From Barthelona sp. PCE (lineage: Eukaryota): a stretch of DNA of 64,000 nucleotides. The stretch covers positions 868,001-932,000 of the forward strand of contig JAUFOR010000003.1 of assembly GCA_040285745.1 (NCBI GenBank), read 5' to 3'. The notes beneath the pieces were generated by a model that had not been told where the DNA came from, made no database searches, and saw only the letters and a list, made by a program, of their open reading frames with translations. Below, one piece after another: positions 1 through 64,000 of this stretch (positions are counted from its first letter, which is position 1; each line of letters begins with the position of its first letter). Made by a program: the position numbers and the translations under genes.

Positions 1-2
1 TT

Positions 3-503
3 TCTCAACCTGTTGTTTGGATCGCAGATGATAACTGTATCTGGTGTGTAGATGTGGAAGCGGCCCCGGTGAGGTTCAAGACAGCTCTTGGTATACACGA
101 TAGAATTGTTACAGCTTCGGAATGGGGTTGTCTTGTTGAAATTGATGACAGTTTTATTTTTTTGAGGCGTACCGCCCAAGACCTAACCTTAGATTTTTCC
201 GTCGTTCACACGTGCTACTCTGCTGCCGTGGGTGTCGCAGCGCTGCTCAGTGATTCTGATGTTTATTTCGTTTCTGCAACAAGCGATGTCGTAATTGGCC
301 CACAACTTCCCCACCTCATGTATGAAAAAGTGGTACTGCTGGCCAGCGGCATTGTCTTTGCGTATACTGGAAGCAGTGTAATTGTCTGTTATGGCGATAG
401 CTTGTATGTTTTGGAAGACTACGTGTATACTGCCATTCACAAAATATCAGATTGTTGCTGCGCCTTAGAAACTGAAGATATTATACGTTTTGTGTCCTTC
501 TAA
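3..503 (+). CDS. 3' part of a hypothetical beta-strand-rich protein (5'-truncated by window edge)
   Basis: Frame open from position 3 to TAA at 501-503; no recognisable motif. Confidence 0.6.
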   Translation, partial: SQPVVWIADDNCIWCVDVEAAPVRFKTALGIHDRIVTASEWGCLVEIDDSFIFLRRTAQDLTLDFSVVHTCYSAAVGVAALLSDSDVYFVSATSDVVIGPQLPHLMYEKVVLLASGIVFAYTGSSVIVCYGDSLYVLEDYVYTAIHKISDCCCALETEDIIRFVSF

Positions 504-563
504 GCATCAAATACAAAGTCAGATTTTTGAGCTTTTTTTTAGAAACCCACTGAAACAGCAATA

Positions 564-590
564 AAACTGAAACTGAAACTGAAACTGAAA
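564..590. repeat. (AAACTG)x4.5 microsatellite
   Basis: Exact tandem hexamer in intergenic DNA. Confidence 0.8.
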
Positions 591-955
591 GGGGGTGTTT
601 TTCCACCAAATGATATTGTGCACTGTACAAGTACTATCACAGAAAAAATCTCAGAATAGTAAATAAATTTTTTGAAATCTTGTAATGTTGAGATATATGC
701 TCTTCTGCATGGTAACCGAACTGAAAACTTTATGGTTAGTGATGTCGAAGCTAAAATTTTTAAATCTCACTTCAGTAGGACAAAAGAATTGATTAGGCTC
801 ATGACCACCTTTTTTCCCGATTCCAACTTGCTAAAGAAATGGGTAATCTTTCGTCAAACATCTTTGTTATTTTGAAAAAGTAGGAAAGCATCCCAATTAA
901 AAGTTCCTTGTTTTACGTTTTTCAAACTCTTTTATTCTTATTTTTTACATTTTTG

Positions 956-2764
956 ATGTCTGGAACAACAGAAACCTTTATATCTCATCCGCTTGGAATT
1001 CTCACAGTTATTTTATTCGCTATTGGACTTGTGTTTGTCATTTTAGAAGAGATAACACATATTAAGAAGAGTAAGGTCCTCATGGTTACCTCAGGACTGT
1101 CCTGGTTGCTTGTAGCAATCAAATTCGATGGAAAAAAAACAGATGATGGACACTCATGGGTAGCACACTCAATCGAAGAGTATTTAGTGGAATACACCCA
1201 GCTTTTCTTGTTTTTATTAGCAGCAATGACTTTTGTGAACGCAATGAGCTCTCTTGGACTTTTCAATTTTCTCCGTGAGTGGATCATTAACAAACGTCTA
1301 AAGAAGCGCGCTATGTTCTGGCTCACGGGCTGTGCAGCCTTTCTGCTCTCACCCATTGCCGACAACCTGACCACCGCGCTCATACTTGGTGAGACTTTGG
1401 CCAACATTGGTGGTATCGTTACCGGACACCAGTCTGACTCTGATTCTGACTTCATCCACGACCTGGGTATTCCCCAGGAGAAGGTTCAGCAGATATGCAA
1501 GGACTTTGGAATACAATACGAAGGCGAAGAGGACACCTTGTCGGAGGATGATCCTATTGTTCTTGCATTCAGCCCCGGCATCGAGCTTAAGTCTGATGGA
1601 GAAAACTCGCCTAACATCCGTTATGATGCGTCATTCGACTACGAAGCAGGTACCTCTCGTGAGTTCGAGCTGCAGTCTCCGTCACCATCTCTCAGCATCA
1701 GTGTTACTGATTCAAACATGCTTAACCTCAACATCCCCTCTGCACTCCGCAAGTCATCATCATGCCCACCTAACACAATGACGGATCACCTATTCGACAC
1801 TGCGAAGATGAAGACGCTCGAAATGATCAAGGATGAGCGTGCAGCCGATAATAAGTTCGTAGCAGCTGCCATCTCCAACGTCGTCATCGCGGCGAATGCA
1901 GGAGGTGCTTTTTCACCGTTTGGTGACGTTACAACTCTAATGGTATGGCAAGCCCAAAAAGCGTCATTCACAGAGTTTTTCGCACTAATTCTTCCTTCGC
2001 TCGTCAACTGGATCATCCCAGCCTTCTTCATCTCACTAACCATCAAGGGTAAGGCACCACGTCACCAATTACAGAAGGACCCCCACTCACATTTAAAGCC
2101 CGGTTGCCTCGCAGTCACTGTGCTTTTCATCCTCACCATTACTTTCACGATTACGTGCCATAATCTGTTCCATCTCCCCGCATGTATCGGTATGATGTTC
2201 GGCCTCGGTGCCCTGAGTCTTCTATCGTTCTTTATCAAGAAACGCCAGAAGAAGAGAAAGCGTACCATCACTTATGTACTAAAAACAATGGGTTATGAGC
2301 TTGGTGACGAAGAATTCGACGAGGAACTCTTCGAGATGTTCCACAATATCCTTCCTAGGACCGAATGGGACTCTCTCCTATTCTTTTACAGTATCATCAT
2401 GTCTGTTGGCGCTCTCGCAAAGTTTGGGTACTTAGAGGAATTGAGCTCAATGCTGTATGGTGATCTTGGACCCACTTGGGCCAGCATCATATTTGGAATC
2501 GTCAGTGCAGTTATTGACAACATCCCGTGTATGGTTGCTGTTCTTGATATGAATCCTGCTGATATGACGACGACGAAGGACTGGCTTCTCATCACGTTGA
2601 CAACCGGTACCGGCGGTTCGCTGCTGGCGTTCGGTTCAGCTGCTGGTGTTGTTGCAATTTCGGTTAGCCGTGGTGTGTTCTCTATGAAATCGCATTTCAA
2701 ATATTTCCCTGTCATTTTCTTGGGCTACGCTGCGTCAGTTGGCCTTCATTTATTAATAAATTAA
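956..2764 (+). CDS. nhaD: NhaD-type Na+/H+ antiporter (IT/ArsB-NhaD superfamily) with large hydrophilic insert
   Basis: Many TM segments; motifs SPIADNLTTAL, NAGGAFSPFGDVTTLMVW, SAVIDNIP, GGSLLAFGSAAGV; first ATG 956 after T-rich leader. Confidence 0.85.
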   Translation: MSGTTETFISHPLGILTVILFAIGLVFVILEEITHIKKSKVLMVTSGLSWLLVAIKFDGKKTDDGHSWVAHSIEEYLVEYTQLFLFLLAAMTFVNAMSSLGLFNFLREWIINKRLKKRAMFWLTGCAAFLLSPIADNLTTALILGETLANIGGIVTGHQSDSDSDFIHDLGIPQEKVQQICKDFGIQYEGEEDTLSEDDPIVLAFSPGIELKSDGENSPNIRYDASFDYEAGTSREFELQSPSPSLSISVTDSNMLNLNIPSALRKSSSCPPNTMTDHLFDTAKMKTLEMIKDERAADNKFVAAAISNVVIAANAGGAFSPFGDVTTLMVWQAQKASFTEFFALILPSLVNWIIPAFFISLTIKGKAPRHQLQKDPHSHLKPGCLAVTVLFILTITFTITCHNLFHLPACIGMMFGLGALSLLSFFIKKRQKKRKRTITYVLKTMGYELGDEEFDEELFEMFHNILPRTEWDSLLFFYSIIMSVGALAKFGYLEELSSMLYGDLGPTWASIIFGIVSAVIDNIPCMVAVLDMNPADMTTTKDWLLITLTTGTGGSLLAFGSAAGVVAISVSRGVFSMKSHFKYFPVIFLGYAASVGLHLLIN

Positions 2765-2854
2765 GCATTTGTAAGACAATTAATGAAGTTCTTGTATTTT
2801 TAGTCTTTCCCTTTTCAGCTTTTCATCTGAAGCAACATCTTCAAAACTACAGAA

Positions 2855-4234
2855 ATGCAAACATTTTGGTATATTGCAGGAGCTATGGTTCTCCTAATGT
2901 TAACACTGTTTTGCACATCATCAGCTATGCCTATTGAAGTCTACGCTATGATGCCTCTAGATATGGTCAATGCCGACGGTTCCCTCAAGTATTCAGAAGA
3001 AGAGGTTGATCGTTGGTTCGCCAAGCTCGCCACCGCTCAACACGGCGATGCATCTAGTGGTATGATGATCGACGTTTGTTGGGGCCTCATTGAGAACGAC
3101 AGACCTAAGAAGTATAACGAAGCTGTGCTTGCAGGATATGATAAGATTTTCTCCATTGCAGAGAAAAACATGATCCCTATTCAAATCGTCCTTTCTACTC
3201 ATAAAATTGGTGGAAACGTAGGTGATAGTCTCGAAATCCCCCTCCCTCCGTTTGTAACCAAGCACCAGGATAAGGAAAACCTGTTCTACGTTGACATTTT
3301 AGGCAGTACTTCCGAAGACTTTATATCATGGGCATACAACAATAAGCCCATCGACTCTCTGGGAAGAACACCCCTCGATATGTACCAGGACTACGCCAAT
3401 TTGATCAACGACCGCTTTGTGTCCAAGTACAACATTATAGACATTGCCATTAGTGTAGGCCCCGCTTCTGAGCTACGTTACCCCAGTTACCAGCTGAACA
3501 AAGGCTGGGACTTCCCGGGTGTTGGCTCATACTGCGCGTACTCGGATCTAATGAAGGAGGATCTCAAGAGCTATGCCGCTGCACATGGTGTCTATGATCT
3601 TAACCTTGAAGATCTCGGCCTCTCTAACTACAATGATTACATCTCCGACCCAACCTTTTACTCTGAGGGTAAGTACCTCTCCCAAAACGGTGAGATCTTC
3701 CTGAAGTGGTACTTCAACCGTCTGGTGGAGCACGGTGAGGCCATCATCAAGCGCGTTGCTCCAGTCTTCCCCAACCATGTGGCCAAGCACGTAAAGGTGA
3801 GCGGAATTCACTGGTTCGCAAAGGAGGGAGTCATCCATGGTGCCGAAATGGCTGCAGGTTACATCCGCGTCGACGATTGGAATTTTAATCCTTACGCAGA
3901 GATTGCTGAGATGTTGTCCAGGAATGACGTCAACCTAGCCTTTACTTGTGCTGAAATGCGGGATTATGAACAACCAGAATACGCCCTTAGTTCCCCCGAG
4001 AATCTTGTCCGTCTCGTTCAGGCGTCCGCCGATGAGGCAGCTGCCATGAGCATTGGCGTGGAGAATGCCTTACAGAGATTCGATCAGTCAGCTTTCGATA
4101 CAGTCTTCCAACATGTAACTCGTAATCCTCAGATGAGAAGTGTTACATGGTTACGCTGGGGCGATGATATGGAGCAGGATGATAACTTCAACCGCTACAA
4201 GAACTTCATCAAGAGGCTGGGAGATCAAATCTAG
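2855..4234 (+). CDS. Beta-amylase (GH14) with N-terminal signal peptide
   Basis: YAMMPLD, HKIGGNVGD, GPASELRYPSY, KVSGIHW, FTCAEMRD, ENAL motifs; hydrophobic N-terminus. Confidence 0.92.
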   Translation: MQTFWYIAGAMVLLMLTLFCTSSAMPIEVYAMMPLDMVNADGSLKYSEEEVDRWFAKLATAQHGDASSGMMIDVCWGLIENDRPKKYNEAVLAGYDKIFSIAEKNMIPIQIVLSTHKIGGNVGDSLEIPLPPFVTKHQDKENLFYVDILGSTSEDFISWAYNNKPIDSLGRTPLDMYQDYANLINDRFVSKYNIIDIAISVGPASELRYPSYQLNKGWDFPGVGSYCAYSDLMKEDLKSYAAAHGVYDLNLEDLGLSNYNDYISDPTFYSEGKYLSQNGEIFLKWYFNRLVEHGEAIIKRVAPVFPNHVAKHVKVSGIHWFAKEGVIHGAEMAAGYIRVDDWNFNPYAEIAEMLSRNDVNLAFTCAEMRDYEQPEYALSSPENLVRLVQASADEAAAMSIGVENALQRFDQSAFDTVFQHVTRNPQMRSVTWLRWGDDMEQDDNFNRYKNFIKRLGDQI

Positions 4235-4243
4235 TAAATGAAA

Positions 4244-4462
4244 CTACTCTTTTTGTTCCTTTAACAAGAATACCGATCTTAGATTCCTTAAGAGTATCGC
4301 AAAGTCCTTCTTTAGACGATCTGTGTGTTCTCTGTATTCATCCATGCACTTTTTTGCCTCAGGAAATGTGTCAGAAATTTGCATATTTTCATAAAATCCG
4401 CTAGAGAGATCAAACAATCTTAAGAACTCGTTCTGGAAATCGATAACGCTTGCCTGTGACAT
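4244..4462 (-). CDS. KxDL-domain-like small coiled-coil protein (possible BORC subunit)
   Basis: 72 aa; EHTDRLKKDFAILLRNLR resembles the KxDL motif region. Confidence 0.5.
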   Translation of the reverse strand: MSQASVIDFQNEFLRLFDLSSGFYENMQISDTFPEAKKCMDEYREHTDRLKKDFAILLRNLRSVFLLKEQKE

Positions 4463-4646
4463 TAAAAAGTCTTAGAAAAATGTAGAAATACTGAAAACTT
4501 GGAAGGCAAATCGAAAGGTTGCTTCATTCTTCTTTTTAGAATCATATTAGTGCCATGTGAGGAGTATCTCACCCAGAAGTAAGGGTTGCCAAGCAAAAAA
4601 CATATATTTAAGATATTTACTATTATCTCAACACAGCAAGTTTAAA

Positions 4647-5327
4647 ATGAGCAAAAGAGAGTTGAAACCATTCGAAAACGTCTTCATTAGCGTTGCTGGC
4701 CTAATTGGAGCTGGAAAGTCAACCCTTTGTACAGAACTTTCTAAGGTTATGAACGGAAAAGCTTTTTATGAACCTTTAGAGGAGGAAAACCCTTACCTTG
4801 AGCTTTTTTATGCAGACATTCCCAAGTACTCTTTTCCAATGCAAATTGCCCTGCTTACAAGACGATTTGCTCAACATCAACACATTATCTGGTCTTCTTC
4901 AATGAAAACCGGTTTCTACATCAACGACAGAAGTATTTATGAAGACAGCGTCTTTGCTAAGATGCTTCGGGATAGTGGCGCAATGAGTGAACTTGATTAT
5001 AACACTTACTGCGAGTTATTCACCCAGATGTCAAATTTCATGCGCAAACCCAACGTCCTTGTGTACCTAGACGTAACCCCTGAGGAATCAATGGAAAGAA
5101 TTCGCGCTAGAAGCAGAGACTGTGAGACTGGAATATCTTTAGAGTATCTACAAAATTTACACAAAGCCTATGAGGAGTTCATTGAGGACATTAGCTTTGC
5201 TATCCCTGTCATTCGCGTTAGATGGGATAAGTTTAGAGACGCAAGCGAAACAGCAAAAGCTATCAAAGATCAATACGAACAGATTGCAAATGTACGCGTT
5301 GCAGTTTTTGATCAAGAGGAAGAATAA
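4647..5327 (+). CDS. Deoxynucleoside kinase (dAK/dGK type)
   Basis: P-loop GLIGAGKST, FYEP, NPYLELFY, DRSIYEDSVF, RIRARSR lid, YLQNLHKAYE. Confidence 0.92.
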   Translation: MSKRELKPFENVFISVAGLIGAGKSTLCTELSKVMNGKAFYEPLEEENPYLELFYADIPKYSFPMQIALLTRRFAQHQHIIWSSSMKTGFYINDRSIYEDSVFAKMLRDSGAMSELDYNTYCELFTQMSNFMRKPNVLVYLDVTPEESMERIRARSRDCETGISLEYLQNLHKAYEEFIEDISFAIPVIRVRWDKFRDASETAKAIKDQYEQIANVRVAVFDQEEE

Positions 5328-5341
5328 ACCAGATTTTACAA

Positions 5342-6094
5342 TTAACTCTCATCCTTTGGCTCAGGCTCAGCATCATCAACATTCGACTGCCTCTTCCTCA
5401 TAACATAAACATAAAAATAGGAAGATGGATTAGACGGATCATCTGTGGCGAGGGCCTTGGGGATCGTCTTGGTCTCTGTTGTCCAGTTTAAGCCATGACG
5501 AGAGAAGTGATCCAGTCGGGAATCAGGTGTTCCATAAGAAATGCAAATAAAGACGCCACCGGGCTTCAGGACACGCTGGACCTCCTTGTTCATGAGGTAG
5601 GCATTGTCAAATGACTCACGTCCACATAATAATGCATCCAGAGTAGCTTTATCGACTACAACATCGAAACTCTCGTCATCGAATGTCATGCGGCGGGTAT
5701 CCATCACCTGGAAAGTAAGCTCAGGCTGATCAGCATACTTTTGCTGCATCTGATGAACCACAGTTTCTGAGATATCAATGTTTGTAACGTTTTTGTAGCC
5801 GTCATCATATAGTTGTGTTGCCATACGGGAGTTACCACATCCCACATGCAGAATTTTTGAGCCTGAGGACAAATAAGGTCTCAAAATATCTGCGCAGTTG
5901 ACTAAAGTGCAATACCAGTCAAAATTGGAACTAGAATCCTTCTGATAACGCTAAATGTAAGTAGATGTATAAGAATAATACTTTAGATGTCGTTCATTGC
6001 GAAGAAATTTGAACATAACTCACAAAATGAACGCATCCATACTAACTATAAGACATACTTCCTCCCAATAAGCAGGTTTTCCGTACTCTGGCAT
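5342..6094 (-). CDS. METTL13/EEF1AKMT4-like class I SAM methyltransferase; exons 6094-6059 and 5950-5342
   Basis: Spliced N-terminus MPEYGKPAYWEE|RYQKDSSSNFDWY restores the family YW..RY/FDWY motif; VGCGNS, DKATLDAL, LKPGG. Confidence 0.88.
5951..6058 (-). other. Spliceosomal intron, 108 nt, with internal hairpin
   Basis: GTATGT...TACTTAC-ATTTAG; removal joins conserved coding motifs in frame. Confidence 0.9.
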
Positions 6095-6319
6095 CTAATA
6101 TTCGTGTAAAACAAGAGAAAGAGTTGAAATTCACAATAACACTTTATTCAGTTAGTTAGCCTTCATCGCTTCCTTTAATTGGTGTTAATGTAGTAAATTG
6201 TACTCATTTGCCACATTTTAAAAAGAAAATTCTTTTAGTCTGTAAACATCCAAACATTTTTTCTTTTCCACAGCCGATATTTCATAAAACATCCGATAAC
6301 ATTTACTGGTTATTGTTAT

Positions 6320-7921
6320 TTATTCCATTTTAAATGTACCACACTTATTTAAAAGATCATTGTAAAGATTTGTAGTTTTAGCGTTATGAGTAAATGTCTT
6401 ACAACGTTCTGTAACCCACTGTTCCAACTTGGAGCCGAAATCTGCCTCCTTTATCCTTCCATAACAGGCGGGGACGTCATCAAACGCAAGACCGGCGAGT
6501 ATTACACCAAGCACGTATTCAGAGTGTTGTTTAGGAGCAAACCCCATAATTTGCGAGAACGACTGGACCTTTCCGTGACAACCGTCAATGTAAAACAAAG
6601 AAAGAAGCACACCATCGGCCACGTCCTTCCTAAACCAACTGAACTCATCAAGGTACATCACAACTTTCCGTGTCTCCTCGAATACTTCTCCATAGTATGC
6701 CTCGTTGGTGATGCCGTGGAGACATGCAGCGAGACGGAGCATAGTTTGCCTGGGTATCCTTTTGAGAGCCTCAGGATGAGAAGCGACAACCTTATGGATC
6801 ATATGAACAACCATAAAGTCTATGAAGGGAACTGATGAAACTCCAAGAGCTCCCAGTGGCATAATTACTAAGTGATCAAGCTCAGGTACCAGTTTCTCAA
6901 CAACAGCAAGTCTACGGACTATTTCATCCATTTGGACATCGGGTATGACTCTCAAGAACTCGTAGATACGACCCATCAATGTGATATGGTCCTTGTAGCA
7001 CTCAAACATGCGAATGTACATATCCACGTTTTTGCTTTGTTCTGGCGGAATACCATTAGGTGGTACAGGGCACGAGAGTGGGCAGAGACGGGAAAACACA
7101 GTCATCAACGCCAAAAGATTGGAAAAACAGTAAAAATAAATCGACTCAGAGCTACCCCACAAATCTTCCAGAAAATTTGATTTCTTCTCAAAAAGTTTGA
7201 TAATAATCAATAGGAGCTCCTTGAGCACGTTGACGGCCGCAGAAGAGTGTGCAATAGTATCCTTGCAATGAAAAAGCGTAAATAACGTGTTGAATGATGC
7301 AGCTGGTAAGAAAAAATTCACGGGTAATGCAGTAAAAAAGGGATCGATACCTGTGGGGACGCGAAGACCAATGGGGAAGACGACGTTGCAAGCGTTCATA
7401 ATAAGGTTCAAACAAAAAACCTCAGACATCTCCTCAGTACATTGCACTGCCATATCAATAACTTCTAATTCATCAATCACACGCTGAAAGCTGTCTGTTT
7501 CGCCACTGCTGAAGTTGACAACCAAAACTGAGGATAAATGGAATGCGAGTAAGAGCAAACTAAGTAAACCGGAATTCATCTGCTCGGCAACGCTTTTAAT
7601 GCTAATGAGTTGTTCAAACGTGAATGCCTCGGCGTAGAACAAGCACATGACATTAGCCCAACAATCATTAAAAAGAAAATTTCCCATAAATTCATCAAGT
7701 GCCGTTTTAGAACCCTCCTGTGCAAATTTCTGCAAAGTCAGTACGAAAAGTTCAGGAAATGTGGCGCTACTAAGGAATTTCTCTGATGTAAAGTCCAATT
7801 CTGCAAACAAAATTGGCAAATCTTTACCATCAAACAGATTTTCGAAGCTTTTAAAGACTTCGTTGAACACAGGCTCGATTTCCTTGTCGATAGCCTCCAG
7901 AAATCCAGTGTTAATGCTCAT
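6320..7921 (-). CDS. Hypothetical alpha-helical protein (533 aa)
   Basis: Long ATG-initiated ORF; no recognised motif. Confidence 0.75.
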   Translation of the reverse strand: MSINTGFLEAIDKEIEPVFNEVFKSFENLFDGKDLPILFAELDFTSEKFLSSATFPELFVLTLQKFAQEGSKTALDEFMGNFLFNDCWANVMCLFYAEAFTFEQLISIKSVAEQMNSGLLSLLLLAFHLSSVLVVNFSSGETDSFQRVIDELEVIDMAVQCTEEMSEVFCLNLIMNACNVVFPIGLRVPTGIDPFFTALPVNFFLPAASFNTLFTLFHCKDTIAHSSAAVNVLKELLLIIIKLFEKKSNFLEDLWGSSESIYFYCFSNLLALMTVFSRLCPLSCPVPPNGIPPEQSKNVDMYIRMFECYKDHITLMGRIYEFLRVIPDVQMDEIVRRLAVVEKLVPELDHLVIMPLGALGVSSVPFIDFMVVHMIHKVVASHPEALKRIPRQTMLRLAACLHGITNEAYYGEVFEETRKVVMYLDEFSWFRKDVADGVLLSLFYIDGCHGKVQSFSQIMGFAPKQHSEYVLGVILAGLAFDDVPACYGRIKEADFGSKLEQWVTERCKTFTHNAKTTNLYNDLLNKCGTFKME

Positions 7922-7988
7922 GAAATTACGAAAGAGGATAGAATCGCTGAAGTAAGTTGTGTTTTGACAAATTCATCCCTTTACAAAC

Positions 7989-9239
7989 ATGACAGATGTA
8001 AAAATGTCATTTGCGTCTGATGCAGTTGAGAGGTTTATCCTAAATCTCACGCCGGAGCAACAAGTCAAACGTTTTAAACTTATGCCAGAATCGCCGTTAA
8101 CGATGAATATTGCTGCTACCATGATACAAAGAGTATACAGGGGCTATGCTATTCGCAAAAAATTCCGGAAAGGTACGTTAAACAATCCTGAAAAAATTAA
8201 GGTTGATCCAGAGGATATTGAACCCGAACCAGTTAAAGAAACAGAGACAGTTGAGCGGGCACCGACCAACCCCAACCTTCTTATGGAAAAATTCGTCAAC
8301 TTCCGATCAAACACATCTGAGAGTTTTATTGACACGCCGAGAGATCAATTTCGATCTTTCTGCGCGACAGTAATCCAGAGCACATGGCGTGGGTATCGCG
8401 TCCGTAAGGGGTTGCGTTATTTAAATGTGGTTTTCCGATCATGTGTTGCCTTGATTGAAAGCTTCTGGCTGAAACATGGCACAAAAACACCATGTAATCT
8501 CGACCCGGAGACCAGGGCAGCCATCACAATCCAGCGTGCTTGGCGAGCGTACTCTAATAGACGTATTTTTCAGTACTATAAGGTGCTTCTCAGCGGTCAT
8601 TCCGACGTGTCACCTCGCGAACTTCTTATGTACATTAACCCCCGCGAGGCCGAGCTTCTTGACGGTTCCACCAAGGCATTTGTTAGATTTCGTCTTGTTG
8701 GGTGGCCTCCGACAGTTTGGTATAAGATATTCACTGCTGGTGCAATTTGTGATGTTGGAGCTTTTGCCCCTCGAGACTATACAGACCCGGAAGCGAACTG
8801 GTACCAGCGGATGACAAACAATAACTGGCGGCCGGTGGACGAGAGCTTCATGTATGTTGCTGGAAGAGAGCATGGGCTGGAAACACCGTGGGACAAGGTG
8901 CGGGAGCGGGAGAAGATGGCTCAAACTAAGAAGATGCGCACGTTCTACCACCACAACAAGACACAGAGACAGAAAACAGAGAAGAAGAAGAGAAAGGAAA
9001 AACGGCAACAATGGATGGAGATGCTCTACACAAATGTTCTAAAGGATGAAGCGAAGGTCAAGCGAGATGAGCCCGTCAGCGCAAGTACGAGCGTGGCAAG
9101 TAGCGTGGAGGAAGTTGTTGACCTGGATGCAATAGATCTTGACGAAAACATGGAGGATCTGCTGGATTGGACAGAAAACCTTGACTTCGAGGCATACCAG
9201 CAGGAATGGGAAATGACAGCAGTGAGCGCAATCCAATGA
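7989..9239 (+). CDS. IQ-motif protein, C11orf65/MFI-like
   Basis: Three IQxxxRG-type motifs; INPREAELLD, VRFRL..PP.VWYKIFT, WYQR..NNNWRPV resemble C11orf65 family. Confidence 0.75.
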   Translation: MTDVKMSFASDAVERFILNLTPEQQVKRFKLMPESPLTMNIAATMIQRVYRGYAIRKKFRKGTLNNPEKIKVDPEDIEPEPVKETETVERAPTNPNLLMEKFVNFRSNTSESFIDTPRDQFRSFCATVIQSTWRGYRVRKGLRYLNVVFRSCVALIESFWLKHGTKTPCNLDPETRAAITIQRAWRAYSNRRIFQYYKVLLSGHSDVSPRELLMYINPREAELLDGSTKAFVRFRLVGWPPTVWYKIFTAGAICDVGAFAPRDYTDPEANWYQRMTNNNWRPVDESFMYVAGREHGLETPWDKVREREKMAQTKKMRTFYHHNKTQRQKTEKKKRKEKRQQWMEMLYTNVLKDEAKVKRDEPVSASTSVASSVEEVVDLDAIDLDENMEDLLDWTENLDFEAYQQEWEMTAVSAIQ

Positions 9240-9240
9240 T

Positions 9241-11574
9241 TTATTCCTCTGTTTTTGGGTTTGAACTCTCAATTGTAGGTAAAGTAATCAGTTCAACTCT
9301 AACCAACTGACCTTGTAATCTAGCTCGAATTGGGGCTTCATCAACTGCTGCTTTCTCCTCTTCGCTTTCACAGCGCTCGTTCGCTACAATATCGCGAACG
9401 CTACTGTTCACTTCTATCAAACACTTACCTAGAGCATCTGTTTTACGCTCTCCCTCAATAAAACCAACAAGAGAGAACAGGAACTTGTTCCCCACTGTCT
9501 TGTGGAGCCCAAAACGCTGGTGGTACTTGCACACCAGCACACTGAACATCTCTGGAGTTGTTAACTCAGTTGTGAAATCGAACTCATTAAACATCTCCGC
9601 TTGCATATCTCTGATGGCTGAAGCGCTCGGGGTGCGCAGCAAGATACCACAGTTGTTGTTAAAGATGCTTGCACAACTGTCAAAAAATACTGACAAACGC
9701 TGTCTGTCTTGAACGTGCTCCAGCTGTTCTTCGATCACATCCTGTTCTTTACGCTTCCGCCTCTTCGTCTTCTGCTGCTGAGCAACGATCTCTCGGTCTG
9801 CGTGGCCCATGTAGACGCGCTTTGATGTGGTGAGATCAACTAGCAAACTGAATGCCTCGGCATCTGTTGCTGAGAGTTGGTGCTTCTCCACCGCCTTTCT
9901 CAGTCTCTCCACGTCGATGACATCCGGAGCAGCAATGGTGGGTATCTCACCGTTACCACGCATCGCCAATTGGAGGTCGAGTCCTACCGTAAACCAGTAC
10001 AAAAGTGTACGCCCTGTTGTCTTGAGAATGGACGCAAAATAGGGCCATATGGCGCCCAGGTCGCCCTTTGAGGAGACTGAGCGAAGATATCTTTGCGCTG
10101 CATACAAATCAAAGACACAAATTCGTACCTGTTCTTCAAAAGTCTCCTTCTCCTTTGCCACACCTTCCTGTGCTCTACTTTCCACACGTGTGCGAGCAAC
10201 GTTCATGCAACGGACCAGCAGGGGAGTTACAACGGACATCCGCACAAAAGCAGATACATCGTTGGCAACATCTTTCTCCATGCTGAAAGCAAACAGCTCC
10301 TGTACAACCGACTCGCATGTGACCACGGCGGGCAACCCTGACGCGGCGTAGACCTCCTGGCTAAGAACTGGAGCGCGGTTTCGCTTCTTGCCTCTCTTCT
10401 TCTTTGTTGGTTCGGGTTCCTCCTCTGTGACAATCACGAACTGTGGGTTATCGTCAACAAACGCAACGACTTCCTTCTCCAACGCTTCTCCGCGTTCATC
10501 AATGAATGCGTTCAAAGCCGCGGTAAAAACCAAGATATCACCATGGACAACTTCGAACTTCCTCTTCGATGCCCGCTTCAGCCGCTTCACCAGCATCTCT
10601 GTATCAGCCGCTGTAACATCACTGGGTAGCTCAAGCGCATCAGAGACACGGACGCACACAGATTCAATTCCTTCGAACTGCTCCTGCAACTGGCCAAAGA
10701 TATCTTGTGAAAGAATGGAATCGGTTAGGATCACCGCCCCTTCGAACCTTCGCTTGAGGTCCAGAGTCTTTGTTGATATGTGGTAGCTCTCAATTGTTTC
10801 AAAACTGATGATGCCATTCGACATAAACTCTCCCAACACCAGACTGTCAGCGAGCTCTGTAAAGACCTTTGGCACAAAAACACCGTTTGACACGGTTCCC
10901 CTGAGGAGCCCATCCTTCTTAACATCATTGAAGAGGCGGGTGCTCAGCGCAGTTGGAATCTTTAATGAAGAAAGGAGAGATGTTACCTTTAACGGTTCCA
11001 GCAACGAGTTAGCAAATACCTGAATCAGTCTACGGCACTTGGATACGTACTGCTCGGTGTACAGGTGACTGCCATCGATTACCGCTGATAAAACACCACG
11101 TCGTATGGCTGAGGTGACTGATTCCTTCAGCAATGTTCCACTTATACTGAAACGCGAAGATATTTCCATCATCGGGATCAAATGCTTGTCCTCAAGCTCA
11201 GAATCTATCTGACGGTACACACCATCGAGATAATCATTGGTGATAATCTGCGCTTGGAAGAGATGAAAATCATCATTATCAGCGACGATCTGGTCCGACG
11301 TTGCCTCAATCACAGAGATATCAATGTTCAAATTGACAACCAGATCCACAAGAGAAACACGTCCACCATTATAGAACAGAATGTCGACAATCTCTTTGCG
11401 TACCTGCTCGGGGGTTACAAATTCTCGACCGTTCTTTGTGTAGTAAACTGTTACAAGCCCCATTTTCAGCAAACGTGACAAAATGCTAACAGCATTAGCT
11501 TCGCTAAGCTTTGTGGTACAATCCACCTGTTGGATGGAGAAGAACTCCTCCTCGAGTGCAAGAAGATCTTCCAT
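9241..11574 (-). CDS. UFL1: E3 UFM1-protein ligase 1
   Basis: N-terminal KLSEANAVSIL...YYTKNGREFVTPEQVRKEI...GGRVSLVDL; KKKRGKK basic patch; 777 aa. Confidence 0.85.
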   Translation of the reverse strand: MEDLLALEEEFFSIQQVDCTTKLSEANAVSILSRLLKMGLVTVYYTKNGREFVTPEQVRKEIVDILFYNGGRVSLVDLVVNLNIDISVIEATSDQIVADNDDFHLFQAQIITNDYLDGVYRQIDSELEDKHLIPMMEISSRFSISGTLLKESVTSAIRRGVLSAVIDGSHLYTEQYVSKCRRLIQVFANSLLEPLKVTSLLSSLKIPTALSTRLFNDVKKDGLLRGTVSNGVFVPKVFTELADSLVLGEFMSNGIISFETIESYHISTKTLDLKRRFEGAVILTDSILSQDIFGQLQEQFEGIESVCVRVSDALELPSDVTAADTEMLVKRLKRASKRKFEVVHGDILVFTAALNAFIDERGEALEKEVVAFVDDNPQFVIVTEEEPEPTKKKRGKKRNRAPVLSQEVYAASGLPAVVTCESVVQELFAFSMEKDVANDVSAFVRMSVVTPLLVRCMNVARTRVESRAQEGVAKEKETFEEQVRICVFDLYAAQRYLRSVSSKGDLGAIWPYFASILKTTGRTLLYWFTVGLDLQLAMRGNGEIPTIAAPDVIDVERLRKAVEKHQLSATDAEAFSLLVDLTTSKRVYMGHADREIVAQQQKTKRRKRKEQDVIEEQLEHVQDRQRLSVFFDSCASIFNNNCGILLRTPSASAIRDMQAEMFNEFDFTTELTTPEMFSVLVCKYHQRFGLHKTVGNKFLFSLVGFIEGERKTDALGKCLIEVNSSVRDIVANERCESEEEKAAVDEAPIRARLQGQLVRVELITLPTIESSNPKTEE

Positions 11575-11628
11575 GTTAACGAAAGATTATGAAATTAGAA
11601 AAACATCCCCCTTCACGAAATTTTGGGA

Positions 11629-11856
11629 ATGGAGATCAGCAGAGACCTTTCATTTACTGATACTGGGCTATTTAAATTGGTTAAAATTAGGGATAAGACT
11701 CCCATAACCACAATTCCTTCAACACCTGCAAAGACATCAACCGCAACGCAGTCTCAACCTCCAACCACACCGAAAATGCAACCCATGAAGACACCCAAGC
11801 CAAAGAGACGTGTTCCTAGAAAGCCATCTCGCCCAACGCCAAAAAAACCAACCTAG
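11629..11856 (+). CDS. Small basic Pro/Thr-rich ORF (75 aa); gene model uncertain
   Basis: ATG 11629 divergent from UFL1; ends at TAG 11854-11856, but the frame stays open to an intron-like GTACGT at 11931. Confidence 0.4.
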   Translation: MEISRDLSFTDTGLFKLVKIRDKTPITTIPSTPAKTSTATQSQPPTTPKMQPMKTPKPKRRVPRKPSRPTPKKPT

Positions 11857-12071
11857 AATCAACTTATCATTAATCGCGTTGATACATGCCATTGGATTTG
11901 TCACGGAGAATACTCACCTTATACAGATTGGTACGTTTTTTTTTAGATTCTTTTTTCACATGAATGCAGTTTCCAAATTTAGCAGCTAATATGTGGGGAA
12001 GACACCCCTTTAACGTAATCTACTGACTTTACTTGTAAATAATCCTGATTTTTCTACATTTTCCTATTTCA

Positions 12072-13982
12072 ATGAGGCTAATTAATGCTCTCTATGGGAC
12101 ACCGCCAATTTTGGACAGTATAACACAGTTTTGCGCGCCGCATTTCGATGTTCTGGCTGACTTATCTGCCTTTTTTGAAGAGTTACACATTTCACCAGTA
12201 ATTCAAGCGCTTCAGTCACTAACCCACATAGTAACAACGGCAGTTGTTGAGGAGCTGAACATGCTAGTACCCAGCGCATTCGTAGTGAATCAGTTTATGC
12301 AGAAAAGTGATGAATTCTCAGTTCTTTGTCATTTGAATGAAATCATCAAGGAAATACAGGATCAAGACTTTGGAACTTCTGATGGACGCATTCTAGATAT
12401 ATTCTATGCTGCATTATTGACGGTTGAGATGAGTTTAGGTACTGAGTCTCCAGTTTATCTTTCACTGTGTGCGGTTTTCATACGTACCTTGCACGTATTC
12501 TGGGCAGTGGGGCCGATTGGTGCACTCTCTGCTGCCGAATATCCGGATTTCTTGAAGAATACAGCCTTCAACACACTGTTTAAAAACCAAGCTTACTTTC
12601 CCAAACCTCTTTTCACCGATCACATACAGCAGTCCTTTCGTAAGGAGTTTGTTGGTCCTATTTTCGAAATCAGCGCTACAGCAATTGAGCCAGCAAAAAA
12701 GTTGGAAGGAATATATCTTGAGCACAGAATCTTGGAAGGTGAGGATCTACCCCGGCATGTAGAGTACGCTCTGAACGACACTGGGGTCCGTAATGTCACC
12801 AAAATGCCCCGTACTGGATCTTTTGATATATCTCGCAGAGAAAGGAAAGATTTCTCACTTGAGGATTGTGTACTTTTTTTTCACGCTCAATTCGACGATA
12901 TTCTTATGCGCTATAACTCAAATCTATTGCAACACGGGTCCACTTTGGAGCAAACACGTCGTTTTATTACTGATTTTTTCCTTTTGCGCTCTACATTCCA
13001 TACTTTACGTGCAATAGATGAACTTGTTCAGTTAGAGATGGAAAACAGAACAGCCCTTGACCGCAGATTCATCAACACAGTTCCCCTTCTGGGATACCCT
13101 GTCCCGCAATGTCTTGAACTGTCCTTTGTGCTGAACACGAATGAAGAACGGTGTGAATTATTTGACTATCGTAACTGTGTCATTGATGTGATCCACCCTT
13201 CCGACTCCATCCTGTTGAACACGGAGGTTATTAGGGGGTACAGCAGAGCGTTGTTATGGATGATGCGGATGAGCCACACGTTGAAGAGAATAGATGTAAT
13301 CAATAATCGAAACATTTGCTTTTTTGAGCTCCCACGCGGTGAATCTAAGGCAGCACGCTTTTTACGTGTTGAATTGGATATTTGTCCTCGAATATGGCAT
13401 TTAAAGCAAATTATGCGGACATTCGTTCACGGATTGCAGAGTTTTTTGCTCACTAGAGTGTATGGTCGTATAGCAATCGAGTTTGATGAATTATTCAACG
13501 AAAAAAGCGTGCTTTCGATCATCAAGAAGCATAATGAACTGGTTGCTAAGCTAAAACACGATCTTTTCCTCACAAAAGGAACGAAGAAGGTAAACACACT
13601 CATATCACGGACACTGGATCAAGTATCTGCTTTTGGAACAATATTGATCACAGCAATCGATGAAACATTCACCAATTTCTTTGCTGATTACTTTCAGAAA
13701 TTTGAGGACGGTGCTTTCGAAGCACGCTTGTGGCGTCATCATACAAGAAATTCTCTTCATCTTATCGATTCAGTTACAGAACATACAACGCATATTTCGG
13801 TTACATATGTCGAATTAGAACCAAAACTAAGTCCTCTTATTGAGAAATTCAAACTTGGTGTCGGCCACTTTGTGACTGTGTTGAAAGCGGCTGCGCAAAC
13901 TGTAATGCTTCCATTTGTTGATGATTTACTCTCATCTATGACCCATGAGCACTTCTGGGATGACTTTTGTGATGTAGTGTAA
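12072..13982 (+). CDS. Gamma-tubulin complex component (Spc97/Spc98, GCP family), divergent
   Basis: N-terminal RLINALYG; ITDFFLL, GYSRALLWMMRM, MRTFVHGLQSFL, IIKKHNELV..L..DLFL resemble GRIP domains. Confidence 0.7.
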   Translation: MRLINALYGTPPILDSITQFCAPHFDVLADLSAFFEELHISPVIQALQSLTHIVTTAVVEELNMLVPSAFVVNQFMQKSDEFSVLCHLNEIIKEIQDQDFGTSDGRILDIFYAALLTVEMSLGTESPVYLSLCAVFIRTLHVFWAVGPIGALSAAEYPDFLKNTAFNTLFKNQAYFPKPLFTDHIQQSFRKEFVGPIFEISATAIEPAKKLEGIYLEHRILEGEDLPRHVEYALNDTGVRNVTKMPRTGSFDISRRERKDFSLEDCVLFFHAQFDDILMRYNSNLLQHGSTLEQTRRFITDFFLLRSTFHTLRAIDELVQLEMENRTALDRRFINTVPLLGYPVPQCLELSFVLNTNEERCELFDYRNCVIDVIHPSDSILLNTEVIRGYSRALLWMMRMSHTLKRIDVINNRNICFFELPRGESKAARFLRVELDICPRIWHLKQIMRTFVHGLQSFLLTRVYGRIAIEFDELFNEKSVLSIIKKHNELVAKLKHDLFLTKGTKKVNTLISRTLDQVSAFGTILITAIDETFTNFFADYFQKFEDGAFEARLWRHHTRNSLHLIDSVTEHTTHISVTYVELEPKLSPLIEKFKLGVGHFVTVLKAAAQTVMLPFVDDLLSSMTHEHFWDDFCDVV

Positions 13983-14016
13983 GCTGTGCAAAACAAAATT
14001 TATTAATGATCAATTC

Positions 14017-17000
14017 TTACAAATTCAGGTTTTTGAAACTTTGTTCAAGGATCCCCGAAGTCGGGCTTTGCTCAAGGATAGTCAAATCACGCTCAGATTC
14101 AATGTACTCAATGTTGTAAACATCTCCACTCACAGTAATATTACAACCATACTTGACTTGCCTACAAAAGCCAACCTTCTGCCATGCTTCAAGCACTTTG
14201 GGACGTACAAGTACGATCAGGTGCTTCTTTGCACGGGAAAATGCAACGGTGAGACGGCATAGATCGCGGGCAAACTGGGAACAAATGCTGCGCGTCGTAA
14301 ACAAAACACAGCACGTGTCTTCCTGGCCTTGGAATCCATCAACGGTCTCTGCACCAACTCCGCTCTCGATTAACATGGGGTTTGCCTTCCTAAAAGCATT
14401 CATTTGATCCTTATAGAAGAAAAGACAAGTCACCGACATATGGAGCGCTAAATACTTAACAATTTGCGCTCCTACGGTTAACTCGAGATCGTTTCTCTGT
14501 CCTGTGATTTTCTGAGACGACCTCACGTCGATGAACGACCATGGGTCTTTAAGCGGAAACAGTGAATCCTCCCCGTGGACATCAGACAGGTCTGTGTACC
14601 TGTGACGCCACAAGTCAGCAATTCCTGGGACTGAGCGGGACTGTACCGATAGCTGTACAATTGGAGCGAACGCACTGAGGAAATCAAAGACAGAAAATTC
14701 GTAATTAGAAGTTTGCAGTTTCCTGTTTGAAAATATGGGCGATATCTGCATGTTATCGCCGACACAGACGAGTGACCGTGGTGCGAGGAGAAGGATAGGA
14801 AGAAATTCAGCAACAACAATACGTCCGGCCTCTTCCACAATGATGCCACTGATACCTTCTCCACCACCGATACGCGTGTCCTTCAGAGTCGAAATCTGCG
14901 CAGTCAGGGCCGAACACGTGCAGAAAACAACGTTGGAAAAAAGCAGAAGCGGTCGAGAAATACGGTTAAGGATATGCTGGATGGATTCGATAGAGGAGCG
15001 TGAGAGATCCCTGTTCACTGTCCCGCTGGACAGCAAGTGGACCAAAGCACGCTCCACACGACGCTGGGTGAAACGAGATGGTTCACCTCCACACTCTTTA
15101 ACAAAACCATGTCTGTATCTCTTGGGGAGCTCACGCAGTAACCCGTATATTTTGTCGACATAGTGTTTCAGCTGGCCTGCTACAGTCCAACGTCTCCCAG
15201 TGGCTGAAGTCGACTGGGATCCAAGCCGCAGCATCTGAGGCCTGGCGCAATTTTCATCCTTGCAACAACTGTTATGCTGGCCTAATAAGCGCACAAACCC
15301 CTCAAGGAGGTGATCTACAACGAGATTAGAGTGCGCTGTAACGATGAAGAACCCCGATGGATTAGAGAGCACCATGCTGAGCAAGCAATTGATGGCAGTG
15401 AATGTTTTTCCGGTGCCAGGGGGCCCAAGAATACAGCTGTTGTAGTAAGTGAGTGCGTTGAACATGGCACGGCTTTGCTGCGGAAACGGAATCAAATCCG
15501 TCGAATCGACCCTCTCAAACGTTTTGGGAATAGTGAATGGTTTAATCTTAACAGCAAAGCTTTCAGGATTGTCACTCAGCTCTGCAGAGAATGTGTGCTC
15601 ATCTTCACGAAGCCACCTCACAAAATTCACGCTGTCAAAAGGAAACGGGAACTTTGTGTGTTTAAATATCTTTTGAAAAACAGTATGGTTGTTGAATTCG
15701 GTCGAATAAGTAGGCTTGATATCATTACAATCAACCAAAAAATCAAGGAGGGCCTTAGTGCTGCGGAAAAATGGTTCGCATAAAACGAGACTGTACGATC
15801 CAATCAGCTGTGGCTGCAACATACACACGACCTCGACAGCACCGTTGATGTACGAATGCTTGTTAACCTCCACAAACTCAAAAAATGTAAGCTCTCCATT
15901 CCCACTAGTTCTAAATACCACAGCATGTGTACTGCCCTTATTCTCGGGTTCAACGTCAAGGGCAAGCATAATCTTCCCGCTTGTATATGTTGTGGCCTCA
16001 CATGACAAAACTCTTCGCTTATTCTTCTGTATGTAGTCGAAGGTGCTGTACACCATTTCAGACTTGTACAACAAAAACGAAATGACCCGTAAGGTATCGG
16101 TACACATCGTGGGTAGCATGCTAGGGATTGGAAGCATGTTGTTGAACAACGAAAATACAAAATTAAAATCAGGAAAAGGGCACAGTTCCCCGTCCGCATC
16201 GTACTGCAATGTTTCAGAAATATCACTGAAGCACGGGTGCAGTTCCATACAATCAGCCAAACGTTCACGAACAGCAGTGGCTAAAATAAACATTGAGTAA
16301 TCCAGAGCAAAAACTTCAACATCGTTAAAACCCTTAATAACCCTCTTCAGCTTGATCATCGTATCTATTCTGCCATTGTGAAGAACCAAAAAGAGAAAAA
16401 CAGAGGCTCCTGATGAAAGTTGAATAATGTCCGTCAACATTGAAGTGAAATATCGCATAATACCAAATACAAACATAGAACGGATGTATTTCGATTGAAC
16501 AAGTGCTAGTATATTGTTGACAATACTGAAACCCGTCTGTGGAAGATCAAAAGCATCAAACAGAGCGTTCGATATATCCAACATTGAATTCCGTCCACAT
16601 AGCTGCTCCAGTGCACAGTGGATTGCATCTGTGCTGTCCTTTGCCTGCATCCGACACAGCATACGAACAAACTTAATTGTAACGAAAGCTTCAACCATTC
16701 CAACCTCCATTTCATTCAACGCACGCAGGATTACCGTCACAAGAGGTTCTTTCCGCACCTCTGTGAGAAGAACAGTGGCATCCTTCTCCTGATTGCAACG
16801 CACAGCAAGTGCTGAAGCCGTAAGTAGTACGAGATGTTCAGAAAATACTCTGGTACTCTGGAATAATGGAATAAGAAAGTTGTCGAGTACGTTGAGTGTC
16901 TCAAAACGCTGGTGATTAATCAAAAAATAGTCAATCTGCTGCTTGTGCACTTCACTTTTGGAAAAAGACAATGTAGCAGTTTCAAAATCAATCTCCTTTA

Positions 17001-17169
17001 TAAAAACAACATGGTCGAACGAGTAATCCAATTGCAAGTTGAATTCATGATCTTCATTCACTGGAAAAAACCCCGTGTACAAGTATGCCACCAAATCATT
17101 AAGTTTATCTTCTTTATAACTATTAATGCTGTTTTGTGATGGAAATAAATTGGAAAAGATTTGTTCCAT
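14017..17169 (-). CDS. AQR: Aquarius-like SF1 (Upf1-like) RNA helicase, spliceosomal intron-binding complex
   Basis: GPPGTGKT, AHSN, LRLG, IIVEEAG (EE in motif II as in AQR), GDNMQ, TVDGFQGQE, RLTVAFSRAK; likely ATG 17169. Confidence 0.72.
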   Translation of the reverse strand: MEQIFSNLFPSQNSINSYKEDKLNDLVAYLYTGFFPVNEDHEFNLQLDYSFDHVVFIKEIDFETATLSFSKSEVHKQQIDYFLINHQRFETLNVLDNFLIPLFQSTRVFSEHLVLLTASALAVRCNQEKDATVLLTEVRKEPLVTVILRALNEMEVGMVEAFVTIKFVRMLCRMQAKDSTDAIHCALEQLCGRNSMLDISNALFDAFDLPQTGFSIVNNILALVQSKYIRSMFVFGIMRYFTSMLTDIIQLSSGASVFLFLVLHNGRIDTMIKLKRVIKGFNDVEVFALDYSMFILATAVRERLADCMELHPCFSDISETLQYDADGELCPFPDFNFVFSLFNNMLPIPSMLPTMCTDTLRVISFLLYKSEMVYSTFDYIQKNKRRVLSCEATTYTSGKIMLALDVEPENKGSTHAVVFRTSGNGELTFFEFVEVNKHSYINGAVEVVCMLQPQLIGSYSLVLCEPFFRSTKALLDFLVDCNDIKPTYSTEFNNHTVFQKIFKHTKFPFPFDSVNFVRWLREDEHTFSAELSDNPESFAVKIKPFTIPKTFERVDSTDLIPFPQQSRAMFNALTYYNSCILGPPGTGKTFTAINCLLSMVLSNPSGFFIVTAHSNLVVDHLLEGFVRLLGQHNSCCKDENCARPQMLRLGSQSTSATGRRWTVAGQLKHYVDKIYGLLRELPKRYRHGFVKECGGEPSRFTQRRVERALVHLLSSGTVNRDLSRSSIESIQHILNRISRPLLLFSNVVFCTCSALTAQISTLKDTRIGGGEGISGIIVEEAGRIVVAEFLPILLLAPRSLVCVGDNMQISPIFSNRKLQTSNYEFSVFDFLSAFAPIVQLSVQSRSVPGIADLWRHRYTDLSDVHGEDSLFPLKDPWSFIDVRSSQKITGQRNDLELTVGAQIVKYLALHMSVTCLFFYKDQMNAFRKANPMLIESGVGAETVDGFQGQEDTCCVLFTTRSICSQFARDLCRLTVAFSRAKKHLIVLVRPKVLEAWQKVGFCRQVKYGCNITVSGDVYNIEYIESERDLTILEQSPTSGILEQSFKNLNL

Positions 17170-17229
17170 CAGAAATGAAAAGGTTGAAAAAACGGTTTTC
17201 AATGTATTACCCGTTTCACTGATTTTCAT

Positions 17230-19095
17230 ATGCCCAGACGAATTATTTTTAATGAACATGCTCACAAAGATTATGAAAATTCTGAGTTTTGTGTATCTGA
17301 AGTGAAGAATCATTTTACACTGATCAAAAACCCACAGCCTGCATCATTTATTAATTGCAACCAGTTTATTTTGTTCCAAAAGTCATCTTATCCAATAGAA
17401 TTTGGTGAATTTCAAGGAAAGAAAAAGATACACAGGTGTTGGCAAGATACTACAACTTACAATTCTCTTTTAAATCTCCGCTACAAGCCTGAATGCATCA
17501 TACCACCTCTCAAAAATGGTGACAGATGGCGTCACAACATTTGGTTCATGGAGTTTCCATCATTGTAGATAACCAACAACATAACTTTAACCTTTCCAAC
17601 AGATGAGATTTACTGCCTTTCGAGATCTTCCTTTTTATTCGTGATATTCAGTAAGAATACCATTATTAAGAGAGTTTATGAAAGCAACTACTCGTCATAC
17701 ACTGAGTTTGATCTTACTGAGCTCATTAATCATCCCGTTGACTTCTACTGGACGGATTCCCCTGTTGAATCTTTCATCCCTGGTGGTGTAGCGCTTTCAG
17801 GGGGCATTTTTTTTTTCAACGACGCAAGATTTATTCCTTGTGATGAGGTGCTTTCTTGCTGCGCAAACATAACTGCTGCTATCGTACGTAACAGGGTGTG
17901 TGAGGAGGAGGTTACGTATCTGTACACAGAGTACGATGCGTTGCCTTTCGTAACAGACAAAATCATTCCTTCCCGAGTTGCTTTACTTTTTGCAACAGAA
18001 GGACTCTCCAAGTTTACATTCATGTCGGCAAAGAAATATGCCAATATGATACTAACTGACAATGGAACTACCAATAGTATTGGTGAGATTCCACCAAGCA
18101 TGGACTACATCTGCTGCGAGTTATCTTTTCCTTTTGAATACAGTAGCCGTTTGTACTCGTTTGACAATTTGTCATTCAAGACATTTATTCCTAAATCAAA
18201 GGAAGACGTACTGATGATGCTGCCCAAGTATCAATCCCCTCTTTTTTTCAATGATCATACAATTTTTTTCTCATCAAGAATGACGAAATCATGGCCTACT
18301 TTATTTCTGCTTGACGTAAATGAGATACATGTGTTTCCTAATATTAATTCACAAGACACAATTATCAAGATTGACCCCTGTCAGTGTTTCAGTGCAAGTT
18401 ATCGTTTCGCAATAGTTGGCACCAATAATATCAACCAACAGGTACTTGTTTCTGATAGAAATACTGAAATTACTGATATAGTGTCTGAATCCGATAACTA
18501 TGATAGTGAGAACACGCATCATATAATTAAAAAGCATAATAGATCGTTTTTGTTGAACAACATTGAATATCACACTGCAGACGAGATTATAAACTTCACA
18601 TTCTCAGGAGATTACCTGTTTGTGACACTTTATGATTACACAACCAATGTTTATTATATTTCAAATGGCACACCAGAATTGATCAAGAACATTGATTCGG
18701 AGTTGTCGTTTAATCGTTGGGACCCACATGTAGCATATGATGTAACAACTCGTGAGTTGGTACTCTTTGACAGTGATTTTAATCGTATTTCAAGTTTTAC
18801 TTCTCCATCTCCTGTGGCAAGTAGTACTTTTTCTGGACCTCGTTCTTTTTTTTACAGGAAAGAAGTCTATCATTGTGATTTTGAAAATGGTATATTACAA
18901 TCGGTTCCGCACTCTTCATTTAGAGAATTTTATTCAGATGTTTTTTACCAAACTAATATTAGGAACGAAAAAATGATTATTAAGAAATTTAATGCTACAT
19001 CATTTGATGATGTTGAGATAGAAGAGTTTGATATACTCAAATTTATTCATACTGCCAATATAATTCACTTTCCTGATGTTTGGGATGGTAAGTAA
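17230..19095 (+). CDS. Hypothetical ~620 aa beta-rich protein interrupted by a single in-frame TAG at 17566-17568 (pseudogene, readthrough or atypical intron)
   Basis: ORFs 17230-17568 and 17641-19095 are in the same frame with only one stop between them. Confidence 0.6.
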
Positions 19096-19478
19096 TAAGC
19101 AATGTTGAAAACTTCAATTTCCTTTTGTAAATAATAAAAATAACACTGAATTATGAATAAGAAAAGATAAGTATCGAATGCCTCTGTAACTAAAACAACG
19201 TAAAAAATATACTCGCGTCGAACTAGCAATTAAACATCCAGTTAAATATTGCCAACAAGTTGAACACAGATGTTGCGTGTATAACATAAGTGCCTTCGAA
19301 AGTGGCTCTTGTGGAAATCAGAACAACACCATAAAGGTGAAAATTCTGATAGCAGCAAATTTTCCTCATGCCTCTACCCACTCACCATTTACACCTGTAC
19401 TCTTCAAAATTATACCAAAGATCTAACTTATATACCTAAAACGCTGCAAAAAAGTATCCAAAAAGATTTTATGGTATT

Positions 19479-20291
19479 CTATTTACTATTGTGCTTGATA
19501 ATTGGTCTTCCGATCGCATAATGGGTCGGTTGTGGCCTATACGGTACGTAATTTGTGTATGTGTAATTACTCTTTGCTTTTTCAACAAAAGCTCTGTTTT
19601 TCTTTTGCCAAATGTAATAAAAAGGAATAACTTTCCTGTAATCCATGTGATTTAATGCAGCAAATTCACCTAACTCTGTGTCATTCTCTTCAATAAACTT
19701 TTTAAAAGATTCTATATTCTTTTTCTCATCAAATTCATCGATATATGATTGATGTGAGTTGAGAAGTACTGGGGCATGACCAAGTTTCCGCTTAACATGC
19801 TCTAAATAACCTAGAACATTATCTGAACCAACTGTTTGTGATAACTTAAGCAAACTTTCATAATTAAAACTATTCTCATTGTTTAAGTACATCTTTCTAA
19901 TATCTTTCATCCTCTTTGGACCCTCAATAACATCTAATTGTGGTGGGGTCCTACACTTTTCTGGTTTTCCTGTTCTCAACTCAGGCAAAACACATTGATA
20001 TTCGCCCACACGGCTCTTTTTGTTCTCATAGCCTGCATCCTTTATCTCTTGCTTCTTTTTTTGAACAAACTCAAAGCACATTTCAATTCGAGCCTTCACA
20101 TCAGGTATTTGATCTAATTCACTGTCTTGGAGATCTAAATCGTCTGTTTCTCCACGTTTAACATCTTTGTCAAGTTCAAAAACCTCTTCAGACTCCTCTC
20201 CATTATAAAAAAATTCTTCGTCCCCTTCTTCATCCGTTGACGCACCCTCTATCGCGTCAACGCTCTCGTTTATCCTGCTCCACAAATCCAT
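19479..20291 (-). CDS. ELM2/SANT-type chromatin co-repressor (MIER-like), reduced
   Basis: Acidic N-terminus; SRVGEYQCVLPE (ELM2 start) and KVIPFYYIWQK (SANT end). Confidence 0.6.
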   Translation of the reverse strand: MDLWSRINESVDAIEGASTDEEGDEEFFYNGEESEEVFELDKDVKRGETDDLDLQDSELDQIPDVKARIEMCFEFVQKKKQEIKDAGYENKKSRVGEYQCVLPELRTGKPEKCRTPPQLDVIEGPKRMKDIRKMYLNNENSFNYESLLKLSQTVGSDNVLGYLEHVKRKLGHAPVLLNSHQSYIDEFDEKKNIESFKKFIEENDTELGEFAALNHMDYRKVIPFYYIWQKKNRAFVEKAKSNYTYTNYVPYRPQPTHYAIGRPIIKHNSK

Positions 20292-20344
20292 AAATGTAAA
20301 AAAATTCTCGTTAAGAGTTGAAAAACAAAATCAAACAAATTTAT

Positions 20345-22186
20345 TCAACGTGTAGAACCGTAAGCAGCTGGGTCCAACATATCACTGACGTCCAGAAACC
20401 CACCAAATTTATAATATTTTGCCCTCTTAAAGTAATCAACTAGAGAAATACAGTCTTCTTCAACATTAAACTCTAAAGTTTCTGTATCAAACGAAATAAT
20501 ATCGTAGTTAACCATGAAATCCTTGATTTCTGCATGAAAACGATACATCTTATTATCTCTGTGCACATAGCAATAATCCCATTCCTCCTCTTCATCATAA
20601 ACAAAATCATTTTCCAGACGCTCTACAGTACCATCATTATGGTAGACAAACGCCATCTCTCCCACAACAAAGTGTTTTTCGTCAAAAAATCCATGTACTG
20701 CGTCAAAGCAACTTACTTCTGGAACTGGAAGGTTGAACTGTTTCAATGTATCATCTTTAAACACAACAAGATACGGATGTCCGTTGTTAGTATAACACAG
20801 AGCCATCGTTGGACAGTATATATTGGGCCTTAAATTAACAACAACATCTTCGAAGCAAACAAAATCTGAATTAGTAACCTTTCCTTTATCATCAAACACC
20901 TTAATGTACACCTCTTCACCAGTACCTATGTATCCTACGTTCCCAAACCCAATAATTTCATGTTGATCGTCCATCCTTATGAAATCCTCAAAAGCAGTGT
21001 AGTGATGCTCGTCGCTACAGGCAATAAAAGTAGAACCTACAGGTACTGCCATGTCTGGCACCCTATCTACCTCGCGGCTCTGAATAACACCCTGCTCCCA
21101 GTCAACCATCTCAACCACAGATTCTGTTGCCTGCACAAACCGAGTTCTAAGATGGTCAAATATTTTCAACTTTCCAGCGCCTGCTGCCTCCTTGAACCCA
21201 CAGAACTTGTCACTGAGCAAATCTAAGCGAAGAGTCTCTGCAGGATTGCCGAAAGTCAATCCTCGCGAGACCATATACGGATTCAATGAGAAGATAGTAT
21301 CTGCAGGAACATCGAATGGACTAATCTTTACGATATTAACAGAAGTTGTTGTAATACAGTGCATTTCGTTCTCATCCGACATAAACATAAACTTTGGATC
21401 CACCATTGCAGTATCAAAATACAAACATTCATTGGTTATCATAAAAAAGCCCTTCTTTGAACAAAAAATGATTCTGCCTTCATTGAAAATGCAAGCATTT
21501 AATACACTAAGCATAGGAATTTGTGGAGTCCTAATATAATTTGGGTTTAAGAATGGTGCTCCATCACGCTCTTCCTCAACAAAATATATTTTATCCCCAA
21601 AAACTAACGCATCCTTATACGCCTCATGACCAAACACAGGTACAGCAACGCACATACTGATATCTTCAAAAAGATCCAGTGTTTTCAATTTGAAACAATC
21701 CGAAAAATATCCAGCAACAATGTTATTCTCTCTCAAAAAGTAACAAAAGTGCTCATTTCCAACTCGAAAAGATGACTTGTTTAAGAATATAACGTTTTCA
21801 ACATCAAAAAGTACTTGCTTATTCAAGTCAAAGAAAAAAACATCTAAATCGTTTTGATAAACAATACAATCATCGTTTAAAACACAACGCTTATAATATG
21901 GTGCCGACGGGATGGATTTTCTGCTCTTCAAAACCAGCTCATTTCCCTCTAAAACAAAAAAACTCAAAAAATCTTTCTCCCATTTATGCAACATCTTCAA
22001 ACTCCCACTGCAACATTGAAGCCTTCCTAGAACGACTGGGTCGTGATTGGGAAGATGTTCTACCCCTATTGCTAAACCTGAATGATTTGCATCACTTTTC
22101 ATCGGATCACAGATGCAGATCAGATCTTTCACTTGCTTCAAGTAAAGATTTGAATCAAATATTGTATGTTCCGCTAATCTAGGCAT
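20345..22186 (-). CDS. Hypothetical 613 aa beta-rich protein
   Basis: Long intact ORF, F/Y/C/D-rich, short beta-like segments. Confidence 0.75.
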   Translation of the reverse strand: MPRLAEHTIFDSNLYLKQVKDLICICDPMKSDANHSGLAIGVEHLPNHDPVVLGRLQCCSGSLKMLHKWEKDFLSFFVLEGNELVLKSRKSIPSAPYYKRCVLNDDCIVYQNDLDVFFFDLNKQVLFDVENVIFLNKSSFRVGNEHFCYFLRENNIVAGYFSDCFKLKTLDLFEDISMCVAVPVFGHEAYKDALVFGDKIYFVEEERDGAPFLNPNYIRTPQIPMLSVLNACIFNEGRIIFCSKKGFFMITNECLYFDTAMVDPKFMFMSDENEMHCITTTSVNIVKISPFDVPADTIFSLNPYMVSRGLTFGNPAETLRLDLLSDKFCGFKEAAGAGKLKIFDHLRTRFVQATESVVEMVDWEQGVIQSREVDRVPDMAVPVGSTFIACSDEHHYTAFEDFIRMDDQHEIIGFGNVGYIGTGEEVYIKVFDDKGKVTNSDFVCFEDVVVNLRPNIYCPTMALCYTNNGHPYLVVFKDDTLKQFNLPVPEVSCFDAVHGFFDEKHFVVGEMAFVYHNDGTVERLENDFVYDEEEEWDYCYVHRDNKMYRFHAEIKDFMVNYDIISFDTETLEFNVEEDCISLVDYFKRAKYYKFGGFLDVSDMLDPAAYGSTR

Positions 22187-22373
22187 AAATATCAGATAAG
22201 GTAAGGTAAAAATCAGTAAACCGCAATTGTGACTTCACAGGGGCTGAGTTCTCTCGGATACATGCATGTTTACTGACAGATATCTAGTTGGATGGCGTGA
22301 ATAAGTTCCTAAGCTCGAGGTCGGGTAATTGAGTTCCCACCCCATAAAAAATAGTAAAAAAGAGAAATCCGGA

Positions 22374-22775
22374 ATGTACGATAAAGGGCGTAATTCGGAC
22401 AGCACATTCATGAGTCACAGATTCACTCTGCCATGAGTTCCGTCAACCACATGCTTCCATCATTCAACAATAACTTCTCATTGAAAAATGCTTACGGTTC
22501 TCATTTTTAACCACATTGAATCTATTAAAATGTCATGAATCGTAAAATAAGTAAAGTTATTAAAAAAAAAAAAATTCTTTTTTGAAGAGCCCTTATTCAT
22601 TGCAGAATACCACCGAGACAACAGACAATCGTTTGAGAATTCAACAGAGTGGATAAGATTCAGCGTGCGCTTGCAAGGCTCAGAAACAATAGTTAAAAAT
22701 TGCTAGTTGTGCTTCATAAAGTACAATTTACTGGAGGATGCCAAAAATGAGTTTATTACGACTGTTAAAGCTTGA
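22374..22775 (+). pseudogene. Possible decayed Ras-superfamily small GTPase fragment
   Basis: One frame reads YHRDNRQSFENSTEWIR...KNC*LCFIKYNLLED, resembling YD.T.R.SFE.v..W and the G4 region; several stops; no intact P-loop. Confidence 0.3.
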
Positions 22776-23491
22776 AAGTTTAACTAAAAAGTCTATAAAA
22801 ACAACAGATATAGAGAAAAATAAATATTCATTTTAATCCCTGTATTGGCTATAATAATCAATTCTATGATGAGGTTAATGGTAAAGGATCCCTTACAGAT
22901 GTATGGAAAATGAATACAAAATAGAAACATTGTTTTTTCAATGTATCTTAACAAAATTAATAATCAGCCCCTGTTTGAAAGAATTAAACACTATGAAATA
23001 TATAATTAAGTACTATATCAAAGCTCTTTACCATACAATAATGCTAAAAAAGGATATCACACAAAAAATTCTCACTTAGTATCTGAGGTAAATGTGTGTT
23101 GTATATAACATTAATCCATATATTTATGCCCCCTAAACATATTATAAAAACGTAAAACTGATAATACTGTAAATAGTAAAAAATTGCTCTTCGCAAAATA
23201 ACCATAGCTTCTTAAAACCATCTGTACAATGTTAATACTCCAAATACAATACATTTATCATAGAAAAAAGTAAATTATAAAGAGTGAACAGATGAAAAAA
23301 AATATTAATATGTTAAATTTAAAATCTCTTTTTTTTAAATTATTAATAGACTATATCACACCATAAAAACATCGCTTATGTGTTTAAAATATCATTACAT
23401 CCATAAAGAAAAAAGACATAATTGAGAATTTCGTGAATATTAATTTAAAGGCTTAAATTTTACATTCCTTAATTTCTGCTTTAGTCAAAGC

Positions 23492-23563
23492 GTCCCAATG
23501 GTGTAGTGGTATCTCGTTCCCTTAGGGTGGGAAAGGTCCTGGGTTCAATTCCCAGTTGGGACC
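23492..23563 (+). tRNA. tRNA-Pro (AGG)
   Basis: Acceptor GTCCCAA/TTGGGAC, anticodon arm TTCCC-TTAGGGT-GGGAA, T arm CTGGG-TTCAATT-CCCAG, C discriminator, downstream T-run. Confidence 0.92.
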
Positions 23564-23652
23564 AACTAACAATTTTTGAACTTGCAATTTTAAAGAACAT
23601 TTTAGACAAAGACAATGAACATTCACGAGAACATTTCTGTAATTCGGTATCA

Positions 23653-23724
23653 GACCCTATAGTATAATGGTCAGAACCACGGCCTCCAAAGCCGTAGATC
23701 TAGGTTCGATTCCTAGTGGGGTCA
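23653..23724 (+). tRNA. tRNA-Trp (CCA)
   Basis: Acceptor GACCCTA/TGGGGTC, anticodon arm ACGGC-CTCCAAA-GCCGT, T arm CTAGG-TTCGATT-CCTAG, downstream T-run. Confidence 0.92.
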
Positions 23725-23920
23725 AAAGTACCGAATTCGCATTTTTTATTCACAATATTTTTCAAATAAATTAATCCACAATTCTTTGTTATTTCACTGA
23801 ATTACACTCGTAAAAAAGAGTAAAAATTGTTTGCATGTCGTATAATTTTTAAAATTTTTTACTACTACTCTATCTAAGCTAATGAGGTATGAATATGGAG
23901 TAACAACTGTTTAAATTCAT

Positions 23921-25276
23921 TTATTGCATCCTTCTGTTACGATCCAAGTAATTGAAGACTACTGAGTACATTTTATCAATATTATCTTCATCACTGTCAT
24001 CATCACTGTCATCATCCTCATCAATGCATGTAAAAAAGAAGTCATTCACCTGAAGCGATGCATTCAAATCATCAATATCGTAGTCAACAAGAATATTACC
24101 GTTTTGCAACAGCGTTGGATTCTGTACTCCTCTTTCTCGTAATTTCTCAATAATATCTGCTCTTTTAATTGTCATAGACCATATATCTATGACAATTGCG
24201 TTGTTTTGACAGATAGAACATGATGCGTTTTTCTTTTGAGGAGGACCGCTAGATACTGAAGCTGAAACACCATTTCTGTGAGAAGGAAAGCTCAAAAACG
24301 CCTGAAACTGCGGCTTTATACACGCTTGACACACTAGAGCACTTATAAAAGCGTTTGTACTGGGAATTGCTGGAATCACAGCATTAACCATGTGTTTCAT
24401 TTCAACAAAAGGAATACTCGATATTCGAAACGATTCCATACGTATAAGTGCTGCTGCTGATATGAAATGGACTTTAGAATGCTCAGTCTCCTCTTCATTA
24501 AGTGAAATTTGAGCGTCATGGAAAAGTGTAGCAAGCTGAGTTATGTTAAGAGGTTGTACCATGTCCTTTCGTGTCACCGACACCCTGGGGTCAAAAACTT
24601 CTTCAAAAGGACGCTGTTCTTGACAGAAAATTGGTGAAATTTCCTGGACATCTCGAATTTCTTGGACAAATATTTTATCCCACAATGCGGTTGCTCCCTC
24701 AGAAAACAATTTATCATTGTATTTTGAATTCGCCCAGGCAATGCAATGCTCTGTTTTATGAGGGAATTTGTGAACAGTACAAACTGGGATGCTAGTTTTC
24801 GTTTTTTGTCGGTTTAGGCATGCAAAACAACCTGTTCCCTCTGCAGTGTGGAAGGACTCGGCCTGTCCAAGATACCCAACGGTTCCTCCATCAATGTAGG
24901 GGACACCACATGCATGTGCAATAACATTCAATCTATTTCTCGCGTCTATGTTGTCTAATGCACCTATAAATATGTCAAACTGCCGAAAAAAGTCTAATGT
25001 AAACTGTGTGTTAAACAAATTATGGGTGTATGTGCTAACTTTGATAGAGGGAAAAAATGTGTTAAGCTTTTTTGCTATTCCCCGGCATTTAAACTTGCCC
25101 ACAGCGTCAGAATCAAACATAAATTGTCGATTGAGGTTACTTTCATCCACTAAATCATAATCTATGATTGTTAGATCAGAGCAACCCATTAATGCAAGGT
25201 TTTTGGCGACCTCACAGCCTACCCCGCCAGCTCCTGCCATCAATAGCTTCTTTTCTGTGAACGGTAAAGGTTTCAT
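23921..25276 (-). CDS. UBA2: Ubiquitin-like E1 catalytic subunit, most like SUMO-activating enzyme subunit 2
   Basis: GAGGVGCE, SNLNRQF, FFRQF..ALDN, PVCTV (catalytic Cys), HCIAWA, IPAIPSTNA, CxxC. Confidence 0.75.
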   Translation of the reverse strand: MKPLPFTEKKLLMAGAGGVGCEVAKNLALMGCSDLTIIDYDLVDESNLNRQFMFDSDAVGKFKCRGIAKKLNTFFPSIKVSTYTHNLFNTQFTLDFFRQFDIFIGALDNIDARNRLNVIAHACGVPYIDGGTVGYLGQAESFHTAEGTGCFACLNRQKTKTSIPVCTVHKFPHKTEHCIAWANSKYNDKLFSEGATALWDKIFVQEIRDVQEISPIFCQEQRPFEEVFDPRVSVTRKDMVQPLNITQLATLFHDAQISLNEEETEHSKVHFISAAALIRMESFRISSIPFVEMKHMVNAVIPAIPSTNAFISALVCQACIKPQFQAFLSFPSHRNGVSASVSSGPPQKKNASCSICQNNAIVIDIWSMTIKRADIIEKLRERGVQNPTLLQNGNILVDYDIDDLNASLQVNDFFFTCIDEDDDSDDDSDEDNIDKMYSVVFNYLDRNRRMQ

Positions 25277-25359
25277 TACTTCGAAAAAGAAGATAATGAG
25301 AATGCAAAAATTCTCCCTCTGATAGCTTTTAGACTATTTATTCAATTCAATAATGGTGA

Positions 25360-27642
25360 TTAGAAGATCTGACTGAAGCCCTCGTTGTCGAGCTCACCTT
25401 CATATTCAAGGTACTTGATAAATTCATCGTACTCATTCAGAAGAATTGCGTTGAACTTAGCATGTACATTCTTCCATAGATCAGCAGTCTCAGGAATCCC
25501 TTCAGGGATTCTGCAAAGAATGGGGCCAACTAGAACAGACATGGAGTCCAGACTCATGGAGTTCTTCTCCTTGTGCAAGTCAACCTGTTTGAGCAAAGAA
25601 AAATAGCAGCTGACAATGGTTCTTGAGAGCTCATTCTCGACCAGACCTTCATATTCATGAGTACCAGGTTCATAATTGAGTAAGGCCTCGATGTTGACAA
25701 AACCGTTTGGTTCTGAACGGAGGAGATGGTGGATCATATTAGACACGTAGATGGGATCAATTTCTTCGTTCAAAGGAAGAGAGAGACACTCCAACTGGGG
25801 AATCATCGAGTCGCGGTGCGTATTGACGATCGATGACCTGAAGATCATTGATTTCTCCATTCCGTTACGGTACATCCAGCCGCACAGCTTATCGAACAAG
25901 ACAGGAACATCGTTGGGATTGAGAGGCCAGTGCTCGGCCGGAACAAAATAGTGCGGAACTTGAGCTAGCGGGAGTTCGAAGGTTTCTTCAACGTGGAATT
26001 TGCCTGCAATGGCATCATTTGCAGGAAGATACTCAAGAGGTAGACCCAGGCCGTCTGGGAGGACAGAGAAATCTGAGGTGTTTGATATCTGTGTGTACTT
26101 CTCCCAGAACTTGCGAGAAACAAAAGGACGTGAGACGGTGAGCACGAAACGGGTCCAGAGGGAAGGGTTGACGCAGTACAGTTTCTTGATCATCTTCCTC
26201 GTCCTTCTGTTTAGCTTGGAGTAAAAGGATCTAAATTCTCCAAAGGATAAGCTCGTGGATTGACCAGCTGTTGAATTAAAGAAGAGAACGACGTAGGGGT
26301 GCTTGCTGAGGACAAAAAACTGACGGATAAGAAGATTGAAGAAATCTGCAGCAGAGCATCGAACTCGGGGACCAAGAATAACCAAAACGGGTAATCCTTC
26401 TTCAGTGTACCCGCCCATATAACATGCCAGTAGGTTCTGAGCTGGTTTAACGTCAGAACGGAGAGAGTTCATGAGGGCAGCCTCGAACTCTTGCTCGGTT
26501 TCATCGTTCATATACAGCTCGTCCTCAAAACGGCGTTCGCTTAACGGAGAAACGACCTCGTCAAGGGTGAACTCGCGTTGACGAGTCATAACAGGAGTTC
26601 CAATGCCGGCCGCATCAGGAAGAAGGGGAGTGGTGATAGCTTCCTCAATAAGCTCATTATCAATGGTTTCCTCGATATCTTCAACTGGCTCCTCAATAAC
26701 AATAGGCTCAGCAACTGGCTCTGGTTCAGGTTCTTCGACAACCTCCTCAACAACTGGCTCGGGTTCAGGTTCTTCGACAACCTCCTCAACAACTGGCTCT
26801 GGTTCAGGTTCTTCGACAACCTCCTCAACAACTGGCTCGGGTTCAGGTTCTTCGACAACCTCCTCAGCAACTGGCTCGGGTTCAGGTTCTTCGACAACCT
26901 CCTCAACAACTGGCTCGGGTTCAGGTTCTTCGACAACCTCCTCAGCAACTGGCTCTGGTTCAGGTTCTTCAACAACCTCCTCAACAACTGGCTCGGGTTC
27001 AGGTTCTTCAACAACCTCCTCAACAACTGGCTCGGGTTCAGGTTCTTCGACAACCTCCTCAGCAACTGGCTCTGGTTCAGGTTCTTCAACAACCTCCTCA
27101 ACAACTGGCTCGGGTTCAGGTTCTTCGACAACCTCCTCAACAACTGGCTCGGGTTCAGGTTCTTCGACAACCTCCTCAACAACTGGCTCGGGTTCAGGTT
27201 CTTCGACAACCTCCTCAACAACTGGCTCGGGTTCAGGTTCTTCAACAACCTCCTCAACAACTTCTGGGGCAGACTCTTCAGTTTGCTCCTCAGACTCAGA
27301 TATAGGGACGGTTTCAACCTCAGATTGCTCTTGAGTTTCAGTGACATTCACTTCTTCTTTTTGAGGTGCTTCTTCAACATTTTGCTGAATTTCGACCTCA
27401 ACAGCTTCAACCTCAGCCTTAGCGGAAGCTTCAGCTTCAGAGTTAACCTCAACAGGTGTTTCAACAGTTTCCTCACCAACTACAGGTTCTTCAACGGCTA
27501 CATCAGGAGTATTGTTCTGATTTTGACCATTCATGTTATTGTTACGGTTGTTGCGCTTATTTTTCTTATTCTTGTTTCTGTTTCTGTTATTTTTACGACC
27601 TAAGTATTAGAAATTTCCACGATGTGATGTAAAAATACCCAT
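25360..27642 (-). CDS. BCH/CRAL-TRIO + RhoGAP protein with acidic tandem repeat; exons 27642-27639 and 27599-25360
   Basis: Spliced start MGRKNNRN...; [21 protein letters not shown] (BCH); [28 protein letters not shown] (RhoGAP). Confidence 0.8.
26708..27262. repeat. Coding minisatellite, 39-nt unit x14 encoding (V/A)[12 protein letters not shown]
   Basis: Near-identical tandem copies of ctcaacaactggctcgggttcaggttcttcgacaacctc. Confidence 0.95.
27600..27638 (-). other. Spliceosomal intron, 39 nt
   Basis: ATGG|GTATTT...TTCTAAT-ACTTAG|GT CGT; joins ATG to the otherwise start-less upstream extension of the RhoGAP frame. Confidence 0.8.
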
Positions 27643-27900
27643 TTTAACTATCTAATAATGCTCAATACGAGAAAAGGGAAGTTATTTTTATAACGTCACG
27701 ATTTTCTCGTATTGTATGGATGCAGTTGGATGAATGGACCATTTGTCGTGATTAATCACCTTTGATCCATTTGAATAATAGCGCAACCACTTGTACATAA
27801 ACATGCACTTGTGAAATACACAAGTTTTTTATTGCAATACAAATTTATCGTTTAGGCTTAAACGCGACATAAATTTGTTGGTTCAAAAGCAAAAGTCCAT

Positions 27901-28812
27901 CTACCTTCTTGTCCTGAATGATATCATAAATGATTGACCATCTCTTTTAGCAACAGCAACAGGTCCATTTATATCCAAAGCAAACCACTTCATATCAATA
28001 AACGGTTCAAAAGTCAAATAATCTTCTGTAATGTCTAGCATTCGAAAACATACCAATTCATCAGAACAAAGATAATACAGTTGTCCTTTTTCAACAAAAC
28101 AACTGTTCGACTGGAAGACAAAATGATCAAATCTCTTTTCAATGATATCAAATCTCTTTTCAACTTCATCAATAGAAATCATTAACATTTTTTCGTTAAA
28201 CCATACTAGTTGAAAGCTACATGGTACCCCCTCATACAAGCCCATGAGCTCACACGTCTCTGGCATGATGATATCAATTTCGGTGTAACAACGCTCGTAT
28301 AAATTATAATATGATACTTTTGAGGTAGAAACATTAAAAGCTATAATAATATAATGATTTCCGGAAACATTACACACACACATGTTCCACAGAGGTTCTA
28401 TTTCACTCTCACCATCCAATTCAAAAAGGTAGGGTGTTCCATTGTGGTTAAGATAGTGAAACATGATACACTGGTCTGATAAATAAATAATATCCTGGAT
28501 TGTCTCGTGTTTATCAGTACGTTCCATGTCCTGCTGTGTTAAACGAATAGTTTTTGATGCAAATAACTCTTCTGCAAGTCTTTTAACATCAAATGGTCTT
28601 GAATGAGTAAGCTCAAACTCTCCATTAATGTATTTATAGTACATAATCTTTTGGTCTTCAATATTATGGGCAGCGTACATGTTTGTTTCGTATAGACACT
28701 TTTTTAGTAAAGCAATGTGAGGATCTTTGATTAATTGTGGGGGATTTTCGACCCAATGTTCACCCCTGAAACGAATTCCCGGGTATTTACCTTTGAAAAT
28801 TTCAACAGGCAT
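27901..28812 (-). CDS. Hypothetical 303 aa beta-rich protein
   Basis: Intact ATG ORF, composition similar to 17230 and 20345 ORFs. Confidence 0.65.
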   Translation of the reverse strand: MPVEIFKGKYPGIRFRGEHWVENPPQLIKDPHIALLKKCLYETNMYAAHNIEDQKIMYYKYINGEFELTHSRPFDVKRLAEELFASKTIRLTQQDMERTDKHETIQDIIYLSDQCIMFHYLNHNGTPYLFELDGESEIEPLWNMCVCNVSGNHYIIIAFNVSTSKVSYYNLYERCYTEIDIIMPETCELMGLYEGVPCSFQLVWFNEKMLMISIDEVEKRFDIIEKRFDHFVFQSNSCFVEKGQLYYLCSDELVCFRMLDITEDYLTFEPFIDMKWFALDINGPVAVAKRDGQSFMISFRTRR

Positions 28813-29530
28813 ATAGAAATGAGATATTAATAATAAAACAACGATTTATTGACTTCCATTTATCACAGAGTGCTTTAGTTGGTGTGTATGGTAGATTATT
28901 GTACTGTGAAAGTTATAGAGTAGCGTAACAAAAAATTAAGAATAAAGTAGGATTCATACTAATTATTTACGTTCCGTCGTTACTGGAACGCTCATCATGA
29001 TCAGATAAAGGTAAGTAATCACGATCCCATTAAGAACCAAATCCTCTATAAAGAGGTATATTGGTCAATAGCAGATTGAAAGCTGACAATATACAACTCG
29101 TACTGTCATCATGCAACTATTCTTGCAGATTTATATCAATAGAGTAAGTATCATCCGACATTGTTCTCATTTTGTAGTTATTAGAAATTCTGTGTTGTTA
29201 GTTTAAATTTTGAGTATTTTAGGGTATAAACGCATAACACATGGTAGAATATACAAGAAAAACAGAATATCTATCACACCTAAAGGTATCAAAGTTGGTT
29301 GTTTTGAATATTGAAGTTTGTGCTATTTCATGCTATTTTTTTGGGTAAAGGATTCAATGCATCTTTAGAACCATCATAAGAGGATCATTTGGACGGAAAG
29401 CAGACCAATTGGTACGAACGTTTGTTTTCTTGTTTGTAAATGTGTTTTTATATGTTTTCTACCTAATTCCACCTATACAAAGCTACCATATAGCCTCTGC
29501 AGTATATGGGAACAAGCTAAGCTAGTAAAT

Positions 29531-29542
29531 TACTTCCTTTTT
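29531..29542 (+). promoter_or_regulatory. TCT/TOP-like pyrimidine tract upstream of RPS27
   Basis: TACTTCCTTTTT, identical 12-mer upstream of RPS15A. Confidence 0.45.
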
Positions 29543-29567
29543 TTTTTATAACGTCGATATCATCACT

Positions 29568-29850
29568 ATGAACACTGATCTTCTTCATCCTGATGCCGTT
29601 AGCGAGGCTAACACTCACAAGCTCAAGCGTTTGGTGCCCACTCCTAACTCCGTCTTCTTGGATGCCAAGTGTGCTTCTTGTGGTACTATGTATGTTCTTT
29701 TACATTTTAGGGGCTCTAACCTTTAGTAACTGCGTCTTCTCACACGCTACTACCACCATTCACTGCCAACAATGTCAAGCTCTCATCTGTACTCCTACTG
29801 GTGGCCGTTCTGAGTTTGCTAAGAACGTCGCTTGCCGTCAGCGTAACTAG
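29568..29850 (+). CDS. RPS27: 40S ribosomal protein S27 (eS27); exons 29568-29689 and 29727-29850
   Basis: MNTDLLHP...HKLKRLVPTPNSVFLDAKCASC...VFSHATT..C..C...CTPTGG after splicing. Confidence 0.95.
29690..29726 (+). other. Spliceosomal intron, 37 nt
   Basis: GTATGT...CTCTAAC-CTTTAG; required to keep the eS27 frame. Confidence 0.93.
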
Positions 29851-30031
29851 ATTATGTCCCGTCAGATATAAACACTGAGAATATAAAAGGTATTCTTTTT
29901 CAAGAATTTTTGTTTTTTTTGCAAAGCATTTGGTAACTTTTTGTTTGTTATTTATTGCATGAACCGTTGTTGTAACGTGAGATTGTGATATAGGAATTGT
30001 ATATTTATGACAGAAGAAAATCTGATTATAT

Positions 30032-33000
30032 TTATTCCAAAACAACAACAGGAGCCATGGGGACAGCACGGCCGATATTCTTCTGAAGTGCTACAGGGAT
30101 CTCCTCATCTTGAGGAGTTACAATGGTAATGTCATCAAAACCTGTATTATCAATAATGTATTCCATCTTTTCGTGAATGAAACCCACCTCATCAAGAGGA
30201 GATTCGGCCACAAAATCGCTTGTAGTACCATTATTGATGGTTTGAATGATGAATGACATCGCCTTGTTGATACTCTTCTTGTTGTATCCCTTGGTCTTCA
30301 GGAAAGCACCAATGGTCCTCTTGAGTGAGGGGTCTGTGATGTCTTCGACGCTTCTCATATATTCAATAGCATCGATACGTACTTGAGGAGCTTGTACATT
30401 AACCGCAATCAAGACCTTGGAAACCTTCTCAAAATCGGCATTCTTCTTCTTGGCTTGCTTCTTCCTGCTGTTGTTGGTGGCGTCAGCGTTAGAACGGATG
30501 GTTGTGCACAGATATTCGAGATACTCAGACTGAAGGTGGATAGTCTCACTCGAATACTCTGGGAACAGGGGCTCGGGCCACTCAGAGTTGATGATGGAGC
30601 CCTCCTGGTTGAGACAGAAGCGCCAGATATGATCACAAATATGAGGGCACAGGGGACTGAGGCAAACAAGGTAAGCCTTGATGAAAGCGCTAATGATGTG
30701 CTTGTTCCAGTTCTTAACATCAGGAATACGCTTTCTGTAGAGGTTCCTGCAATCAAGGAGACCGTTGAGACCGTCAGCAATAACAACACGGTAAAGCATC
30801 TGCCCGTAGTTGTGGTCAGTTACATTGATACAGTGGTTAATGCTTGAAATAAAGGCGCTGTCCTCGAACCTGTACTCCTCGGTAAACTCATCACGCATTT
30901 CGCCGCTATTGATTGTTGTTTGGATCTCTTCGATCCAGTTTTGGAGGGTTGTGAGTTTCATGATCATGTTCTCGGCGTTCTTGGTAACAAGGTTTGCGTT
31001 ATCGAGCGTATCACCGGATTCAGCAAGAGCAAAACGCAGAACATCAGCTGAGAAACAGTCGATACCCTCTTCCAGTGTAGCGAAATTACCTGTGCTCTTG
31101 GACATTTTTTCTCCGTTCAGGAGAAGATGACCGTTGACACGCATACCCTGGGGCTGCATCTCAACCTCACCCTTCCAGATGGCTGCGTGGTGGTACAGTG
31201 ACATCATGAGGTGGTTTTGCATAAGCTCCTTTCCAGAGGTACGTAGATCCCAAGGATACCAATACATGAACTCGTCCTTGAGTTTCTGGAGCTTCTCTTC
31301 AGAGACAGGCATAGTTTCAGCGTTGTACTCAGCGCCCTTGAAAACAAACTGCCAGGCATCGAAGGTCATGTCGTCAGCGGATATACCCAGAGGACCGGTG
31401 TTTTCAACACCAAAGATGTCACCCTGGAGCAGGTGTGCGACTGTGTAGTAAGCCATATAGACAGTTGAATCGGAGAGAGACTCGATCAGATACTCTTCAG
31501 CCCAAGGAATACGTGTGCCCATTCCGAAGTAACGAGAGCAACCCCACTCACCCAGCCAGTTGACCTTTTGGTTTGCAAGGCGGCGGATATCACTTGTGTA
31601 GAGCTCCATGCGGTTGATTTGGTCAACAACATCTTGCTTCCAGTTCTCTTCACCGTATGAGAACATCCATTGGTCACACATCTTGACGACGCACTCAGAT
31701 CCCGAACGTGAGACAACAGTATTGTCAGGCTCATAGTAGTCGATGGCCAGATCCATATCGATGAGCATGGCCTTGACCTTGTTCTTAGCTTCCTCGACTG
31801 GCTCGCCAGCAAAGTGGCCGACAACCATGGTTCCCTTGTGGAAGCCTTCGTTGTAGGCAAGATCCTTGGCGGCTTCGAGTTTAGCAGCCTGCTCAGGGTT
31901 CTTGATTTTTAGGTCTTGACAGATGATGCGTGCAGCCTCAAGTCCGTACTTCTCAGTAGAGATAATAGACACAGGACGGAGAGCGACCATCTCGGGTGTA
32001 ACACCGTGCTTGGCGTATTTCTTCATGTTGCGAACAATATCCATATAAGAGATGTAGTCCGCGGGGGCATCGGATGGAACTGAGGTGACAACACCTGTGC
32101 CCTTGTTCATGCTGATCGTCTTCATTGGAAGAATATAGACAACACCGTTTGCAGTATGATCGTTGCTGTATGACATGAGACCCTTGTAGGCGGACTCCTC
32201 ATCATCGACGACACCCTCCTCAATGCGGCCTGCAAAGGGGGCGACGCAGCGCTTCCCGATAAAGGAAGTACCAACGACGGAGGCAACCTGATCAAGCTTG
32301 CCCTCGACCGCGGTCTTCGCTTGGAACGCGCAGTTCATTGCTGCACGGGGTGACATGACCCAGATCTCACCATTCTTCATGCGGTAGACGCCGTACTCAC
32401 CCTTTGGAAGGATCCAGCAGTTGGTCTGACCGTACATTGTCTCGGGACGGAGTGTAGCGCACATCATAAACACGCGGCCAGCATCCTCAGCAGAAAGCTC
32501 GGCGAGCTCATCAGGCATGTCCATGAGTCTCATCTTAATGAGGGTATAGTTTTGTGGAAGAACGCCCTCACCAACTGAACGATCGTGATCAGCGGAAGGC
32601 TGACCGTCTCCAGGTGAGTAAATTGTCGGGCGCCCTCCGAACGTGATCTTTCCCTCTCTGCGAAGGATCTCGAACTGCCAACGAATAAAACTGTCATAGT
32701 AGGGGTTCTGTTCAGTGGTGACGAATGATCTACGCCAATCAATATGAGCACCGAAGCGGCGAAGATCTTCCATAGCGTGAGGGGGGAAGTAGCGGAGCCA
32801 ATGACGCTCGTCGGCAAAGGCAGGGATCTCTTCGTCGGAGAAGCCGAGCTTCTTCATAATCTGCCACTGGTACTTGGACGTACCAAACTTAGCAGTGAGC
32901 TTGGCCCTAGCACTGGCAAACTGCTTACCAGAAGCGGCAACTTCTTCTTCAACCTCAGGGAACACTGGTGGATTGCCAAACTCTTCCATCTCAATGCGGA

Positions 33001-33298
33001 GCTTGTCAGCTGCACCCTTGATGGGCATTCCAGTGAGGTGGAAGCCAAAAGGCATAAGGACGTTCTTGCCCTTCAAACGTTGATAACCTGCCTCAAAATC
33101 AGCCTTTGTGTAGGAAAACACATGACCAAGATGCAGCTTACCGTTCATGTATGGGTAAGGGAATGTAATAAAGTACTTCTCCTGTCCGGGATTGGGAGTA
33201 GATTCGAAGATCTTCTCTTCCTCCCAGATTTGTTGCATTTGCTTCTCTATATGGAGCAATCCATCTCGGCGGCTCGTGGGTCCTGAGAGAGTGAACAT
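30032..33298 (-). CDS. LARS1: Cytoplasmic leucyl-tRNA synthetase
   Basis: TFPYPYMNGKLHLGH, TLRPETMYGQTN, GTGVVTSVPSDAPAD editing motif, KMSKS; likely ATG 33298. Confidence 0.96.
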   Translation of the reverse strand: MFTLSGPTSRRDGLLHIEKQMQQIWEEEKIFESTPNPGQEKYFITFPYPYMNGKLHLGHVFSYTKADFEAGYQRLKGKNVLMPFGFHLTGMPIKGAADKLRIEMEEFGNPPVFPEVEEEVAASGKQFASARAKLTAKFGTSKYQWQIMKKLGFSDEEIPAFADERHWLRYFPPHAMEDLRRFGAHIDWRRSFVTTEQNPYYDSFIRWQFEILRREGKITFGGRPTIYSPGDGQPSADHDRSVGEGVLPQNYTLIKMRLMDMPDELAELSAEDAGRVFMMCATLRPETMYGQTNCWILPKGEYGVYRMKNGEIWVMSPRAAMNCAFQAKTAVEGKLDQVASVVGTSFIGKRCVAPFAGRIEEGVVDDEESAYKGLMSYSNDHTANGVVYILPMKTISMNKGTGVVTSVPSDAPADYISYMDIVRNMKKYAKHGVTPEMVALRPVSIISTEKYGLEAARIICQDLKIKNPEQAAKLEAAKDLAYNEGFHKGTMVVGHFAGEPVEEAKNKVKAMLIDMDLAIDYYEPDNTVVSRSGSECVVKMCDQWMFSYGEENWKQDVVDQINRMELYTSDIRRLANQKVNWLGEWGCSRYFGMGTRIPWAEEYLIESLSDSTVYMAYYTVAHLLQGDIFGVENTGPLGISADDMTFDAWQFVFKGAEYNAETMPVSEEKLQKLKDEFMYWYPWDLRTSGKELMQNHLMMSLYHHAAIWKGEVEMQPQGMRVNGHLLLNGEKMSKSTGNFATLEEGIDCFSADVLRFALAESGDTLDNANLVTKNAENMIMKLTTLQNWIEEIQTTINSGEMRDEFTEEYRFEDSAFISSINHCINVTDHNYGQMLYRVVIADGLNGLLDCRNLYRKRIPDVKNWNKHIISAFIKAYLVCLSPLCPHICDHIWRFCLNQEGSIINSEWPEPLFPEYSSETIHLQSEYLEYLCTTIRSNADATNNSRKKQAKKKNADFEKVSKVLIAVNVQAPQVRIDAIEYMRSVEDITDPSLKRTIGAFLKTKGYNKKSINKAMSFIIQTINNGTTSDFVAESPLDEVGFIHEKMEYIIDNTGFDDITIVTPQDEEIPVALQKNIGRAVPMAPVVVLE

Positions 33299-33581
33299 TG
33301 TGTAAAGGATAGAAAATATGAAAGTGTTTTTGTTGATTTCCTGATGAATCTCCCAGCTTATAGTAGCCAGGTGGATGGATTTTGCCCCCAAGCAGTGTGT
33401 TAGAGGAGTTGATGTAGTAGTTTTGGTGTTGGACTGTTGATAGGATTTTTGGCAGTCATAACCAGCTTTTGTCTACATTTTATCTTTAAAACAGGTCTTT
33501 ATTATTTTTTGTTTACTTTTTGCAACAGCATTATGTGAAACAATGGTTTAGGAGTTGTTTTCAATTACACACCCATTTCAT

Positions 33582-35228
33582 ATGACAGAGGATGAAAACG
33601 TGAGTGATGAGGATACATATCCGGAATTCTGTCGGCCTTGTCCAATCCCATGCACTGTAAAGAAACCTAGCAAGGAAAAATCATCTTCTAGACGACCGGG
33701 CTTTAAAATGGAACGTAGTCAGTCGATAAGTACCCCAGAGGAGCTTAGAAAGGGTCAAACAAATACTGAAGAATTCGATTTGCGTCGACGTAATCCATTT
33801 AGCAAACCACCACTTTTGCAATTAACACCTCAGAAGAAGGTTTCGCAGCATCATCTTCGTTCATCAAAGCAACGGGCTAGGAGCCTAAGTTACATTAATG
33901 ACGTTAAAGATTTCGAGGTTGGAGAGAATTTAACATTTTTTCAAATGCTTTTTTATCTTTTGGATACAAACCCAACATTTCTTTACAGTGTAGGTGCTGT
34001 GAAGAAGGTGGCCGAGCGTCGTAAGTGGACATTAAATATGTTAAAAGTTCCGTTTACGCTCGAACGAACCCTTTTATATGGTTTTCTTATTTGTTTATGT
34101 TTTTTTCTTGATTTATTATTTCTTTTGCCTTTACGTATCATATATTTCATACTAAAGGCATTTCTGTCATATTTTTTGCCCAAAAGGTTAAAAAAAACAA
34201 GACAAGCAACGTATGCAAGATATAACGATGTTATTAATTTGTTATTGATTGTTTTTTCGACTTTATTTCTCAGTTTCTTCAACTTTAACGTGCATTATCA
34301 TCTCATAAAGACGCAATCTATGATGAAACTGCTCACAATAGTTAAGTTTCTTGATATTTTCTACAAGCTCAGTTGCGCTTTCTTGCAAGATACAATAGAC
34401 TCCATGTATCTGAGTAGCGTCAACCTGAGTATCAAAGGGGCGTCTAAACGAGTTGTTTTCATTGAATTCATTACGGATTTCACTGTTTGTGTTTTTGGAG
34501 TCTTTGTCAACAGTGTAGTTTTGTTTTATCAGTACATATGCCTCAACATCGCGGTTCACGCGCACGACAACACTCTTATAACTTATCTGATTACTCTTTC
34601 ACTCACGGAAATAGGAAAAACAGTATTTAAACGATTTCAGCAGCAGAATTTGTTCCAAATTGCATGCAGCGACATAATAAGCAGATTTTCTCTTGTTATT
34701 CAATACAGTTTACTTTGTATTCAATACAGCTTTGAGATAGGAGAACCCTTCTCAGACAGCCTACTTCGAGCATTCTTTATCAGTTTTGTGATGGAGGTTC
34801 TCATAGATTGGATCAAGCATTGCTTTATTTCAAAGTTCAACCAACATCATTATTCAGTTTACACAAAGTTTTTAAAGATATTGATGCACGATATGAGAAT
34901 TGCAGTACGTGGCCGCCTCACCCGCTTCGAGCACGAGCAGGACAGGCCAGGTACTGTGCAGCGGAGAATAGGGTTTCTTCCTTTCGGCCTGGTTGCTTTC
35001 TGTCTGAAGGTGTTCTTTACAAATGTTGATATTAGTTCATTGACACGGTTTACGAAGGAGGGCATCATGCTTTTCATCGCTGTATATGTTTTCGTTATTG
35101 TACTGCGCGTCTTTTTGGGTTTGTATGTTTTTGTGTGGTCTCTAAAAGGGATGAAGATGACAACACCCAATAAGGAAGTGCTGAGTGGCGTGGAACGATG
35201 GGGGCTTTATAAATCTCGTATACCATGA
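33582..35228 (+). CDS. TAPT1: TAPT1/EMP65 (DUF747) ER membrane protein
   Basis: VPFTLERTLLYGF.ICL..FL, YHLIKTQSMMKL, EIGKTVFKRF..QNLFQIACSDI..RF, DWIKHCFISKFN, RRIGFLP. Confidence 0.9.
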   Translation: MTEDENVSDEDTYPEFCRPCPIPCTVKKPSKEKSSSRRPGFKMERSQSISTPEELRKGQTNTEEFDLRRRNPFSKPPLLQLTPQKKVSQHHLRSSKQRARSLSYINDVKDFEVGENLTFFQMLFYLLDTNPTFLYSVGAVKKVAERRKWTLNMLKVPFTLERTLLYGFLICLCFFLDLLFLLPLRIIYFILKAFLSYFLPKRLKKTRQATYARYNDVINLLLIVFSTLFLSFFNFNVHYHLIKTQSMMKLLTIVKFLDIFYKLSCAFLQDTIDSMYLSSVNLSIKGASKRVVFIEFITDFTVCVFGVFVNSVVLFYQYICLNIAVHAHDNTLITYLITLSLTEIGKTVFKRFQQQNLFQIACSDIISRFSLVIQYSLLCIQYSFEIGEPFSDSLLRAFFISFVMEVLIDWIKHCFISKFNQHHYSVYTKFLKILMHDMRIAVRGRLTRFEHEQDRPGTVQRRIGFLPFGLVAFCLKVFFTNVDISSLTRFTKEGIMLFIAVYVFVIVLRVFLGLYVFVWSLKGMKMTTPNKEVLSGVERWGLYKSRIP

Positions 35229-35259
35229 AAGCATACCATGAAAGTATACCATGAAAGTA
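35221..35259 (+). repeat. 13-nt tandem repeat x3 (TACCATGAAAGYA) spanning the TAPT1 stop
   Basis: Directly visible tandem triplication. Confidence 0.85.
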
Positions 35260-35501
35260 TTGGTATGTATGTAAATAACTTAATGGAATTGTGGAACCAA
35301 CATTATTCATATTGTTTATGAAGGTCATGAGTAAAAAACATCCAAAAACATCAATTCAAAAATTGATTTTTTTGGGAAGAATCTCAAACATTCTTTGTTT
35401 TTAGCATCTCATAATGTGTAACCAAGTTTTTCGTAGGGTTTGGTACCGTCTCAGCTTAAGAAAAGACTCAGAACGCTGATTTGCGTTTTATATCCTTTTC
35501 T

Positions 35502-37235
35502 ATGAATAAGAATCACTTTTTTTGCTTTTTCATCTTGTTTGCTGTTGTATTTGGTATATCTACGGAACTTACAAATAAGATTACCAACCGTGAGTCTCAA
35601 TTAAACTCTTTGGTCAATGCTGCAGAGACTATTCTCTCTAATCCGTCTACAACAACATCTGATTGTACCTACAACGACTGGTGTTCATCCGGAAGCTCAG
35701 GAAGCTGCACACATCACAACTTTGGTAATGATCAACGTTGCGGATGTGATGGTCGTTCTTTTGTTGATTTTTCAAAGTCATGGACCTCCACAGCCCCCTC
35801 TAGCCGTCAAGCTGATACAATGTTTGAGGAACTTTGTGCATCTCTTCCCCTTGATACCAATTTTGCTTCTGCCTTTACTTCTGATAATTCTCTGAAGTGG
35901 CAGTACATCGGTTTTGGATCGGGGTTCTTCCGTGGTTACCCATTCGTATCTCTTAACATGGAGAAAACTTCTAGCGCTTGTACATCAAACTGTTGTCGTC
36001 GTTTAAGCACCGGAACCTGCCCAGGCTTCGATCCCAGAACACGTCCCTGGTACAACGTAGCCGCATCAGGACCCAAGAACGTCATTCTAGTTCTCGATGT
36101 GTCCGGCTCCATGGTCACTAATAACCGTATTGGTCTCATGAAGACTGCAGCAAAGACTACCATCAACGGTCTTACATATCTGGATCGCGTATCCGTAATT
36201 AAGTTCTCCACGATTGGTCAGAAGCTTGGTGTTTTACCTGATGTTATGGTTCAAGCCCACGAAGACAATAGAGAGATTATTAACAGTGCCATCGATAGCC
36301 TCTCCCCTGGCGGCGTCACCAATTTTAACTCTGCCTTCCAGGCTGCTTTTGATGTCTTAGATAATTCTTTTGCAGCTGACAACTACACAGACTGCTCTAC
36401 GCTTCTTTTATTCTTAACCGACGGTGCTGCATCTGATGCGTATCTTAACCACGTTGACTTGATTCAGTCTCGTGTCGACAGTCTCCCAGCATCTCGTCGT
36501 GCAAGATTTTCAATACATACAATGGCACTCTCAGACAGCGCATCTGTTGCTCTCCCTAAGCAAATAGCGTGCGGATTCAACGGTATCTTCACCCCTATCT
36601 CCGAGCACAGTGATGATCTCGTCTACGCTATGTCCACTTATTATGAGTTCCTAGCGCTTGGTATGGAGGCCACTACCCCCGTATGGAGCGAGAAGTACGT
36701 GGACGTCTCTGGATTAGGAGAGCTAGTCGCTGTCTCAATGCCCGTATATGAAAACGGCACGTTCAAGGGAGTTGCTGGTTTGGATCTTGTTTGGAGCGAC
36801 CTTACAGCAAATGACACTGCCGAGGAGGTTGTTACTTATCTCCAGAGCAGATCAAACAACTGCCCTGATTATGACTTGCAGACTTGCACTTTGGAGAGAC
36901 TGCGTGGCAGAAACAATAATTGTGGTCTCTGTCCTCATATTTGGAAAGATGACAACACTGATGATGATGGTGGTATTAGCAGTGGTGTTTTGATTGCAAT
37001 TGGTATTGCAGTATTTGTCATTGTTGTCGTTGTTATCCAGATGGGTAAAGATAAAAAGTCAGGTCCTAATATGAACGTTCAACCTCAACAGTTGGAGATG
37101 TCTAACTATAACGCTCAACCAGTCACTGCTAACTATGGTTATGGTGCTCCAGCCGTTCCCATGGGTCAACCAATGGGTCAACCTATGGGATATGGTGCTC
37201 CTCAGCCTAACAACAATCTCGTTTACATTCCTTAA
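35502..37235 (+). CDS. VWA + Cache-like type I membrane protein (CACNA2D/CACHD1-like)
   Basis: Signal peptide; WQYIGFGSGFFRGYP, FDPRTRPWY..AASGPKNVILVLDVSGSM (MIDAS), LTDG, WSEKYVD..G.G, GVAGLD; C-terminal TM and Pro/Gly/Tyr tail. Confidence 0.85.
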   Translation: MNKNHFFCFFILFAVVFGISTELTNKITNRESQLNSLVNAAETILSNPSTTTSDCTYNDWCSSGSSGSCTHHNFGNDQRCGCDGRSFVDFSKSWTSTAPSSRQADTMFEELCASLPLDTNFASAFTSDNSLKWQYIGFGSGFFRGYPFVSLNMEKTSSACTSNCCRRLSTGTCPGFDPRTRPWYNVAASGPKNVILVLDVSGSMVTNNRIGLMKTAAKTTINGLTYLDRVSVIKFSTIGQKLGVLPDVMVQAHEDNREIINSAIDSLSPGGVTNFNSAFQAAFDVLDNSFAADNYTDCSTLLLFLTDGAASDAYLNHVDLIQSRVDSLPASRRARFSIHTMALSDSASVALPKQIACGFNGIFTPISEHSDDLVYAMSTYYEFLALGMEATTPVWSEKYVDVSGLGELVAVSMPVYENGTFKGVAGLDLVWSDLTANDTAEEVVTYLQSRSNNCPDYDLQTCTLERLRGRNNNCGLCPHIWKDDNTDDDGGISSGVLIAIGIAVFVIVVVVIQMGKDKKSGPNMNVQPQQLEMSNYNAQPVTANYGYGAPAVPMGQPMGQPMGYGAPQPNNNLVYIP

Positions 37236-37316
37236 CTGTACATAAACCAATTTTTTTATCATTAAAGTAAATTGAGGCATTTTTGCATTTAACATCCTTT
37301 TCAAGCTTTTTTCTCA

Positions 37317-39170
37317 ATGTCATTTGGAAAATCGATACAATCGGTGTTCCAAAATCTACCTGAGACACTTTCAGTAGATAATTTTGATGAGAATGTGGGA
37401 AGCGAAATTATGCGTAACATTTTGCAATTGGAGGTGAATTTACTTGAGGGATCCAGCCTCACTGGCATTGATCTCAACGATTTTGATGATGAGCAGTTGG
37501 AAAACGTGCTTCTTATTGAGAATGAAAATGTTGTTGAACAAACAAACATGTTCCTTAATTCTATGACTGCTCTTGAGAGGTCCTTCCGCCAGAAACCACG
37601 TTTAGTTCAGGATTTACGTTCTAGTCTTAAACTGAAGGATATTGATGATGATCAACATATTGAGTTTGGTGAAGCAGAACTGTGCGTAACCACAGACATC
37701 TCAACGGATCACGAGGAGCTGGTAGACTACGGATTTGTGGAAGAAAGTGAAGATGAATTTATTGACTTCCAAGACGATGAATTTGATGTCGATATGGACG
37801 GATCTTTGTTTGACAACATGGCTGATTCCGACAGCGAGGACGACTCACCCATTGAGATGGAGGATCTTGAAGTGGAACCAGTGCGCAAGGAGCGAAAGTT
37901 AACAGTTGAGGAGGACGGTTTCTTTTCCATGGATGCTATGGAGAAGTTCCTTGAAGAGAGCGAGGAGCTTTATGACGAAAACGGTGCGTATTTAGGTGAG
38001 CAGAATGAAGAGAATGATGGCATTTATGAGAATTTGAGCGATACCGAGGAACAGGCGTTTTATGATGATTTCTTTGACTCTATTGATACTGTTCAGCAAG
38101 AGATGGAGACGTTTGTCCCCGAGTACATCGAGCCGGAGAGAAGGACAAAGAAGAAACAATATAAGTTTGTTGAGACTACATCGGATGACGAGTATGAGAA
38201 TTTTGACAGTGAATTTGTTCCGAACATGGACGGGATCTCTCGTAAGGCAAAGGTTGACGACAGTGTTCTGGAGGATACGCCTTTTGCGCGCTTCAGGGCC
38301 ATGATGGGCGATCGAATTCAGGAGGAGGAAGAAAAGTTGATGAGAGGTCGTGACTGGACGCTTATGGGAGAGACAACAGTTAAGAAGCGTGCAGAAAACG
38401 CATTGTTGGATGTTACAGTTGACTTTGACTCTGCCCAACGCCCGAAACCAGTGTTTGATGAAGATTTTGAGAAGAAGTTGGTTGATATGGTTATAGAACG
38501 AGTGCGTTACAATGAATTTGACAATCCCATCAGGGTAACAACAGCCACTAACAAAAAGGTGCGATCTGCGCTTGACGACAGTGGACCTGGTCAACGAAAG
38601 TCTTTACTGGAGCAGAATTTGGAAGATTATATTAAATCCAAGAACGCTGACTACAGTAACCACGTTGAGACGGAGAAATACGAGGAGCTGAAGCAGAGGT
38701 GGAGCGTTCTGTCGAGTCATCTGACGGCATTGACCAACTTCAACTACACACCACCACCAGTTGATGTTTTGGCGGCTAATGTCGTTGTCACACAGCGCAA
38801 CAAGATGAAGGATATCGAGAGCAATAAGGATCTGGGCGTAGATGCTGTTGCACCACACGAAATTTACAAAACAAAGGGTGAAGCACAAAACCAGGAGGAA
38901 ATGACCAAAGCTGAAAGAAAAGCCAAGAGGCAGCGTAGTAAGGCTAAGAAACACCGCCGCAACGTTATCGAAGGTCGCTACAGAAAGGGCGAAGGTATTT
39001 CTGGAACAAAGCAAAAGGCAAACCTGGAGCATAATGATTCCAATCATGTTAAATACTCTAAATCAACTCAGTTCTTTAAGCATTTCGAGGAAACACGGAA
39101 GAAGAAGAAGTTCCATGATGCCCAGAATGAGAAGAAGGATGTGAAATCCGGGAAAAAATACAAACTCTAG
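37317..39170 (+). CDS. MPP10: U3 snoRNP protein MPP10
   Basis: Acidic N-half, EDGFFSMDAMEKF, WTLMGE...KRAENALL, LTALTNFNYTP, APHEIY, KYSKSTQFF, C-terminal KL. Confidence 0.9.
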   Translation: MSFGKSIQSVFQNLPETLSVDNFDENVGSEIMRNILQLEVNLLEGSSLTGIDLNDFDDEQLENVLLIENENVVEQTNMFLNSMTALERSFRQKPRLVQDLRSSLKLKDIDDDQHIEFGEAELCVTTDISTDHEELVDYGFVEESEDEFIDFQDDEFDVDMDGSLFDNMADSDSEDDSPIEMEDLEVEPVRKERKLTVEEDGFFSMDAMEKFLEESEELYDENGAYLGEQNEENDGIYENLSDTEEQAFYDDFFDSIDTVQQEMETFVPEYIEPERRTKKKQYKFVETTSDDEYENFDSEFVPNMDGISRKAKVDDSVLEDTPFARFRAMMGDRIQEEEEKLMRGRDWTLMGETTVKKRAENALLDVTVDFDSAQRPKPVFDEDFEKKLVDMVIERVRYNEFDNPIRVTTATNKKVRSALDDSGPGQRKSLLEQNLEDYIKSKNADYSNHVETEKYEELKQRWSVLSSHLTALTNFNYTPPPVDVLAANVVVTQRNKMKDIESNKDLGVDAVAPHEIYKTKGEAQNQEEMTKAERKAKRQRSKAKKHRRNVIEGRYRKGEGISGTKQKANLEHNDSNHVKYSKSTQFFKHFEETRKKKKFHDAQNEKKDVKSGKKYKL

Positions 39171-39177
39171 TAAATGA

Positions 39178-39486
39178 TTAGGTTGGTGCTCTAAGTTCAA
39201 GGATCATGTGCATCACAGTTACGAGGAGGATTCCCATACCAACAAGAATATTTTGACTGATATCCCAATCTGCAATAACTATTAAGTATGAATATGGTAC
39301 TCCCAACATAAAACAAGTGAACAACATACGTATCATGAAGACAATGATAATGGAAATAAGGAGAAGGAATCCTAATTTGACTCGTTTAGAGCTAGAAGCA
39401 GAAATAACACCTTGAATAATCCCTACTATAAAGGATATGATTAAAACACCGAAGAAAATCCTCCAAAATATATACCACGCGTCCAT
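39178..39486 (-). CDS. Small hypothetical membrane protein (about 3 TM)
   Basis: 102 aa, strongly hydrophobic, ATG after T-rich leader. Confidence 0.6.
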   Translation of the reverse strand: MDAWYIFWRIFFGVLIISFIVGIIQGVISASSSKRVKLGFLLLISIIIVFMIRMLFTCFMLGVPYSYLIVIADWDISQNILVGMGILLVTVMHMILELRAPT

Positions 39487-39661
39487 ATTAAAATTTCAAA
39501 GGAGGGAAATGGAGAAATTTTGTGAAAACGGTTTCATATTCTTTTTCACGCACTGTTGTTCGTTGTAGTGGATGCACCACCGTGTACATGTCTGCTCTGT
39601 CCAAGTAAATTATGTTGAACTATCTCCCCCTTCTTTATTCTTTTTTACATTTTTTCTAAAG

Positions 39662-39981
39662 GTATGGTTGATTTTCCTCATAGTTCATCTGTTTTTACAT
39701 GCGCATTAGACTCAAATATATGTACAATAAGCTTAAAACGTTTTGTTTCGTAGAGGTTTCATTAAAACTATGTTTCTAACCGAGATAGCAGTATTTAATG
39801 CAAGCATAGCACACAGTCAAGTGGTTAGTGTCACACACGCGTGGCATTTTTGCACCATATGCAAAGCATGTAGATTTTGTCATTTACTTGCGATTCTTAC
39901 AGTTTTTGCATTGTTACACAGTATATAATGAGCTGCATCTAAACAGAAATGGGGGTACACGTTGTGTTTACTAACATTAAG
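39662..39981 (+). other. Putative 5'-UTR intron of RPL21, 320 nt, highly structured
   Basis: AAG|GTATGG after a pyrimidine tract; TACTAAC-ATTAAG 7 nt before the ATG; long-range complementarity between its ends. Confidence 0.65.
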
Positions 39982-39988
39982 CTTCAAA

Positions 39989-40468
39989 ATGGCTAAAAAT
40001 CACGGTAAGAGATCCAACACTCGCAAGAAGTTCAAGAAGGATTTTCGTAAGAGCGGTATGCCTACTCTGACGAAGTATCTCACCAACTACAAGATTGGTC
40101 AGTTCGTCGATATCGTTGTCGATCCCGCCATTCACAAGGGTATGCCCTACAAGTACTACTGTGGCAGAACCGGACGTATTTGGGATATCACTCCTCGTGC
40201 CGTTGGTGTCATTCTCTCCAAGCGCGTTGGTGGTCGTATCATGAACAAGAAGCTTCATGTTCGTGTCGAGCACATTCGCCCCAGTCGTTGCCGTGCCGCT
40301 TTCGTCGAGCAGTGCAAGGTTTCCGATGCTCTTAAGGCTGAGGCCAAGACCGAAGGTCGTATCATCTCCACCAAGCGTTTACCTGCTCAGCCTAAGAAGG
40401 CTCAGGTTGTCAAGTTCGATGGTGTTGTCGATGTCGTCGCCCCTGTTGAGTACGTTGAGTTGTACTAA
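39989..40468 (+). CDS. RPL21: 60S ribosomal protein L21 (eL21)
   Basis: MAKNHGKRSNTR...YKIGQFVDI...HKGMPYKYYCGRTGRI...KKLHVRVEHIRPSRC. Confidence 0.96.
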   Translation: MAKNHGKRSNTRKKFKKDFRKSGMPTLTKYLTNYKIGQFVDIVVDPAIHKGMPYKYYCGRTGRIWDITPRAVGVILSKRVGGRIMNKKLHVRVEHIRPSRCRAAFVEQCKVSDALKAEAKTEGRIISTKRLPAQPKKAQVVKFDGVVDVVAPVEYVELY

Positions 40469-40633
40469 TTCAATGCTTCTGAATAGAAAGTAAAAAAGAG
40501 GTACTTTATTATTCAGAAAACTTTATGATCCTAAAAGTTTGATCATTACTTTTTAACCCTTATAACATTGTAAAAAAATGTTTCAATGCTGTTTTAAAAT
40601 ATTTTTCCCTTTTCATCAAAATATTCGATTATA

Positions 40634-42135
40634 ATGCCCATTAAGGTATAGTTTTTAATTGGGTGACATGTTCTAACATTTAGGCACCTCATCGTTTAAG
40701 CACAAGCGGATTTGGCAGGGATCGCACGCAAAATGGTAACGTTAGCTATTCTGTTCCTTATAGCCCTTCAGTTGTACGCAGAAAAGAATCCACAGTCACA
40801 AAGATCGCCCGTGAGGTGCTTGATAAGCGTGAAGCTTTAACCTCTATTCAAAATGCAGTCGCGCCCAATGGACAAATGTCATCTACCCAATTCAGAAGTG
40901 CTTTGAGGACATCAGGCGTCGACCTCACCACATTAGCTATTGATAGAGCTGTGAATTATGCCTCACAAAATGGTGTTGTTGATTTGCCTGCTTTCATGCA
41001 CAAACTTGAGGAAGCAGATATTTGTACCGTCCCTGAGCGCATTCGCAGGGAGGCTCAAGTTACATCACTACCTGATGAGAATACCGTGTCTTCTTTTAAT
41101 GTCAAACATGACCCCAAATCACGTGTTCTTGAAAGATTGCGTGACAAGGTTTACTTTAACAACTCAAAGCTCAGTGAAGCGTTCATGGATATGGATGATG
41201 ATGGAGATCACTACATCTCGCGAGTGGAGATGAAGCAGCACCTAAATCAATTACTTGCTCCTGCACCGGAGGAGGACGCAGCAGTGGACAGCATCATAAA
41301 CGATCTTTGCACCGAGAACAAGGAAATAGTTAAGTTCAACGATTTTGCAAAGGTTATCGAACCTCCGTATCTCAGCAGCCCCGTCATTGGTTACAACCCT
41401 AGGGAACCAGTTGAAACCCGCCCCGTCGCACCCCGTGCACAGTATAAGCGCGATGACTTCGGAAGAATCAATGTAATGAGGAACAGACATGTACACCGCT
41501 CACTGAGTTCAGAGCTCCTGGATTTAAATAATCCTACGAGCATCGCACACTCCTTCGAGGCACTTGACAGCGGTAAAGGCAGTGTTTCAGAAGGCGAATT
41601 CAAGCAGGCACTGAGCGCTCTCGGTGTTCGCAACCTTTCCGGTCACATGGCTATTGCTCGTGATGTTGCCCAGCTTGATAGTGGGTACTTTGACTACAAG
41701 CGCTATCTGAATCACATCGGAGCGGCAACAGGTATTGAGAGCGTCATACCAGCCAGCTCTCGTGTCAGTCGCCCTCCACGTGCTCTTCAGGATCACGGCC
41801 CTCTGCTGCAGCCCAAGGATCCCTCCCCGATCAAGAATCCCTCCAGGATCTTAGAGTCGCAGGTGGATGATATTATTCAGCAAAAGATTCCACCGGTCCC
41901 TATTCCTGCACCACAGACCGCATATGCATCTCCTCGCCCCGAGTGGATGAGTTGGTCGAACCCTGACGATTACACACACCCACAACAGCCTAAATCGACA
42001 AAGAAGCGACGAGTGTCTTCTGCCTATGACTCATCCAGCATTTCAAGCGTATTGACCACAGAGCCCGCTGAAATACCGCAATATACACCGCGTAGACGAT
42101 CGTTTAGACCAAAAGACACACTTACTCTTTATTAG
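40634..42135 (+). CDS. EF-hand protein; exons 40634-40645 and 40684-42135
   Basis: DMDDDGDHYISRVE and LDSGKGSVSEGEF EF-hand-like loops; spliced start MPIK|APHRL in frame. Confidence 0.75.
40646..40683 (+). other. Spliceosomal intron, 38 nt
   Basis: GTATAG...TTCTAAC-ATTTAG; supplies ATG to the downstream ORF in frame. Confidence 0.85.
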
Positions 42136-44872
42136 TGTAGGTAAACGGCGCCCCCTCCAGCATGCACAGTAGTTGGGTACCAAGGAACTCTCCAGGGTAC
42201 TCCCGAATGAATGTCTCAGTAAACAGCCTGCCAATTTTACGGAAGTATGATACTGCAGGAGGGTATTCATAACAAATGATCAGGATGGAAGTGATTGCTT
42301 CAATCTTGACTGATTCGTCCTCCCATCGCGCCAGAAGGAGCAGCCTATCAATCACGCTCGACTCCAGCATGAGCTCCTTTGCCTCAGGATTTCCAATGGC
42401 AATTGCGGAGATGGCGGAAATGAGTGGCAGAACGGGGCCGAACGAGTTCATGATCTCGAGGATCGACGGTGGGGCGAGGGCCACCTCATCCATGCGTTCG
42501 TCAGCGTTGGAGACAAAATCGACGAAAAAATAAATTATCATTTCCAAACAACACATTGTGCTGTTCTGCACTTCTCTATCGATCATGCTCTCCATCACAA
42601 TCGTCGTAATGATGGAAGATATGAACGTTATGTGTGTGATTGATAGTGCGAATACGTGCAATCGGTGCAATACATCGGTGTTCAGTAAGGGGTCAATATA
42701 CAACGTCATCAGTACGATGATGCGCAGGACGCTCAGTGCCACGCTCTGCAGCTGATGCTCTGTGACAGCCTCGGCCCTATGCAGCTGTACGGATACCATG
42801 TCTTCTCCAAAAATGTTAGCTACTGATTCAAGGAATCCAAACAGCGTTTGCTGGTTTGCCTCAATGAACTGCTTCTCGGCAACTGTGGGGTCCTCACACA
42901 TCGTGTGTATACAATTTGCAACTGTTTCAAGCGTTATTGAAGCTCGGTTGAGAACAGCCGCTCTTTCCACATCCTGGGTCTTAAAAGTGGCGCTAATGAT
43001 CTCTTCTGCCCCCTCTGGGGCTGTAACGTGCATCGCGTCGTTGTCCAGCGTCGATGATGCAACATTAAGCACAGAAGACACAAACTCCAACCCCAAAGCT
43101 GAATAGAACGTGCTGTTAAGCAGGCAGTACTGGCTCAGCGCAAGTCGTACCACATCGAGCACAGGCGCTGCATTGGCTTCCTCACTCGCCTCAATGTACT
43201 CAAAATATTCCTTACATGAGAGAAGACTCGGAAATGCATCCAACGAAAAATGACCTGCCGCATAAGGAAGTGTATCAACGAGGAGGGAGAGTGCAGGGCT
43301 TATGTATTGCCTCAGCACCGCCATTTGCTTTACGAGCGATCTGTGAGGTATGCTGATGTCGATCTTCGGAACGTAGCTCGCAATCAGGGTGACACCGTTG
43401 CTCAAGACGAAAAGATCACGGAAGTCGGTGTCGATGGAAACGTATGTGTGAAGCAGCGCAAACAGTTTGGCGTATATCTCACTTAGTACCGTAATATTGC
43501 CATGCACACGCCCTATGAGATTACTTGGGAATACCATGAGGAAGAGGCTAATGACATTAACGTTTTTGGCAGTGGAGAGAACCGTGTCGCTGTTGCGAAT
43601 CATGAGCAGGAAGACGCGCATGAGCATGTAAAACGGGAGTATATACTGAGTGTCGAATTCGACGAAAAAATGTGTTTTTGCCGTTTTAAGACACATACGG
43701 ATAGCTCCCACCAGCGCATTGATTCCATTATTACTTTCAAAACAGTGTACATATTGTCTAGATTTTTTGAATGAAAGTATTCGATTGCATACCGTAACAA
43801 AGATTGATGGCTGGGTGGTGCACAGGTCTGTGATGTCGCGGAAGACTGCGTTTCTCACAGTTGTTGAAAAGCGACTACTCCTGTTAATATTTGCTCTGGC
43901 CCCTATTGTTGTGTTTTTGAGCAGCCTGTGTTGATTGAGGGTCATAGATCGCACAGGGAGCGGAGTGTGGGTTGATTTCTTCTTCATCAAAGCCCTTCCT
44001 GAGAGGACCTTGGGCTGAAGGAAGTTACTGTTTGCTATTCCAGATTTTGTCTTCTTTTTACGACTATCTGCTGTGCTAGGGCGCTGGGACTTCCGCCGGA
44101 ACACCTCCTCACGCTTCTGTTCAGCTCTTAATTTTTCTCTTTGCTTGGTTATATGTTTCCTCATGCTACGGAAAGCAGAGCTTGTTTGCTCCAAAGCAAG
44201 GGATGCGTTTTTGCGCACAGGAAGCGTCACCGTATGTGCCATCTTCAGATCCTGCCTTTCTCTTAAATTCGGGTTGAGCAGAACAGGTATGAGTGGCTTG
44301 TTTAATTCCTTCTGTGGTGTGACAGGTGCCGTCTGCGGCCTTCCAGTTGTGCGATCTGTGAACCCGTGATGTCTTGTTTGCAGCTTCGGTTGTGGATAAA
44401 AACCGCGGCTCATCCGCAACATGCCGTTAAACGTATCGTCGTCGAGCCTCGTCCTGAAACTGTCCTCCTCAACATCGCGCGGCACGGTAGCGCTGAGCCC
44501 TGAAAATCTATTGGGGGGAGCACGAGGTGTTCTGGGAGTCTCTATGTATGTTGTTATTATTTCCGGAATTTCGTTCTGCAGATCATCTTCCTGGAGATCA
44601 TCATCGGATTCATGCTCGACTGGTTGTGCAAAAGCTACTGTTTCATCAAAAATTGGTGCTTTTGTAGGATATTTCATTTTTCTATTCTCAATTACTGGTG
44701 GAGATGTTGGTCTAGGTGAAAAAAATGTGAGATTTTCTGAATTTGACACATTTTCTTGCCGTGATTGAACAGCATCCTCAATATTCAATCGTTTGAAAGA
44801 TGTGTGTTTCTTAGGCCGATGATTTAGTCGAACCAAGAATTTATGCTGTGAAAATCCGTTGCTTGGGAACAT
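42122..44872 (-). CDS. Protein with basic disordered N-half and ARM-like helical C-half
   Basis: Long ORF; NGINALV, NGVTLI, NPEAKELMLESSVIDRLLLL resemble ARM repeats; likely ATG 44872. Confidence 0.6.
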   Translation of the reverse strand: MFPSNGFSQHKFLVRLNHRPKKHTSFKRLNIEDAVQSRQENVSNSENLTFFSPRPTSPPVIENRKMKYPTKAPIFDETVAFAQPVEHESDDDLQEDDLQNEIPEIITTYIETPRTPRAPPNRFSGLSATVPRDVEEDSFRTRLDDDTFNGMLRMSRGFYPQPKLQTRHHGFTDRTTGRPQTAPVTPQKELNKPLIPVLLNPNLRERQDLKMAHTVTLPVRKNASLALEQTSSAFRSMRKHITKQREKLRAEQKREEVFRRKSQRPSTADSRKKKTKSGIANSNFLQPKVLSGRALMKKKSTHTPLPVRSMTLNQHRLLKNTTIGARANINRSSRFSTTVRNAVFRDITDLCTTQPSIFVTVCNRILSFKKSRQYVHCFESNNGINALVGAIRMCLKTAKTHFFVEFDTQYILPFYMLMRVFLLMIRNSDTVLSTAKNVNVISLFLMVFPSNLIGRVHGNITVLSEIYAKLFALLHTYVSIDTDFRDLFVLSNGVTLIASYVPKIDISIPHRSLVKQMAVLRQYISPALSLLVDTLPYAAGHFSLDAFPSLLSCKEYFEYIEASEEANAAPVLDVVRLALSQYCLLNSTFYSALGLEFVSSVLNVASSTLDNDAMHVTAPEGAEEIISATFKTQDVERAAVLNRASITLETVANCIHTMCEDPTVAEKQFIEANQQTLFGFLESVANIFGEDMVSVQLHRAEAVTEHQLQSVALSVLRIIVLMTLYIDPLLNTDVLHRLHVFALSITHITFISSIITTIVMESMIDREVQNSTMCCLEMIIYFFVDFVSNADERMDEVALAPPSILEIMNSFGPVLPLISAISAIAIGNPEAKELMLESSVIDRLLLLARWEDESVKIEAITSILIICYEYPPAVSYFRKIGRLFTETFIREYPGEFLGTQLLCMLEGAPFTYTNKE

Positions 44873-45252
44873 TAGAAATAGTTCCTCTTGGAAGATGTGA
44901 AATATTAGAAAACAAAATGGTTTGACAGTTACACTAATTCCAATGAGTACAGTCACCTTTCTATGGCCGTCACATCATAAAAGGGCAATAAAAAGAGTGC
45001 AGGAAGCTTTTAGTATTAGGATCATTCTAAACTTGCAATTTTTGAGCTTTTCACAAAAGTTTTGAAAAATGTATGGCTTAAACATCAGCATAGAACAGCA
45101 TGGTTATGTTTAAATACTCATAAAGTATTTTTGAAATAGTTTTTTTCATATATGCGTTGTATGTTGTTGTACAGTAACAGAACGAACTGTATAAGGCCGA
45201 TAGTACACTTACGGCACACTGGACAGATAGAATAAATCGTTGGAGTTAAAGA

Positions 45253-45264
45253 TACTTCCTTTTT
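45253..45264 (+). promoter_or_regulatory. TCT/TOP-like pyrimidine tract upstream of RPS15A
   Basis: TACTTCCTTTTT, identical to 29531-29542. Confidence 0.45.
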
Positions 45265-45296
45265 CGTTTTTAACTTCTTTGTGATAGAGAAAACTA

Positions 45297-45689
45297 ATGG
45301 TTAGAATTAACACCCTCAACGACGCTCTGAACGCCATCGTCACCGCCGAAAGAAACGGCCGTCCCCAGGTTCTCATCCGTCCTGCCTCTAAGATCATCAT
45401 CCGCTTCCTTCGCGTCATGCAGAAGCACGGTTACATTGGTGACTTCGAGTTCATTGATGATCACCGCTCTGGTAAGATTGTTATCAACTTGCTTGGTCAC
45501 ATCAACAAGGCTGCCGTCATTTCTCCCCGTTTCGACGTCAAGGTCGCTGATATCGAGAAGTGGGTTGTCAACCTCCTCCCTTCCCGTCAGTTCGGTTACC
45601 TTGTTCTGTCTACTTCTCAAGGTATTATGGATCACATCGAGGCTCGTCACCGTCACCTTGGTGGTAAGATCCTTGGTTACTTTGCTTAA
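45297..45689 (+). CDS. RPS15A: 40S ribosomal protein S15a (uS8)
   Basis: [11 protein letters not shown]...[32 protein letters not shown]...LLPSRQFG...GGKILGYF. Confidence 0.97.
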
Positions 45690-45798
45690 TCAGCCCAATT
45701 CGAACGTTCTTTGGTTCACCTTTATCACCCTAGGCAAATAAAGATTTATTCCCTTTAATAAAATTATTCTTATATGTTTTACTTTGTTGTATATCACA

Positions 45799-46206
45799 TC
45801 ACCGGAGCACTGAACTGGAAAAATGTGTGATTTCTTCAGAATTAAAATATGTAGCTGTTTGTGGTGGTAAATGATCTAAACAATATGTTGTATCAAATCT
45901 TGAGGTGTAATCAACTGATCTGCAGCACGAGCAATACAAATTAGCACACGTTTGACAGTATTGAAGGCAATTTGAACAGAATTTCTTTCCGCAGTAAGTA
46001 CAAGGTTGGAGATTCTTTAAGGACATACATTCATAACACCTGGGTACAAGTGTATTGTTTTTAGAAGGATTCAGACTTAAATCTACATGTTTTGCATTCT
46101 CCAGCATGTGTGCAAATACTGATACTTTTTGTCTGGTCGGCGGGGGTGTATTGTCCCAATTGGCGGCCCTCACTGTTCCGAAAGGGTTCCTACGCTTTAA
46201 AGGCAT
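45799..46206 (-). CDS. Siva-like zinc-finger protein
   Basis: MPLKRRNPF N-terminus and CxxC array ending VDY...YCLDH match the Siva layout. Confidence 0.6.
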   Translation of the reverse strand: MPLKRRNPFGTVRAANWDNTPPPTRQKVSVFAHMLENAKHVDLSLNPSKNNTLVPRCYECMSLKNLQPCTYCGKKFCSNCLQYCQTCANLYCSCCRSVDYTSRFDTTYCLDHLPPQTATYFNSEEITHFSSSVLR

Positions 46207-46408
46207 AAAAAAAAAATTTTGAAAATAATGTAATGGGACTATGCAATGAATTCCAAAAGGTGGAGATACACAAGAAACGCTAATGCGTTTTACTAGCCGT
46301 TAAAAATGGTTGGAAAAAGACAAACAACAATTTTTTTGAAGGTACACAAAACATTCTCAAATGAACCTACGTTGCAGTTTATTAACATATATACACACGC
46401 CGATGTAC

Positions 46409-46999
46409 TTACTCTCCACGGAGTTGAGCGAGTCGGCTCTCAAGATCATCCTCTGAAACTTCTCCCTTATTGGAAAGAGTAGGGTTTAGAATCTGAAGAT
46501 TTGCATCCAAAACAATGTCCTTTTCTTCAGCGACTTCATGAATAAGGGCATCTACAGCATCTTGAGGGGTAGTTGTGGCGGTGGTTGAAACCATAGTCTC
46601 ATCCATAAAAGCAGCAGCCACATCTAGCTCTTCTGTGGCTTGCTCGAATGAGCCCATAGTTGCTGTGATTCTATTTAGATCCATAGATTTGAGAGCGGAA
46701 GAAAGGTTCTTTGTTACCTTGTTCATGGTCTGTGACATCTGATTTGTTCTATGGGCGTACTCCAAACGAGATTGAACAGCATCAATTCGGGAAGCGAGGG
46801 TTAAAAGTTGAACGCTTTCGTTCTTCTTTCTGATGGAGTTTTCAGCATGGATACGGGCAACATCAGCGTTACCGCGTTCTGTAGCTTTGAGGACTTTCTT
46901 GCGCTCAGCTTTGGCAGCTTTTTCAGCTTTCTTACTAGAACGAAGAAGCTGTTTGGAGGTAAATCTCATCTGGAAGAGTTGATCGGAAAGACTAGGCAT
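46409..46999 (-). CDS. CHMP1: ESCRT-III subunit CHMP1/Did2/Vps46
   Basis: LFQMRFTSKQL, ARIHAENSIRKKNE, ASRIDAV, TTPQDAVDALI, DDLESRLAQLR; ATG 46999. Confidence 0.93.
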   Translation of the reverse strand: MPSLSDQLFQMRFTSKQLLRSSKKAEKAAKAERKKVLKATERGNADVARIHAENSIRKKNESVQLLTLASRIDAVQSRLEYAHRTNQMSQTMNKVTKNLSSALKSMDLNRITATMGSFEQATEELDVAAAFMDETMVSTTATTTPQDAVDALIHEVAEEKDIVLDANLQILNPTLSNKGEVSEDDLESRLAQLRGE

Positions 47000-47358
47000 T
47001 ATACTGAACGTTTCTTTTAACGATGAAGAAGGTCTAAAAAGGTTATTCAAGAATTTTCCATAAGAAGCTTTGTCGTGGAACTTTTGTACACACCATTGAG
47101 TATAATGTATTGCTTTGTGTCGGTTGTAAACCAAACATTAACTATAAAAGCTAATTGCATTGCTATTCCCAAAAATGCTATAATAGACTTTATTGTTGTT
47201 TTTTCATTCAAAAATGAACCAATTAGCTTCGTAGAAGGAGGTTCACAACCAAGTATTAGGTTGACACAAATATTATGAAACCGGCACAAAAAAGTTTGAA
47301 ATTCAATGGATAAAAGCACCATCAGCATCACAAATACCAGTTACAAGGAACCATGATT

Positions 47359-47736
47359 CTAGCTTTGCATCAGACTAGCTACAATATGGGATAGGTGAGT
47401 AAATTCTTTCATTGCTTCTCCTAATGAAGGTTGATTGATTACTTCCCATTTAGCACTTCTCCCCTCGCATGCAGCTTCGTTTTCAATTGGCTTCAGCTTG
47501 GAGACTTGAAAATGACGTCTCTTTCTCTGAAAAATTTTAATTTCCTCCAGTTCATCTTTGTCGACACGTGAAATCAACTCATATGCATCGACAATATCGT
47601 TGAATGTGACGTCCAAATCCTTTTCAAAACTTATAGAATCTGGGTGGTACTTTTTTGCCAATTCACGAAAACGACGCTTAACTTCGCTTGATGTTGCGTC
47701 TGTTTGGAGCCCCAGTATTCGATATGCGTTTTGCAT
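47359..47736 (-). CDS. Small J-domain (DnaJ type C) protein
   Basis: NAYRILGL...EVKRRFRELAKKYHPD...F.DI.DAYE. Confidence 0.85.
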   Translation of the reverse strand: MQNAYRILGLQTDATSSEVKRRFRELAKKYHPDSISFEKDLDVTFNDIVDAYELISRVDKDELEEIKIFQRKRRHFQVSKLKPIENEAACEGRSAKWEVINQPSLGEAMKEFTHLSHIVASLMQS

Positions 47737-47781
47737 TTAAAAAGGGTGAAAAATTTTGATTCAAAGCTTTTTATTCACATT

Positions 47782-50700
47782 TTATTTCTCAGTTTCAGCA
47801 AAGGTTTCATTGAAATCCTTACCCCACAGCTCGATATGGCGTACTTCTGTTTTACCAGCTCTGATTAAATCAGCCAGATAGTCAATTCCTTGGGCATTCT
47901 TCAGTTGACAACTCAGAGTCTCGTCTAACAACAAATAACTAAGGTCGTCGTCGCTATCGCCAAGCATGCAACGTGCAAATAACAACAAAAATGCCAACTT
48001 AGGGTTCTTGTGTCTGAAAAACTTATCATAAACGTTAAAGTCAAAAATCACAGTAAGCTTCTCTTCCTCTTCTTTTAGGTCATGAGTGGCAACAAGGATC
48101 TCGAGACAGGCAGCAAAAACAGTTAAATCTGATGTAACATCGTTTTGTAGCCAGTTGATAGCAATACGACGAAGATCAGCTCGAATCAGCTTAGTATCCT
48201 CGTTATTCAACCAACGGGAGCGTGACAGCAAGAAAAAGGAATTGTAATACACTTCCGGTCCCATCAGCAGCTCGTCCTCAAAAGCCTGCACAAAAGAGTT
48301 ATCCTTACGCATGACATTCATCAGAGTGAAGGGAACTGCACTGGAAGCAGCACCTGGTAGGCCTGCAGCGACCGGTTCAATGCCCGCTTTCCAAATAAAC
48401 ATCATAGTGTCCTGTTCTTCCTCCTCGCCTTCCAGCTCACCATATATATCAGCGACTGGTGCAACGGCCGAGCAGTAATCGAAGAATTGCTCGATATCTT
48501 CACACTCAACGGGTGTCTCGACATTCGGTAACGTCTTGTCCGTGATGCGGCAAAACATATTAAGCTCAAGCAGCTCATTCTTCGCGTCAGGCATGCCCAT
48601 GTCGGTGTATAGCTCGGAGAGACCCTCAAAAAACTCCGATGTTTGGGCGACGTATGCGCTGTCCAACTCAATCAAAGCCTCAATGACGGAGCGGCGCAAC
48701 TGCATGATGGAAGTGATGGGAGCCTGGCATCCCTCGTGGAAGTAACCTGCGTTATCCATTGGGTCGGGTGTCACATTCACTTCAGACGTGAAGTTTGTAA
48801 CGAACGAGAAGACGGCCGGAAGCGCGGTCCCAATGGATTTTCTTTCTTCGTCAGAACACTTTCCAGCTGCCTGCAGCGCCTTGAGCATGACAAATAGCTT
48901 GGCGTTCATAACAGGTATGTAGGCGGCCTCGAGCTGCTCAGACAGGAACTGGGTTGTGATGGCGTTGATGAATGCCGCGTCAGGCTTGACAGATTCAATA
49001 GCATAGCCAACAAGATATGCAGCGCTGATTTGCATTTCTGGACAGGTTGCGGCGGTTTCACAAAGGGGCATCGCTGTCCATTGGCTTATACACTTCTTGA
49101 TTTCGATGTCGTTAAGCATGCTAACCATACACCTGGTTGCAGCCGCAGCAACAGCATCGTTTTGATCCTTAACGAATGCAAAAACCTGTAACGCGCGTTC
49201 TCTAACGCGGTTATCGTCCAGGCAATAAATGAAGCACTTCTCAAGCGCCTTGAAGTATTCTGGAACAATGGTGTCGCACTCTACCACGAAGGCGAGCATA
49301 CCAGGAACGTGTTTGGCTGACAACTCGTTGTTGAGTGCATCCATGAGCACAAATACATCGGTGTAGAACGGCACACGACGTGATCTCTTTGGAGTATACT
49401 TGGGGAGAGTCTTACCGATAAACTGCTCAAAAATGTAGGGGGCCTCTGGCAGCGCCACAATCTGCGGGAGAGAGAGGAATGCAAACAATGAGCGCTGGAA
49501 TTCATAATCAAGGTCAGCGAGTTGCCATTCAATCGATTCAATAATACTGAGGATGACAAACCCCATTTGTTTGAAGAAAGTATCCAACTGAGCACCTTCA
49601 CCGTTCAGAACGTGAAGCAAGGCGTGGCGGGCCGAATGCTGCACTGGGGGCACGACGTGTTGGTAGCTGAGCGCCACATGACATAGAACATGCACCAGTC
49701 CTTCAGGCAGCTTGGCAAGACAGTGTTCATAAGGCAACTCGTACTCAAGCATACCAGGAATATCAACTCCGTTATCGTAACACAAGCGGGCAATTTCGTG
49801 GAGCTTGTCGAGTGTCAGTGCTAGGTTATGTTCCATCAGATAGTTAAGTGCTTTTATCATCAGATCTTTGTCAATTTCAACGTCTTTGTTATGGATGTGT
49901 GTGACAAATATCGTCTTACAGGCCTCAACCTGCCCACACAGGTACACAGAAGGCATGATACCGTCTTCTTCGAAAGATCCATGAAGGATTGCGCCCAGTG
50001 CTGTGTATATTTCAGCAACAATTGCGGTTCTACGGCCTGTTATGAAGAGCTCCTGCACAGCAATAGCACAGCCTTGCACAGTGTTGTAGCTACCACAGCT
50101 GCACATAAGCTCCAAAATCTTTTTGATGTCGACATCGTCAACAACGACAAGCGGAGCAAGAGCACCTGCTCTACGACGTACGTCAATGTTGGGGTCGGCT
50201 AGGCACAGTAACAACGTGTCTACAGCGACCTTCTTCATCTCATCAGTAATTGAATTATTGTTGCGTTTGATGAAACGTCCCAGACCGCGTACAGCATGCT
50301 GTCTAACGTATGCGGAGTACGCATCCATTTGCTTGTCGCGGTTGTGCCTCATGTTTGATACAAGGACGTCCCACACTATTTGAACGTTGACTCCAAGGGT
50401 ATAACCAAGCGCTCGCATGATTCCCTCTCTATAAGGAAATCCGGCACCGCTGATGCCCAGCAGCTCATCGCATAAGCGCTGCCCGAACACTTCGTGATGG
50501 AAACATGAGCCGTAGAATTGAGCGGCGGCGTCTCTCACTTCTTGACGTGCCTCGCACTCTAGGCCCTTGTGAATGGCGGCTGTGAGCTTACTGTGCATAT
50601 CATCACTAATTTTAACAGGGTATTTAATAATGTGAGCAAGACACGAGTAGGAGAGCTGATACATGTGATAGAAAATTTGGTCTGGGAACTTGAGCACCTC

Positions 50701-50868
50701 CAGGAATAGGTCGCATAGATCTACGAAGTGATCTACGAATACTTGACCCGATTTAACCTCGTCAATAACAAGATCTAGTGCATAAAAGACTGGATTGATA
50801 TCTGTATCAACAGTCTTTGGTGTACTGTCAACTATTTTGCGAGCGTTTTGAATGTATGTTGCAATCAT
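47782..50868 (-). CDS. HEAT-repeat protein (1028 aa)
   Basis: EVRDAAA, YVRQHAVRGLG, CLADPNIDVRRRA, DDNRVRERA HEAT-like motifs. Confidence 0.7.
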   Translation of the reverse strand: MIATYIQNARKIVDSTPKTVDTDINPVFYALDLVIDEVKSGQVFVDHFVDLCDLFLEVLKFPDQIFYHMYQLSYSCLAHIIKYPVKISDDMHSKLTAAIHKGLECEARQEVRDAAAQFYGSCFHHEVFGQRLCDELLGISGAGFPYREGIMRALGYTLGVNVQIVWDVLVSNMRHNRDKQMDAYSAYVRQHAVRGLGRFIKRNNNSITDEMKKVAVDTLLLCLADPNIDVRRRAGALAPLVVVDDVDIKKILELMCSCGSYNTVQGCAIAVQELFITGRRTAIVAEIYTALGAILHGSFEEDGIMPSVYLCGQVEACKTIFVTHIHNKDVEIDKDLMIKALNYLMEHNLALTLDKLHEIARLCYDNGVDIPGMLEYELPYEHCLAKLPEGLVHVLCHVALSYQHVVPPVQHSARHALLHVLNGEGAQLDTFFKQMGFVILSIIESIEWQLADLDYEFQRSLFAFLSLPQIVALPEAPYIFEQFIGKTLPKYTPKRSRRVPFYTDVFVLMDALNNELSAKHVPGMLAFVVECDTIVPEYFKALEKCFIYCLDDNRVRERALQVFAFVKDQNDAVAAAATRCMVSMLNDIEIKKCISQWTAMPLCETAATCPEMQISAAYLVGYAIESVKPDAAFINAITTQFLSEQLEAAYIPVMNAKLFVMLKALQAAGKCSDEERKSIGTALPAVFSFVTNFTSEVNVTPDPMDNAGYFHEGCQAPITSIMQLRRSVIEALIELDSAYVAQTSEFFEGLSELYTDMGMPDAKNELLELNMFCRITDKTLPNVETPVECEDIEQFFDYCSAVAPVADIYGELEGEEEEQDTMMFIWKAGIEPVAAGLPGAASSAVPFTLMNVMRKDNSFVQAFEDELLMGPEVYYNSFFLLSRSRWLNNEDTKLIRADLRRIAINWLQNDVTSDLTVFAACLEILVATHDLKEEEEKLTVIFDFNVYDKFFRHKNPKLAFLLLFARCMLGDSDDDLSYLLLDETLSCQLKNAQGIDYLADLIRAGKTEVRHIELWGKDFNETFAETEK

Positions 50869-50932
50869 ATCGCCAGAAAGGGAAAGAAATGTGATAATGT
50901 GTTTTATTCTTCTTTCTGTGATTCTGGATTAA

Positions 50933-52390
50933 ATGTTGTCTGAATCAATATTATTTGTGGGTAAAAGTACACATATTAATGTGAAGTTGCGGAAATTCTT
51001 TCAGGTATCATTCTTTAGTATTGTTCCTATTTTAGTTGTATTATTTTCTATAAATTTGGGTCCTGAACGTCCACAACTGGACGAATGCTCCATGGTGTGT
51101 GTCAATTCTTCTTACGAAATTCTTCATGTTCCAGGTAATTGGCCTACTGGGTATGAAGTATGGTTCTATCGTGAACAGGGACTGGATGCCACGGAACCGA
51201 CCTCGAACAAGAATAATCAGCCAATATTTTTCTTCCCAGGGCATCGTGGTTCATATAAGCAAGGTCGGTTTTTAGCTTCCGTTTCCGCACATAAAAATGC
51301 ACTACAGAACTTCTATCTACTCCATTTCAACGGGGAACTATCGGCGTTCAACCCTGCTGTTGTCCGTCGACAGGCTGCTTTTGCTGATGCTGCTATAAGT
51401 ACTGTTCTCGATCAGTATCCAGAGGGAACAATACCTAAGGGCGTGTCCCACTCGATGGGCGCGCGGGTGATGAGGATGGTTGGGATTGATGGTGTATCAT
51501 TGGCGGGAGTAACTCTTCGATCTCCAATCCCAAACTTAGACGTTTTTCCTGGCAACAGTGATGCACACGTGACCAATATATGTATTCACGACGACCTCTT
51601 GGCAAACGAGAACGTGTGTGCTGGTGGAGCTTATGTGCAATATGCTGAAGATTTTGGCGTCAGAGTTGGTCATAATGAAATCTTACGTTGCAAAGAGCTG
51701 CTAGTTGGTGTCGTTGACATGCTCCAGAGCGGAGATAAAGTCAAAGAGACACATTTTGAGGAAGGAGTTTGGTCAACAAAGGTTTTCAGAAAGAGCTATC
51801 TTGTGATACTGGATTACATCAGCCTTTACTCGTGGTTGCACGGCTGCAACATATTTCTTCAGCTGGCGTTCTGGATAGGCGTTTCAGTGAGCTATACTAA
51901 GACAATGTACTACCACATCTTGGGTGTCTCCACATACTTTTTCTATCAACTGATCCATGTACTTCCCATCTGTCGCATGCGACACTGGGTTCAACGGGTG
52001 ATATTTGTCCCCTGTCTGATTATGGTTGTCTTCCAAGACGACTACATTCCGTTTCTTTGTGTTTCTGTGTTGTGGTGCGTGCGTCTACTTGGATATAGAC
52101 GCCGTCGCAGAGCAGAGGCGGAAGAAAATGTTTTGTTCCTCTTCTCAACGATCGCAGCAGCGTTACAGATTGTTTCATCACTACACTCATATTTTGTGGG
52201 TGGATTTAGCATATCGTCTCTTTCAATTAATACTTTGGCGGCCTTGGTTGTATTGTTCCCTGTGCGTCACTACTGTCTGCCCCCATTATCGCATGTCTTG
52301 GTGATATTAGGTAGCGCTAACCAGAACTGGGATGCTGTGAGCATTTCTATGTGCTTGACATTCGTCATCAGCTTGCTATTTGGACTGTAA
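50933..52390 (+). CDS. PGAP1: GPI inositol-deacylase PGAP1/Bst1-like, short form
   Basis: PIFFFPGHRGSYKQGR, HFNGELSAF, SHSMG lipase motif, C-terminal TM helices. Confidence 0.8.
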   Translation: MLSESILFVGKSTHINVKLRKFFQVSFFSIVPILVVLFSINLGPERPQLDECSMVCVNSSYEILHVPGNWPTGYEVWFYREQGLDATEPTSNKNNQPIFFFPGHRGSYKQGRFLASVSAHKNALQNFYLLHFNGELSAFNPAVVRRQAAFADAAISTVLDQYPEGTIPKGVSHSMGARVMRMVGIDGVSLAGVTLRSPIPNLDVFPGNSDAHVTNICIHDDLLANENVCAGGAYVQYAEDFGVRVGHNEILRCKELLVGVVDMLQSGDKVKETHFEEGVWSTKVFRKSYLVILDYISLYSWLHGCNIFLQLAFWIGVSVSYTKTMYYHILGVSTYFFYQLIHVLPICRMRHWVQRVIFVPCLIMVVFQDDYIPFLCVSVLWCVRLLGYRRRRRAEAEENVLFLFSTIAAALQIVSSLHSYFVGGFSISSLSINTLAALVVLFPVRHYCLPPLSHVLVILGSANQNWDAVSISMCLTFVISLLFGL

Positions 52391-52395
52391 ATTTT

Positions 52396-55300
52396 TTACA
52401 TATGCTCCTTCTTAAATCTTCTATACAGCAATTGTAACACACGAACAACAACTTCTCCATCACCCTCAAGAATACTGTAAATTGTGGAATCATCGCACAA
52501 AGAATCAGGTAACTTGAGAGCGTTGAGGGCAGTTTCAATATTATACATGCAATGTGCACGGCACTCGGGTGACTCCACATAGCTGAGATGCAAGGTTGGG
52601 GTCAATCGGTTAGCAAGGTCACACAAAAGTGTTCCATTTGCCCAATGCCTACCAGACTCGACAGCATAAGGTGTTACGCGCATACCGAGCCCTCTGAGCC
52701 ACTCTGCCATTTCATGGTTCGGTGCGTTACCGACGTGTGTCGAGTTAGGAGTCTTTGGTATCACCATTGAAGCTCCAAGCACTGCAGGCATCCTTGGAGT
52801 GGATGGAACAATCGTCGTGGTTGTCTTTGACAGCCATCCATTCTTCGACGACTTTGATGTGCGAATTGAATCAACCAGGGTTTGTAGTCTGTTCTCGATT
52901 GATGATACAACGTCTTTCTTCTTCTCAATATTCGCTACGTTCATCTTGGGCGCAACGAGACGTGTCGTTGCGGAGAAGGCCTGACGGATTCGTGCAATGG
53001 TTCTGACGATTAGTACTAGATCTCCCTGCAGCATTTTGTCATAATCACCAATGGCGATTATCTTTTCAATTTGCAACTTCTCAACAAGTTGGTTGATGTG
53101 GCGCACCTCCATCTTAGACAGGCTATTATATATGGGTACAATCATTCCGACAGAGATATCACCCCAATCGATGAAAAGAGAGTGGACATTGAGTGTTTCG
53201 CTGATGGAGTTCATCAGCTCCTCGATACTTTCCAGCCTGACACACGTTGAGCCTGGATATCCTTTGATCCACCGCTTGTGGGGCTCAACGTTCCTCACAA
53301 GACAACGCAGTAGTTCCCAAATACAACCACCACTTATGAGCTCGTCAACGCTCAGAAGCGATGTTGGTATCTGCAAATCGGACTGGCGGATCGCCTTGAA
53401 GCACCTGTTGTAGCGTGTCTTAACATCTTTAATAGATCGCAAGACCTTTAAATCTTTAACTTGTACTCGGTGCAGTCGGAGCAGATCAAGAACCACCTTT
53501 CCATTGCGAAGCGGATCCATGAGGATGGGAAGTTCGGCCATATGTCGTTCAGAAAGCAGAGACATACCGCATTTGATGAGCGTGAGTCTGATGTCCTTTC
53601 GTTCGTTTTCATCACACATATCGACAACAAGAGGCTTAGTGAGCACGCTTAAATAGATATTGTCGCTTGCCTCAACGGTTGTGCTCGCAAATTCAGTCTT
53701 AAGACTCTCCATCTCCTCGGTCTTCCGCCTCCTTCTTCGTTTAGCACCACCAAACGTCTTCTCGAAGTGGCGCTGGATATCATACAGCAACCCAAACACA
53801 GTGTCTGTGTCGCCATCGACCATACCATCGCTGTTGAAGACGTGCTCACTTCTAAACTTTTTGTCCTTCTTGAGAATCTCAAACCCCTTACGTATATTGA
53901 TCATGCGCTGTCCACGGGTCTTTGGGGCTTTGTACGTGCCCTTGATATCCACCAGACGGTAGGCGTTCATTAAAAACATGTTCAGTAGAAGCCCTTGTGA
54001 GAAGTCGTGGGCAAAGTCTTCTCTGTAAGGCATATGGTCGAGTTGAAGTGCGCGTCCCTCGCTGCGGACAATGAACCAGCGTACGAGGTCTTGCTCCTCG
54101 TTCGTGAGCGAAGTGAGGTTATCAGGACGCTTATCCTCAACAACATGCATCCTTCGTGCTGGACCGGAACCAAGAGATATGGTGCTCTTTGTTTTTTTAA
54201 GCGCGTCTTTCTCAAACACCGATTGGATGTTGTCGATCACGCTCCTCTTGTGTTGTGTTTCTTTCATGGTTGCGGTTAAACCTTCTTCATCGAATCGAAT
54301 TCTTGCCTTTTCCCTTGTCTTTGTCTTCTTGTCGGCTCTGTTCAGCTTCTCGGGTCTGTTCAGCTTCTCAGCCGGTGTCCTGTTTAGGTTAGAAACGGTC
54401 TTGTTGAACTGCTTTAGATATCCAAACTGTTCCTTCTGCTTTCTCAGCTTCGTGATGTGGTATTCGTCAACAATTTGTTGTGTGATCTCAGCGTCATCAG
54501 TCGCAAGCACGTCGCGAGAGGAAACATTAAACGCACTGGTCACAGGATATTCGTGGGGAAGAGGAGGGTGTTTAGGTCTTTGCCATCTTCGGTTGCCACG
54601 CTTCATTTTCCCACGAAGTTCTGCTGCAACAATAATGGGACTCTTGTATGCATATCCTCCACCAACGCGTTTTCGTGGACTTTCACCTGTCAGAGCAATA
54701 TCACGACGTGTATGCTTGAACTGACTTTGTAAAAGAGAAAGTCCGGCCTTCTGGGTTGGTGTGAGTCTCTGGGTTTTGCGTATACTGCGCTTTTTCTTCT
54801 CTTTCTTGATTCGTCTGAATCCTTGTGGCTGTTTAGTACTTTCCAGGTCTTCCAATGTTAGCATTGATTTTCTTAATGGAGAAGGGTCAGTAATATGCCT
54901 TGCCATGCGGGGATTTTCGTCCATAGCAATAATAGGTGCCATACCCTCCTTGAAAAAATACTTCAAAAATGCGAAAAAGTAGAAAACTACACTAAATTCA
55001 GGTTTCATAAAAAGCTCAATTACGTCTTCGTTGAGGAAAATGCTTGGGAACTCTTGACTGTACTCAGTTGATGATAATAACTGAAGAACAACAAACCAAT
55101 GTTCATAAGCTGTCGCAAAAGATTCAGGATCTGGTATGTTTAATAGCTGACATGTGATAAAATATGCTGCTTTGCCTGAGGCAAGGTCTGCAATGTCAGA
55201 AGCGAGTAAACAGGCAGCAGAATTAAACGAATTTATCCAATACAGCATCTTTTGAACGGCAGTTCCGCTTGGGAGCGGCAAATCGGAGAACGTGAGTTCA

Positions 55301-55414
55301 TTATAGTTTCCAAATTCCAGAATGTTAGTTTCATAAAAGGCGCGTTGTCTTAAAACATACTTTTAATGGTGTTAAATGTGTTGGTGATTGCGGTAAACTG
55401 GCGTAGTCGGTCAT
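52396..55414 (-). CDS. Multi calponin-homology (CH)-like domain protein; proposed exons 55414-55361 and 55317-52396
   Basis: DFSQGLLL...NIRKGFEIL, LRNGKVVLDLL, WANGTLLCDLANRL...NIETALNAL CH-like motifs; upstream ATG exon joined via atypical intron. Confidence 0.7.
55318..55360 (-). other. Putative non-canonical GT-TG intron, 43 nt
   Basis: GTATGT...AACTAAC-ATTCTG|GAA; same branch spacing as the other introns and restores frame. Confidence 0.6.
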
Positions 55415-55504
55415 ATAGTCAAAGTTAAATGTTCATAAATTGTTGAAACGGAGATAAACGCGTTACGACTTTTACGACTTCTTTTAACCTTTAACTTTCA
55501 TAAG

Positions 55505-56587
55505 ATGGAGGACGATATCGTTACACTCCAAGGGTTGGTTTACGACATACTTCAGAAAAAGGGTCAGATCGACCAGATACGAGCACATGTTCGAAGCTGT
55601 ATTTATTCAACAGTTGCGGAAGACAAAGGCGAGGTTGCTGTCCAGGATAAACCCAAAATTGAGAACAAAGAAGAGTTTAAAATCATATGTACAATGTTTA
55701 TGAAATTTCTCAAACAACACGACCTCCCATTCACTTTTGAAACTATGGAAAAGGAATGCGGCATGACGATCAGCGACCAAGAGATTGAAAATTCTCTATG
55801 CATTGAAGATGTGTTGCATAATCCTGATATTGCAAGAAAAGTGTCAGAGAGTCAAGAAACACAGGCTATCGAGAATGAAATATCAGAGAATGAGGATAAT
55901 GCAACCATATCTCCTCAATTTACTAACCTTGCACTATGCAATGATTTGGTTGATCAGAAATTGGTTAATTTCAGCATTGATGAACCAGCCGTCGTCCAAC
56001 AACCTACCACACACTACGTATTCAAGCAGAGTGAGGATGAGAACGCTGAGGTTCTCACATTTGACGATACCAATGAGTTTATGATGATGGAGGAAAGTAC
56101 ACCCATGGCCATCGTGACGAAGCCTGAACCGGTTGAAGAGGAGATGGAAGAACCAGCTGTGGAAGAACCAGAAGTACAGGAGCCTGAGGAAGAACCAGTG
56201 CAACACGAGATCAAAAAGAAAAAACGCACGATGGTTATGCCTTCATTCACTGAATTACCTCCGATGGACGAGCTACCCGCTATTGATGACCTGCCTCCAA
56301 TTGAAAACAACGTAAAACCGTTGGAGGAGGGATTTGCAGTGGTCGACGAGATTAAGGAACAAGAGGTTGAAGTGGGACAGATGCATGGTTCTCCCATTGC
56401 GGCTGATGAATCTATTTCCCCAAATATCAGCACGCTCTCTTTCGAGCTTGAGGACCTGATTGCAAATGTTGATAATATCAGCAGTGGAACGTCGTCAGAA
56501 TCGGAAGATGATAAGAATGTGTCTAAATACGAGTTCCCAGCTAATCAAATGAGACTGGCAGACTACGACATCATAATAAATCTATGA
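55505..56587 (+). CDS. FOP/CEP43/TONNEAU1-family centrosomal protein (TOF-LisH N-terminus)
   Basis: LQGLVYDILQKKGQIDQIRAHVRSCIY and FMKFL....LPFT..TMEKE; acidic tail. Confidence 0.7.
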   Translation: MEDDIVTLQGLVYDILQKKGQIDQIRAHVRSCIYSTVAEDKGEVAVQDKPKIENKEEFKIICTMFMKFLKQHDLPFTFETMEKECGMTISDQEIENSLCIEDVLHNPDIARKVSESQETQAIENEISENEDNATISPQFTNLALCNDLVDQKLVNFSIDEPAVVQQPTTHYVFKQSEDENAEVLTFDDTNEFMMMEESTPMAIVTKPEPVEEEMEEPAVEEPEVQEPEEEPVQHEIKKKKRTMVMPSFTELPPMDELPAIDDLPPIENNVKPLEEGFAVVDEIKEQEVEVGQMHGSPIAADESISPNISTLSFELEDLIANVDNISSGTSSESEDDKNVSKYEFPANQMRLADYDIIINL

Positions 56588-56603
56588 TAACTTTACATAC
56601 ATT

Positions 56604-59060
56604 TTACTTACCGCTGCGAAGTCTTTCGGCGAACTGGAGACAATGCTTTGTTTCATCGTAGTTCTCTGGGTTCACATGACAAACATACGTAACCTTTGTT
56701 TGAGAGGTGATCATGTCCGTCAGAGGGTTGACAATGGACGGTGGAAGACCATTGCTCAGGTTATGGATGCAATTGTGCAGCTCCGAATAAAACGTGTGCG
56801 TCTTGCAAGGATCGATGATGATGACTGTATGCATGACTGTTGCCCCCGTGGCGTTGTTTACGCCTGCAAAGCGGGTGAGAACAACGCGGGTGAAGTCCTC
56901 TTTTTGCTCTGTCATTTGAATCTCGTTGAATACCTGTTCTACATTTTCTTGTGTAACCTCAACGTCTTCAAGGGCGTTAATCGATGTTACATCCTTGCGT
57001 AGGACATCGTGCAGGACAGTTGACTTGTTGAAATCAAAGCAGCTGACAAAGACATCGAGATCATACACTGTTTCATCAACTGTTTCGAAAAAGCGCTGAA
57101 TTAATGACACAAAGACACCTGCATCGCTACTAGTTCCGTTTAGGGAGTAAGACTTGCCTGAATTGCGTCCACCATCGAGCAGAATGACTCGGCAACTGTC
57201 ACCAAGAGTGAGAAAGTCGCGCTCGATAGCTTCTGTAATCAACTCCCTTGTTGGGGTGAAGGGAGGAAGCACGGTTGCAAACTGGAAGTCCCTCATATCA
57301 TCGTGGAGATGCACAGTACACGTGTCTGTTACTTCTATTGATTTTGTCTCGTGTGCCTTCACTCTTACAATGACTTCCAACTCGTCGCGGTCTGATGTGG
57401 CACGTTTTATAGCAGAGGGTGTCTCTGTGATTGTCTTGAGATCGAACGTGGTTGCAGGTTCAAGATGTGTGACAGCAAGATCGTCTATACTCAAGTCGGC
57501 CGTTGCATTCTGTGACAAAAGATTCGTTGACGCCTCTGTCGTTGCTACCTCCTCGAGTTGTGCTTCCTCTTCCTCCTCGTATGGGTCAACGGGGATAGGT
57601 CTCGATCGCAAAACCGTGACATGCCCGAGGTCGACGTTTGGTGATCGATCGTCGACACTGGAAATCTGTTTAGGCGACTCAAAAACAGCAGAACGTCCTG
57701 TTTCATACATGAACGTGTTAAAGACACGGGAGGCACCGAAACCGTTAGAGAAACGAGCGTATCTGAAGAACTGAGTCAAAGTCATTTCAACGTTCACCAG
57801 CTTGTTTGCGTACGCCTCGAGCATATCCACGACAACGTTGCGCATGCGCACATTCTCCTCCTTCACCTGCTTTATACCGTCTAAAAGGAACCTGACAGAA
57901 TTCTTTAAGTTGGCCTTCTCCCGTTTCACGCGGTTCATGGACGCGACAATGGGGGCGATGGCGCTGTCATGTGATATATTGGCGCCCAGTGCGTTTGCTA
58001 AAAGACGTTTAATGGTGGCTTTGATGGGTCGCATATCAGGATCGACCTCTAGATCATTGAGATAGCTCATTGCTTCGCGGACGTCTCTCTCCAGCGATCC
58101 CAACCCGTCGTCGGTGCTCGGTGTTTCATCCCTCTTCATCTTCATTTCTTGCACAAGATCATATATCTGCTTTAAAAGTGAACGCTCGAATGGATCTACA
58201 CGGGGACTGAGCATGTCCTTTCCGCTGAGGACACGCTTAATCTCCTTCTTGAACGAACTGTGCCTGTTTTGTAATCGTTTTAGCTTATCATTGAGTGACA
58301 TCGCACCCTCTGCTTCTCTTGCTGATATTTCCTCTCTCAACTCGGAAAGTGTAACCTCTGCCTCTTCTTTATCTGCGAGGGCATCTTCCCTCTCAGCAAC
58401 AACAACCGCTAGTTCATTGGATAAATCTTCAACACGAGCATTAAGGTCGGAAAGTTCTTCATCCTTGTCATCAACCAATAATTGCAACGATGAGCTTGTG
58501 TGCTTTGTCTCACGAAGTGTCCTTTCGACGGCCTTCACCTCTCCTACTCGCTGTAGTAGATTATCAATTGTTGTGAGTGCGTCCTCAGCCGTCTCGGCTG
58601 CGATACCATGTGAAGAGAGCACATTCAAAAATTCGTGCAAGTCGTTACCACTCTCGACTGAGCGGCTGGTGGCATCAACACCCTTCACTGACAATGCAGC
58701 AACCTGCTCCTCGAGCTCTCGAATACGATCCTCGTAATCCGCAGCCATATTGTCCCTCTCATCGAATAAACGGTCGCATTCCTCCTGGTACTGCTTCGTC
58801 TCAGCCTCTATTTCCCCCTTGTTGAGTCCACATGTGGGGCAAGCTGCTGGTGCTTGCAACTGCGTCTTTTGCCGTCTTCGATCAAGGTACATCTGATAAG
58901 CCTGCTGTTCGAACTGTGCCCACTGCTCTTGGGATACAAGGTTGCTCTTTACCCTGTTCAGATAATCTTGCTCCTCAGAGTTTAGTCTGTTGGATACTTT
59001 GGATGAATGCGTACGTCGCAACAGAGTTAATATATGATCTTTGTTGTATTGAAGCGACAT
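56604..59060 (-). CDS. Coiled-coil protein with degenerate C-terminal kinesin motor-like domain
   Basis: VIVRVK, FQFATV, GGRNSGKSYSL, HVNP...ETKHCLQFAERLR; switch I/II motifs missing; likely ATG 59060. Confidence 0.75.
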   Translation of the reverse strand: MSLQYNKDHILTLLRRTHSSKVSNRLNSEEQDYLNRVKSNLVSQEQWAQFEQQAYQMYLDRRRQKTQLQAPAACPTCGLNKGEIEAETKQYQEECDRLFDERDNMAADYEDRIRELEEQVAALSVKGVDATSRSVESGNDLHEFLNVLSSHGIAAETAEDALTTIDNLLQRVGEVKAVERTLRETKHTSSSLQLLVDDKDEELSDLNARVEDLSNELAVVVAEREDALADKEEAEVTLSELREEISAREAEGAMSLNDKLKRLQNRHSSFKKEIKRVLSGKDMLSPRVDPFERSLLKQIYDLVQEMKMKRDETPSTDDGLGSLERDVREAMSYLNDLEVDPDMRPIKATIKRLLANALGANISHDSAIAPIVASMNRVKREKANLKNSVRFLLDGIKQVKEENVRMRNVVVDMLEAYANKLVNVEMTLTQFFRYARFSNGFGASRVFNTFMYETGRSAVFESPKQISSVDDRSPNVDLGHVTVLRSRPIPVDPYEEEEEAQLEEVATTEASTNLLSQNATADLSIDDLAVTHLEPATTFDLKTITETPSAIKRATSDRDELEVIVRVKAHETKSIEVTDTCTVHLHDDMRDFQFATVLPPFTPTRELITEAIERDFLTLGDSCRVILLDGGRNSGKSYSLNGTSSDAGVFVSLIQRFFETVDETVYDLDVFVSCFDFNKSTVLHDVLRKDVTSINALEDVEVTQENVEQVFNEIQMTEQKEDFTRVVLTRFAGVNNATGATVMHTVIIIDPCKTHTFYSELHNCIHNLSNGLPPSIVNPLTDMITSQTKVTYVCHVNPENYDETKHCLQFAERLRSGK

Positions 59061-59494
59061 AGTCCCCAAACTGTGATTAAATGCAAAGAAAAAGTTTAAA
59101 AAAATGGAACGAGATTCAAAATGAAAAGTATGTGTGTTATACGAGCTAAAATAAGACAATAGACACATGTACGCTTATAGATCCTTCATTATTATTACCA
59201 AATCTAGGATAACTTTTGTGCTCTGGTTTATGGATTTGGTTTTTTTCCTTTCTTTTAATGTGCAACCAATTCATCGGGGACATCGTGTAGACTGTTCAAA
59301 TTGTGTCAGCTAATCCCACAAAAATAAAACAGGCAGTTCTAGATTGTTCTAAAAATGGATCAATGGTTGAAAGAACGCCATGTGCACGATTAACTTTCTG
59401 AAACGCAATCGTAATGAAGGATATACTCAAGAAAAACAAGTGATTTCAATTTTTATACCTTTTCTCTCATTTTTGAAACTTTTATTTCTGCATA

Positions 59495-61828
59495 ATGCCA
59501 AGTCAATCGGTAAAGATCGCTTTGAGATTACGTCCTAACAAGAAAAAACCCCCAGAATCGTTGTTGGGAGATTGTGTGGAGATTAGGGAAACTGTCAAAG
59601 GAAAAACACACGTGCACTGTGCCCAGCCACGCAAAACCCTCGTTGTAGATAAGAATACTCAACAAAGGAATCTTCACGATCCATCAAAGTGGGAATACAA
59701 CGAGCGAACCGAAGATGGTCATTTACGAGACAAAACCTTCGCCTTCGATTACGTATTCGGCGAAACTGATACCAATACTAAAGTATTTGAACAAATGGGA
59801 AGGGATAACGTATCACAACTGCTAAAAGGTTTCAACATCACCATCTTTTGTTATGGTGCCACGGGTTCCGGTAAGACGCACACTATGTTTGGTCCTGATA
59901 AGGAGGATGGGTTCGATCCCGACACGTACGATTTCGGTATCGCTCCAAGAATGTATTATAATCTCTTCGAGCAGACCAGAAGAATGCAAGATGATATGAA
60001 TTACTGCCTGGACGTGCTTGATGCGCAGAGTTGGCTGAAAGAGTACGAGGGCGTCGGTCTTACGCTGGATAAACTGAGTTATTCAACGGAGATCAACTTG
60101 CATTTTGTTGAAATTTACAGTGAGAATGTACGTGATCTCATCACCAACATGCACGCAAAGAAGAAGATCAGCATCGTCATGGACGATAAGAAGAAGGGTG
60201 CTGTCAAACTCAACATAGCAGGTGTCCCTGTCACTTCACCTGAGGCAGTCGATAGCCTTGTCAACAAGGGAACAAAGTTCCGTGTCAGTGCGTCCACAGC
60301 TTGTAACCACCGTTCATCCCGTTCGCATGCCATCATCATCCTCACTATTAACCAAATTGTGTATGTTAAGTTCGATAAGGACCTGTACGAGCGAATGACG
60401 GGCACAAAGAAGCTGCCTAAGAACAAGGACAAGTTCGTTGGTCTCAACTACTTCTCCAAAGCGTTCCTTGTAGATCTTGCGGGCTCAGAACGTATTGATA
60501 AGACAGGTGCAACCGGAAAGACCGCTAGAGAGGGTATTGCTATCAACCAATCGCTCAGTACTCTTGGAAACGTTATTCTGCAGCTTGCAAGTGATGATCC
60601 GAAAAAGAAGAAGATGGTTATTCCGTATAGAAACTCAAAGCTAACCTATCTGCTTAAGGACTCTCTTGGAGGATCAGCCATGACTACAATGATTGCAGCT
60701 GCTAGTCTGAGCGACTATTCATTCGAAGAAACGTTCAGGACACTCGAGTATGCAGCGCAAGCAAACAAAATCCAGCAGGTTGTCGAGAGAGGTTTTAAGG
60801 ATCTCGTTGCAGGTCTACGCGACCAGTTACTGCGGGCTCAACAGGAGATTGAGAAGCTGCGCAGTCAGTTGAGTGGAGATGAGCTCACTTCAAAGATCCA
60901 GGAAATTGAGAAACGTGAAAATGAACTCCTGAACGAGAGAGAGCGTATGGAGCAGGCGTTCGAGCAGAAGTTGGCGGAACAGGCTGAGGAGCTGCAGAAA
61001 GCGCTGGAATCTTCACAAAACAGCAACTACGTCAATGAGTTTATGGAGTTGAATCAACAAATGGACGTACTTAAAGGTCAAATCGGGGAGAAGAAGGATC
61101 GCCTTTCGTTTCTGAAGAACCAATGCATCGATGTGCTTCCTGACCTACGTGAACTGATGGAGAAGAAGGCGTCAGTAGAAGAGCGAATTGCACACGTTGA
61201 GTCTATACCAGGAAGACAAGCAGAGCTCCCCAAACTCAACGCAGAGCTCCGCACGGCAACGGAGGGTATTGCAAGTCTGAGGGCAAACAACCAGATGCTG
61301 GACGAGATGCTTGTTCTTCGTGAGGAGATCCAAACCATGTATGCTCAATACCAAGACACGCTACAGAAGCTTGAGACGGACGAGGATATCGGTGCACTCA
61401 AGGACCAGCTGGAGGAGCGCCTGAAGAACAAGTTCAAGAAGCAGCTGACGAAGATCAAAGACAAGTATACTAGGGATCTGAAATTAAAGAACGAGAGACT
61501 CGTTGAAGAACAGGAAGAGAAGACGCTGATGGATGCCACGTTGAAGGGATACCGGTTAGAGATCAGTTCCTTACAAAAAAAGCTTGACGAGTTCGATCTA
61601 AGGAAACGTGCCCAGGGTGAGTACATTAGGAAGATGCAAGAATTTAAGGACAGGATGATGCGCGTGATGCGTGCCCAGAAGGAGGAGTTCGAAACTAAAT
61701 TACATGATGCTATACAAGAGACGCTGGATTATAAACAGCAAATTTTCGAATTAAATGAAAGAAATGCATCTTTGAAGAAGGAAAACAAGCAAATGAAGAG
61801 ACAAATGCAACATATGCAACAGCAATAA
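59495..61828 (+). CDS. Kinesin with N-terminal motor and coiled-coil stalk
   Basis: FAFDYVF, YGATGSGKTHTM, EIYSE, SSRSHA, VDLAGSER, INQSLSTLG, IPYRNSKLT.LL.DSLGG. Confidence 0.95.
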   Translation: MPSQSVKIALRLRPNKKKPPESLLGDCVEIRETVKGKTHVHCAQPRKTLVVDKNTQQRNLHDPSKWEYNERTEDGHLRDKTFAFDYVFGETDTNTKVFEQMGRDNVSQLLKGFNITIFCYGATGSGKTHTMFGPDKEDGFDPDTYDFGIAPRMYYNLFEQTRRMQDDMNYCLDVLDAQSWLKEYEGVGLTLDKLSYSTEINLHFVEIYSENVRDLITNMHAKKKISIVMDDKKKGAVKLNIAGVPVTSPEAVDSLVNKGTKFRVSASTACNHRSSRSHAIIILTINQIVYVKFDKDLYERMTGTKKLPKNKDKFVGLNYFSKAFLVDLAGSERIDKTGATGKTAREGIAINQSLSTLGNVILQLASDDPKKKKMVIPYRNSKLTYLLKDSLGGSAMTTMIAAASLSDYSFEETFRTLEYAAQANKIQQVVERGFKDLVAGLRDQLLRAQQEIEKLRSQLSGDELTSKIQEIEKRENELLNERERMEQAFEQKLAEQAEELQKALESSQNSNYVNEFMELNQQMDVLKGQIGEKKDRLSFLKNQCIDVLPDLRELMEKKASVEERIAHVESIPGRQAELPKLNAELRTATEGIASLRANNQMLDEMLVLREEIQTMYAQYQDTLQKLETDEDIGALKDQLEERLKNKFKKQLTKIKDKYTRDLKLKNERLVEEQEEKTLMDATLKGYRLEISSLQKKLDEFDLRKRAQGEYIRKMQEFKDRMMRVMRAQKEEFETKLHDAIQETLDYKQQIFELNERNASLKKENKQMKRQMQHMQQQ

Positions 61829-61873
61829 ATCTGAAAAATTTGTGTAACTTTTTTCGTCTTTTCTCTATCGTGC

Positions 61874-64000
61874 ATGTCAAAGAAAACACTTACTTCAAAC
61901 GTGCACGTAAGAGCGCAGATTGATTTCTTAAACAAAACAGTCAGCGGCGTGTTTCGATATCAGTTTGGTAGCGATATCGATCCACTAAACTTCAGTACGG
62001 TCAATTTAGCACTCCCAAGATCACAGGACGGGGCAGATGCAGCTATGTGCATTGGTCTATTGTGCAATTCTCATTGTATCGAAAAGATCGTCTTAGAAAA
62101 AGAATCTTTGAGTGAGAAGGAGGTTGCATTTTATGACTGGGACAACATGCCGAGTAGCTTCTTCGCTAAGAACGAATGGTCTGTCGGTAGTATGTTCAGA
62201 CAACCAGCACACAATTCCGCTGTCCGCGGCCAGCCTTATCTCACTTCTTTCGACTCAAATGGGGCACGTCAGTTTTCCTTGGATAATTTCACACTGTCCA
62301 AGGCACTATCTAGACAAAGCGCCGAAAAATCTCAGTGTAACTACTGTATTGTTTTATATGAGAACGTTCGAGCACCTTTTTCACTTCGTATTCACTTCAC
62401 GATGCCATTTACTTCCCCCTACGTTATGTGCTCAGACGATGTAGTCACCGTTGTGCCGCCTGAGGAATGGGCTCCAATCGTCTTTATCAGAACAAGAACT
62501 GAGGGTATAAACCCGTTCATGGGTCCGACAATTGCAGAGATAGAGGTTGTTAACAACGACAGCGCCATTGCGGTGTGCTCTGGTGTGCTGCAGGATGATG
62601 GCACACATCTTACGCTGGCAGGACCGCATTCACTACATTTTTCGGCAGGCAACTTTGGCTTCTTCGAATACGATGATTTCCGTTTTACATTCCCACACTA
62701 TCTACAAGAGAAGTTGGGAGAGCTTCTTGCGGTCACGATAGAGGCGCTCAACGGTTCCCTTGCTACTGCAAAACTCAACACGACCAACTTCAAGTTCATT
62801 GAGAAGCAACACATCTGTTTCCTTCCAGATCACTTCATCATGTCCATGAGCTATGGGTTCGCAAACATGATTGTGCTACGCGAATCGCACGTGTGTCGCA
62901 TTGATAACGAGGAGAAGCTTTGCCGCTATATTGTTCAAATAGCAAGTAGTCTTGCGAAGCAGCTGGTGTACACAACCAAGGGGTGGAAGCTGGTTAGCAG
63001 CCACATCCGACAGGGATTCATACAGTCGACAGTGTATCAAACTCTTGCCAGTCTCAAGTATGGAAGCTTCAAGGGTATTCGCTTTTTGCATGAGTGGCTA
63101 TTCGATGCTTATGAGCACTGTGCACTCAAGAAAATGGACGAATATCCTCAACTTCTGGATCCTATCAAAATATCACTGAGTCCTCTCGTCAAAAGGTCAT
63201 CTGATGAGATCATCTTTGGAGAAAACCACTTATTCGAGGCTTACCCCCTCATGAAATACCGGGCCCTTATATCATGGCGTGGCGGCGATGTTGGAATCCA
63301 GACGCCAGTAACTAACAGGTTGCTCACGTTTGAAGGCAGGTCCATCTACTACCAAAAGGATACCGCAATTAAATTCTTGCTTAAATATCGACCTTACATA
63401 CCTGTTACAAAGAATTTTAATGCACTTACGAATAACTTTAACTTCGACATTGCAATCATGGACAATGATGGAGTGTTCAAAATAGACAAGATTGGTTACC
63501 AGAGAGAGCATCTTGGTGGAGAGCTCAAGCTCGAGGCTAAGCGCTCAACGGGTCGCCAATCTAAGAATAATGAAGCTATCGGAAGATACACACGCTACGC
63601 ACAACATAACGAGCATGTTGAGCCCCGTGGAAGGAACTTGCAGTATAAGCTCTTTATTAATATGAACCATATGCGCTTTTATATCTTTGATCCCGAGTGC
63701 ACTTTCCCTGGTAAGATTCGCGTGTACAGAACGGCTGTTATGGCACTTGCCCTGTTGCACAAGATCTCCGACAAACACGTTCCGGGTCTGACATTCAGCC
63801 GAATCAGGCTGCTGACCGGCCTGCTGGAGGAAGACTACCGCATCAACAAATACCGCTCAGAATGGCTGGAAGCGATGCGCCTTACGGCAAGCGAAAACGA
63901 CCACTACTACAGCTCATTCCGATACTTGTGCTATGATGAGGCTCAGGTGAGTAAGCTAATCCCTTCAGCAAAGACTGCACGAGACAACAACAGTGTGGAG
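61874..64000 (+). CDS. TAF2: TFIID subunit TAF2-like (inactive M1 aminopeptidase fold), 3'-truncated by window edge; absent from ORF track
   Basis: ATG 61874, frame reads open towards the window end (no stop found by eye); IDFLNKTVSG, IAVCSGVL, LHFSAGNF, IASSLAKQL (no HEXXH), KGHL resemble TAF2. Confidence 0.6.
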   Translation, partial: MSKKTLTSNVHVRAQIDFLNKTVSGVFRYQFGSDIDPLNFSTVNLALPRSQDGADAAMCIGLLCNSHCIEKIVLEKESLSEKEVAFYDWDNMPSSFFAKNEWSVGSMFRQPAHNSAVRGQPYLTSFDSNGARQFSLDNFTLSKALSRQSAEKSQCNYCIVLYENVRAPFSLRIHFTMPFTSPYVMCSDDVVTVVPPEEWAPIVFIRTRTEGINPFMGPTIAEIEVVNNDSAIAVCSGVLQDDGTHLTLAGPHSLHFSAGNFGFFEYDDFRFTFPHYLQEKLGELLAVTIEALNGSLATAKLNTTNFKFIEKQHICFLPDHFIMSMSYGFANMIVLRESHVCRIDNEEKLCRYIVQIASSLAKQLVYTTKGWKLVSSHIRQGFIQSTVYQTLASLKYGSFKGIRFLHEWLFDAYEHCALKKMDEYPQLLDPIKISLSPLVKRSSDEIIFGENHLFEAYPLMKYRALISWRGGDVGIQTPVTNRLLTFEGRSIYYQKDTAIKFLLKYRPYIPVTKNFNALTNNFNFDIAIMDNDGVFKIDKIGYQREHLGGELKLEAKRSTGRQSKNNEAIGRYTRYAQHNEHVEPRGRNLQYKLFINMNHMRFYIFDPECTFPGKIRVYRTAVMALALLHKISDKHVPGLTFSRIRLLTGLLEEDYRINKYRSEWLEAMRLTASENDHYYSSFRYLCYDEAQVSKLIPSAKTARDNNSVE

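Follow-up and report, generated by a model that had tools for sequence, protein, structure and literature searches.

The cis-introns of Giardia and Trichomonas vaginalis begin with [G/C]TATGT and end with a fused branch and 3′ splice-site motif, given as CT[A/G]ACACACAG or ACTAACACACAG (PMC6679479). In Trichomonas, moving the branch motif by 2 or 7 nt is reported to abolish splicing, and among the cis-introns of Giardia, Spironucleus, and Trichomonas the longer ones are described as having the potential to form base pairs (Hudson et al., 2019; PMC6679479). According to the same source, the introns of Spironucleus vortens and S. salmonicida carry GTAAGTY at their 5′ ends and RCTAACAARYTAG at their 3′ ends (PMC6679479). 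The intron totals listed for Giardia and Trichomonas are 8 and 65, respectively (PMC5874029). Giardia and Trichomonas are also among the lineages treated by Irimia and Roy (2008), together with yeasts, a red alga, and a microsporidian (PMC2483917).

The source of the DNA considered here, a stretch of 64,000 nt (64 kb) referred to as the window, is the free-living metamonad Barthelona sp. PCE, in which the public protein P0121 is PCE1_001355. This organism has recently received the name Microbarthelona vorax. Its genome comprises 10.2 Mb in 8 contigs and encodes 5064 proteins, and the BaSk clade, to which it belongs, is the sister group of Fornicata (PMC11316075). A FastTree phylogeny groups the LeuRS of the window with those of Skoliomonas and Anaeramoeba on long branches, the best relatives all being at most 47% identical. 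Other gene products of the window include a UFM1 ligase, a deoxynucleoside kinase, and a beta-amylase. A microsporidian, a yeast, a red or green alga, an apicomplexan, and Blastocystis were rejected as hosts, and an Atlas search with an orphan protein gave no taxonomic indication. An Rfam scan of the window (gathering and E-value thresholds) returned two tRNAs only and no snRNA. A literature search found no paper on the spliceosomal introns of barthelonids or Skoliomonas, and the main text of the genome paper has introns in its methods only (PMC11316075).

Introns of the Barthelona window

Introns interrupt the coding sequence in 4 of the 34 recognizable genes of the window, and a fifth, putative intron lies in a 5′ UTR. 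Three of the five (A, B, and E) are defined by their match to public proteins, one (C) by homology to eS27, and one (D) by motifs alone.

Intron A (5951–6058, minus strand) is a 108-nt, phase 0 intron in the gene for a class-I SAM methyltransferase; it opens with GTATGT and closes with TACTTAC followed by ATTTAG. The 214-aa public protein P0121 consists of the 12 residues encoded by exon 1 (6059–6094) and a 202-aa ORF contained in exon 2 (5342–5950), which matches the spliced model, and the homologues P0122–P0126 cross the junction gap-free. A shorter version of this intron, implied by the original prediction (GTATTA at 5981, 31 nt), leaves no in-frame start, and it is the 108-nt version that gives P0121.

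Intron B (27600–27638, minus strand; 39 nt, phase 1) resides in the gene for a CRAL-TRIO/RhoGAP protein and runs from GTATTT to TTCTAAT and ACTTAG. It is directly preceded by ATGG (27639–27642) and followed by exon 2 (25360–27599). The public protein P0266 (747 aa) joins 2 residues to the 745 residues of 25360–27597, as expected from removal of the intron, and the plain ORF of this gene, starting from an internal ATG, does not occur in the public set.

Intron C (29690–29726, plus strand; 37 nt, phase 2, at codon 41) separates exons 1 (29568–29689) and 2 (29727–29850) of the gene for ribosomal protein eS27 (RPS27) and is bounded by GTATGT and by CTCTAAC followed by CTTTAG. In an alignment with yeast eS27, exon 1 corresponds to residues 4–39 and exon 2 to residues 44–80, with exactly the split codon between them, and exon 2 matches positions 18–50 of the Pfam S27e model. 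Intron C is thus supported by seamless homology to the solved eS27.

Putative intron D (39921–39981, plus strand; 61 nt) lies in the 5′ UTR of eL21 (RPL21; CDS 39989–40468) and would extend from GTATAT to TACTAAC and ATTAAG. It is a strict match to the intron pattern. Evidence from protein is impossible here because the public set gives the eL21 CDS as an uninterrupted ORF. A 27-nt version, probably that of the original prediction, has GTACAC rather than GTAT at its 5′ end and was set aside.

Intron E (40646–40683, plus strand; 38 nt, phase 0) is found in the gene for an EF-hand protein and carries GTATAG at its 5′ end and TTCTAAC followed by ATTTAG at its 3′ end. The public protein P0247 (PCE1_001752) starts with the four residues of 40634–40645 and continues with the ORF from 40684, consistent with removal of this intron.

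Elsewhere in the window, 22 of the 30 first-ATG ORFs looked up are present unchanged in the public protein set, as is LeuRS. The first-ATG ORFs of five genes (beta-amylase, helicase, the 18022 gene, Siva-like, and kinesin-like) are absent from it, and introns of another shape could be hidden there. Of the GT and AG pairs chosen by eye to excise the in-frame TAG at 17566–17568, none preserved the reading frame or showed a branch word at −8. A Pfam scan of 146 small ORFs in intergenic gaps disclosed no hidden split genes, the matches being confined to the known Siva-like and Snf7 ORFs.

A shared intron geometry

In all five introns, the pentamer CT[AT]A[CT] ends at position −7, which places its A at −8, and the AG that is used is the first to follow that A; each 3′ end can be written as CTWAY-N4-AG. 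The putative branch A at −8 is a motif position, read from the sequence of five introns in one 64-kb window. Among the pentamers, CTAAC occurs three times and CTAAT and CTTAC once each. The six bases that follow are ATTTAG in two introns and ACTTAG, CTTTAG, and ATTAAG in one each, and they are themselves conserved as an ATTTAG-like word (M-Y-T-W-A-G). The original prediction had described a conserved spacing with a relaxed sequence; this holds for the branch pentamer, which varies, but not for these last six bases.

Other features of that prediction agree with the five introns. Its six quoted 13-mers are all present at their 3′ coordinates, and its claim that every 5′ site is GTAT applies throughout the supported set (GTATGT twice, so that the full site is present in two of five; GTATTT, GTATAT, and GTATAG once each). 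The absence of a polypyrimidine tract is likewise borne out: the 20 nt 5′ of the branch motif are 50–65% pyrimidine, and only 6 nt lie between the motif and the exon in each of the five. All five reside at gene 5′ ends, as had been proposed, with D in the 5′ UTR and the others starting 4 (B), 12 (E), 36 (A), and 122 nt (C) after the first base of the ATG. Their GC content is 0.28–0.36, compared with about 0.43 for the window.

Similar features characterize the introns of Giardia and Trichomonas. Like these, the Barthelona introns combine a 5′ site in GTAT, extended to the full GTATGT in two of five, with a CTAAC-like word that abuts a six-base 3′ word and puts the branch A at −8, and they lack a polypyrimidine tract. 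They are few, are biased toward 5′ ends and ribosomal protein genes, and belong to a metamonad host; of the two longer introns, A has predicted base-pairing and D has no significant fold. The original assignment to a metamonad type fits, both in the placement of the host within the BaSk clade and in the distance from branch A to exon, which equals that of the fused Giardia/Trichomonas motif. Unlike their counterparts, however, the Barthelona introns have a 3′ word of equal length that is ATTTAG-like rather than ACACAG (ACRCAG), a branch pentamer that allows CTAAT and CTTAC, variable positions 5–6 of the 5′ site, and a free-living host. Introns are also far denser in the window, with 4 in the coding sequences of 34 genes, than the totals of 8 (Giardia) and 65 (Trichomonas) would imply. 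One Giardia-like end, ACTAAC followed by AACACAG (A at −9), does occur at 29190 on the minus strand, with GTATAT 65 nt upstream; no gene follows it, and it was treated as a chance occurrence.

Comparison with Spironucleus yields both likenesses and differences. In S. vortens and S. salmonicida, too, the branch and 3′ motifs are fused and end in TAG, ribosomal protein genes contain introns, one of them in a 5′ UTR, and the conserved ends are extended. There, however, one extra base in the spacer puts the A at −9, the 5′ site reads GTAAGT, and the branch is preceded by a pyrimidine-rich word, AAC[T/C]3-4R, of which none was seen in the Barthelona introns (PMC6679479). In their WCTRAYN-type branch, narrow branch-to-3′ distance, strong 5′ sites, and low intron number, the introns also resemble those reported from hemiascomycete yeasts, Cyanidioschyzon, and Encephalitozoon (PMC2483917). 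These lineages are unrelated to Barthelona, the branch of most yeasts lies at a greater distance from the AG, and membership in such a group is by pattern, not by descent. For such membership (Irimia and Roy, 2008), about 66% or more of the introns should share one branch hexamer, and more than 80% of branch points should fall within a few bases of one position; here the position is the same in all five introns and CTAAC is found in three (60%), with five introns only in the sample.

U12-type introns have the 5′-site consensus [AG]TATCCTT and the branch word TCCTTAAC. Neither TATCC at the 5′ end nor TCCTTAAC is present in any of the five introns, and U12-type identity was rejected. The features in common are the lack of a polypyrimidine tract and a short, constrained branch-to-3′ distance, a likeness to U12-type introns that Irimia and Roy discuss (PMC2483917).

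The five are probably genuine spliceosomal introns built on the Giardia/Trichomonas plan, with a strong GTAT-type 5′ site, no tract, and a branch word of consensus YTCTAAC fused to an ATTTAG-like word so that the branch A lies at −8.

Motif frequency and placement

The sequence CTWAYNNNNAG occurs 26 times in the window, compared with 27.05 expected. The extended pattern GTATNN{15,45}CTWAYNNNNAG occurs 5 times, one match using a GTAT internal to the 108-nt intron A, compared with 2.49 expected, and at least as many are found in 9 of 100 shuffled sequences. By number alone, therefore, the motifs are not significantly enriched. Counts at chance level are what would be seen if the pattern consisted mostly of chance and gene-model artefacts, with GT...AG stretches that extend ORFs picked by a predictor and branch-like words read into them. 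The location of two of the seven strict matches inside plain ORFs points the same way, as does the origin of the public models in an automatic GeneMark-ET/AUGUSTUS/PASA pipeline, although RNA-seq mapping is described as part of that pipeline, and 99.3% of the poly-A RNA-seq reads of the strain are stated to map (PMC11316075). Such an origin is nonetheless very improbable. Removal of intron A adds back 12 N-terminal residues that four homologues in other organisms conserve, removal of intron C yields an eS27 without a break, and the occurrence of a CTWAY pentamer in one register in all five introns has a chance probability of about (1/256)^5. It is placement and the protein matches, rather than motif count, that carry the case for genuine introns: four of the seven strict matches are sense-strand sites no more than 150 nt from a start codon (binomial P ~0.001), and a fifth is 158 nt from one.

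Intron length and a hairpin in intron A

Three of the five introns (C, E, and B, at 37, 38, and 39 nt) fall within the range of 37–43 nt that had been predicted for all, and the remaining two, D (61 nt) and A (108 nt), exceed it. Nucleotides 1–92 of intron A form a hairpin in which nucleotides 1–5 pair with nucleotides 88–92, leaving the last 16 nt unpaired. The fold has a free energy of −24.3 kcal/mol (z −3.26), and 1 of 200 shuffles folds as well. This hairpin is predicted to bring the two ends of the intron together. The fold of intron D is not significant (z 0.37), and the idea of a short effective length consequently rests on one intron.

Sites that depart from the pattern

The EF-hand gene has a second annotated intron (42049–42095, plus strand; 47 nt), which extends from GTATTG to CGCGTAG. 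Although these are the only donor and acceptor that reproduce the C-terminus of P0247, the branch motif is absent, with no YTDAY near the 3′ end or at −8, and the GC content is 0.51, compared with 0.28–0.36 in the five introns. Its fold is unstructured (z 0.55). If it is not spliced out, the ORF overlaps the convergent gene at 42122–44872 by 14 nt. The segment is either a counter-example or a gene-model artefact, and the original statement that all introns have the branch A at −8 accordingly stands for the five supported introns and not for this annotated one.

A further site had been counted as the sixth intron of the set (55318–55360, minus strand; 43 nt). Running from GTATGT to AACTAAC and ATTCTG, it lies in a 256-nt gap (55249–55504) between divergent genes. 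Its 3′ end is CTG, not AG; downstream AGs lie at 55268 and 55249, and no AG comes nearer than 50 nt. The public set gives the downstream CDS (52396–55248) as an uninterrupted ORF, with the site outside it, and the stretch that reaches to the ATG has no significant fold (z 0.67). As an intron the site is unsupported, and it is at best a candidate 5′-UTR element.

Two additional candidates place an A at −8. Candidate G (2794–2832, plus strand; 39 nt), which reads GTATTT at one end and TTTTCAT followed by CTGAAG at the other, would join an 11-nt first exon (2783–2793) in frame to the beta-amylase ORF. The first-ATG ORF of that gene (2855–4234) is absent from the public set, and the Atlas record of the beta-amylase starts at the ATG at 2927, which leaves the candidate outside the available protein records. 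The weaker candidate H (46293–46345, minus strand; 53 nt) lies upstream of the Siva-like gene, whose plain ORF (45799–46206) is also missing from the public set, and has GTACCT at its 5′ end and TTTTTAAC followed by GGCTAG at its 3′ end. It would permit an in-frame join with an upstream 43-nt ORF piece; its 5′ site is not GTAT and was one among five options tried.

The irregular sites bear on a reading in which the introns are real and −8 is only a preference. On this view, Barthelona would, like several yeasts, have an unremarkable genome with few introns, a strong branch consensus, and selection of the first AG; across the genome, distances from branch to 3′ end would be variable, and many introns would lack the fused motif. 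Since the AG used is in every case the first after the branch A, a yeast-like first-AG rule fits equally well and no ruler is needed. The motif-less intron at 42049–42095 and the site at 55318, where a good branch word is followed by no AG for 50 nt, sit more easily with a preference than with a fixed rule, which is known here from only five introns. A candidate 5′-UTR intron of Spironucleus vortens Rps15 is likewise reported with a 3′ site displaced by 15 nt (PMC6679479). Pure first-AG scanning, however, predicts neither the same spacing in all five introns nor the conservation of the six bases M-Y-T-W-A-G. When spacers of 0–15 are compared in non-coding DNA, the profile peaks at N4, with 6 matches (one of them antisense within the 108-nt intron A) and 0–3 at every other spacer. 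In addition, the aberrant 47-nt intron resembles exons in its GC content, and a gene predictor might have introduced it to eliminate the 14-nt overlap. We therefore consider a mere preference unlikely, and the ruler-type mechanism of the original prediction, set against the first-AG rule and these two sites, is not established.

A model for 3′ splice-site choice

If the introns do follow the Giardia/Trichomonas plan, U2 would pair with the CTAAC-like word, and after the first catalytic step the AG fixed 7 nt downstream would be the only one able to reach the catalytic center. Because only this AG would be within reach, the choice of 3′ site would need neither a pyrimidine tract nor U2AF-like scanning. 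A second constraint may be a limited distance between 5′ site and branch, which introns of 37–39 nt would satisfy by their length and the 108-nt intron A through the hairpin formed by nucleotides 1–92. On this model, U2AF would be lost or strongly diverged, and the branch-binding region of U2 would be complementary to YTCTAAC. We infer from the five introns that spacing may have a role in 3′-site choice, that recognition of the tract may have been lost, and that the pattern may extend genome-wide.

Descent or convergence

Whether this architecture was inherited from a metamonad ancestor or arose independently in barthelonids along with intron loss is a question on which the evidence is evenly divided. 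An independent origin would be an instance of the convergence described by Irimia and Roy (2008), in which intron-poor lineages separately acquire a strong branch consensus and a constrained branch position (PMC2483917). The free-living fornicate Kipferlia is listed with 124,912 introns (PMC5874029), and intron-rich ancestors consequently lie between the intron-poor metamonads. The 3′ word, ATTTAG-like here and ACACAG there, also suggests separate histories. Arguing for inheritance instead, the −8 spacing and, in two of five introns, the full GTATGT 5′ site are the same as in Giardia and Trichomonas (the spacing reported for Spironucleus vortens is −9; PMC6679479), and these lineages may share descent from a spliceosome already prone to the −8 geometry.

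Implications

Barthelona is an added lineage for a known kind of intron. A rough scaling of 4 per 34 genes to the 5064 genes of the genome gives about 600, and we tentatively suggest, as a possibility somewhat short of probable, that the smallest known genome of a free-living eukaryote holds several hundred introns essentially all on one fixed plan, with GTAT, the branch A at −8, no tract, and a path from 5′ site to branch that is short or shortened by a hairpin. If so, introns with fused branch and 3′ sites would for the first time be available as a large natural set, and the architecture would be tied to genome streamlining rather than to parasitism and would predate the divergence of barthelonids, fornicates, and possibly parabasalids.

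So far, work on fused introns has dealt with parasites that retain between a handful and a few dozen of them, numbers that do not allow a distance rule to be distinguished from chance or common ancestry. Barthelona is free-living, shares the spacing, differs in its 3′ word, and may have some ten times more introns, and the rule could be tested statistically in it with RNA-seq data that already exist. A motif filter (GTAT...CTWAY-N4-AG with low GC) would flag doubtful annotated introns, such as that at 42049–42095, and possibly missed ones in 5′ UTRs. Barthelona could also show which parts of the spliceosome (U2AF, SF1, or the branch-binding region of U2) were lost together with the pyrimidine tract, and could decide whether the geometry is ancestral to the line of Fornicata and BaSk or re-evolves whenever introns become rare.

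Gene structure of introns A to E

Gene models were rebuilt for every one of the six sites listed in the original prediction, whose quoted 13-mers were all found where they had been placed. Five of these sites, here introns A to E, are supported or likely introns. Intron A (5951-6058, minus strand) lies in a methyltransferase gene; a 31-nt version was rejected because no start codon remains, and GTATGT at 6058 was taken as the 5′ site, giving a phase 0 intron of 108 nt behind a first exon of 12 codons. A public protein (P0121, 214 aa) is the exact product of this model, the homologous proteins P0122, P0123, P0124 and P0126 of other organisms align across the junction with no gap, and the solved human relative 2pxx indicates that about 13 N-terminal residues are needed beyond exon 2. 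Intron B (27600-27638, minus strand; 39 nt, phase 1) directly follows ATGG in the gene for a CRAL-TRIO/RhoGAP protein. Its public product (P0266, 747 aa) consists of two residues plus the 745 encoded by 25360-27597, and the ORF starting at the internal ATG is absent from the public proteins by exact look-up.

Intron C (29690-29726, plus strand; 37 nt, phase 2) interrupts the gene for eS27, an identity also given by a Pfam match; in the alignment with yeast eS27, residues 4-39 correspond to exon 1 and 44-80 to exon 2, with exactly the split codon between them. Intron E (40646-40683, plus strand; 38 nt, phase 0) follows four codons of an EF-hand protein gene, and the N-terminus of the public protein (P0247) carries the residues of those codons and then the ORF from 40684. 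Three junctions therefore reproduce public proteins and one yields a seamless ribosomal protein. Intron D (39921-39981, plus strand; 61 nt, 5′ site GTATAT at 39921), recognized by motifs only, ends 7 nt ahead of the eL21 ATG; since the eL21 CDS is in the public set as a plain ORF, it would be a putative 5′UTR intron.

Shared geometry

All five introns begin with GTAT, as predicted, and end in CT[AT]A[CT]-N4-AG, where N4 is a four-base spacer, which places a branch-type adenosine at position -8 from the 3′ end. The final six bases are alike (ATTTAG twice; ACTTAG, CTTTAG and ATTAAG once each), and GC content is 0.28-0.36. The predicted lack of a polypyrimidine tract is borne out by a pyrimidine fraction of 0.50-0.65 over the 20 nt upstream of the branch word. 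The AG used is in each case the first beyond the branch-type adenosine, so that a first-AG rule would explain 3′-site choice in these introns equally well as a fixed distance. Lengths of 37-43 nt had been proposed; three introns fall in this range (39, 37 and 38 nt), and two exceed it (108 and 61 nt).

Intron A is predicted to fold into a long hairpin (-24.3 kcal/mol, z -3.26; 1 of 200 shuffles folds as well), in which nt 1-5 pair with nt 88-92 and the last 16 nt, containing the branch and 3′ words, are unpaired. Within the stem (5967-6058, minus strand) is a perfect 8-bp inverted repeat, CGTTCATT/AATGAACG. No significant fold was found for intron D.

Sites that depart from the pattern

The geometry is not fixed at every proposed or annotated site. 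The sixth site (55318-55360, minus strand) has GTATGT and AACTAAC; it is unsupported as an intron, given its CTG end, a next AG 50 nt further on, a downstream CDS that is a plain ORF in the public set, and a fold that is not significant. An annotated second intron of the EF-hand gene (42049-42095, plus strand; 47 nt, GTATTG) lacks a branch-like word near its 3′ end and any structure, and has a GC content of 0.51. It is the sole donor/acceptor pair that reproduces the C-terminus of P0247, which differs from that of the plain ORF, and without it the ORF would run to 42135, 14 nt into the convergent gene 42122-44872 (overlap 42122-42135). The public gene models were generated automatically with RNA-seq guidance (PMC11316075), and we suspect that this intron is a gene-predictor artefact.

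Motif counts and further candidates

Motif counting alone does not exceed chance: CTWAYNNNNAG occurs 26 times in the window against 27 expected, and the combined 5′ and 3′ pattern 5 times against 2.5 expected, with at least 5 in 9 of 100 shuffles. Of seven strict matches, four lie on the sense strand less than 150 nt from a start codon (P ~0.001), one lies at 158 nt and two fall within plain ORFs. With spacers of 0 to 15 bases compared across non-coding DNA, N4 gives the most matches, 6 (one antisense within intron A), and the remaining lengths give 0-3 apiece. The case for the introns thus rests on placement and protein evidence, not on motif counts.

Exact look-up found 22 of 30 first-ATG ORFs in the public set. 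The eight absent are the genes of introns B and E, a small ORF, perhaps not a true gene, and the beta-amylase, helicase, 18022, Siva-like and kinesin-like genes. In the beta-amylase gene, 2794-2832 is an attractive candidate intron by its motifs (39 nt, GTATTT, A at -8 in TTCAT, in-frame 11-nt first exon), although the Atlas record of the protein starts at a later ATG (2927). The same ORF has a signal-peptide-like, hydrophobic N-terminal extension of 24 residues (2855-2926, plus strand); as the Atlas start lies past it, the enzyme could be secreted or cytosolic. A weaker 53-nt candidate lies upstream of the Siva-like gene.

A single TAG (17566-17568) splits two long open stretches that share a reading frame, 17188-17565 and 17569-19095 (plus strand). 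In the second, 151 codons precede the first ATG, at 18022, and the ORF from that ATG is absent from the public proteins by exact look-up. The TAG could be a stop that is read through or a mistake in the assembly, or else the locus could be a pseudogene or contain an unusual intron; among the GT...AG pairs inspected by eye, none kept the frame.

Genomic context

The window is eukaryotic and very gene-dense (coding fraction ~86%, GC ~0.43), with genes on both strands. Its Pfam-recognized genes are an ordinary eukaryotic set, with LeuRS, eL21, eS27, uS8, kinesins, UFM1 ligase, Mpp10, Snf7, deoxynucleoside kinase and beta-amylase among the families. The assembly of Barthelona sp. PCE (10.2 Mb, 8 contigs, 40.3% GC, 5064 predicted proteins) is described as smaller than any other genome known from a free-living eukaryote, and the BaSk clade that includes this strain is sister to Fornicata (PMC11316075); since 2026 the strain has been named Microbarthelona vorax (PMC13087550). 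In a LeuRS FastTree of the 119 best matches, the window sequence adjoins a transcript from EukProt, two proteins of Skoliomonas and Anaeramoeba on long branches, a placement that serves only as support.

Between 16000 and 24000, GC falls to 0.35-0.36 against ~0.43 for the window, and three genes there (18022-19095, 19479-20291 and 20345-22186) have no Pfam family. Two gene-free gaps, 28813-29567 (~0.75 kb) and 22187-23491 (~1.3 kb), are unusually long where spacers elsewhere are tiny, and Pfam and Rfam searches returned no match in either. The former contains a Giardia-like end, ACTAAC+AACACAG, at 29190 (minus strand) and GTAAGT...TTTTGTAG at 29144-29177 (plus strand). tRNA-Pro(AGG) (23492-23563) and tRNA-Trp(CCA) (23653-23724), for neither of which an intron was reported, stand in tandem on the plus strand, 89 nt apart.

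Comparison with known introns and proposed mechanism

The architecture is already known. Consensus sequences are VTATGTT and VCTRACACRCAG in Giardia, where the branch-to-3′ distance is invariant, and GTAAGTY and RCTAACAARYTAG in Spironucleus vortens; in Trichomonas, splicing is lost when the branch word is shifted by 2 or 7 nt (Hudson et al. 2019, PMC6679479). The same source describes base-pairing in longer introns and a 5′UTR Rps15 intron candidate with a displaced 3′ site. A 2023 Giardia study again gives the motifs [G/C]TATGT and CT[A/G]ACACACAG, and includes candidate introns without a branch motif. Counted from the consensus strings, the adenosine at -8 is common to Giardia, Trichomonas and introns A to E, whereas that of S. 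vortens is at -9. Barthelona differs from the known cases in its 3′ word and its somewhat looser branch word. In intron-poor lineages, a strong branch word and a constant branch position have repeatedly arisen (Irimia and Roy 2008, PMC2483917). CDS introns in 4 of the 34 window genes represent a much higher density than the listed whole-genome totals of 3, 8 (Giardia) and 65 (Trichomonas), and the free-living fornicate Kipferlia has 124,912 introns (PMC5874029). The main text of the genome paper mentions introns in its methods only (PMC11316075), and our literature search found no account of fused-branch introns in the barthelonid lineage; as far as found in the literature, the lineage is new for this architecture.

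From these sequences we infer a fixed-distance mechanism, in which U2 would pair with the CTAAC-like word and the AG seven bases 3′ of the branch adenosine would be the sole AG positioned for the catalytic centre in the second step. If only an AG at that distance reaches the catalytic centre, a pyrimidine tract or U2AF-type recognition would be unnecessary. A second constraint may be that the path from 5′ site to branch is short, or is shortened by a hairpin. Overall, the original observation is partly confirmed, and its interpretation as a ruler-based metamonad-type spliceosome partly supported, namely in the metamonad type of the introns. Existing RNA-seq could make the finding a test of the distance rule on several hundred introns, and other long introns of the Barthelona genome may be worth checking for terminal pairings like those of intron A.

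Follow-up and report, generated by a model that had tools for sequence, protein, structure and literature searches.

A candidate 320-nt leader intron of RPL21 in Barthelona sp. PCE, with a predicted closing stem that would leave short-intron spacing

The region upstream of the RPL21 gene of Barthelona sp. PCE raises the question of whether a long intron lies in the leader of this gene, and whether its interior is folded so that the splice sites come to the spacing of a short intron. The analysed window is a stretch of 64,000 nt (assembly GCA_040285745.1, contig JAUFOR010000003.1, positions 868,001 to 932,000), and all positions given here are those of the window. The RPL21e coding sequence is located on the plus strand at 39989-40468 and matches Pfam PF01157 (Ribosomal_L21e) over profile positions 1-101 of 101, with an E-value of 7.8e-42. 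The candidate 5' UTR intron is 320 nt long (39662-39981, +), starts with GTATGG, and ends with ACTAACATTAAG. Its candidate 5' splice site, at 39662-39667 (+), is the sole GTATG of the intergenic region. The fused branch-point/3' splice-site motif ACTAACATTAAG (39970-39981, +) reads ACTAAC-ATTA-AG, has the branch motif at N4 spacing from the AG and a predicted branch A at 39974, and ends 7 nt before the ATG at 39989. The putative exon 2 (39982..40468, +) would consist of the 7-nt leader CTTCAAA and the RPL21e coding sequence. The GT...AG boundaries and the extended 5' splice site are as in four other introns of the window. An earlier note on this DNA had described the intron, and its coordinates (GTATGG, the inverted-repeat pairs, the flanks, the 3' end, and GTATAT at 39921) were all exact when checked against the sequence.

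The window holds about 36 genes in 64 kb, with 32-48% G+C in 2-kb windows, long uninterrupted ORFs, standard stop codons, and few introns. Stop codons are not standard in Spironucleus, unlike those of the window. The RPL21 protein has at most 58% identity to any other protein in a protein search. The LeuRS is about 50% identical to those of animals, plants, amoebae, and assorted protists alike, and the kinesin motor has identity of at most about 40%. From these comparisons, the organism looks phylogenetically isolated. The kinesin and LeuRS searches, like an Atlas look-up of an orphan protein, gave no signal for placing the lineage. Close relatives that could be used for covariation of the stem were found neither in the RPL21 protein search (above 58% identity) nor in a scan of metagenome contigs.

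Of the other introns, the RPS27 intron (29690-29726, +) is 37 nt long and is supported by homology, as exon 2 matches the Ribosomal_S27e profile positions 18-50 from its own residue 2. The EF-hand gene intron (40646-40683, +, 38 nt, after codon 4, ATGCCCATTAAG) and the RhoGAP/CRAL-TRIO gene intron (27600-27638, -, 39 nt, after ATGG) are predicted from the motif and ORF continuity; both ORFs stay open upstream of any in-frame ATG. These 37-, 38-, and 39-nt introns have CTAAC/CTAAT-N4-AG ends and are situated at or near the gene 5' end, two of them after only 1-4 codons. Together with the intron of a methyltransferase gene, they start with GTATGT, GTATAG, GTATTT, and GTATGT, so that all five introns, RPL21 included, begin with GTAT. 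The predicted branch A and the 3' end are 7 nt apart, the distance also given by the ACTAACACACAG motif of Giardia and Trichomonas. On these signals, 39662-39981 is assigned as a probable member of the U2-type spliceosomal introns with fused branch point/3' splice site.

The pattern WCTWAYMYTWAG, which was drawn up with RPL21 included, has five matches in 128 kb (both strands of the window) versus 0.42 expected. All five are intron 3' ends, and five matches were reached in 0 of 100 shuffles. When the pattern is taken from the other four introns (T at -3), RPL21 differs by one mismatch (A at -3). Six sites differ by one mismatch, RPL21 among them, and the chance expectation is 6.75 matches in total. 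As this is about the chance number, the RPL21 3' motif draws its weight from where it stops, 7 nt short of the ATG; by our own estimate, a strict branch/3' splice-site motif is found there by chance in about 0.1-0.2% of genes. Eleven other ORFs were found to have no further intron with the motif at the 5' end. A palindrome CTAATGGTTAG (45294-45305) holds the start codon of RPS15A (uS8) and resembles the branch/3' splice motif whichever strand is read. The coding sequence there (45297-45689, Pfam Ribosomal_S8) is intact, and an intron is unnecessary.

The promoter layout points to the same reading of the RPL21 leader. A pyrimidine-rich tract that begins with CTCCCCCTTCTTTATTCTTTTTT (39619..39657, +) is the presumed core promoter and TSS region, and the putative exon 1 ends at 39661. 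It is preceded by the promoter-like motif AGTAAATTA (39604..39612, +), which is common to the region upstream of RPS27 (29524-29532). This motif has three matches in the window versus 0.59 expected, and two of them are directly upstream of the RPS27 and RPL21 pyrimidine tracts. The tract criterion was Y14>=12 within 70 nt upstream of the ATG, applied to 22 genes hand-picked for a clear ATG start, and such a tract is present in 15 of the 22 comparison genes. With the ATG as anchor, RPL21 scores 9/14, which ties with the lowest of the 22; with the 5' splice site as anchor, it reaches 14/14, and the perfect tract is 39 nt upstream of that site. The tract 39619-39657 is the only stretch with Y14>=12 downstream of 39534 in the intergenic region 39487-39988, and the upstream regions of RPS27, RPS15A, and RPL21 align once RPL21 is anchored at the 5' splice site. 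Nine ATGs are present between 39662 and 39988. An unspliced leader from the 39619-39657 promoter would carry many upstream ATGs, whereas a spliced leader would be free of them because all nine lie inside the candidate intron.

It is rather unlikely that there is no 320-nt intron, with the RPL21 promoter near the ATG and the ACTAAC...AG fortuitous, or that only a 61-nt intron is used, starting at the proximal 5' splice site GTATAT (39921..39926, +). A promoter close to the ATG could be indicated by the TATA-like CAGTATATAA at 39919-39928, inside the candidate intron and overlapping GTATAT. The sequence CAGTATAT, a part of the TATA-like TATATAA, is found at 39919-39926 (+) and 29500-29507 (+), which is 70 and 68 nt upstream of the ATGs of RPL21 and RPS27, respectively; it has four matches in the window versus 1.22 expected and could be a coincidence or a second promoter element near the ATG. 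In addition, GTAT at 39921 fits the loose 5' splice-site consensus GTATNN, the stretch 39956-39988 is without an upstream ATG, and a divergent intergenic region of 500 nt is within the range of the window (about 65-500 nt in the ORF table). The absence of a pyrimidine tract within 70 nt of the RPL21 ATG, the module of AGTAAATTA and pyrimidine tract upstream of 39662, and the rarity by chance of a strict motif so placed before the ATG speak against this explanation, however. The 61-nt intron lacks a stable stem (MFE -4.5) and would break the 37-39 nt pattern, and GTATAT at 39921 is mostly paired in the predicted ensemble (mean unpaired probability 0.14). A 27-nt alternative intron from GTACAC at 39955 was also rejected, as it is too short, without GTAT, and below every other intron of the window. 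A 320-nt intron in the RPL21 leader is hence the best reading of the motifs and promoter layout, as the earlier note had proposed, and is rather likely on these features, with the junction 39661/39982 a predicted one.

For the closing of this intron, four helices had been proposed, all between segments of the plus strand. Helix 1 pairs TCCTCAT (39675-81) with ATGGGGG (39949-55) in 7 bp, two of them G.U, and helix 2 pairs TCTGTTT (39688-94) with AAACAGA (39941-47), also in 7 bp. Helix 3 is formed by ATGC (39699-702) and GCAT (39935-38), and helix 4 would be formed by CATTA (39704-08) and TAATG (39926-30). Helices 1-3 are supported by folding and are already present in the unconstrained MFE fold of the intron. 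They make up the predicted closing (zipper) stem, with its 5' arm at 39675..39702 (+, pair probabilities 0.5-1.0) and its 3' arm, also predicted by folding, at 39935..39955 (+). In constrained folds, the splice signals were kept single-stranded, with 6 nt for the 5' splice site and 12 nt for the branch/3' motif; pair probabilities were then 0.5-0.96 in helix 1, 0.72-1.0 in helix 2, and 0.88-0.99 in helix 3. Helix 4 had a probability of about 0.01 and was dropped, as other pairs take its place. In the unconstrained fold of the pre-mRNA (39640-40060), most pairs of helix 1 had values near 0.6, and helices 2 and 3 had values of 0.70-0.97 and 0.86-0.96, respectively.

Flanks were measured, as in the earlier note and in published work, as the nucleotides left at either end beyond the outermost reliable intron-spanning pair. 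The flanks of 13 and 26 nt given there were reproduced: they were 13+26=39 or 14+27=41 nt in all 24 constrained settings (temperatures of 20, 30, and 37 C, four thresholds from 0.3 to 0.9, and two constraint widths), and 13+26 at p>=0.5. With the splice signals unconstrained, helix 1 was partly displaced and the robust flanks were 26+34 in 6 of 12 settings. The constrained flank sum of 39-41 nt compares with 37, 38, and 39 nt of the short introns.

By its strength, the RPL21 stem is mostly not more than chance. The MFE of the whole intron has a z-score of -0.55, and 27 of 100 shuffles were as stable. The constrained MFE is -68.5 kcal/mol versus -63.4 +/- 4.3 in shuffles and -69.3 +/- 14 in random 320-nt segments of the window. 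The duplex between the 5' and 3' parts (first and last 60 free nt) has -22.7 kcal/mol versus -17.4 +/- 4.5, and 11.2% of 1000 shuffles had a duplex as strong. The exterior loop of the MFE structure has 28 unpaired nt, with 46% of shuffles at or below the native value, and the ensemble-median effective length is 32, with 56% of shuffles at or below it. Effective lengths of 33-45 nt were found in 35-43% of shuffles, and the median exterior loop with shuffled interiors was 29-31 nt. These length measures are the same as in shuffles, which agrees with the general closeness of RNA ends described in the available part of PMC3017586. The flank sum is suggestive and more favourable to a ruler than the measures of strength. 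Among 300 shuffles, 4% had a sum of 36-42 nt; of 300 random 320-nt genomic segments, 19 lay in this range and 10 had a sum of 38-40 nt.

These controls bear on the explanation that the 320-nt intron exists and is removed by splicing, with a merely incidental closing stem, the ends of any 300-nt RNA folding close together and the 39 nt being a coincidence. General theory is in line with it, as the ends of folded RNAs lie close whatever the sequence (Yoffe et al. 2011, PMC3017586; Lai et al. 2018, PMC6193969; both as far as the accessible text goes). So are the ordinary overall folding energy of the intron, the behaviour of the shuffled interiors, and the frequency of equally strong duplexes among them. 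The closeness-of-ends rule, as available in these sources, fits the shuffles of a 320-nt RNA but leaves the value of 39-41 nt, its robustness, and the burial of the cryptic 5' splice site unpredicted. The flank sum of 39-41 nt occurs in only 4-6% of controls and is stable over the 24 constrained settings, and the pattern has been published for other lineages having introns whose branch point is fused to the 3' splice site (PMC6679479, in the part available). An incidental stem is unlikely, though it has to be weighed seriously.

The second intron brought forward for a ruler is that of the methyltransferase gene (5951..6058, -, 108 nt), the only other long intron of the window and unlike the RPL21 intron in sequence. 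It follows a 12-codon exon 1 and runs as GTATGT...ACTTACATTTAG. The human homologue of solved structure, PDB 2pxx, aligns from its residue 19 to residue 6 of exon 2, so that about 13 residues are needed upstream of exon 2. The YWEE|RY junction is one that we take to be typical of the family. The insert is essentially one long imperfect hairpin, and its core stem is clearly non-random: the fold has a z-score of -3.26 (1 of 200 shuffles), and the duplex has -22.4 versus -10.5 +/- 2.8 (1 of 1000 shuffles). This non-random stem stands against the incidental explanation, whereas the weakness of the second '39' stands in its favour. Flanks of 14+25 were reproduced at 37 C and p>=0.5, where they depend on weak A-U pairing beyond the core stem. 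Other settings gave 8+17, 9+18, 19+33, and 20+34, and the unconstrained fold gave 0+16 with the 5' splice site paired. The flank sum thus ranged from 16 to 54 with threshold, temperature, and constraint. As the RPL21 value is robust and the methyltransferase value one of several, the claim that two introns converge on 39 nt was overstated. The structural ruler itself, as put forward in the earlier note, is compatible with 39-41 nt in RPL21 versus 37-39 nt in the short introns, a geometry reached by chance in 4-6% of controls; three of the measures do not separate the intron from shuffles, and the methyltransferase value depends on the setting.

As for the origin of both long introns, a hairpin-forming segment, such as a small inverted-repeat element, could have been inserted into an ancestral intron of about 39 nt. 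This is possible because deletion of 39675-39955 yields 39 nt that carry the usual signals of a short intron. Under such an origin, the flank sum of 39 would be a relic of history, and an insertion would be tolerated only if it folds out of the way. The hairpin nature of the methyltransferase insert would fit, as would interiors with no other function found. Neither interior has a second copy in the 64-kb window, however, and the two introns are dissimilar; no target-site duplication was seen at the stem borders, and the RPL21 arms are broken by internal loops rather than being clean terminal repeats. An insertion origin is compatible with the preferred reading, but quite improbable.

The preferred reading, that 39662-39981 is a U2-type leader intron of RPL21 with a stem that loops out the interior to short-intron spacing, is given a probability of about 0.5. 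According to it, transcription of RPL21 would start in or just after the pyrimidine tract 39619-39657, and a very short non-coding exon 1 ending at 39661 would be joined to CTTCAAA-ATG at 39982. Helices 1-3 (39675-39702 with 39935-39955) would loop out about 280 nt and leave 13 nt plus 26 nt, which is short-intron spacing, and the fold would bury the cryptic GTATAT at 39921. The stem would then be required for splicing of RPL21. Within this, the ruler reading of the intron is plausible and weakly supported by the window.

Structured long cis-introns are known from Giardia (Rpl7a), Spironucleus vortens (Rps15, Rpl7a, Rpl30, and Rps4), and Trichomonas vaginalis (PMC6679479, citing Roy et al. 2012; here and below according to the available part of that paper). 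In Giardia, Spironucleus, and Trichomonas, the long introns can pair internally and leave 35-45, about 41, and 25-44 nt, respectively, between the splice sites, which matches the short introns (Giardia, 35-45 nt; S. vortens, 40-42 nt; T. vaginalis, about 25 nt). The Rps15 gene of S. vortens has a 5' UTR intron verified by RACE, with an exon 1 of 12 nt, a precedent for the reading of the RPL21 leader, and long introns have been proposed to fragment into trans-spliced halves (PMC6679479). Rpl21 has no occurrence in that paper.

The window resembles these diplomonads and parabasalids in being intron-poor, in having uniformly short introns with a fused branch point/3' splice site at a fixed distance, and in having ribosomal-protein genes as hosts. 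Also similar are the predicted internal pairing, which would cut the long-intron distance to short-intron length, and the candidate 5' UTR intron with its putative, very short exon 1. It differs in that its short class is 37-39 nt and in that the looped-out part of the predicted RPL21 intron, of about 280 nt, is multibranched and far longer than the stem-loops of Spironucleus. The ruler idea, with 5' UTR introns and a route to split introns, is already in print for Giardia, Spironucleus, and Trichomonas (PMC6679479). The earlier reading of RPL21, in which such introns were seen as precursors of split introns, thus arrives independently at a hypothesis that had been published. What is new is probably one more example, from a lineage whose relatives have not been sampled.

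Zipper stems of yeast, as in RPS17B, offer a second comparison (PMC2536676 and PMC12350175, both in the parts available). The RPL21 intron is like them in being a long intron of a ribosomal-protein gene with a GTATG... 5' splice site and a (T)ACTAAC branch motif, in having a stem that would shorten the distance from the 5' splice site to the branch, and in having structure around cryptic splice sites. Unlike in yeast zipper stems, the distances in RPL21 are 13 nt and 18 nt (39955 to the branch A at 39974), about 31 nt in total, which is tighter than the yeast A complex was modelled to allow in the consulted part of PMC12350175. The RPL21 stem falls outside the zipper-stem definition of that part of the paper, whereas its 13-nt distance to the 5' splice site is within what the definition gives for this distance. 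Yeast, unlike the host of RPL21, has no class of 37-39 nt introns and no fixed spacing from the branch point to the 3' splice site in these sources. By analogy, the RPL21 stem may act like a zipper stem on a tighter scale.

A stronger statement would be that a hard splice-site ruler of about 38 nt exists in this lineage, either evolved or kept from an early ancestor, and independent of the sampled diplomonads and parabasalids. This is doubtful, even if worth keeping in view. If it were true, long introns would survive only with a stem that removes the excess length, structural rulers would be a general end-state of spliceosome reduction, and the genome would be suited to finding cis introns that are becoming split. 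The intron itself, if true, would correct the RPL21 gene model, which would gain a non-coding exon 1 of very small size. Annotators of the genome could use the length class of 37-39 nt and the strict 3' motif, WCTWAYMYTWAG following GTAT. The locus opens no new question, and the window alone gives modest statistics.

The looped-out interior of the RPL21 intron (39703..39934, +) has only short ORFs, none of them credible, and no function was found for it. It has no repeat copy elsewhere in the 64-kb window. An Rfam scan of 39487-40000 by E-value gave a single match at chance level (E 0.85, 17 bits versus a gathering score of 48), and TGATGA and CTGA boxes were not seen by eye in the intron sequence. 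The reading as an intron that hosts a snoRNA or another ncRNA is not supported, as no recognisable RNA gene was found in the Rfam scan, though the intron may hold a lineage-specific snoRNA.

Several further promoter-like elements were observed in the window. A pyrimidine tract is located 15-45 nt before the ATG in most genes, and an AATAAAT-like box was seen by eye 15-30 nt further upstream in many of them, for example, GAATAAATCG in RPS15A, GAATAAATAG in the ThiF gene, and CAATAAATCG in the 303-aa gene. Tract and box together suggest a simple two-part core promoter. The 11-mer ACTTCCTTTTT is found exactly only twice in the window, at 29532-29542 and 45254-45264 (+), which is 37 and 43 nt upstream of the start codons of RPS27 and RPS15A, respectively. 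This 11-mer probably represents a core-promoter element or one of ribosomal-protein genes; copies with one mismatch are located before the RhoGAP gene (27672-27682) and before the ORF at 17641. The third copy of AGTAAATTA is at 23269, within the ORF-free stretch 22190-23920. This stretch of about 1.7 kb is without protein-coding ORFs and carries tRNA-Pro(AGG) at 23492-23563 and tRNA-Trp(CCA) at 23653-23724.

The ORF 17569-19095 (+) has 151 open codons ahead of the first ATG at 18022, and a promoter-like TCTTCCTTTTT is present at 17626. Between the 303-aa gene (-) and RPS27 (+), 750 nt (28813-29567) are without an evident gene, which is unusually long here, and ACTAACAACACAG is located there on the minus strand (29202-29190). 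Among the products encoded in the window are also a UFM1 E3 ligase, a beta-amylase (GH14), a deoxynucleoside kinase, TAPT1, PGAP1, and Mpp10.

Follow-up and report, generated by a model that had tools for sequence, protein, structure and literature searches.

A candidate GT–TG intron that follows the local branch-point spacing at the probable 5' end of a calponin-homology gene in Barthelona sp. PCE

The Barthelona clade is described as sister to Fornicata within Metamonada, and the genome of Barthelona sp. PCE as a 10.2 Mb Nanopore assembly in 8 contigs, polished with Illumina reads at 308x coverage; both poly-A RNA and Illumina DNA were sequenced (PMC11316075). The word "intron" occurs once in the text of that paper (PMC11316075). 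The stretch analysed here, referred to below as the window, comprises 64 kb of one contig, with about 31 long ORFs, some intergenic gaps of around 5 nt, and a GC content of about 0.43. Gaps of about 5 nt separate ORFs at 50928–50933 and 52390–52396, and divergent starts lie 64–90 nt apart, an extreme compaction for a free-living phagotroph. The leucyl-tRNA synthetase (LeuRS) encoded in the window is about 42% identical to proteins from across eukaryotes and, like a comparison of RPL21 with the PDB, says little about taxonomic placement. Genes for tRNA-Pro(AGG) and tRNA-Trp(CCA), 90 nt apart, occupy 23492–23724 on the plus strand, within an AT-rich region at 20–24 kb (GC 0.35).

The gene of interest lies on the minus strand and encodes a protein with a C-terminal calponin-homology domain. 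The match to PF00307 scores 49.5 bits against a gathering cutoff of 26, which places the protein among those with this domain. The features of the locus are as follows:

52399–55248, minus strand: annotated coding sequence for a protein of 950 aa (P0001), which begins MLYWINSF and matches the deposited protein exactly; stop codon at 52396–52398
52411–52647, minus strand: C-terminal calponin-homology domain, PF00307 (E 5.5e-13; residues 891–969 of the 973-aa reading)
55249–55317, minus strand: 23 open codons, EFGNYNELTFSDLPLPSGTAVQK, the putative 5' part of exon 2 (GC 0.46)
55318–55360, minus strand: candidate 43-nt intron with GT...TG ends (GC 0.35)
55318–55319, minus strand: terminal dinucleotide TG, AG in all control introns; C at −3 and G at +1 (C-T-G/G)
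55324–55329, minus strand: branch motif ACTAAC (AACTAAC at 55330–55324), with the branch A, 55325, at −8 from the cut
55355–55360, minus strand: 5' splice site GTATGT, the same hexamer that opens the RPS27 and MT introns (below)
55361–55414, minus strand: putative exon 1, ATG plus 17 codons, MTDYASLPQSPTHLTPLK, phase 0
55415–55504, between the strands: 90-nt spacer separating the divergent ATG 55414 (minus) and ATG 55505 (plus), likely a shared promoter and 5'UTR region

Read on the minus strand, the ATG at 55414–55412 opens an 18-codon stretch that runs directly into GTATGT (55360–55355). Twenty-five bases separate this hexamer from ACTAAC, and the six bases that follow the branch motif, the last of them 55318, read ATTCTG. 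A cut after 55318 creates the junction K/EFGNYNELTFSDLPLPSG, which is in frame with the long ORF at 52396..55362 and leaves 973 codons from 55317 onward. This ORF is one base out of register with the frame of ATG 55414, and removal of the 43 nt restores the frame; without splicing, the frame from ATG 55414 meets a stop nine codons into the intron. The candidate is 5'-proximal, starting 54 nt after ATG 55414. An earlier note, made from the sequence alone, had described the short exon, the GTATGT, the AACTAAC, the ATTCTG and an in-frame join to an ORF of about 970 codons, and every one of these statements on the sequence was confirmed by re-reading.

The same note had counted five other introns in the window that end in AG where the candidate has TG. 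All five were found and serve here as controls:

5951–6058, minus strand: intron of the methyltransferase (MT) gene, GTATGT...CTTAC+ATTTAG, 108 nt, present in the deposited protein P0126
27600–27638, minus strand: intron of the CRAL-TRIO/RhoGAP gene, ATGG/GTATTT...CTAAT+ACTTAG, 39 nt, phase 1
29690–29726, plus strand: RPS27 intron, GTATGT...CTAAC+CTTTAG, 37 nt, phase 2
39921–39981, plus strand: probable RPL21 intron in the 5'UTR, with the 3' motif ACTAAC+ATTAAG, 7 nt ahead of ATG 39989
40646–40683, plus strand: intron of the EF-hand gene, MPIK/GTATAG...CTAAC+ATTTAG, 38 nt; exon 1 encodes MPIK

These five share a common 3' structure: a yTnAy motif at −11 to −7, followed by four bases and AG, which puts the branch A at −8 in every case. 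Four of the five are backed by coding junctions, while the RPL21 5'UTR intron is only probable. For the MT intron, the 214 aa of P0126 equal 12 + 202 across the junction, with the N-terminus MPEYGKPAYWEE/RY, and the homologues P0127 and P0128 share this start. The window's own MT protein is deposited as "hypothetical protein PCE1_001355 [Barthelona sp. PCE]". In RPS27, the Pfam S27e match is split over two frames, and the exon-2 frame covers only positions 18–50 of the 55 in PF01667. The first-ATG translation of the RhoGAP ORF (25360–27606, minus strand) is absent from the protein collection because of the ATGG/ intron, and the first-ATG version of the EF-hand protein is likewise absent. For RPL21, the 5' end of the intron is uncertain and could be either GTATAT at 39921 or GTACAC at 39955. 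The 3' motif ahead of its ATG suggests a 5'UTR intron, comparable to the one described for Rps15 of S. vortens (PMC6679479).

The candidate resembles this set closely. The controls range from 37 to 108 nt and from 0.28 to 0.36 in GC, and the candidate, with 43 nt and 0.35, falls within both ranges; the three short controls, at 37–39 nt, are 5'-proximal as well. Its 3' end, CTAAC-ATTCTG, has the spacing of the controls, and three of the five also have ATT directly after the branch motif. What sets it apart is the C at −3 together with the T at −2. The features of the GT–TG element support its being an intron of the type used by Barthelona sp. PCE, and it is either a rare rule-breaking intron or one that was freshly broken.

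Several other intron-like arrangements occur in the window. The plus strand over the MT intron (5951–6058) carries intron-like signals of its own, GTAAGT at 5957 and ACTAAC+TATAAG at 6041–6052. They follow from the minus-strand sequence: ACTTAC reads GTAAGT on the opposite strand, and what comes after the minus-strand GTATGT looks, in reverse complement, like a branch point with its AG. A plus-strand gene is not evident in this region. At 46293–46412 on the minus strand, a unit of about 120 nt, GTAAGT...TTTTTAAC+GGCTAG, has its branch A at −8. It begins within the last codons and stop of an Snf7 gene, the deposited protein of which is the unspliced form, and ends 87 nt upstream of ATG 46206 of a Siva-like gene (PF05458); it could be an intron in the 5'UTR of the Siva-like gene or in a 3'UTR, or it could create an alternative C-terminus. 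In the ORF at 17569..19095 on the plus strand, no ATG occurs before codon 151, and the protein that would start at this codon is absent from the protein collection. Just upstream, at 17516–17569, a unit reading ATG/GTGACA...TTGTAG, 50 nt long, ends exactly at the ORF boundary without a yTnAy at −11 to −7; it may be a second intron off the local rule, or the start may be uncertain. A kinesin-like ORF (56604–59174, minus strand) is also absent from the protein collection in its first-ATG translation, and a GTACAT...CTTAT+TTTAG unit with a spacing one base shorter overlaps that ATG. Finally, CTAAC+CATTAG at 45294–45304 on the minus strand lies antisense to the first codons of RPS15a with no 5' splice site nearby, and is probably a chance occurrence.

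How readily such a unit arises by chance depends on how it is defined. GTATGT-N15-45-CTAAC occurs twice in the window, in RPS27 and in the candidate, against 0.68 expected, and this excess taken alone is weak evidence. A looser motif gave three real matches against 0.23 expected. A scan with a loose motif is too permissive: 2.7 frame-consistent chance candidates are expected, and a spurious TA-ended candidate appeared at 22261–22190. The strict test adds three conditions: the unit has to be at the 5' end of one of the 31 genes, exon 2 has to start within the open stretch that precedes the first ATG, and exon 2 has to continue the frame of an upstream ATG exon free of stops. With this combination of motif and frame consistency, at least one match was obtained in 26 of 3000 mononucleotide shuffles, an expectation of 0.0087 per window, or 0.052 if the frame requirement is dropped. 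Since the strict motif was picked after the candidate had been seen, the figure of 0.009 is optimistic. Even with a post hoc motif, chance is a poor explanation of the candidate.

Whether the element sits at the start of the gene was addressed with an upstream-versus-coding score, a 3-mer log-odds measure from 60 nt in each of 25 upstream regions, contrasted with coding sequence. Thirteen of the 25 training starts are verified by deposited proteins, and the other 12 are the first ATG in their ORF. In leave-one-out scoring, the true upstream regions ranged from −6.2 to 40.8; for coding windows, the median was −14.1 and the 95th percentile 8.3. ATG 55414 is preceded by 60 nt that score 12.6, the median of the 25 true upstream regions and a value reached by 2.4% of coding windows. 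In contrast, the 60 nt before the annotated ATG 55248, with a score of −19.6, fall under the lowest of the 25 true upstream regions and close to the coding median. The start at 55505 on the other side of the spacer agrees with its deposited protein, and a second verified divergent pair, 50868/50933, is 64 nt apart.

The composition of the two putative coding pieces is less uniform. The 23-codon extension has a codon score of 4.51, in the 27th percentile of in-frame windows, a value that 4% of off-frame open windows reach. Its score of 0.20 per codon is equalled or beaten by 5 of 20 open, presumably non-coding extensions elsewhere, and its GC of 0.46 is unlike that of any intron in the window. 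Exon 1 scores −2.67 in codon usage, in the 2nd percentile of in-frame windows, and only one of 25 real N-termini is as low; this is weak evidence against exon 1 being coding. Composition thus speaks for a gene start at 55414 and for coding sequence from 55317 onward, but exon 1 itself has no codon-usage support. In an unspliced mRNA, three AUGs (55414, 55334 and 55301) would precede the AUG at 55248, and the 950-codon ORF is nonetheless intact. The deposited model from ATG 55248 is probably 5'-truncated.

Comparison with other proteins adds little about the N-terminus. A word-indexed protein search with residues 1–300 returned only the protein itself, and so did a full HMMER search of 1.84 billion representatives with residues 1–200, in which the self match was aligned from residue 24. 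The cluster to which P0001 belongs has one member, and the protein collection contains no transcript-derived protein for the gene. A protein-based scan of metagenome contigs gave 589 pattern matches with no relative among them, and an exact 29-nt pattern that allowed any base at −2 had no match in these contigs. Against Pfam at E ≤10, the N-terminal 200 aa matched no family, the only sub-threshold hit being Edc3_linker, and the N-terminal 160 aa found a single chance-level match among PDB sequences (E 0.11). The ESM Atlas gave weak leads to LINES_N/LINES_C with low recognition. With no detectable homologue for the N-terminal 200 aa, neither exon 1 nor the extension draws support from an orthologue. 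A single-sequence AlphaFold model has a helix that starts at residue 20, four residues ahead of the annotated Met; with a mean pLDDT of 46, however, the model is too poor to assign the extension to a fold. None of the searches lent support to an N-terminal Hook/CH-type domain cut short by the annotated start, and this idea was dropped.

Two AG dinucleotides downstream of the branch motif could in principle serve as 3' ends in place of the TG:

55268–55269, minus strand: first AG downstream of the branch motif, giving a 93-nt intron that is out of frame, with a stop after 14 codons
55249–55250, minus strand: second downstream AG, giving a 112-nt GT–AG intron that is in frame and abuts ATG 55248

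The earlier note had placed the next AG about 50 nt further on and out of frame. This holds for 55269–55268, which is 50 nt from the TG and 57 nt from the branch A, but the in-frame AG at 55250–55249 had been missed. Its reading of the anatomy stands, as the TG at 55318 is the only 3' end that fits the −8 rule and is also in frame; the claim that no in-frame AG was available was incomplete. No yTnAy is found at −11 to −7 of either distal AG (55268, 55249). Use of AG 55249 would also turn 69 nt into intron that are coding-like and have a GC of 0.46, versus 0.28–0.36 in the six intron units. On these observations, the GT–TG element is very probably a real intron unit, or was one until recently, at the true 5' end of its gene.

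The deposited annotation bears on these choices in two ways. It includes the canonical 108-nt MT intron, yet there is no 968-aa model for the host gene, which speaks mildly against canonical junction reads at the locus. HISAT2, GeneMark-ET, AUGUSTUS and PASA build canonical introns only. These are the tools named for the Barthelona sp. PCE gene models (PMC11316075). A GT–TG intron would thus be invisible to them, and a start at 55248 is expected either way.

The reading that we tentatively prefer, while granting it somewhat less than an even chance, is that of a genuine intron in a 5'-truncated gene model, excised at the TG, perhaps weakly. Chief among the other readings is that of a dead or dying intron, in which a change from AG to TG abolished productive splicing. 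The protein, if made, would then start at ATG 55248 through a downstream transcription start, leaky scanning or reinitiation, and exon 1 and the extension would be relics. The deposited model does begin at 55248, exon 1 looks non-coding in codon usage, and the N-terminal tail has no homologue and may therefore be dispensable. Human mutants with AG changed to TG are not spliced at the TG (PMC2374985), and the Giardia Type-A intron with GT–AT ends is almost never spliced (PMC10711314). However, the remaining signals are perfectly kept and both frames are open, which would require that inactivation happened very recently. The stretch of 60 nt ahead of ATG 55248 is less upstream-like than any true upstream region, and the 950-codon ORF has stayed intact although retention puts three AUGs before its start. 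We regard inactivation as a serious alternative, if an unlikely one. Splicing to a distal AG is harder still to credit and has a low probability. At 55249 it would yield a protein MTDY...PLK/MLYWINSF from the 112-nt in-frame intron; at 55268 it would be out of frame, leaving exon 1 as an exon of the 5'UTR or as an upstream ORF with a regulatory role. In favour of this reading, both AGs are present, and the one at 55249 keeps the frame and adjoins the annotated Met. In yeast, loss of an AG usually activates another AG. The same is described for humans (PMC2374985). Against this, neither AG has the yTnAy that all five controls have at −11 to −7, the first is 57 nt away from the branch A where this lineage has a fixed spacing of 8 nt, the 69 nt to be included are coding-like in GC, k-mers and codons, and an annotation that accepts canonical introns has no 968-aa model.

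Three further readings dispense with a TG splice site by other means. Base 55319 could be an assembly error, or an allele or culture variant, with CAG as the true or common sequence and an ordinary GT–AG intron that the annotation missed. One substitution would restore the local consensus, and the assembly is Nanopore-based (PMC11316075), but polishing with 308x Illumina reads (PMC11316075) should leave residual substitutions very rare (an inferred rate), and a pipeline that built the 108-nt MT intron would probably have built this one too, had the RNA-seq used for annotation contained a canonical junction; we consider such an error rather improbable. That there is no intron, and that the 5'UTR or promoter ahead of a true start at ATG 55248 matches the signals by chance, gains something from the 0.68 expected occurrences of GTATGT-N15-45-CTAAC and from the 2.7 loose-motif chance candidates with their one spurious TA-ended case. 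It has to contend with the strict motif and frame being matched in only 26 of 3000 shuffles, and with a stretch before 55248 that is unlike any true upstream region, and it is very improbable. The least credible reading, with scarcely any probability, is a one-base insertion error in a T-run (e.g., 55356–55353) that splits a continuous ORF from ATG 55414, with no splicing at all. Nanopore assemblies are prone to homopolymer errors, and the shift from the exon-1 frame to the main frame is exactly one base between 55362 and 55334, where two T4 runs lie at 55356–55353 and 55338–55335. The stretch, however, has an intron-like GC of 0.35, and the error would require both a full intron motif arising by chance and an indel that survived the 308x Illumina polishing (PMC11316075).

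Under the preferred reading, excision at the TG, the element would be a spliceosomal intron near the 5' end of its gene, of the metamonad type with a fused branch point and 3' splice site, and the host gene would encode a product of about 990 aa with a C-terminal calponin-homology domain. The signals, their spacing and the frame are directly visible at the locus, as are agreement with the local rule and flanks that are upstream-like on one side and coding-like on the other. Transcription most likely starts just upstream of ATG 55414, which would open the 18-codon exon 1. U2 would pair with ACTAAC, and the second catalytic step would be directed, as in the other introns of the window, to the phosphate that lies 8 nt past the branch A; here, the target phosphate would follow TG, not AG. 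Ligation at the TG, possibly less efficient, would give an in-frame mRNA of 18 + 973 codons. Use of the TG, its efficiency and the site of the transcription start are the parts that we infer.

The earlier note had gone further in suggesting that this spliceosome sets the 3' site by distance and tolerates non-AG ends, which is plausible in view of the invariant spacing in related metamonads (PMC6679479) and of the Giardia intron with GT–AT ends (PMC10711314), although a single intron in a 64-kb window looks alike whether its TG is tolerated or was recently broken. In its strongest form, the barthelonid spliceosome would use a ruler from the branch adenosine alone, and a coding intron would be ligated constitutively at the TG as its only site; we think this rather unlikely. 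Such a sole TG site, if true, would imply a relaxed or rewired second-step check of the 3' splice site, involving Prp8, Prp18, Slu7, Prp22 and loss of U2AF35. A further point against the preferred reading is that AG is retained in each of the five controls, so that non-AG ends are not generally tolerated.

The terminal AG is among the most invariant signals of eukaryotic gene expression, and structural work explains it by non-Watson–Crick pairing of the 3' splice site AG with the G of the 5' splice site and the branch A. A TG end set by the 8-nt spacing, if true, would be a clean natural test of distance replacing sequence in 3' splice site selection, and it would point to second-step proofreading factors that are lost in reduced spliceosomes. 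In practical terms, genes in such genomes may be truncated by annotation pipelines that consider canonical introns only. Should the TG turn out to be a new lesion or an incorrect base, there would be nothing unusual in the finding.

Fused signals of this kind are described in Giardia, Trichomonas and Spironucleus, which have an invariant distance from branch point to 3' splice site and a fused motif with the consensus VCTRACACRCAG in Giardia and RCTAACAARHTAG in S. vortens (PMC6679479). Like the introns of these organisms, the candidate has a 5' site of the GTATGT type and a CTAAC at a fixed, short distance from the 3' end. The short introns of S. salmonicida are 43 nt, and 5'UTR introns occur in ribosomal-protein genes (PMC6679479); the candidate has exactly this length, the 5'-proximal position is shared as well, and RPL21 in the window has a probable 5'UTR intron. 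Judged by the metamonad pattern, the candidate has the GTATGT-like 5' site, the yTnAy spacing, the short length and the 5'-proximal position, and departs from it in the terminal AG, where it has TG at 55319–55318. The spacer also differs, being AYTTAG in the barthelonid introns, unlike the ACACAG of the other fused-motif metamonads, while the candidate ends in TG. By sequence, the barthelonid introns of the window fit the fused branch-point/3' splice site type with another spacer.

Non-AG ends have been met in this group of organisms before. Roy et al. are said to have described AT–AC splicing in Giardia in 2012. The only comparable case in Giardia is the Type-A intron of DinF, which has GT–AT ends and is reported as spliced in 23 of 70 transcriptomes, with an efficiency of 1.3% (PMC10711314). 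Like the candidate, it is short and motif-bearing, with a non-AG 3' end in a lineage of fixed spacing, and its splicing was detected in RNA-seq. It ends in AT, unlike the TG of the candidate, and its splicing looks noise-level, whereas the long reading of the candidate would depend on splicing.

The 3' sites of U12-type introns are chosen by distance from the branch site, and the U12 consensus has RTATCCTT as 5' site and TCCTTAAC as branch motif. The candidate reads GTATGTTTT and AACTAAC at these places, and a search of the 64-kb window against Rfam returned two tRNAs only, with no snRNA and no minor-spliceosome RNA. Strict spacing between branch and 3' splice site is otherwise a U12-type trait, according to the authors of the metamonad study (PMC6679479), and among U12-type introns with odd termini, 66 cases are listed, one of them GT–TG (Sheth et al. 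2006, PMC1557818); the GT–TG intron of ARS2 is conserved between human and mouse (PMC1557818). The candidate is thus like U12-type introns in its strict spacing and in the variety of terminal dinucleotides that they tolerate, and unlike them in that its signals, GTATGT and ACTAAC, are U2-type.

In humans, U2-type introns of 36 genes are described with TG as an alternative 3' end (Szafranski et al. 2007, PMC2374985). The human sites have a pyrimidine at −3 and a purine at +1 and tend toward first introns; they are reported as never constitutive and always ≤28 nt from an AG, and mutations from AG to TG activate other AGs (PMC2374985). The candidate shares the GT...TG termini, the pyrimidine at −3, the purine at +1 and the early-intron position of these sites. 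It has no partner AG within 28 nt, the nearest downstream AG being 50 nt away, and unlike in the human genes, the TG would be the sole productive site. A TG used as the only productive site, at a distance of 50 nt from any AG, would have no equal among these non-AG precedents.
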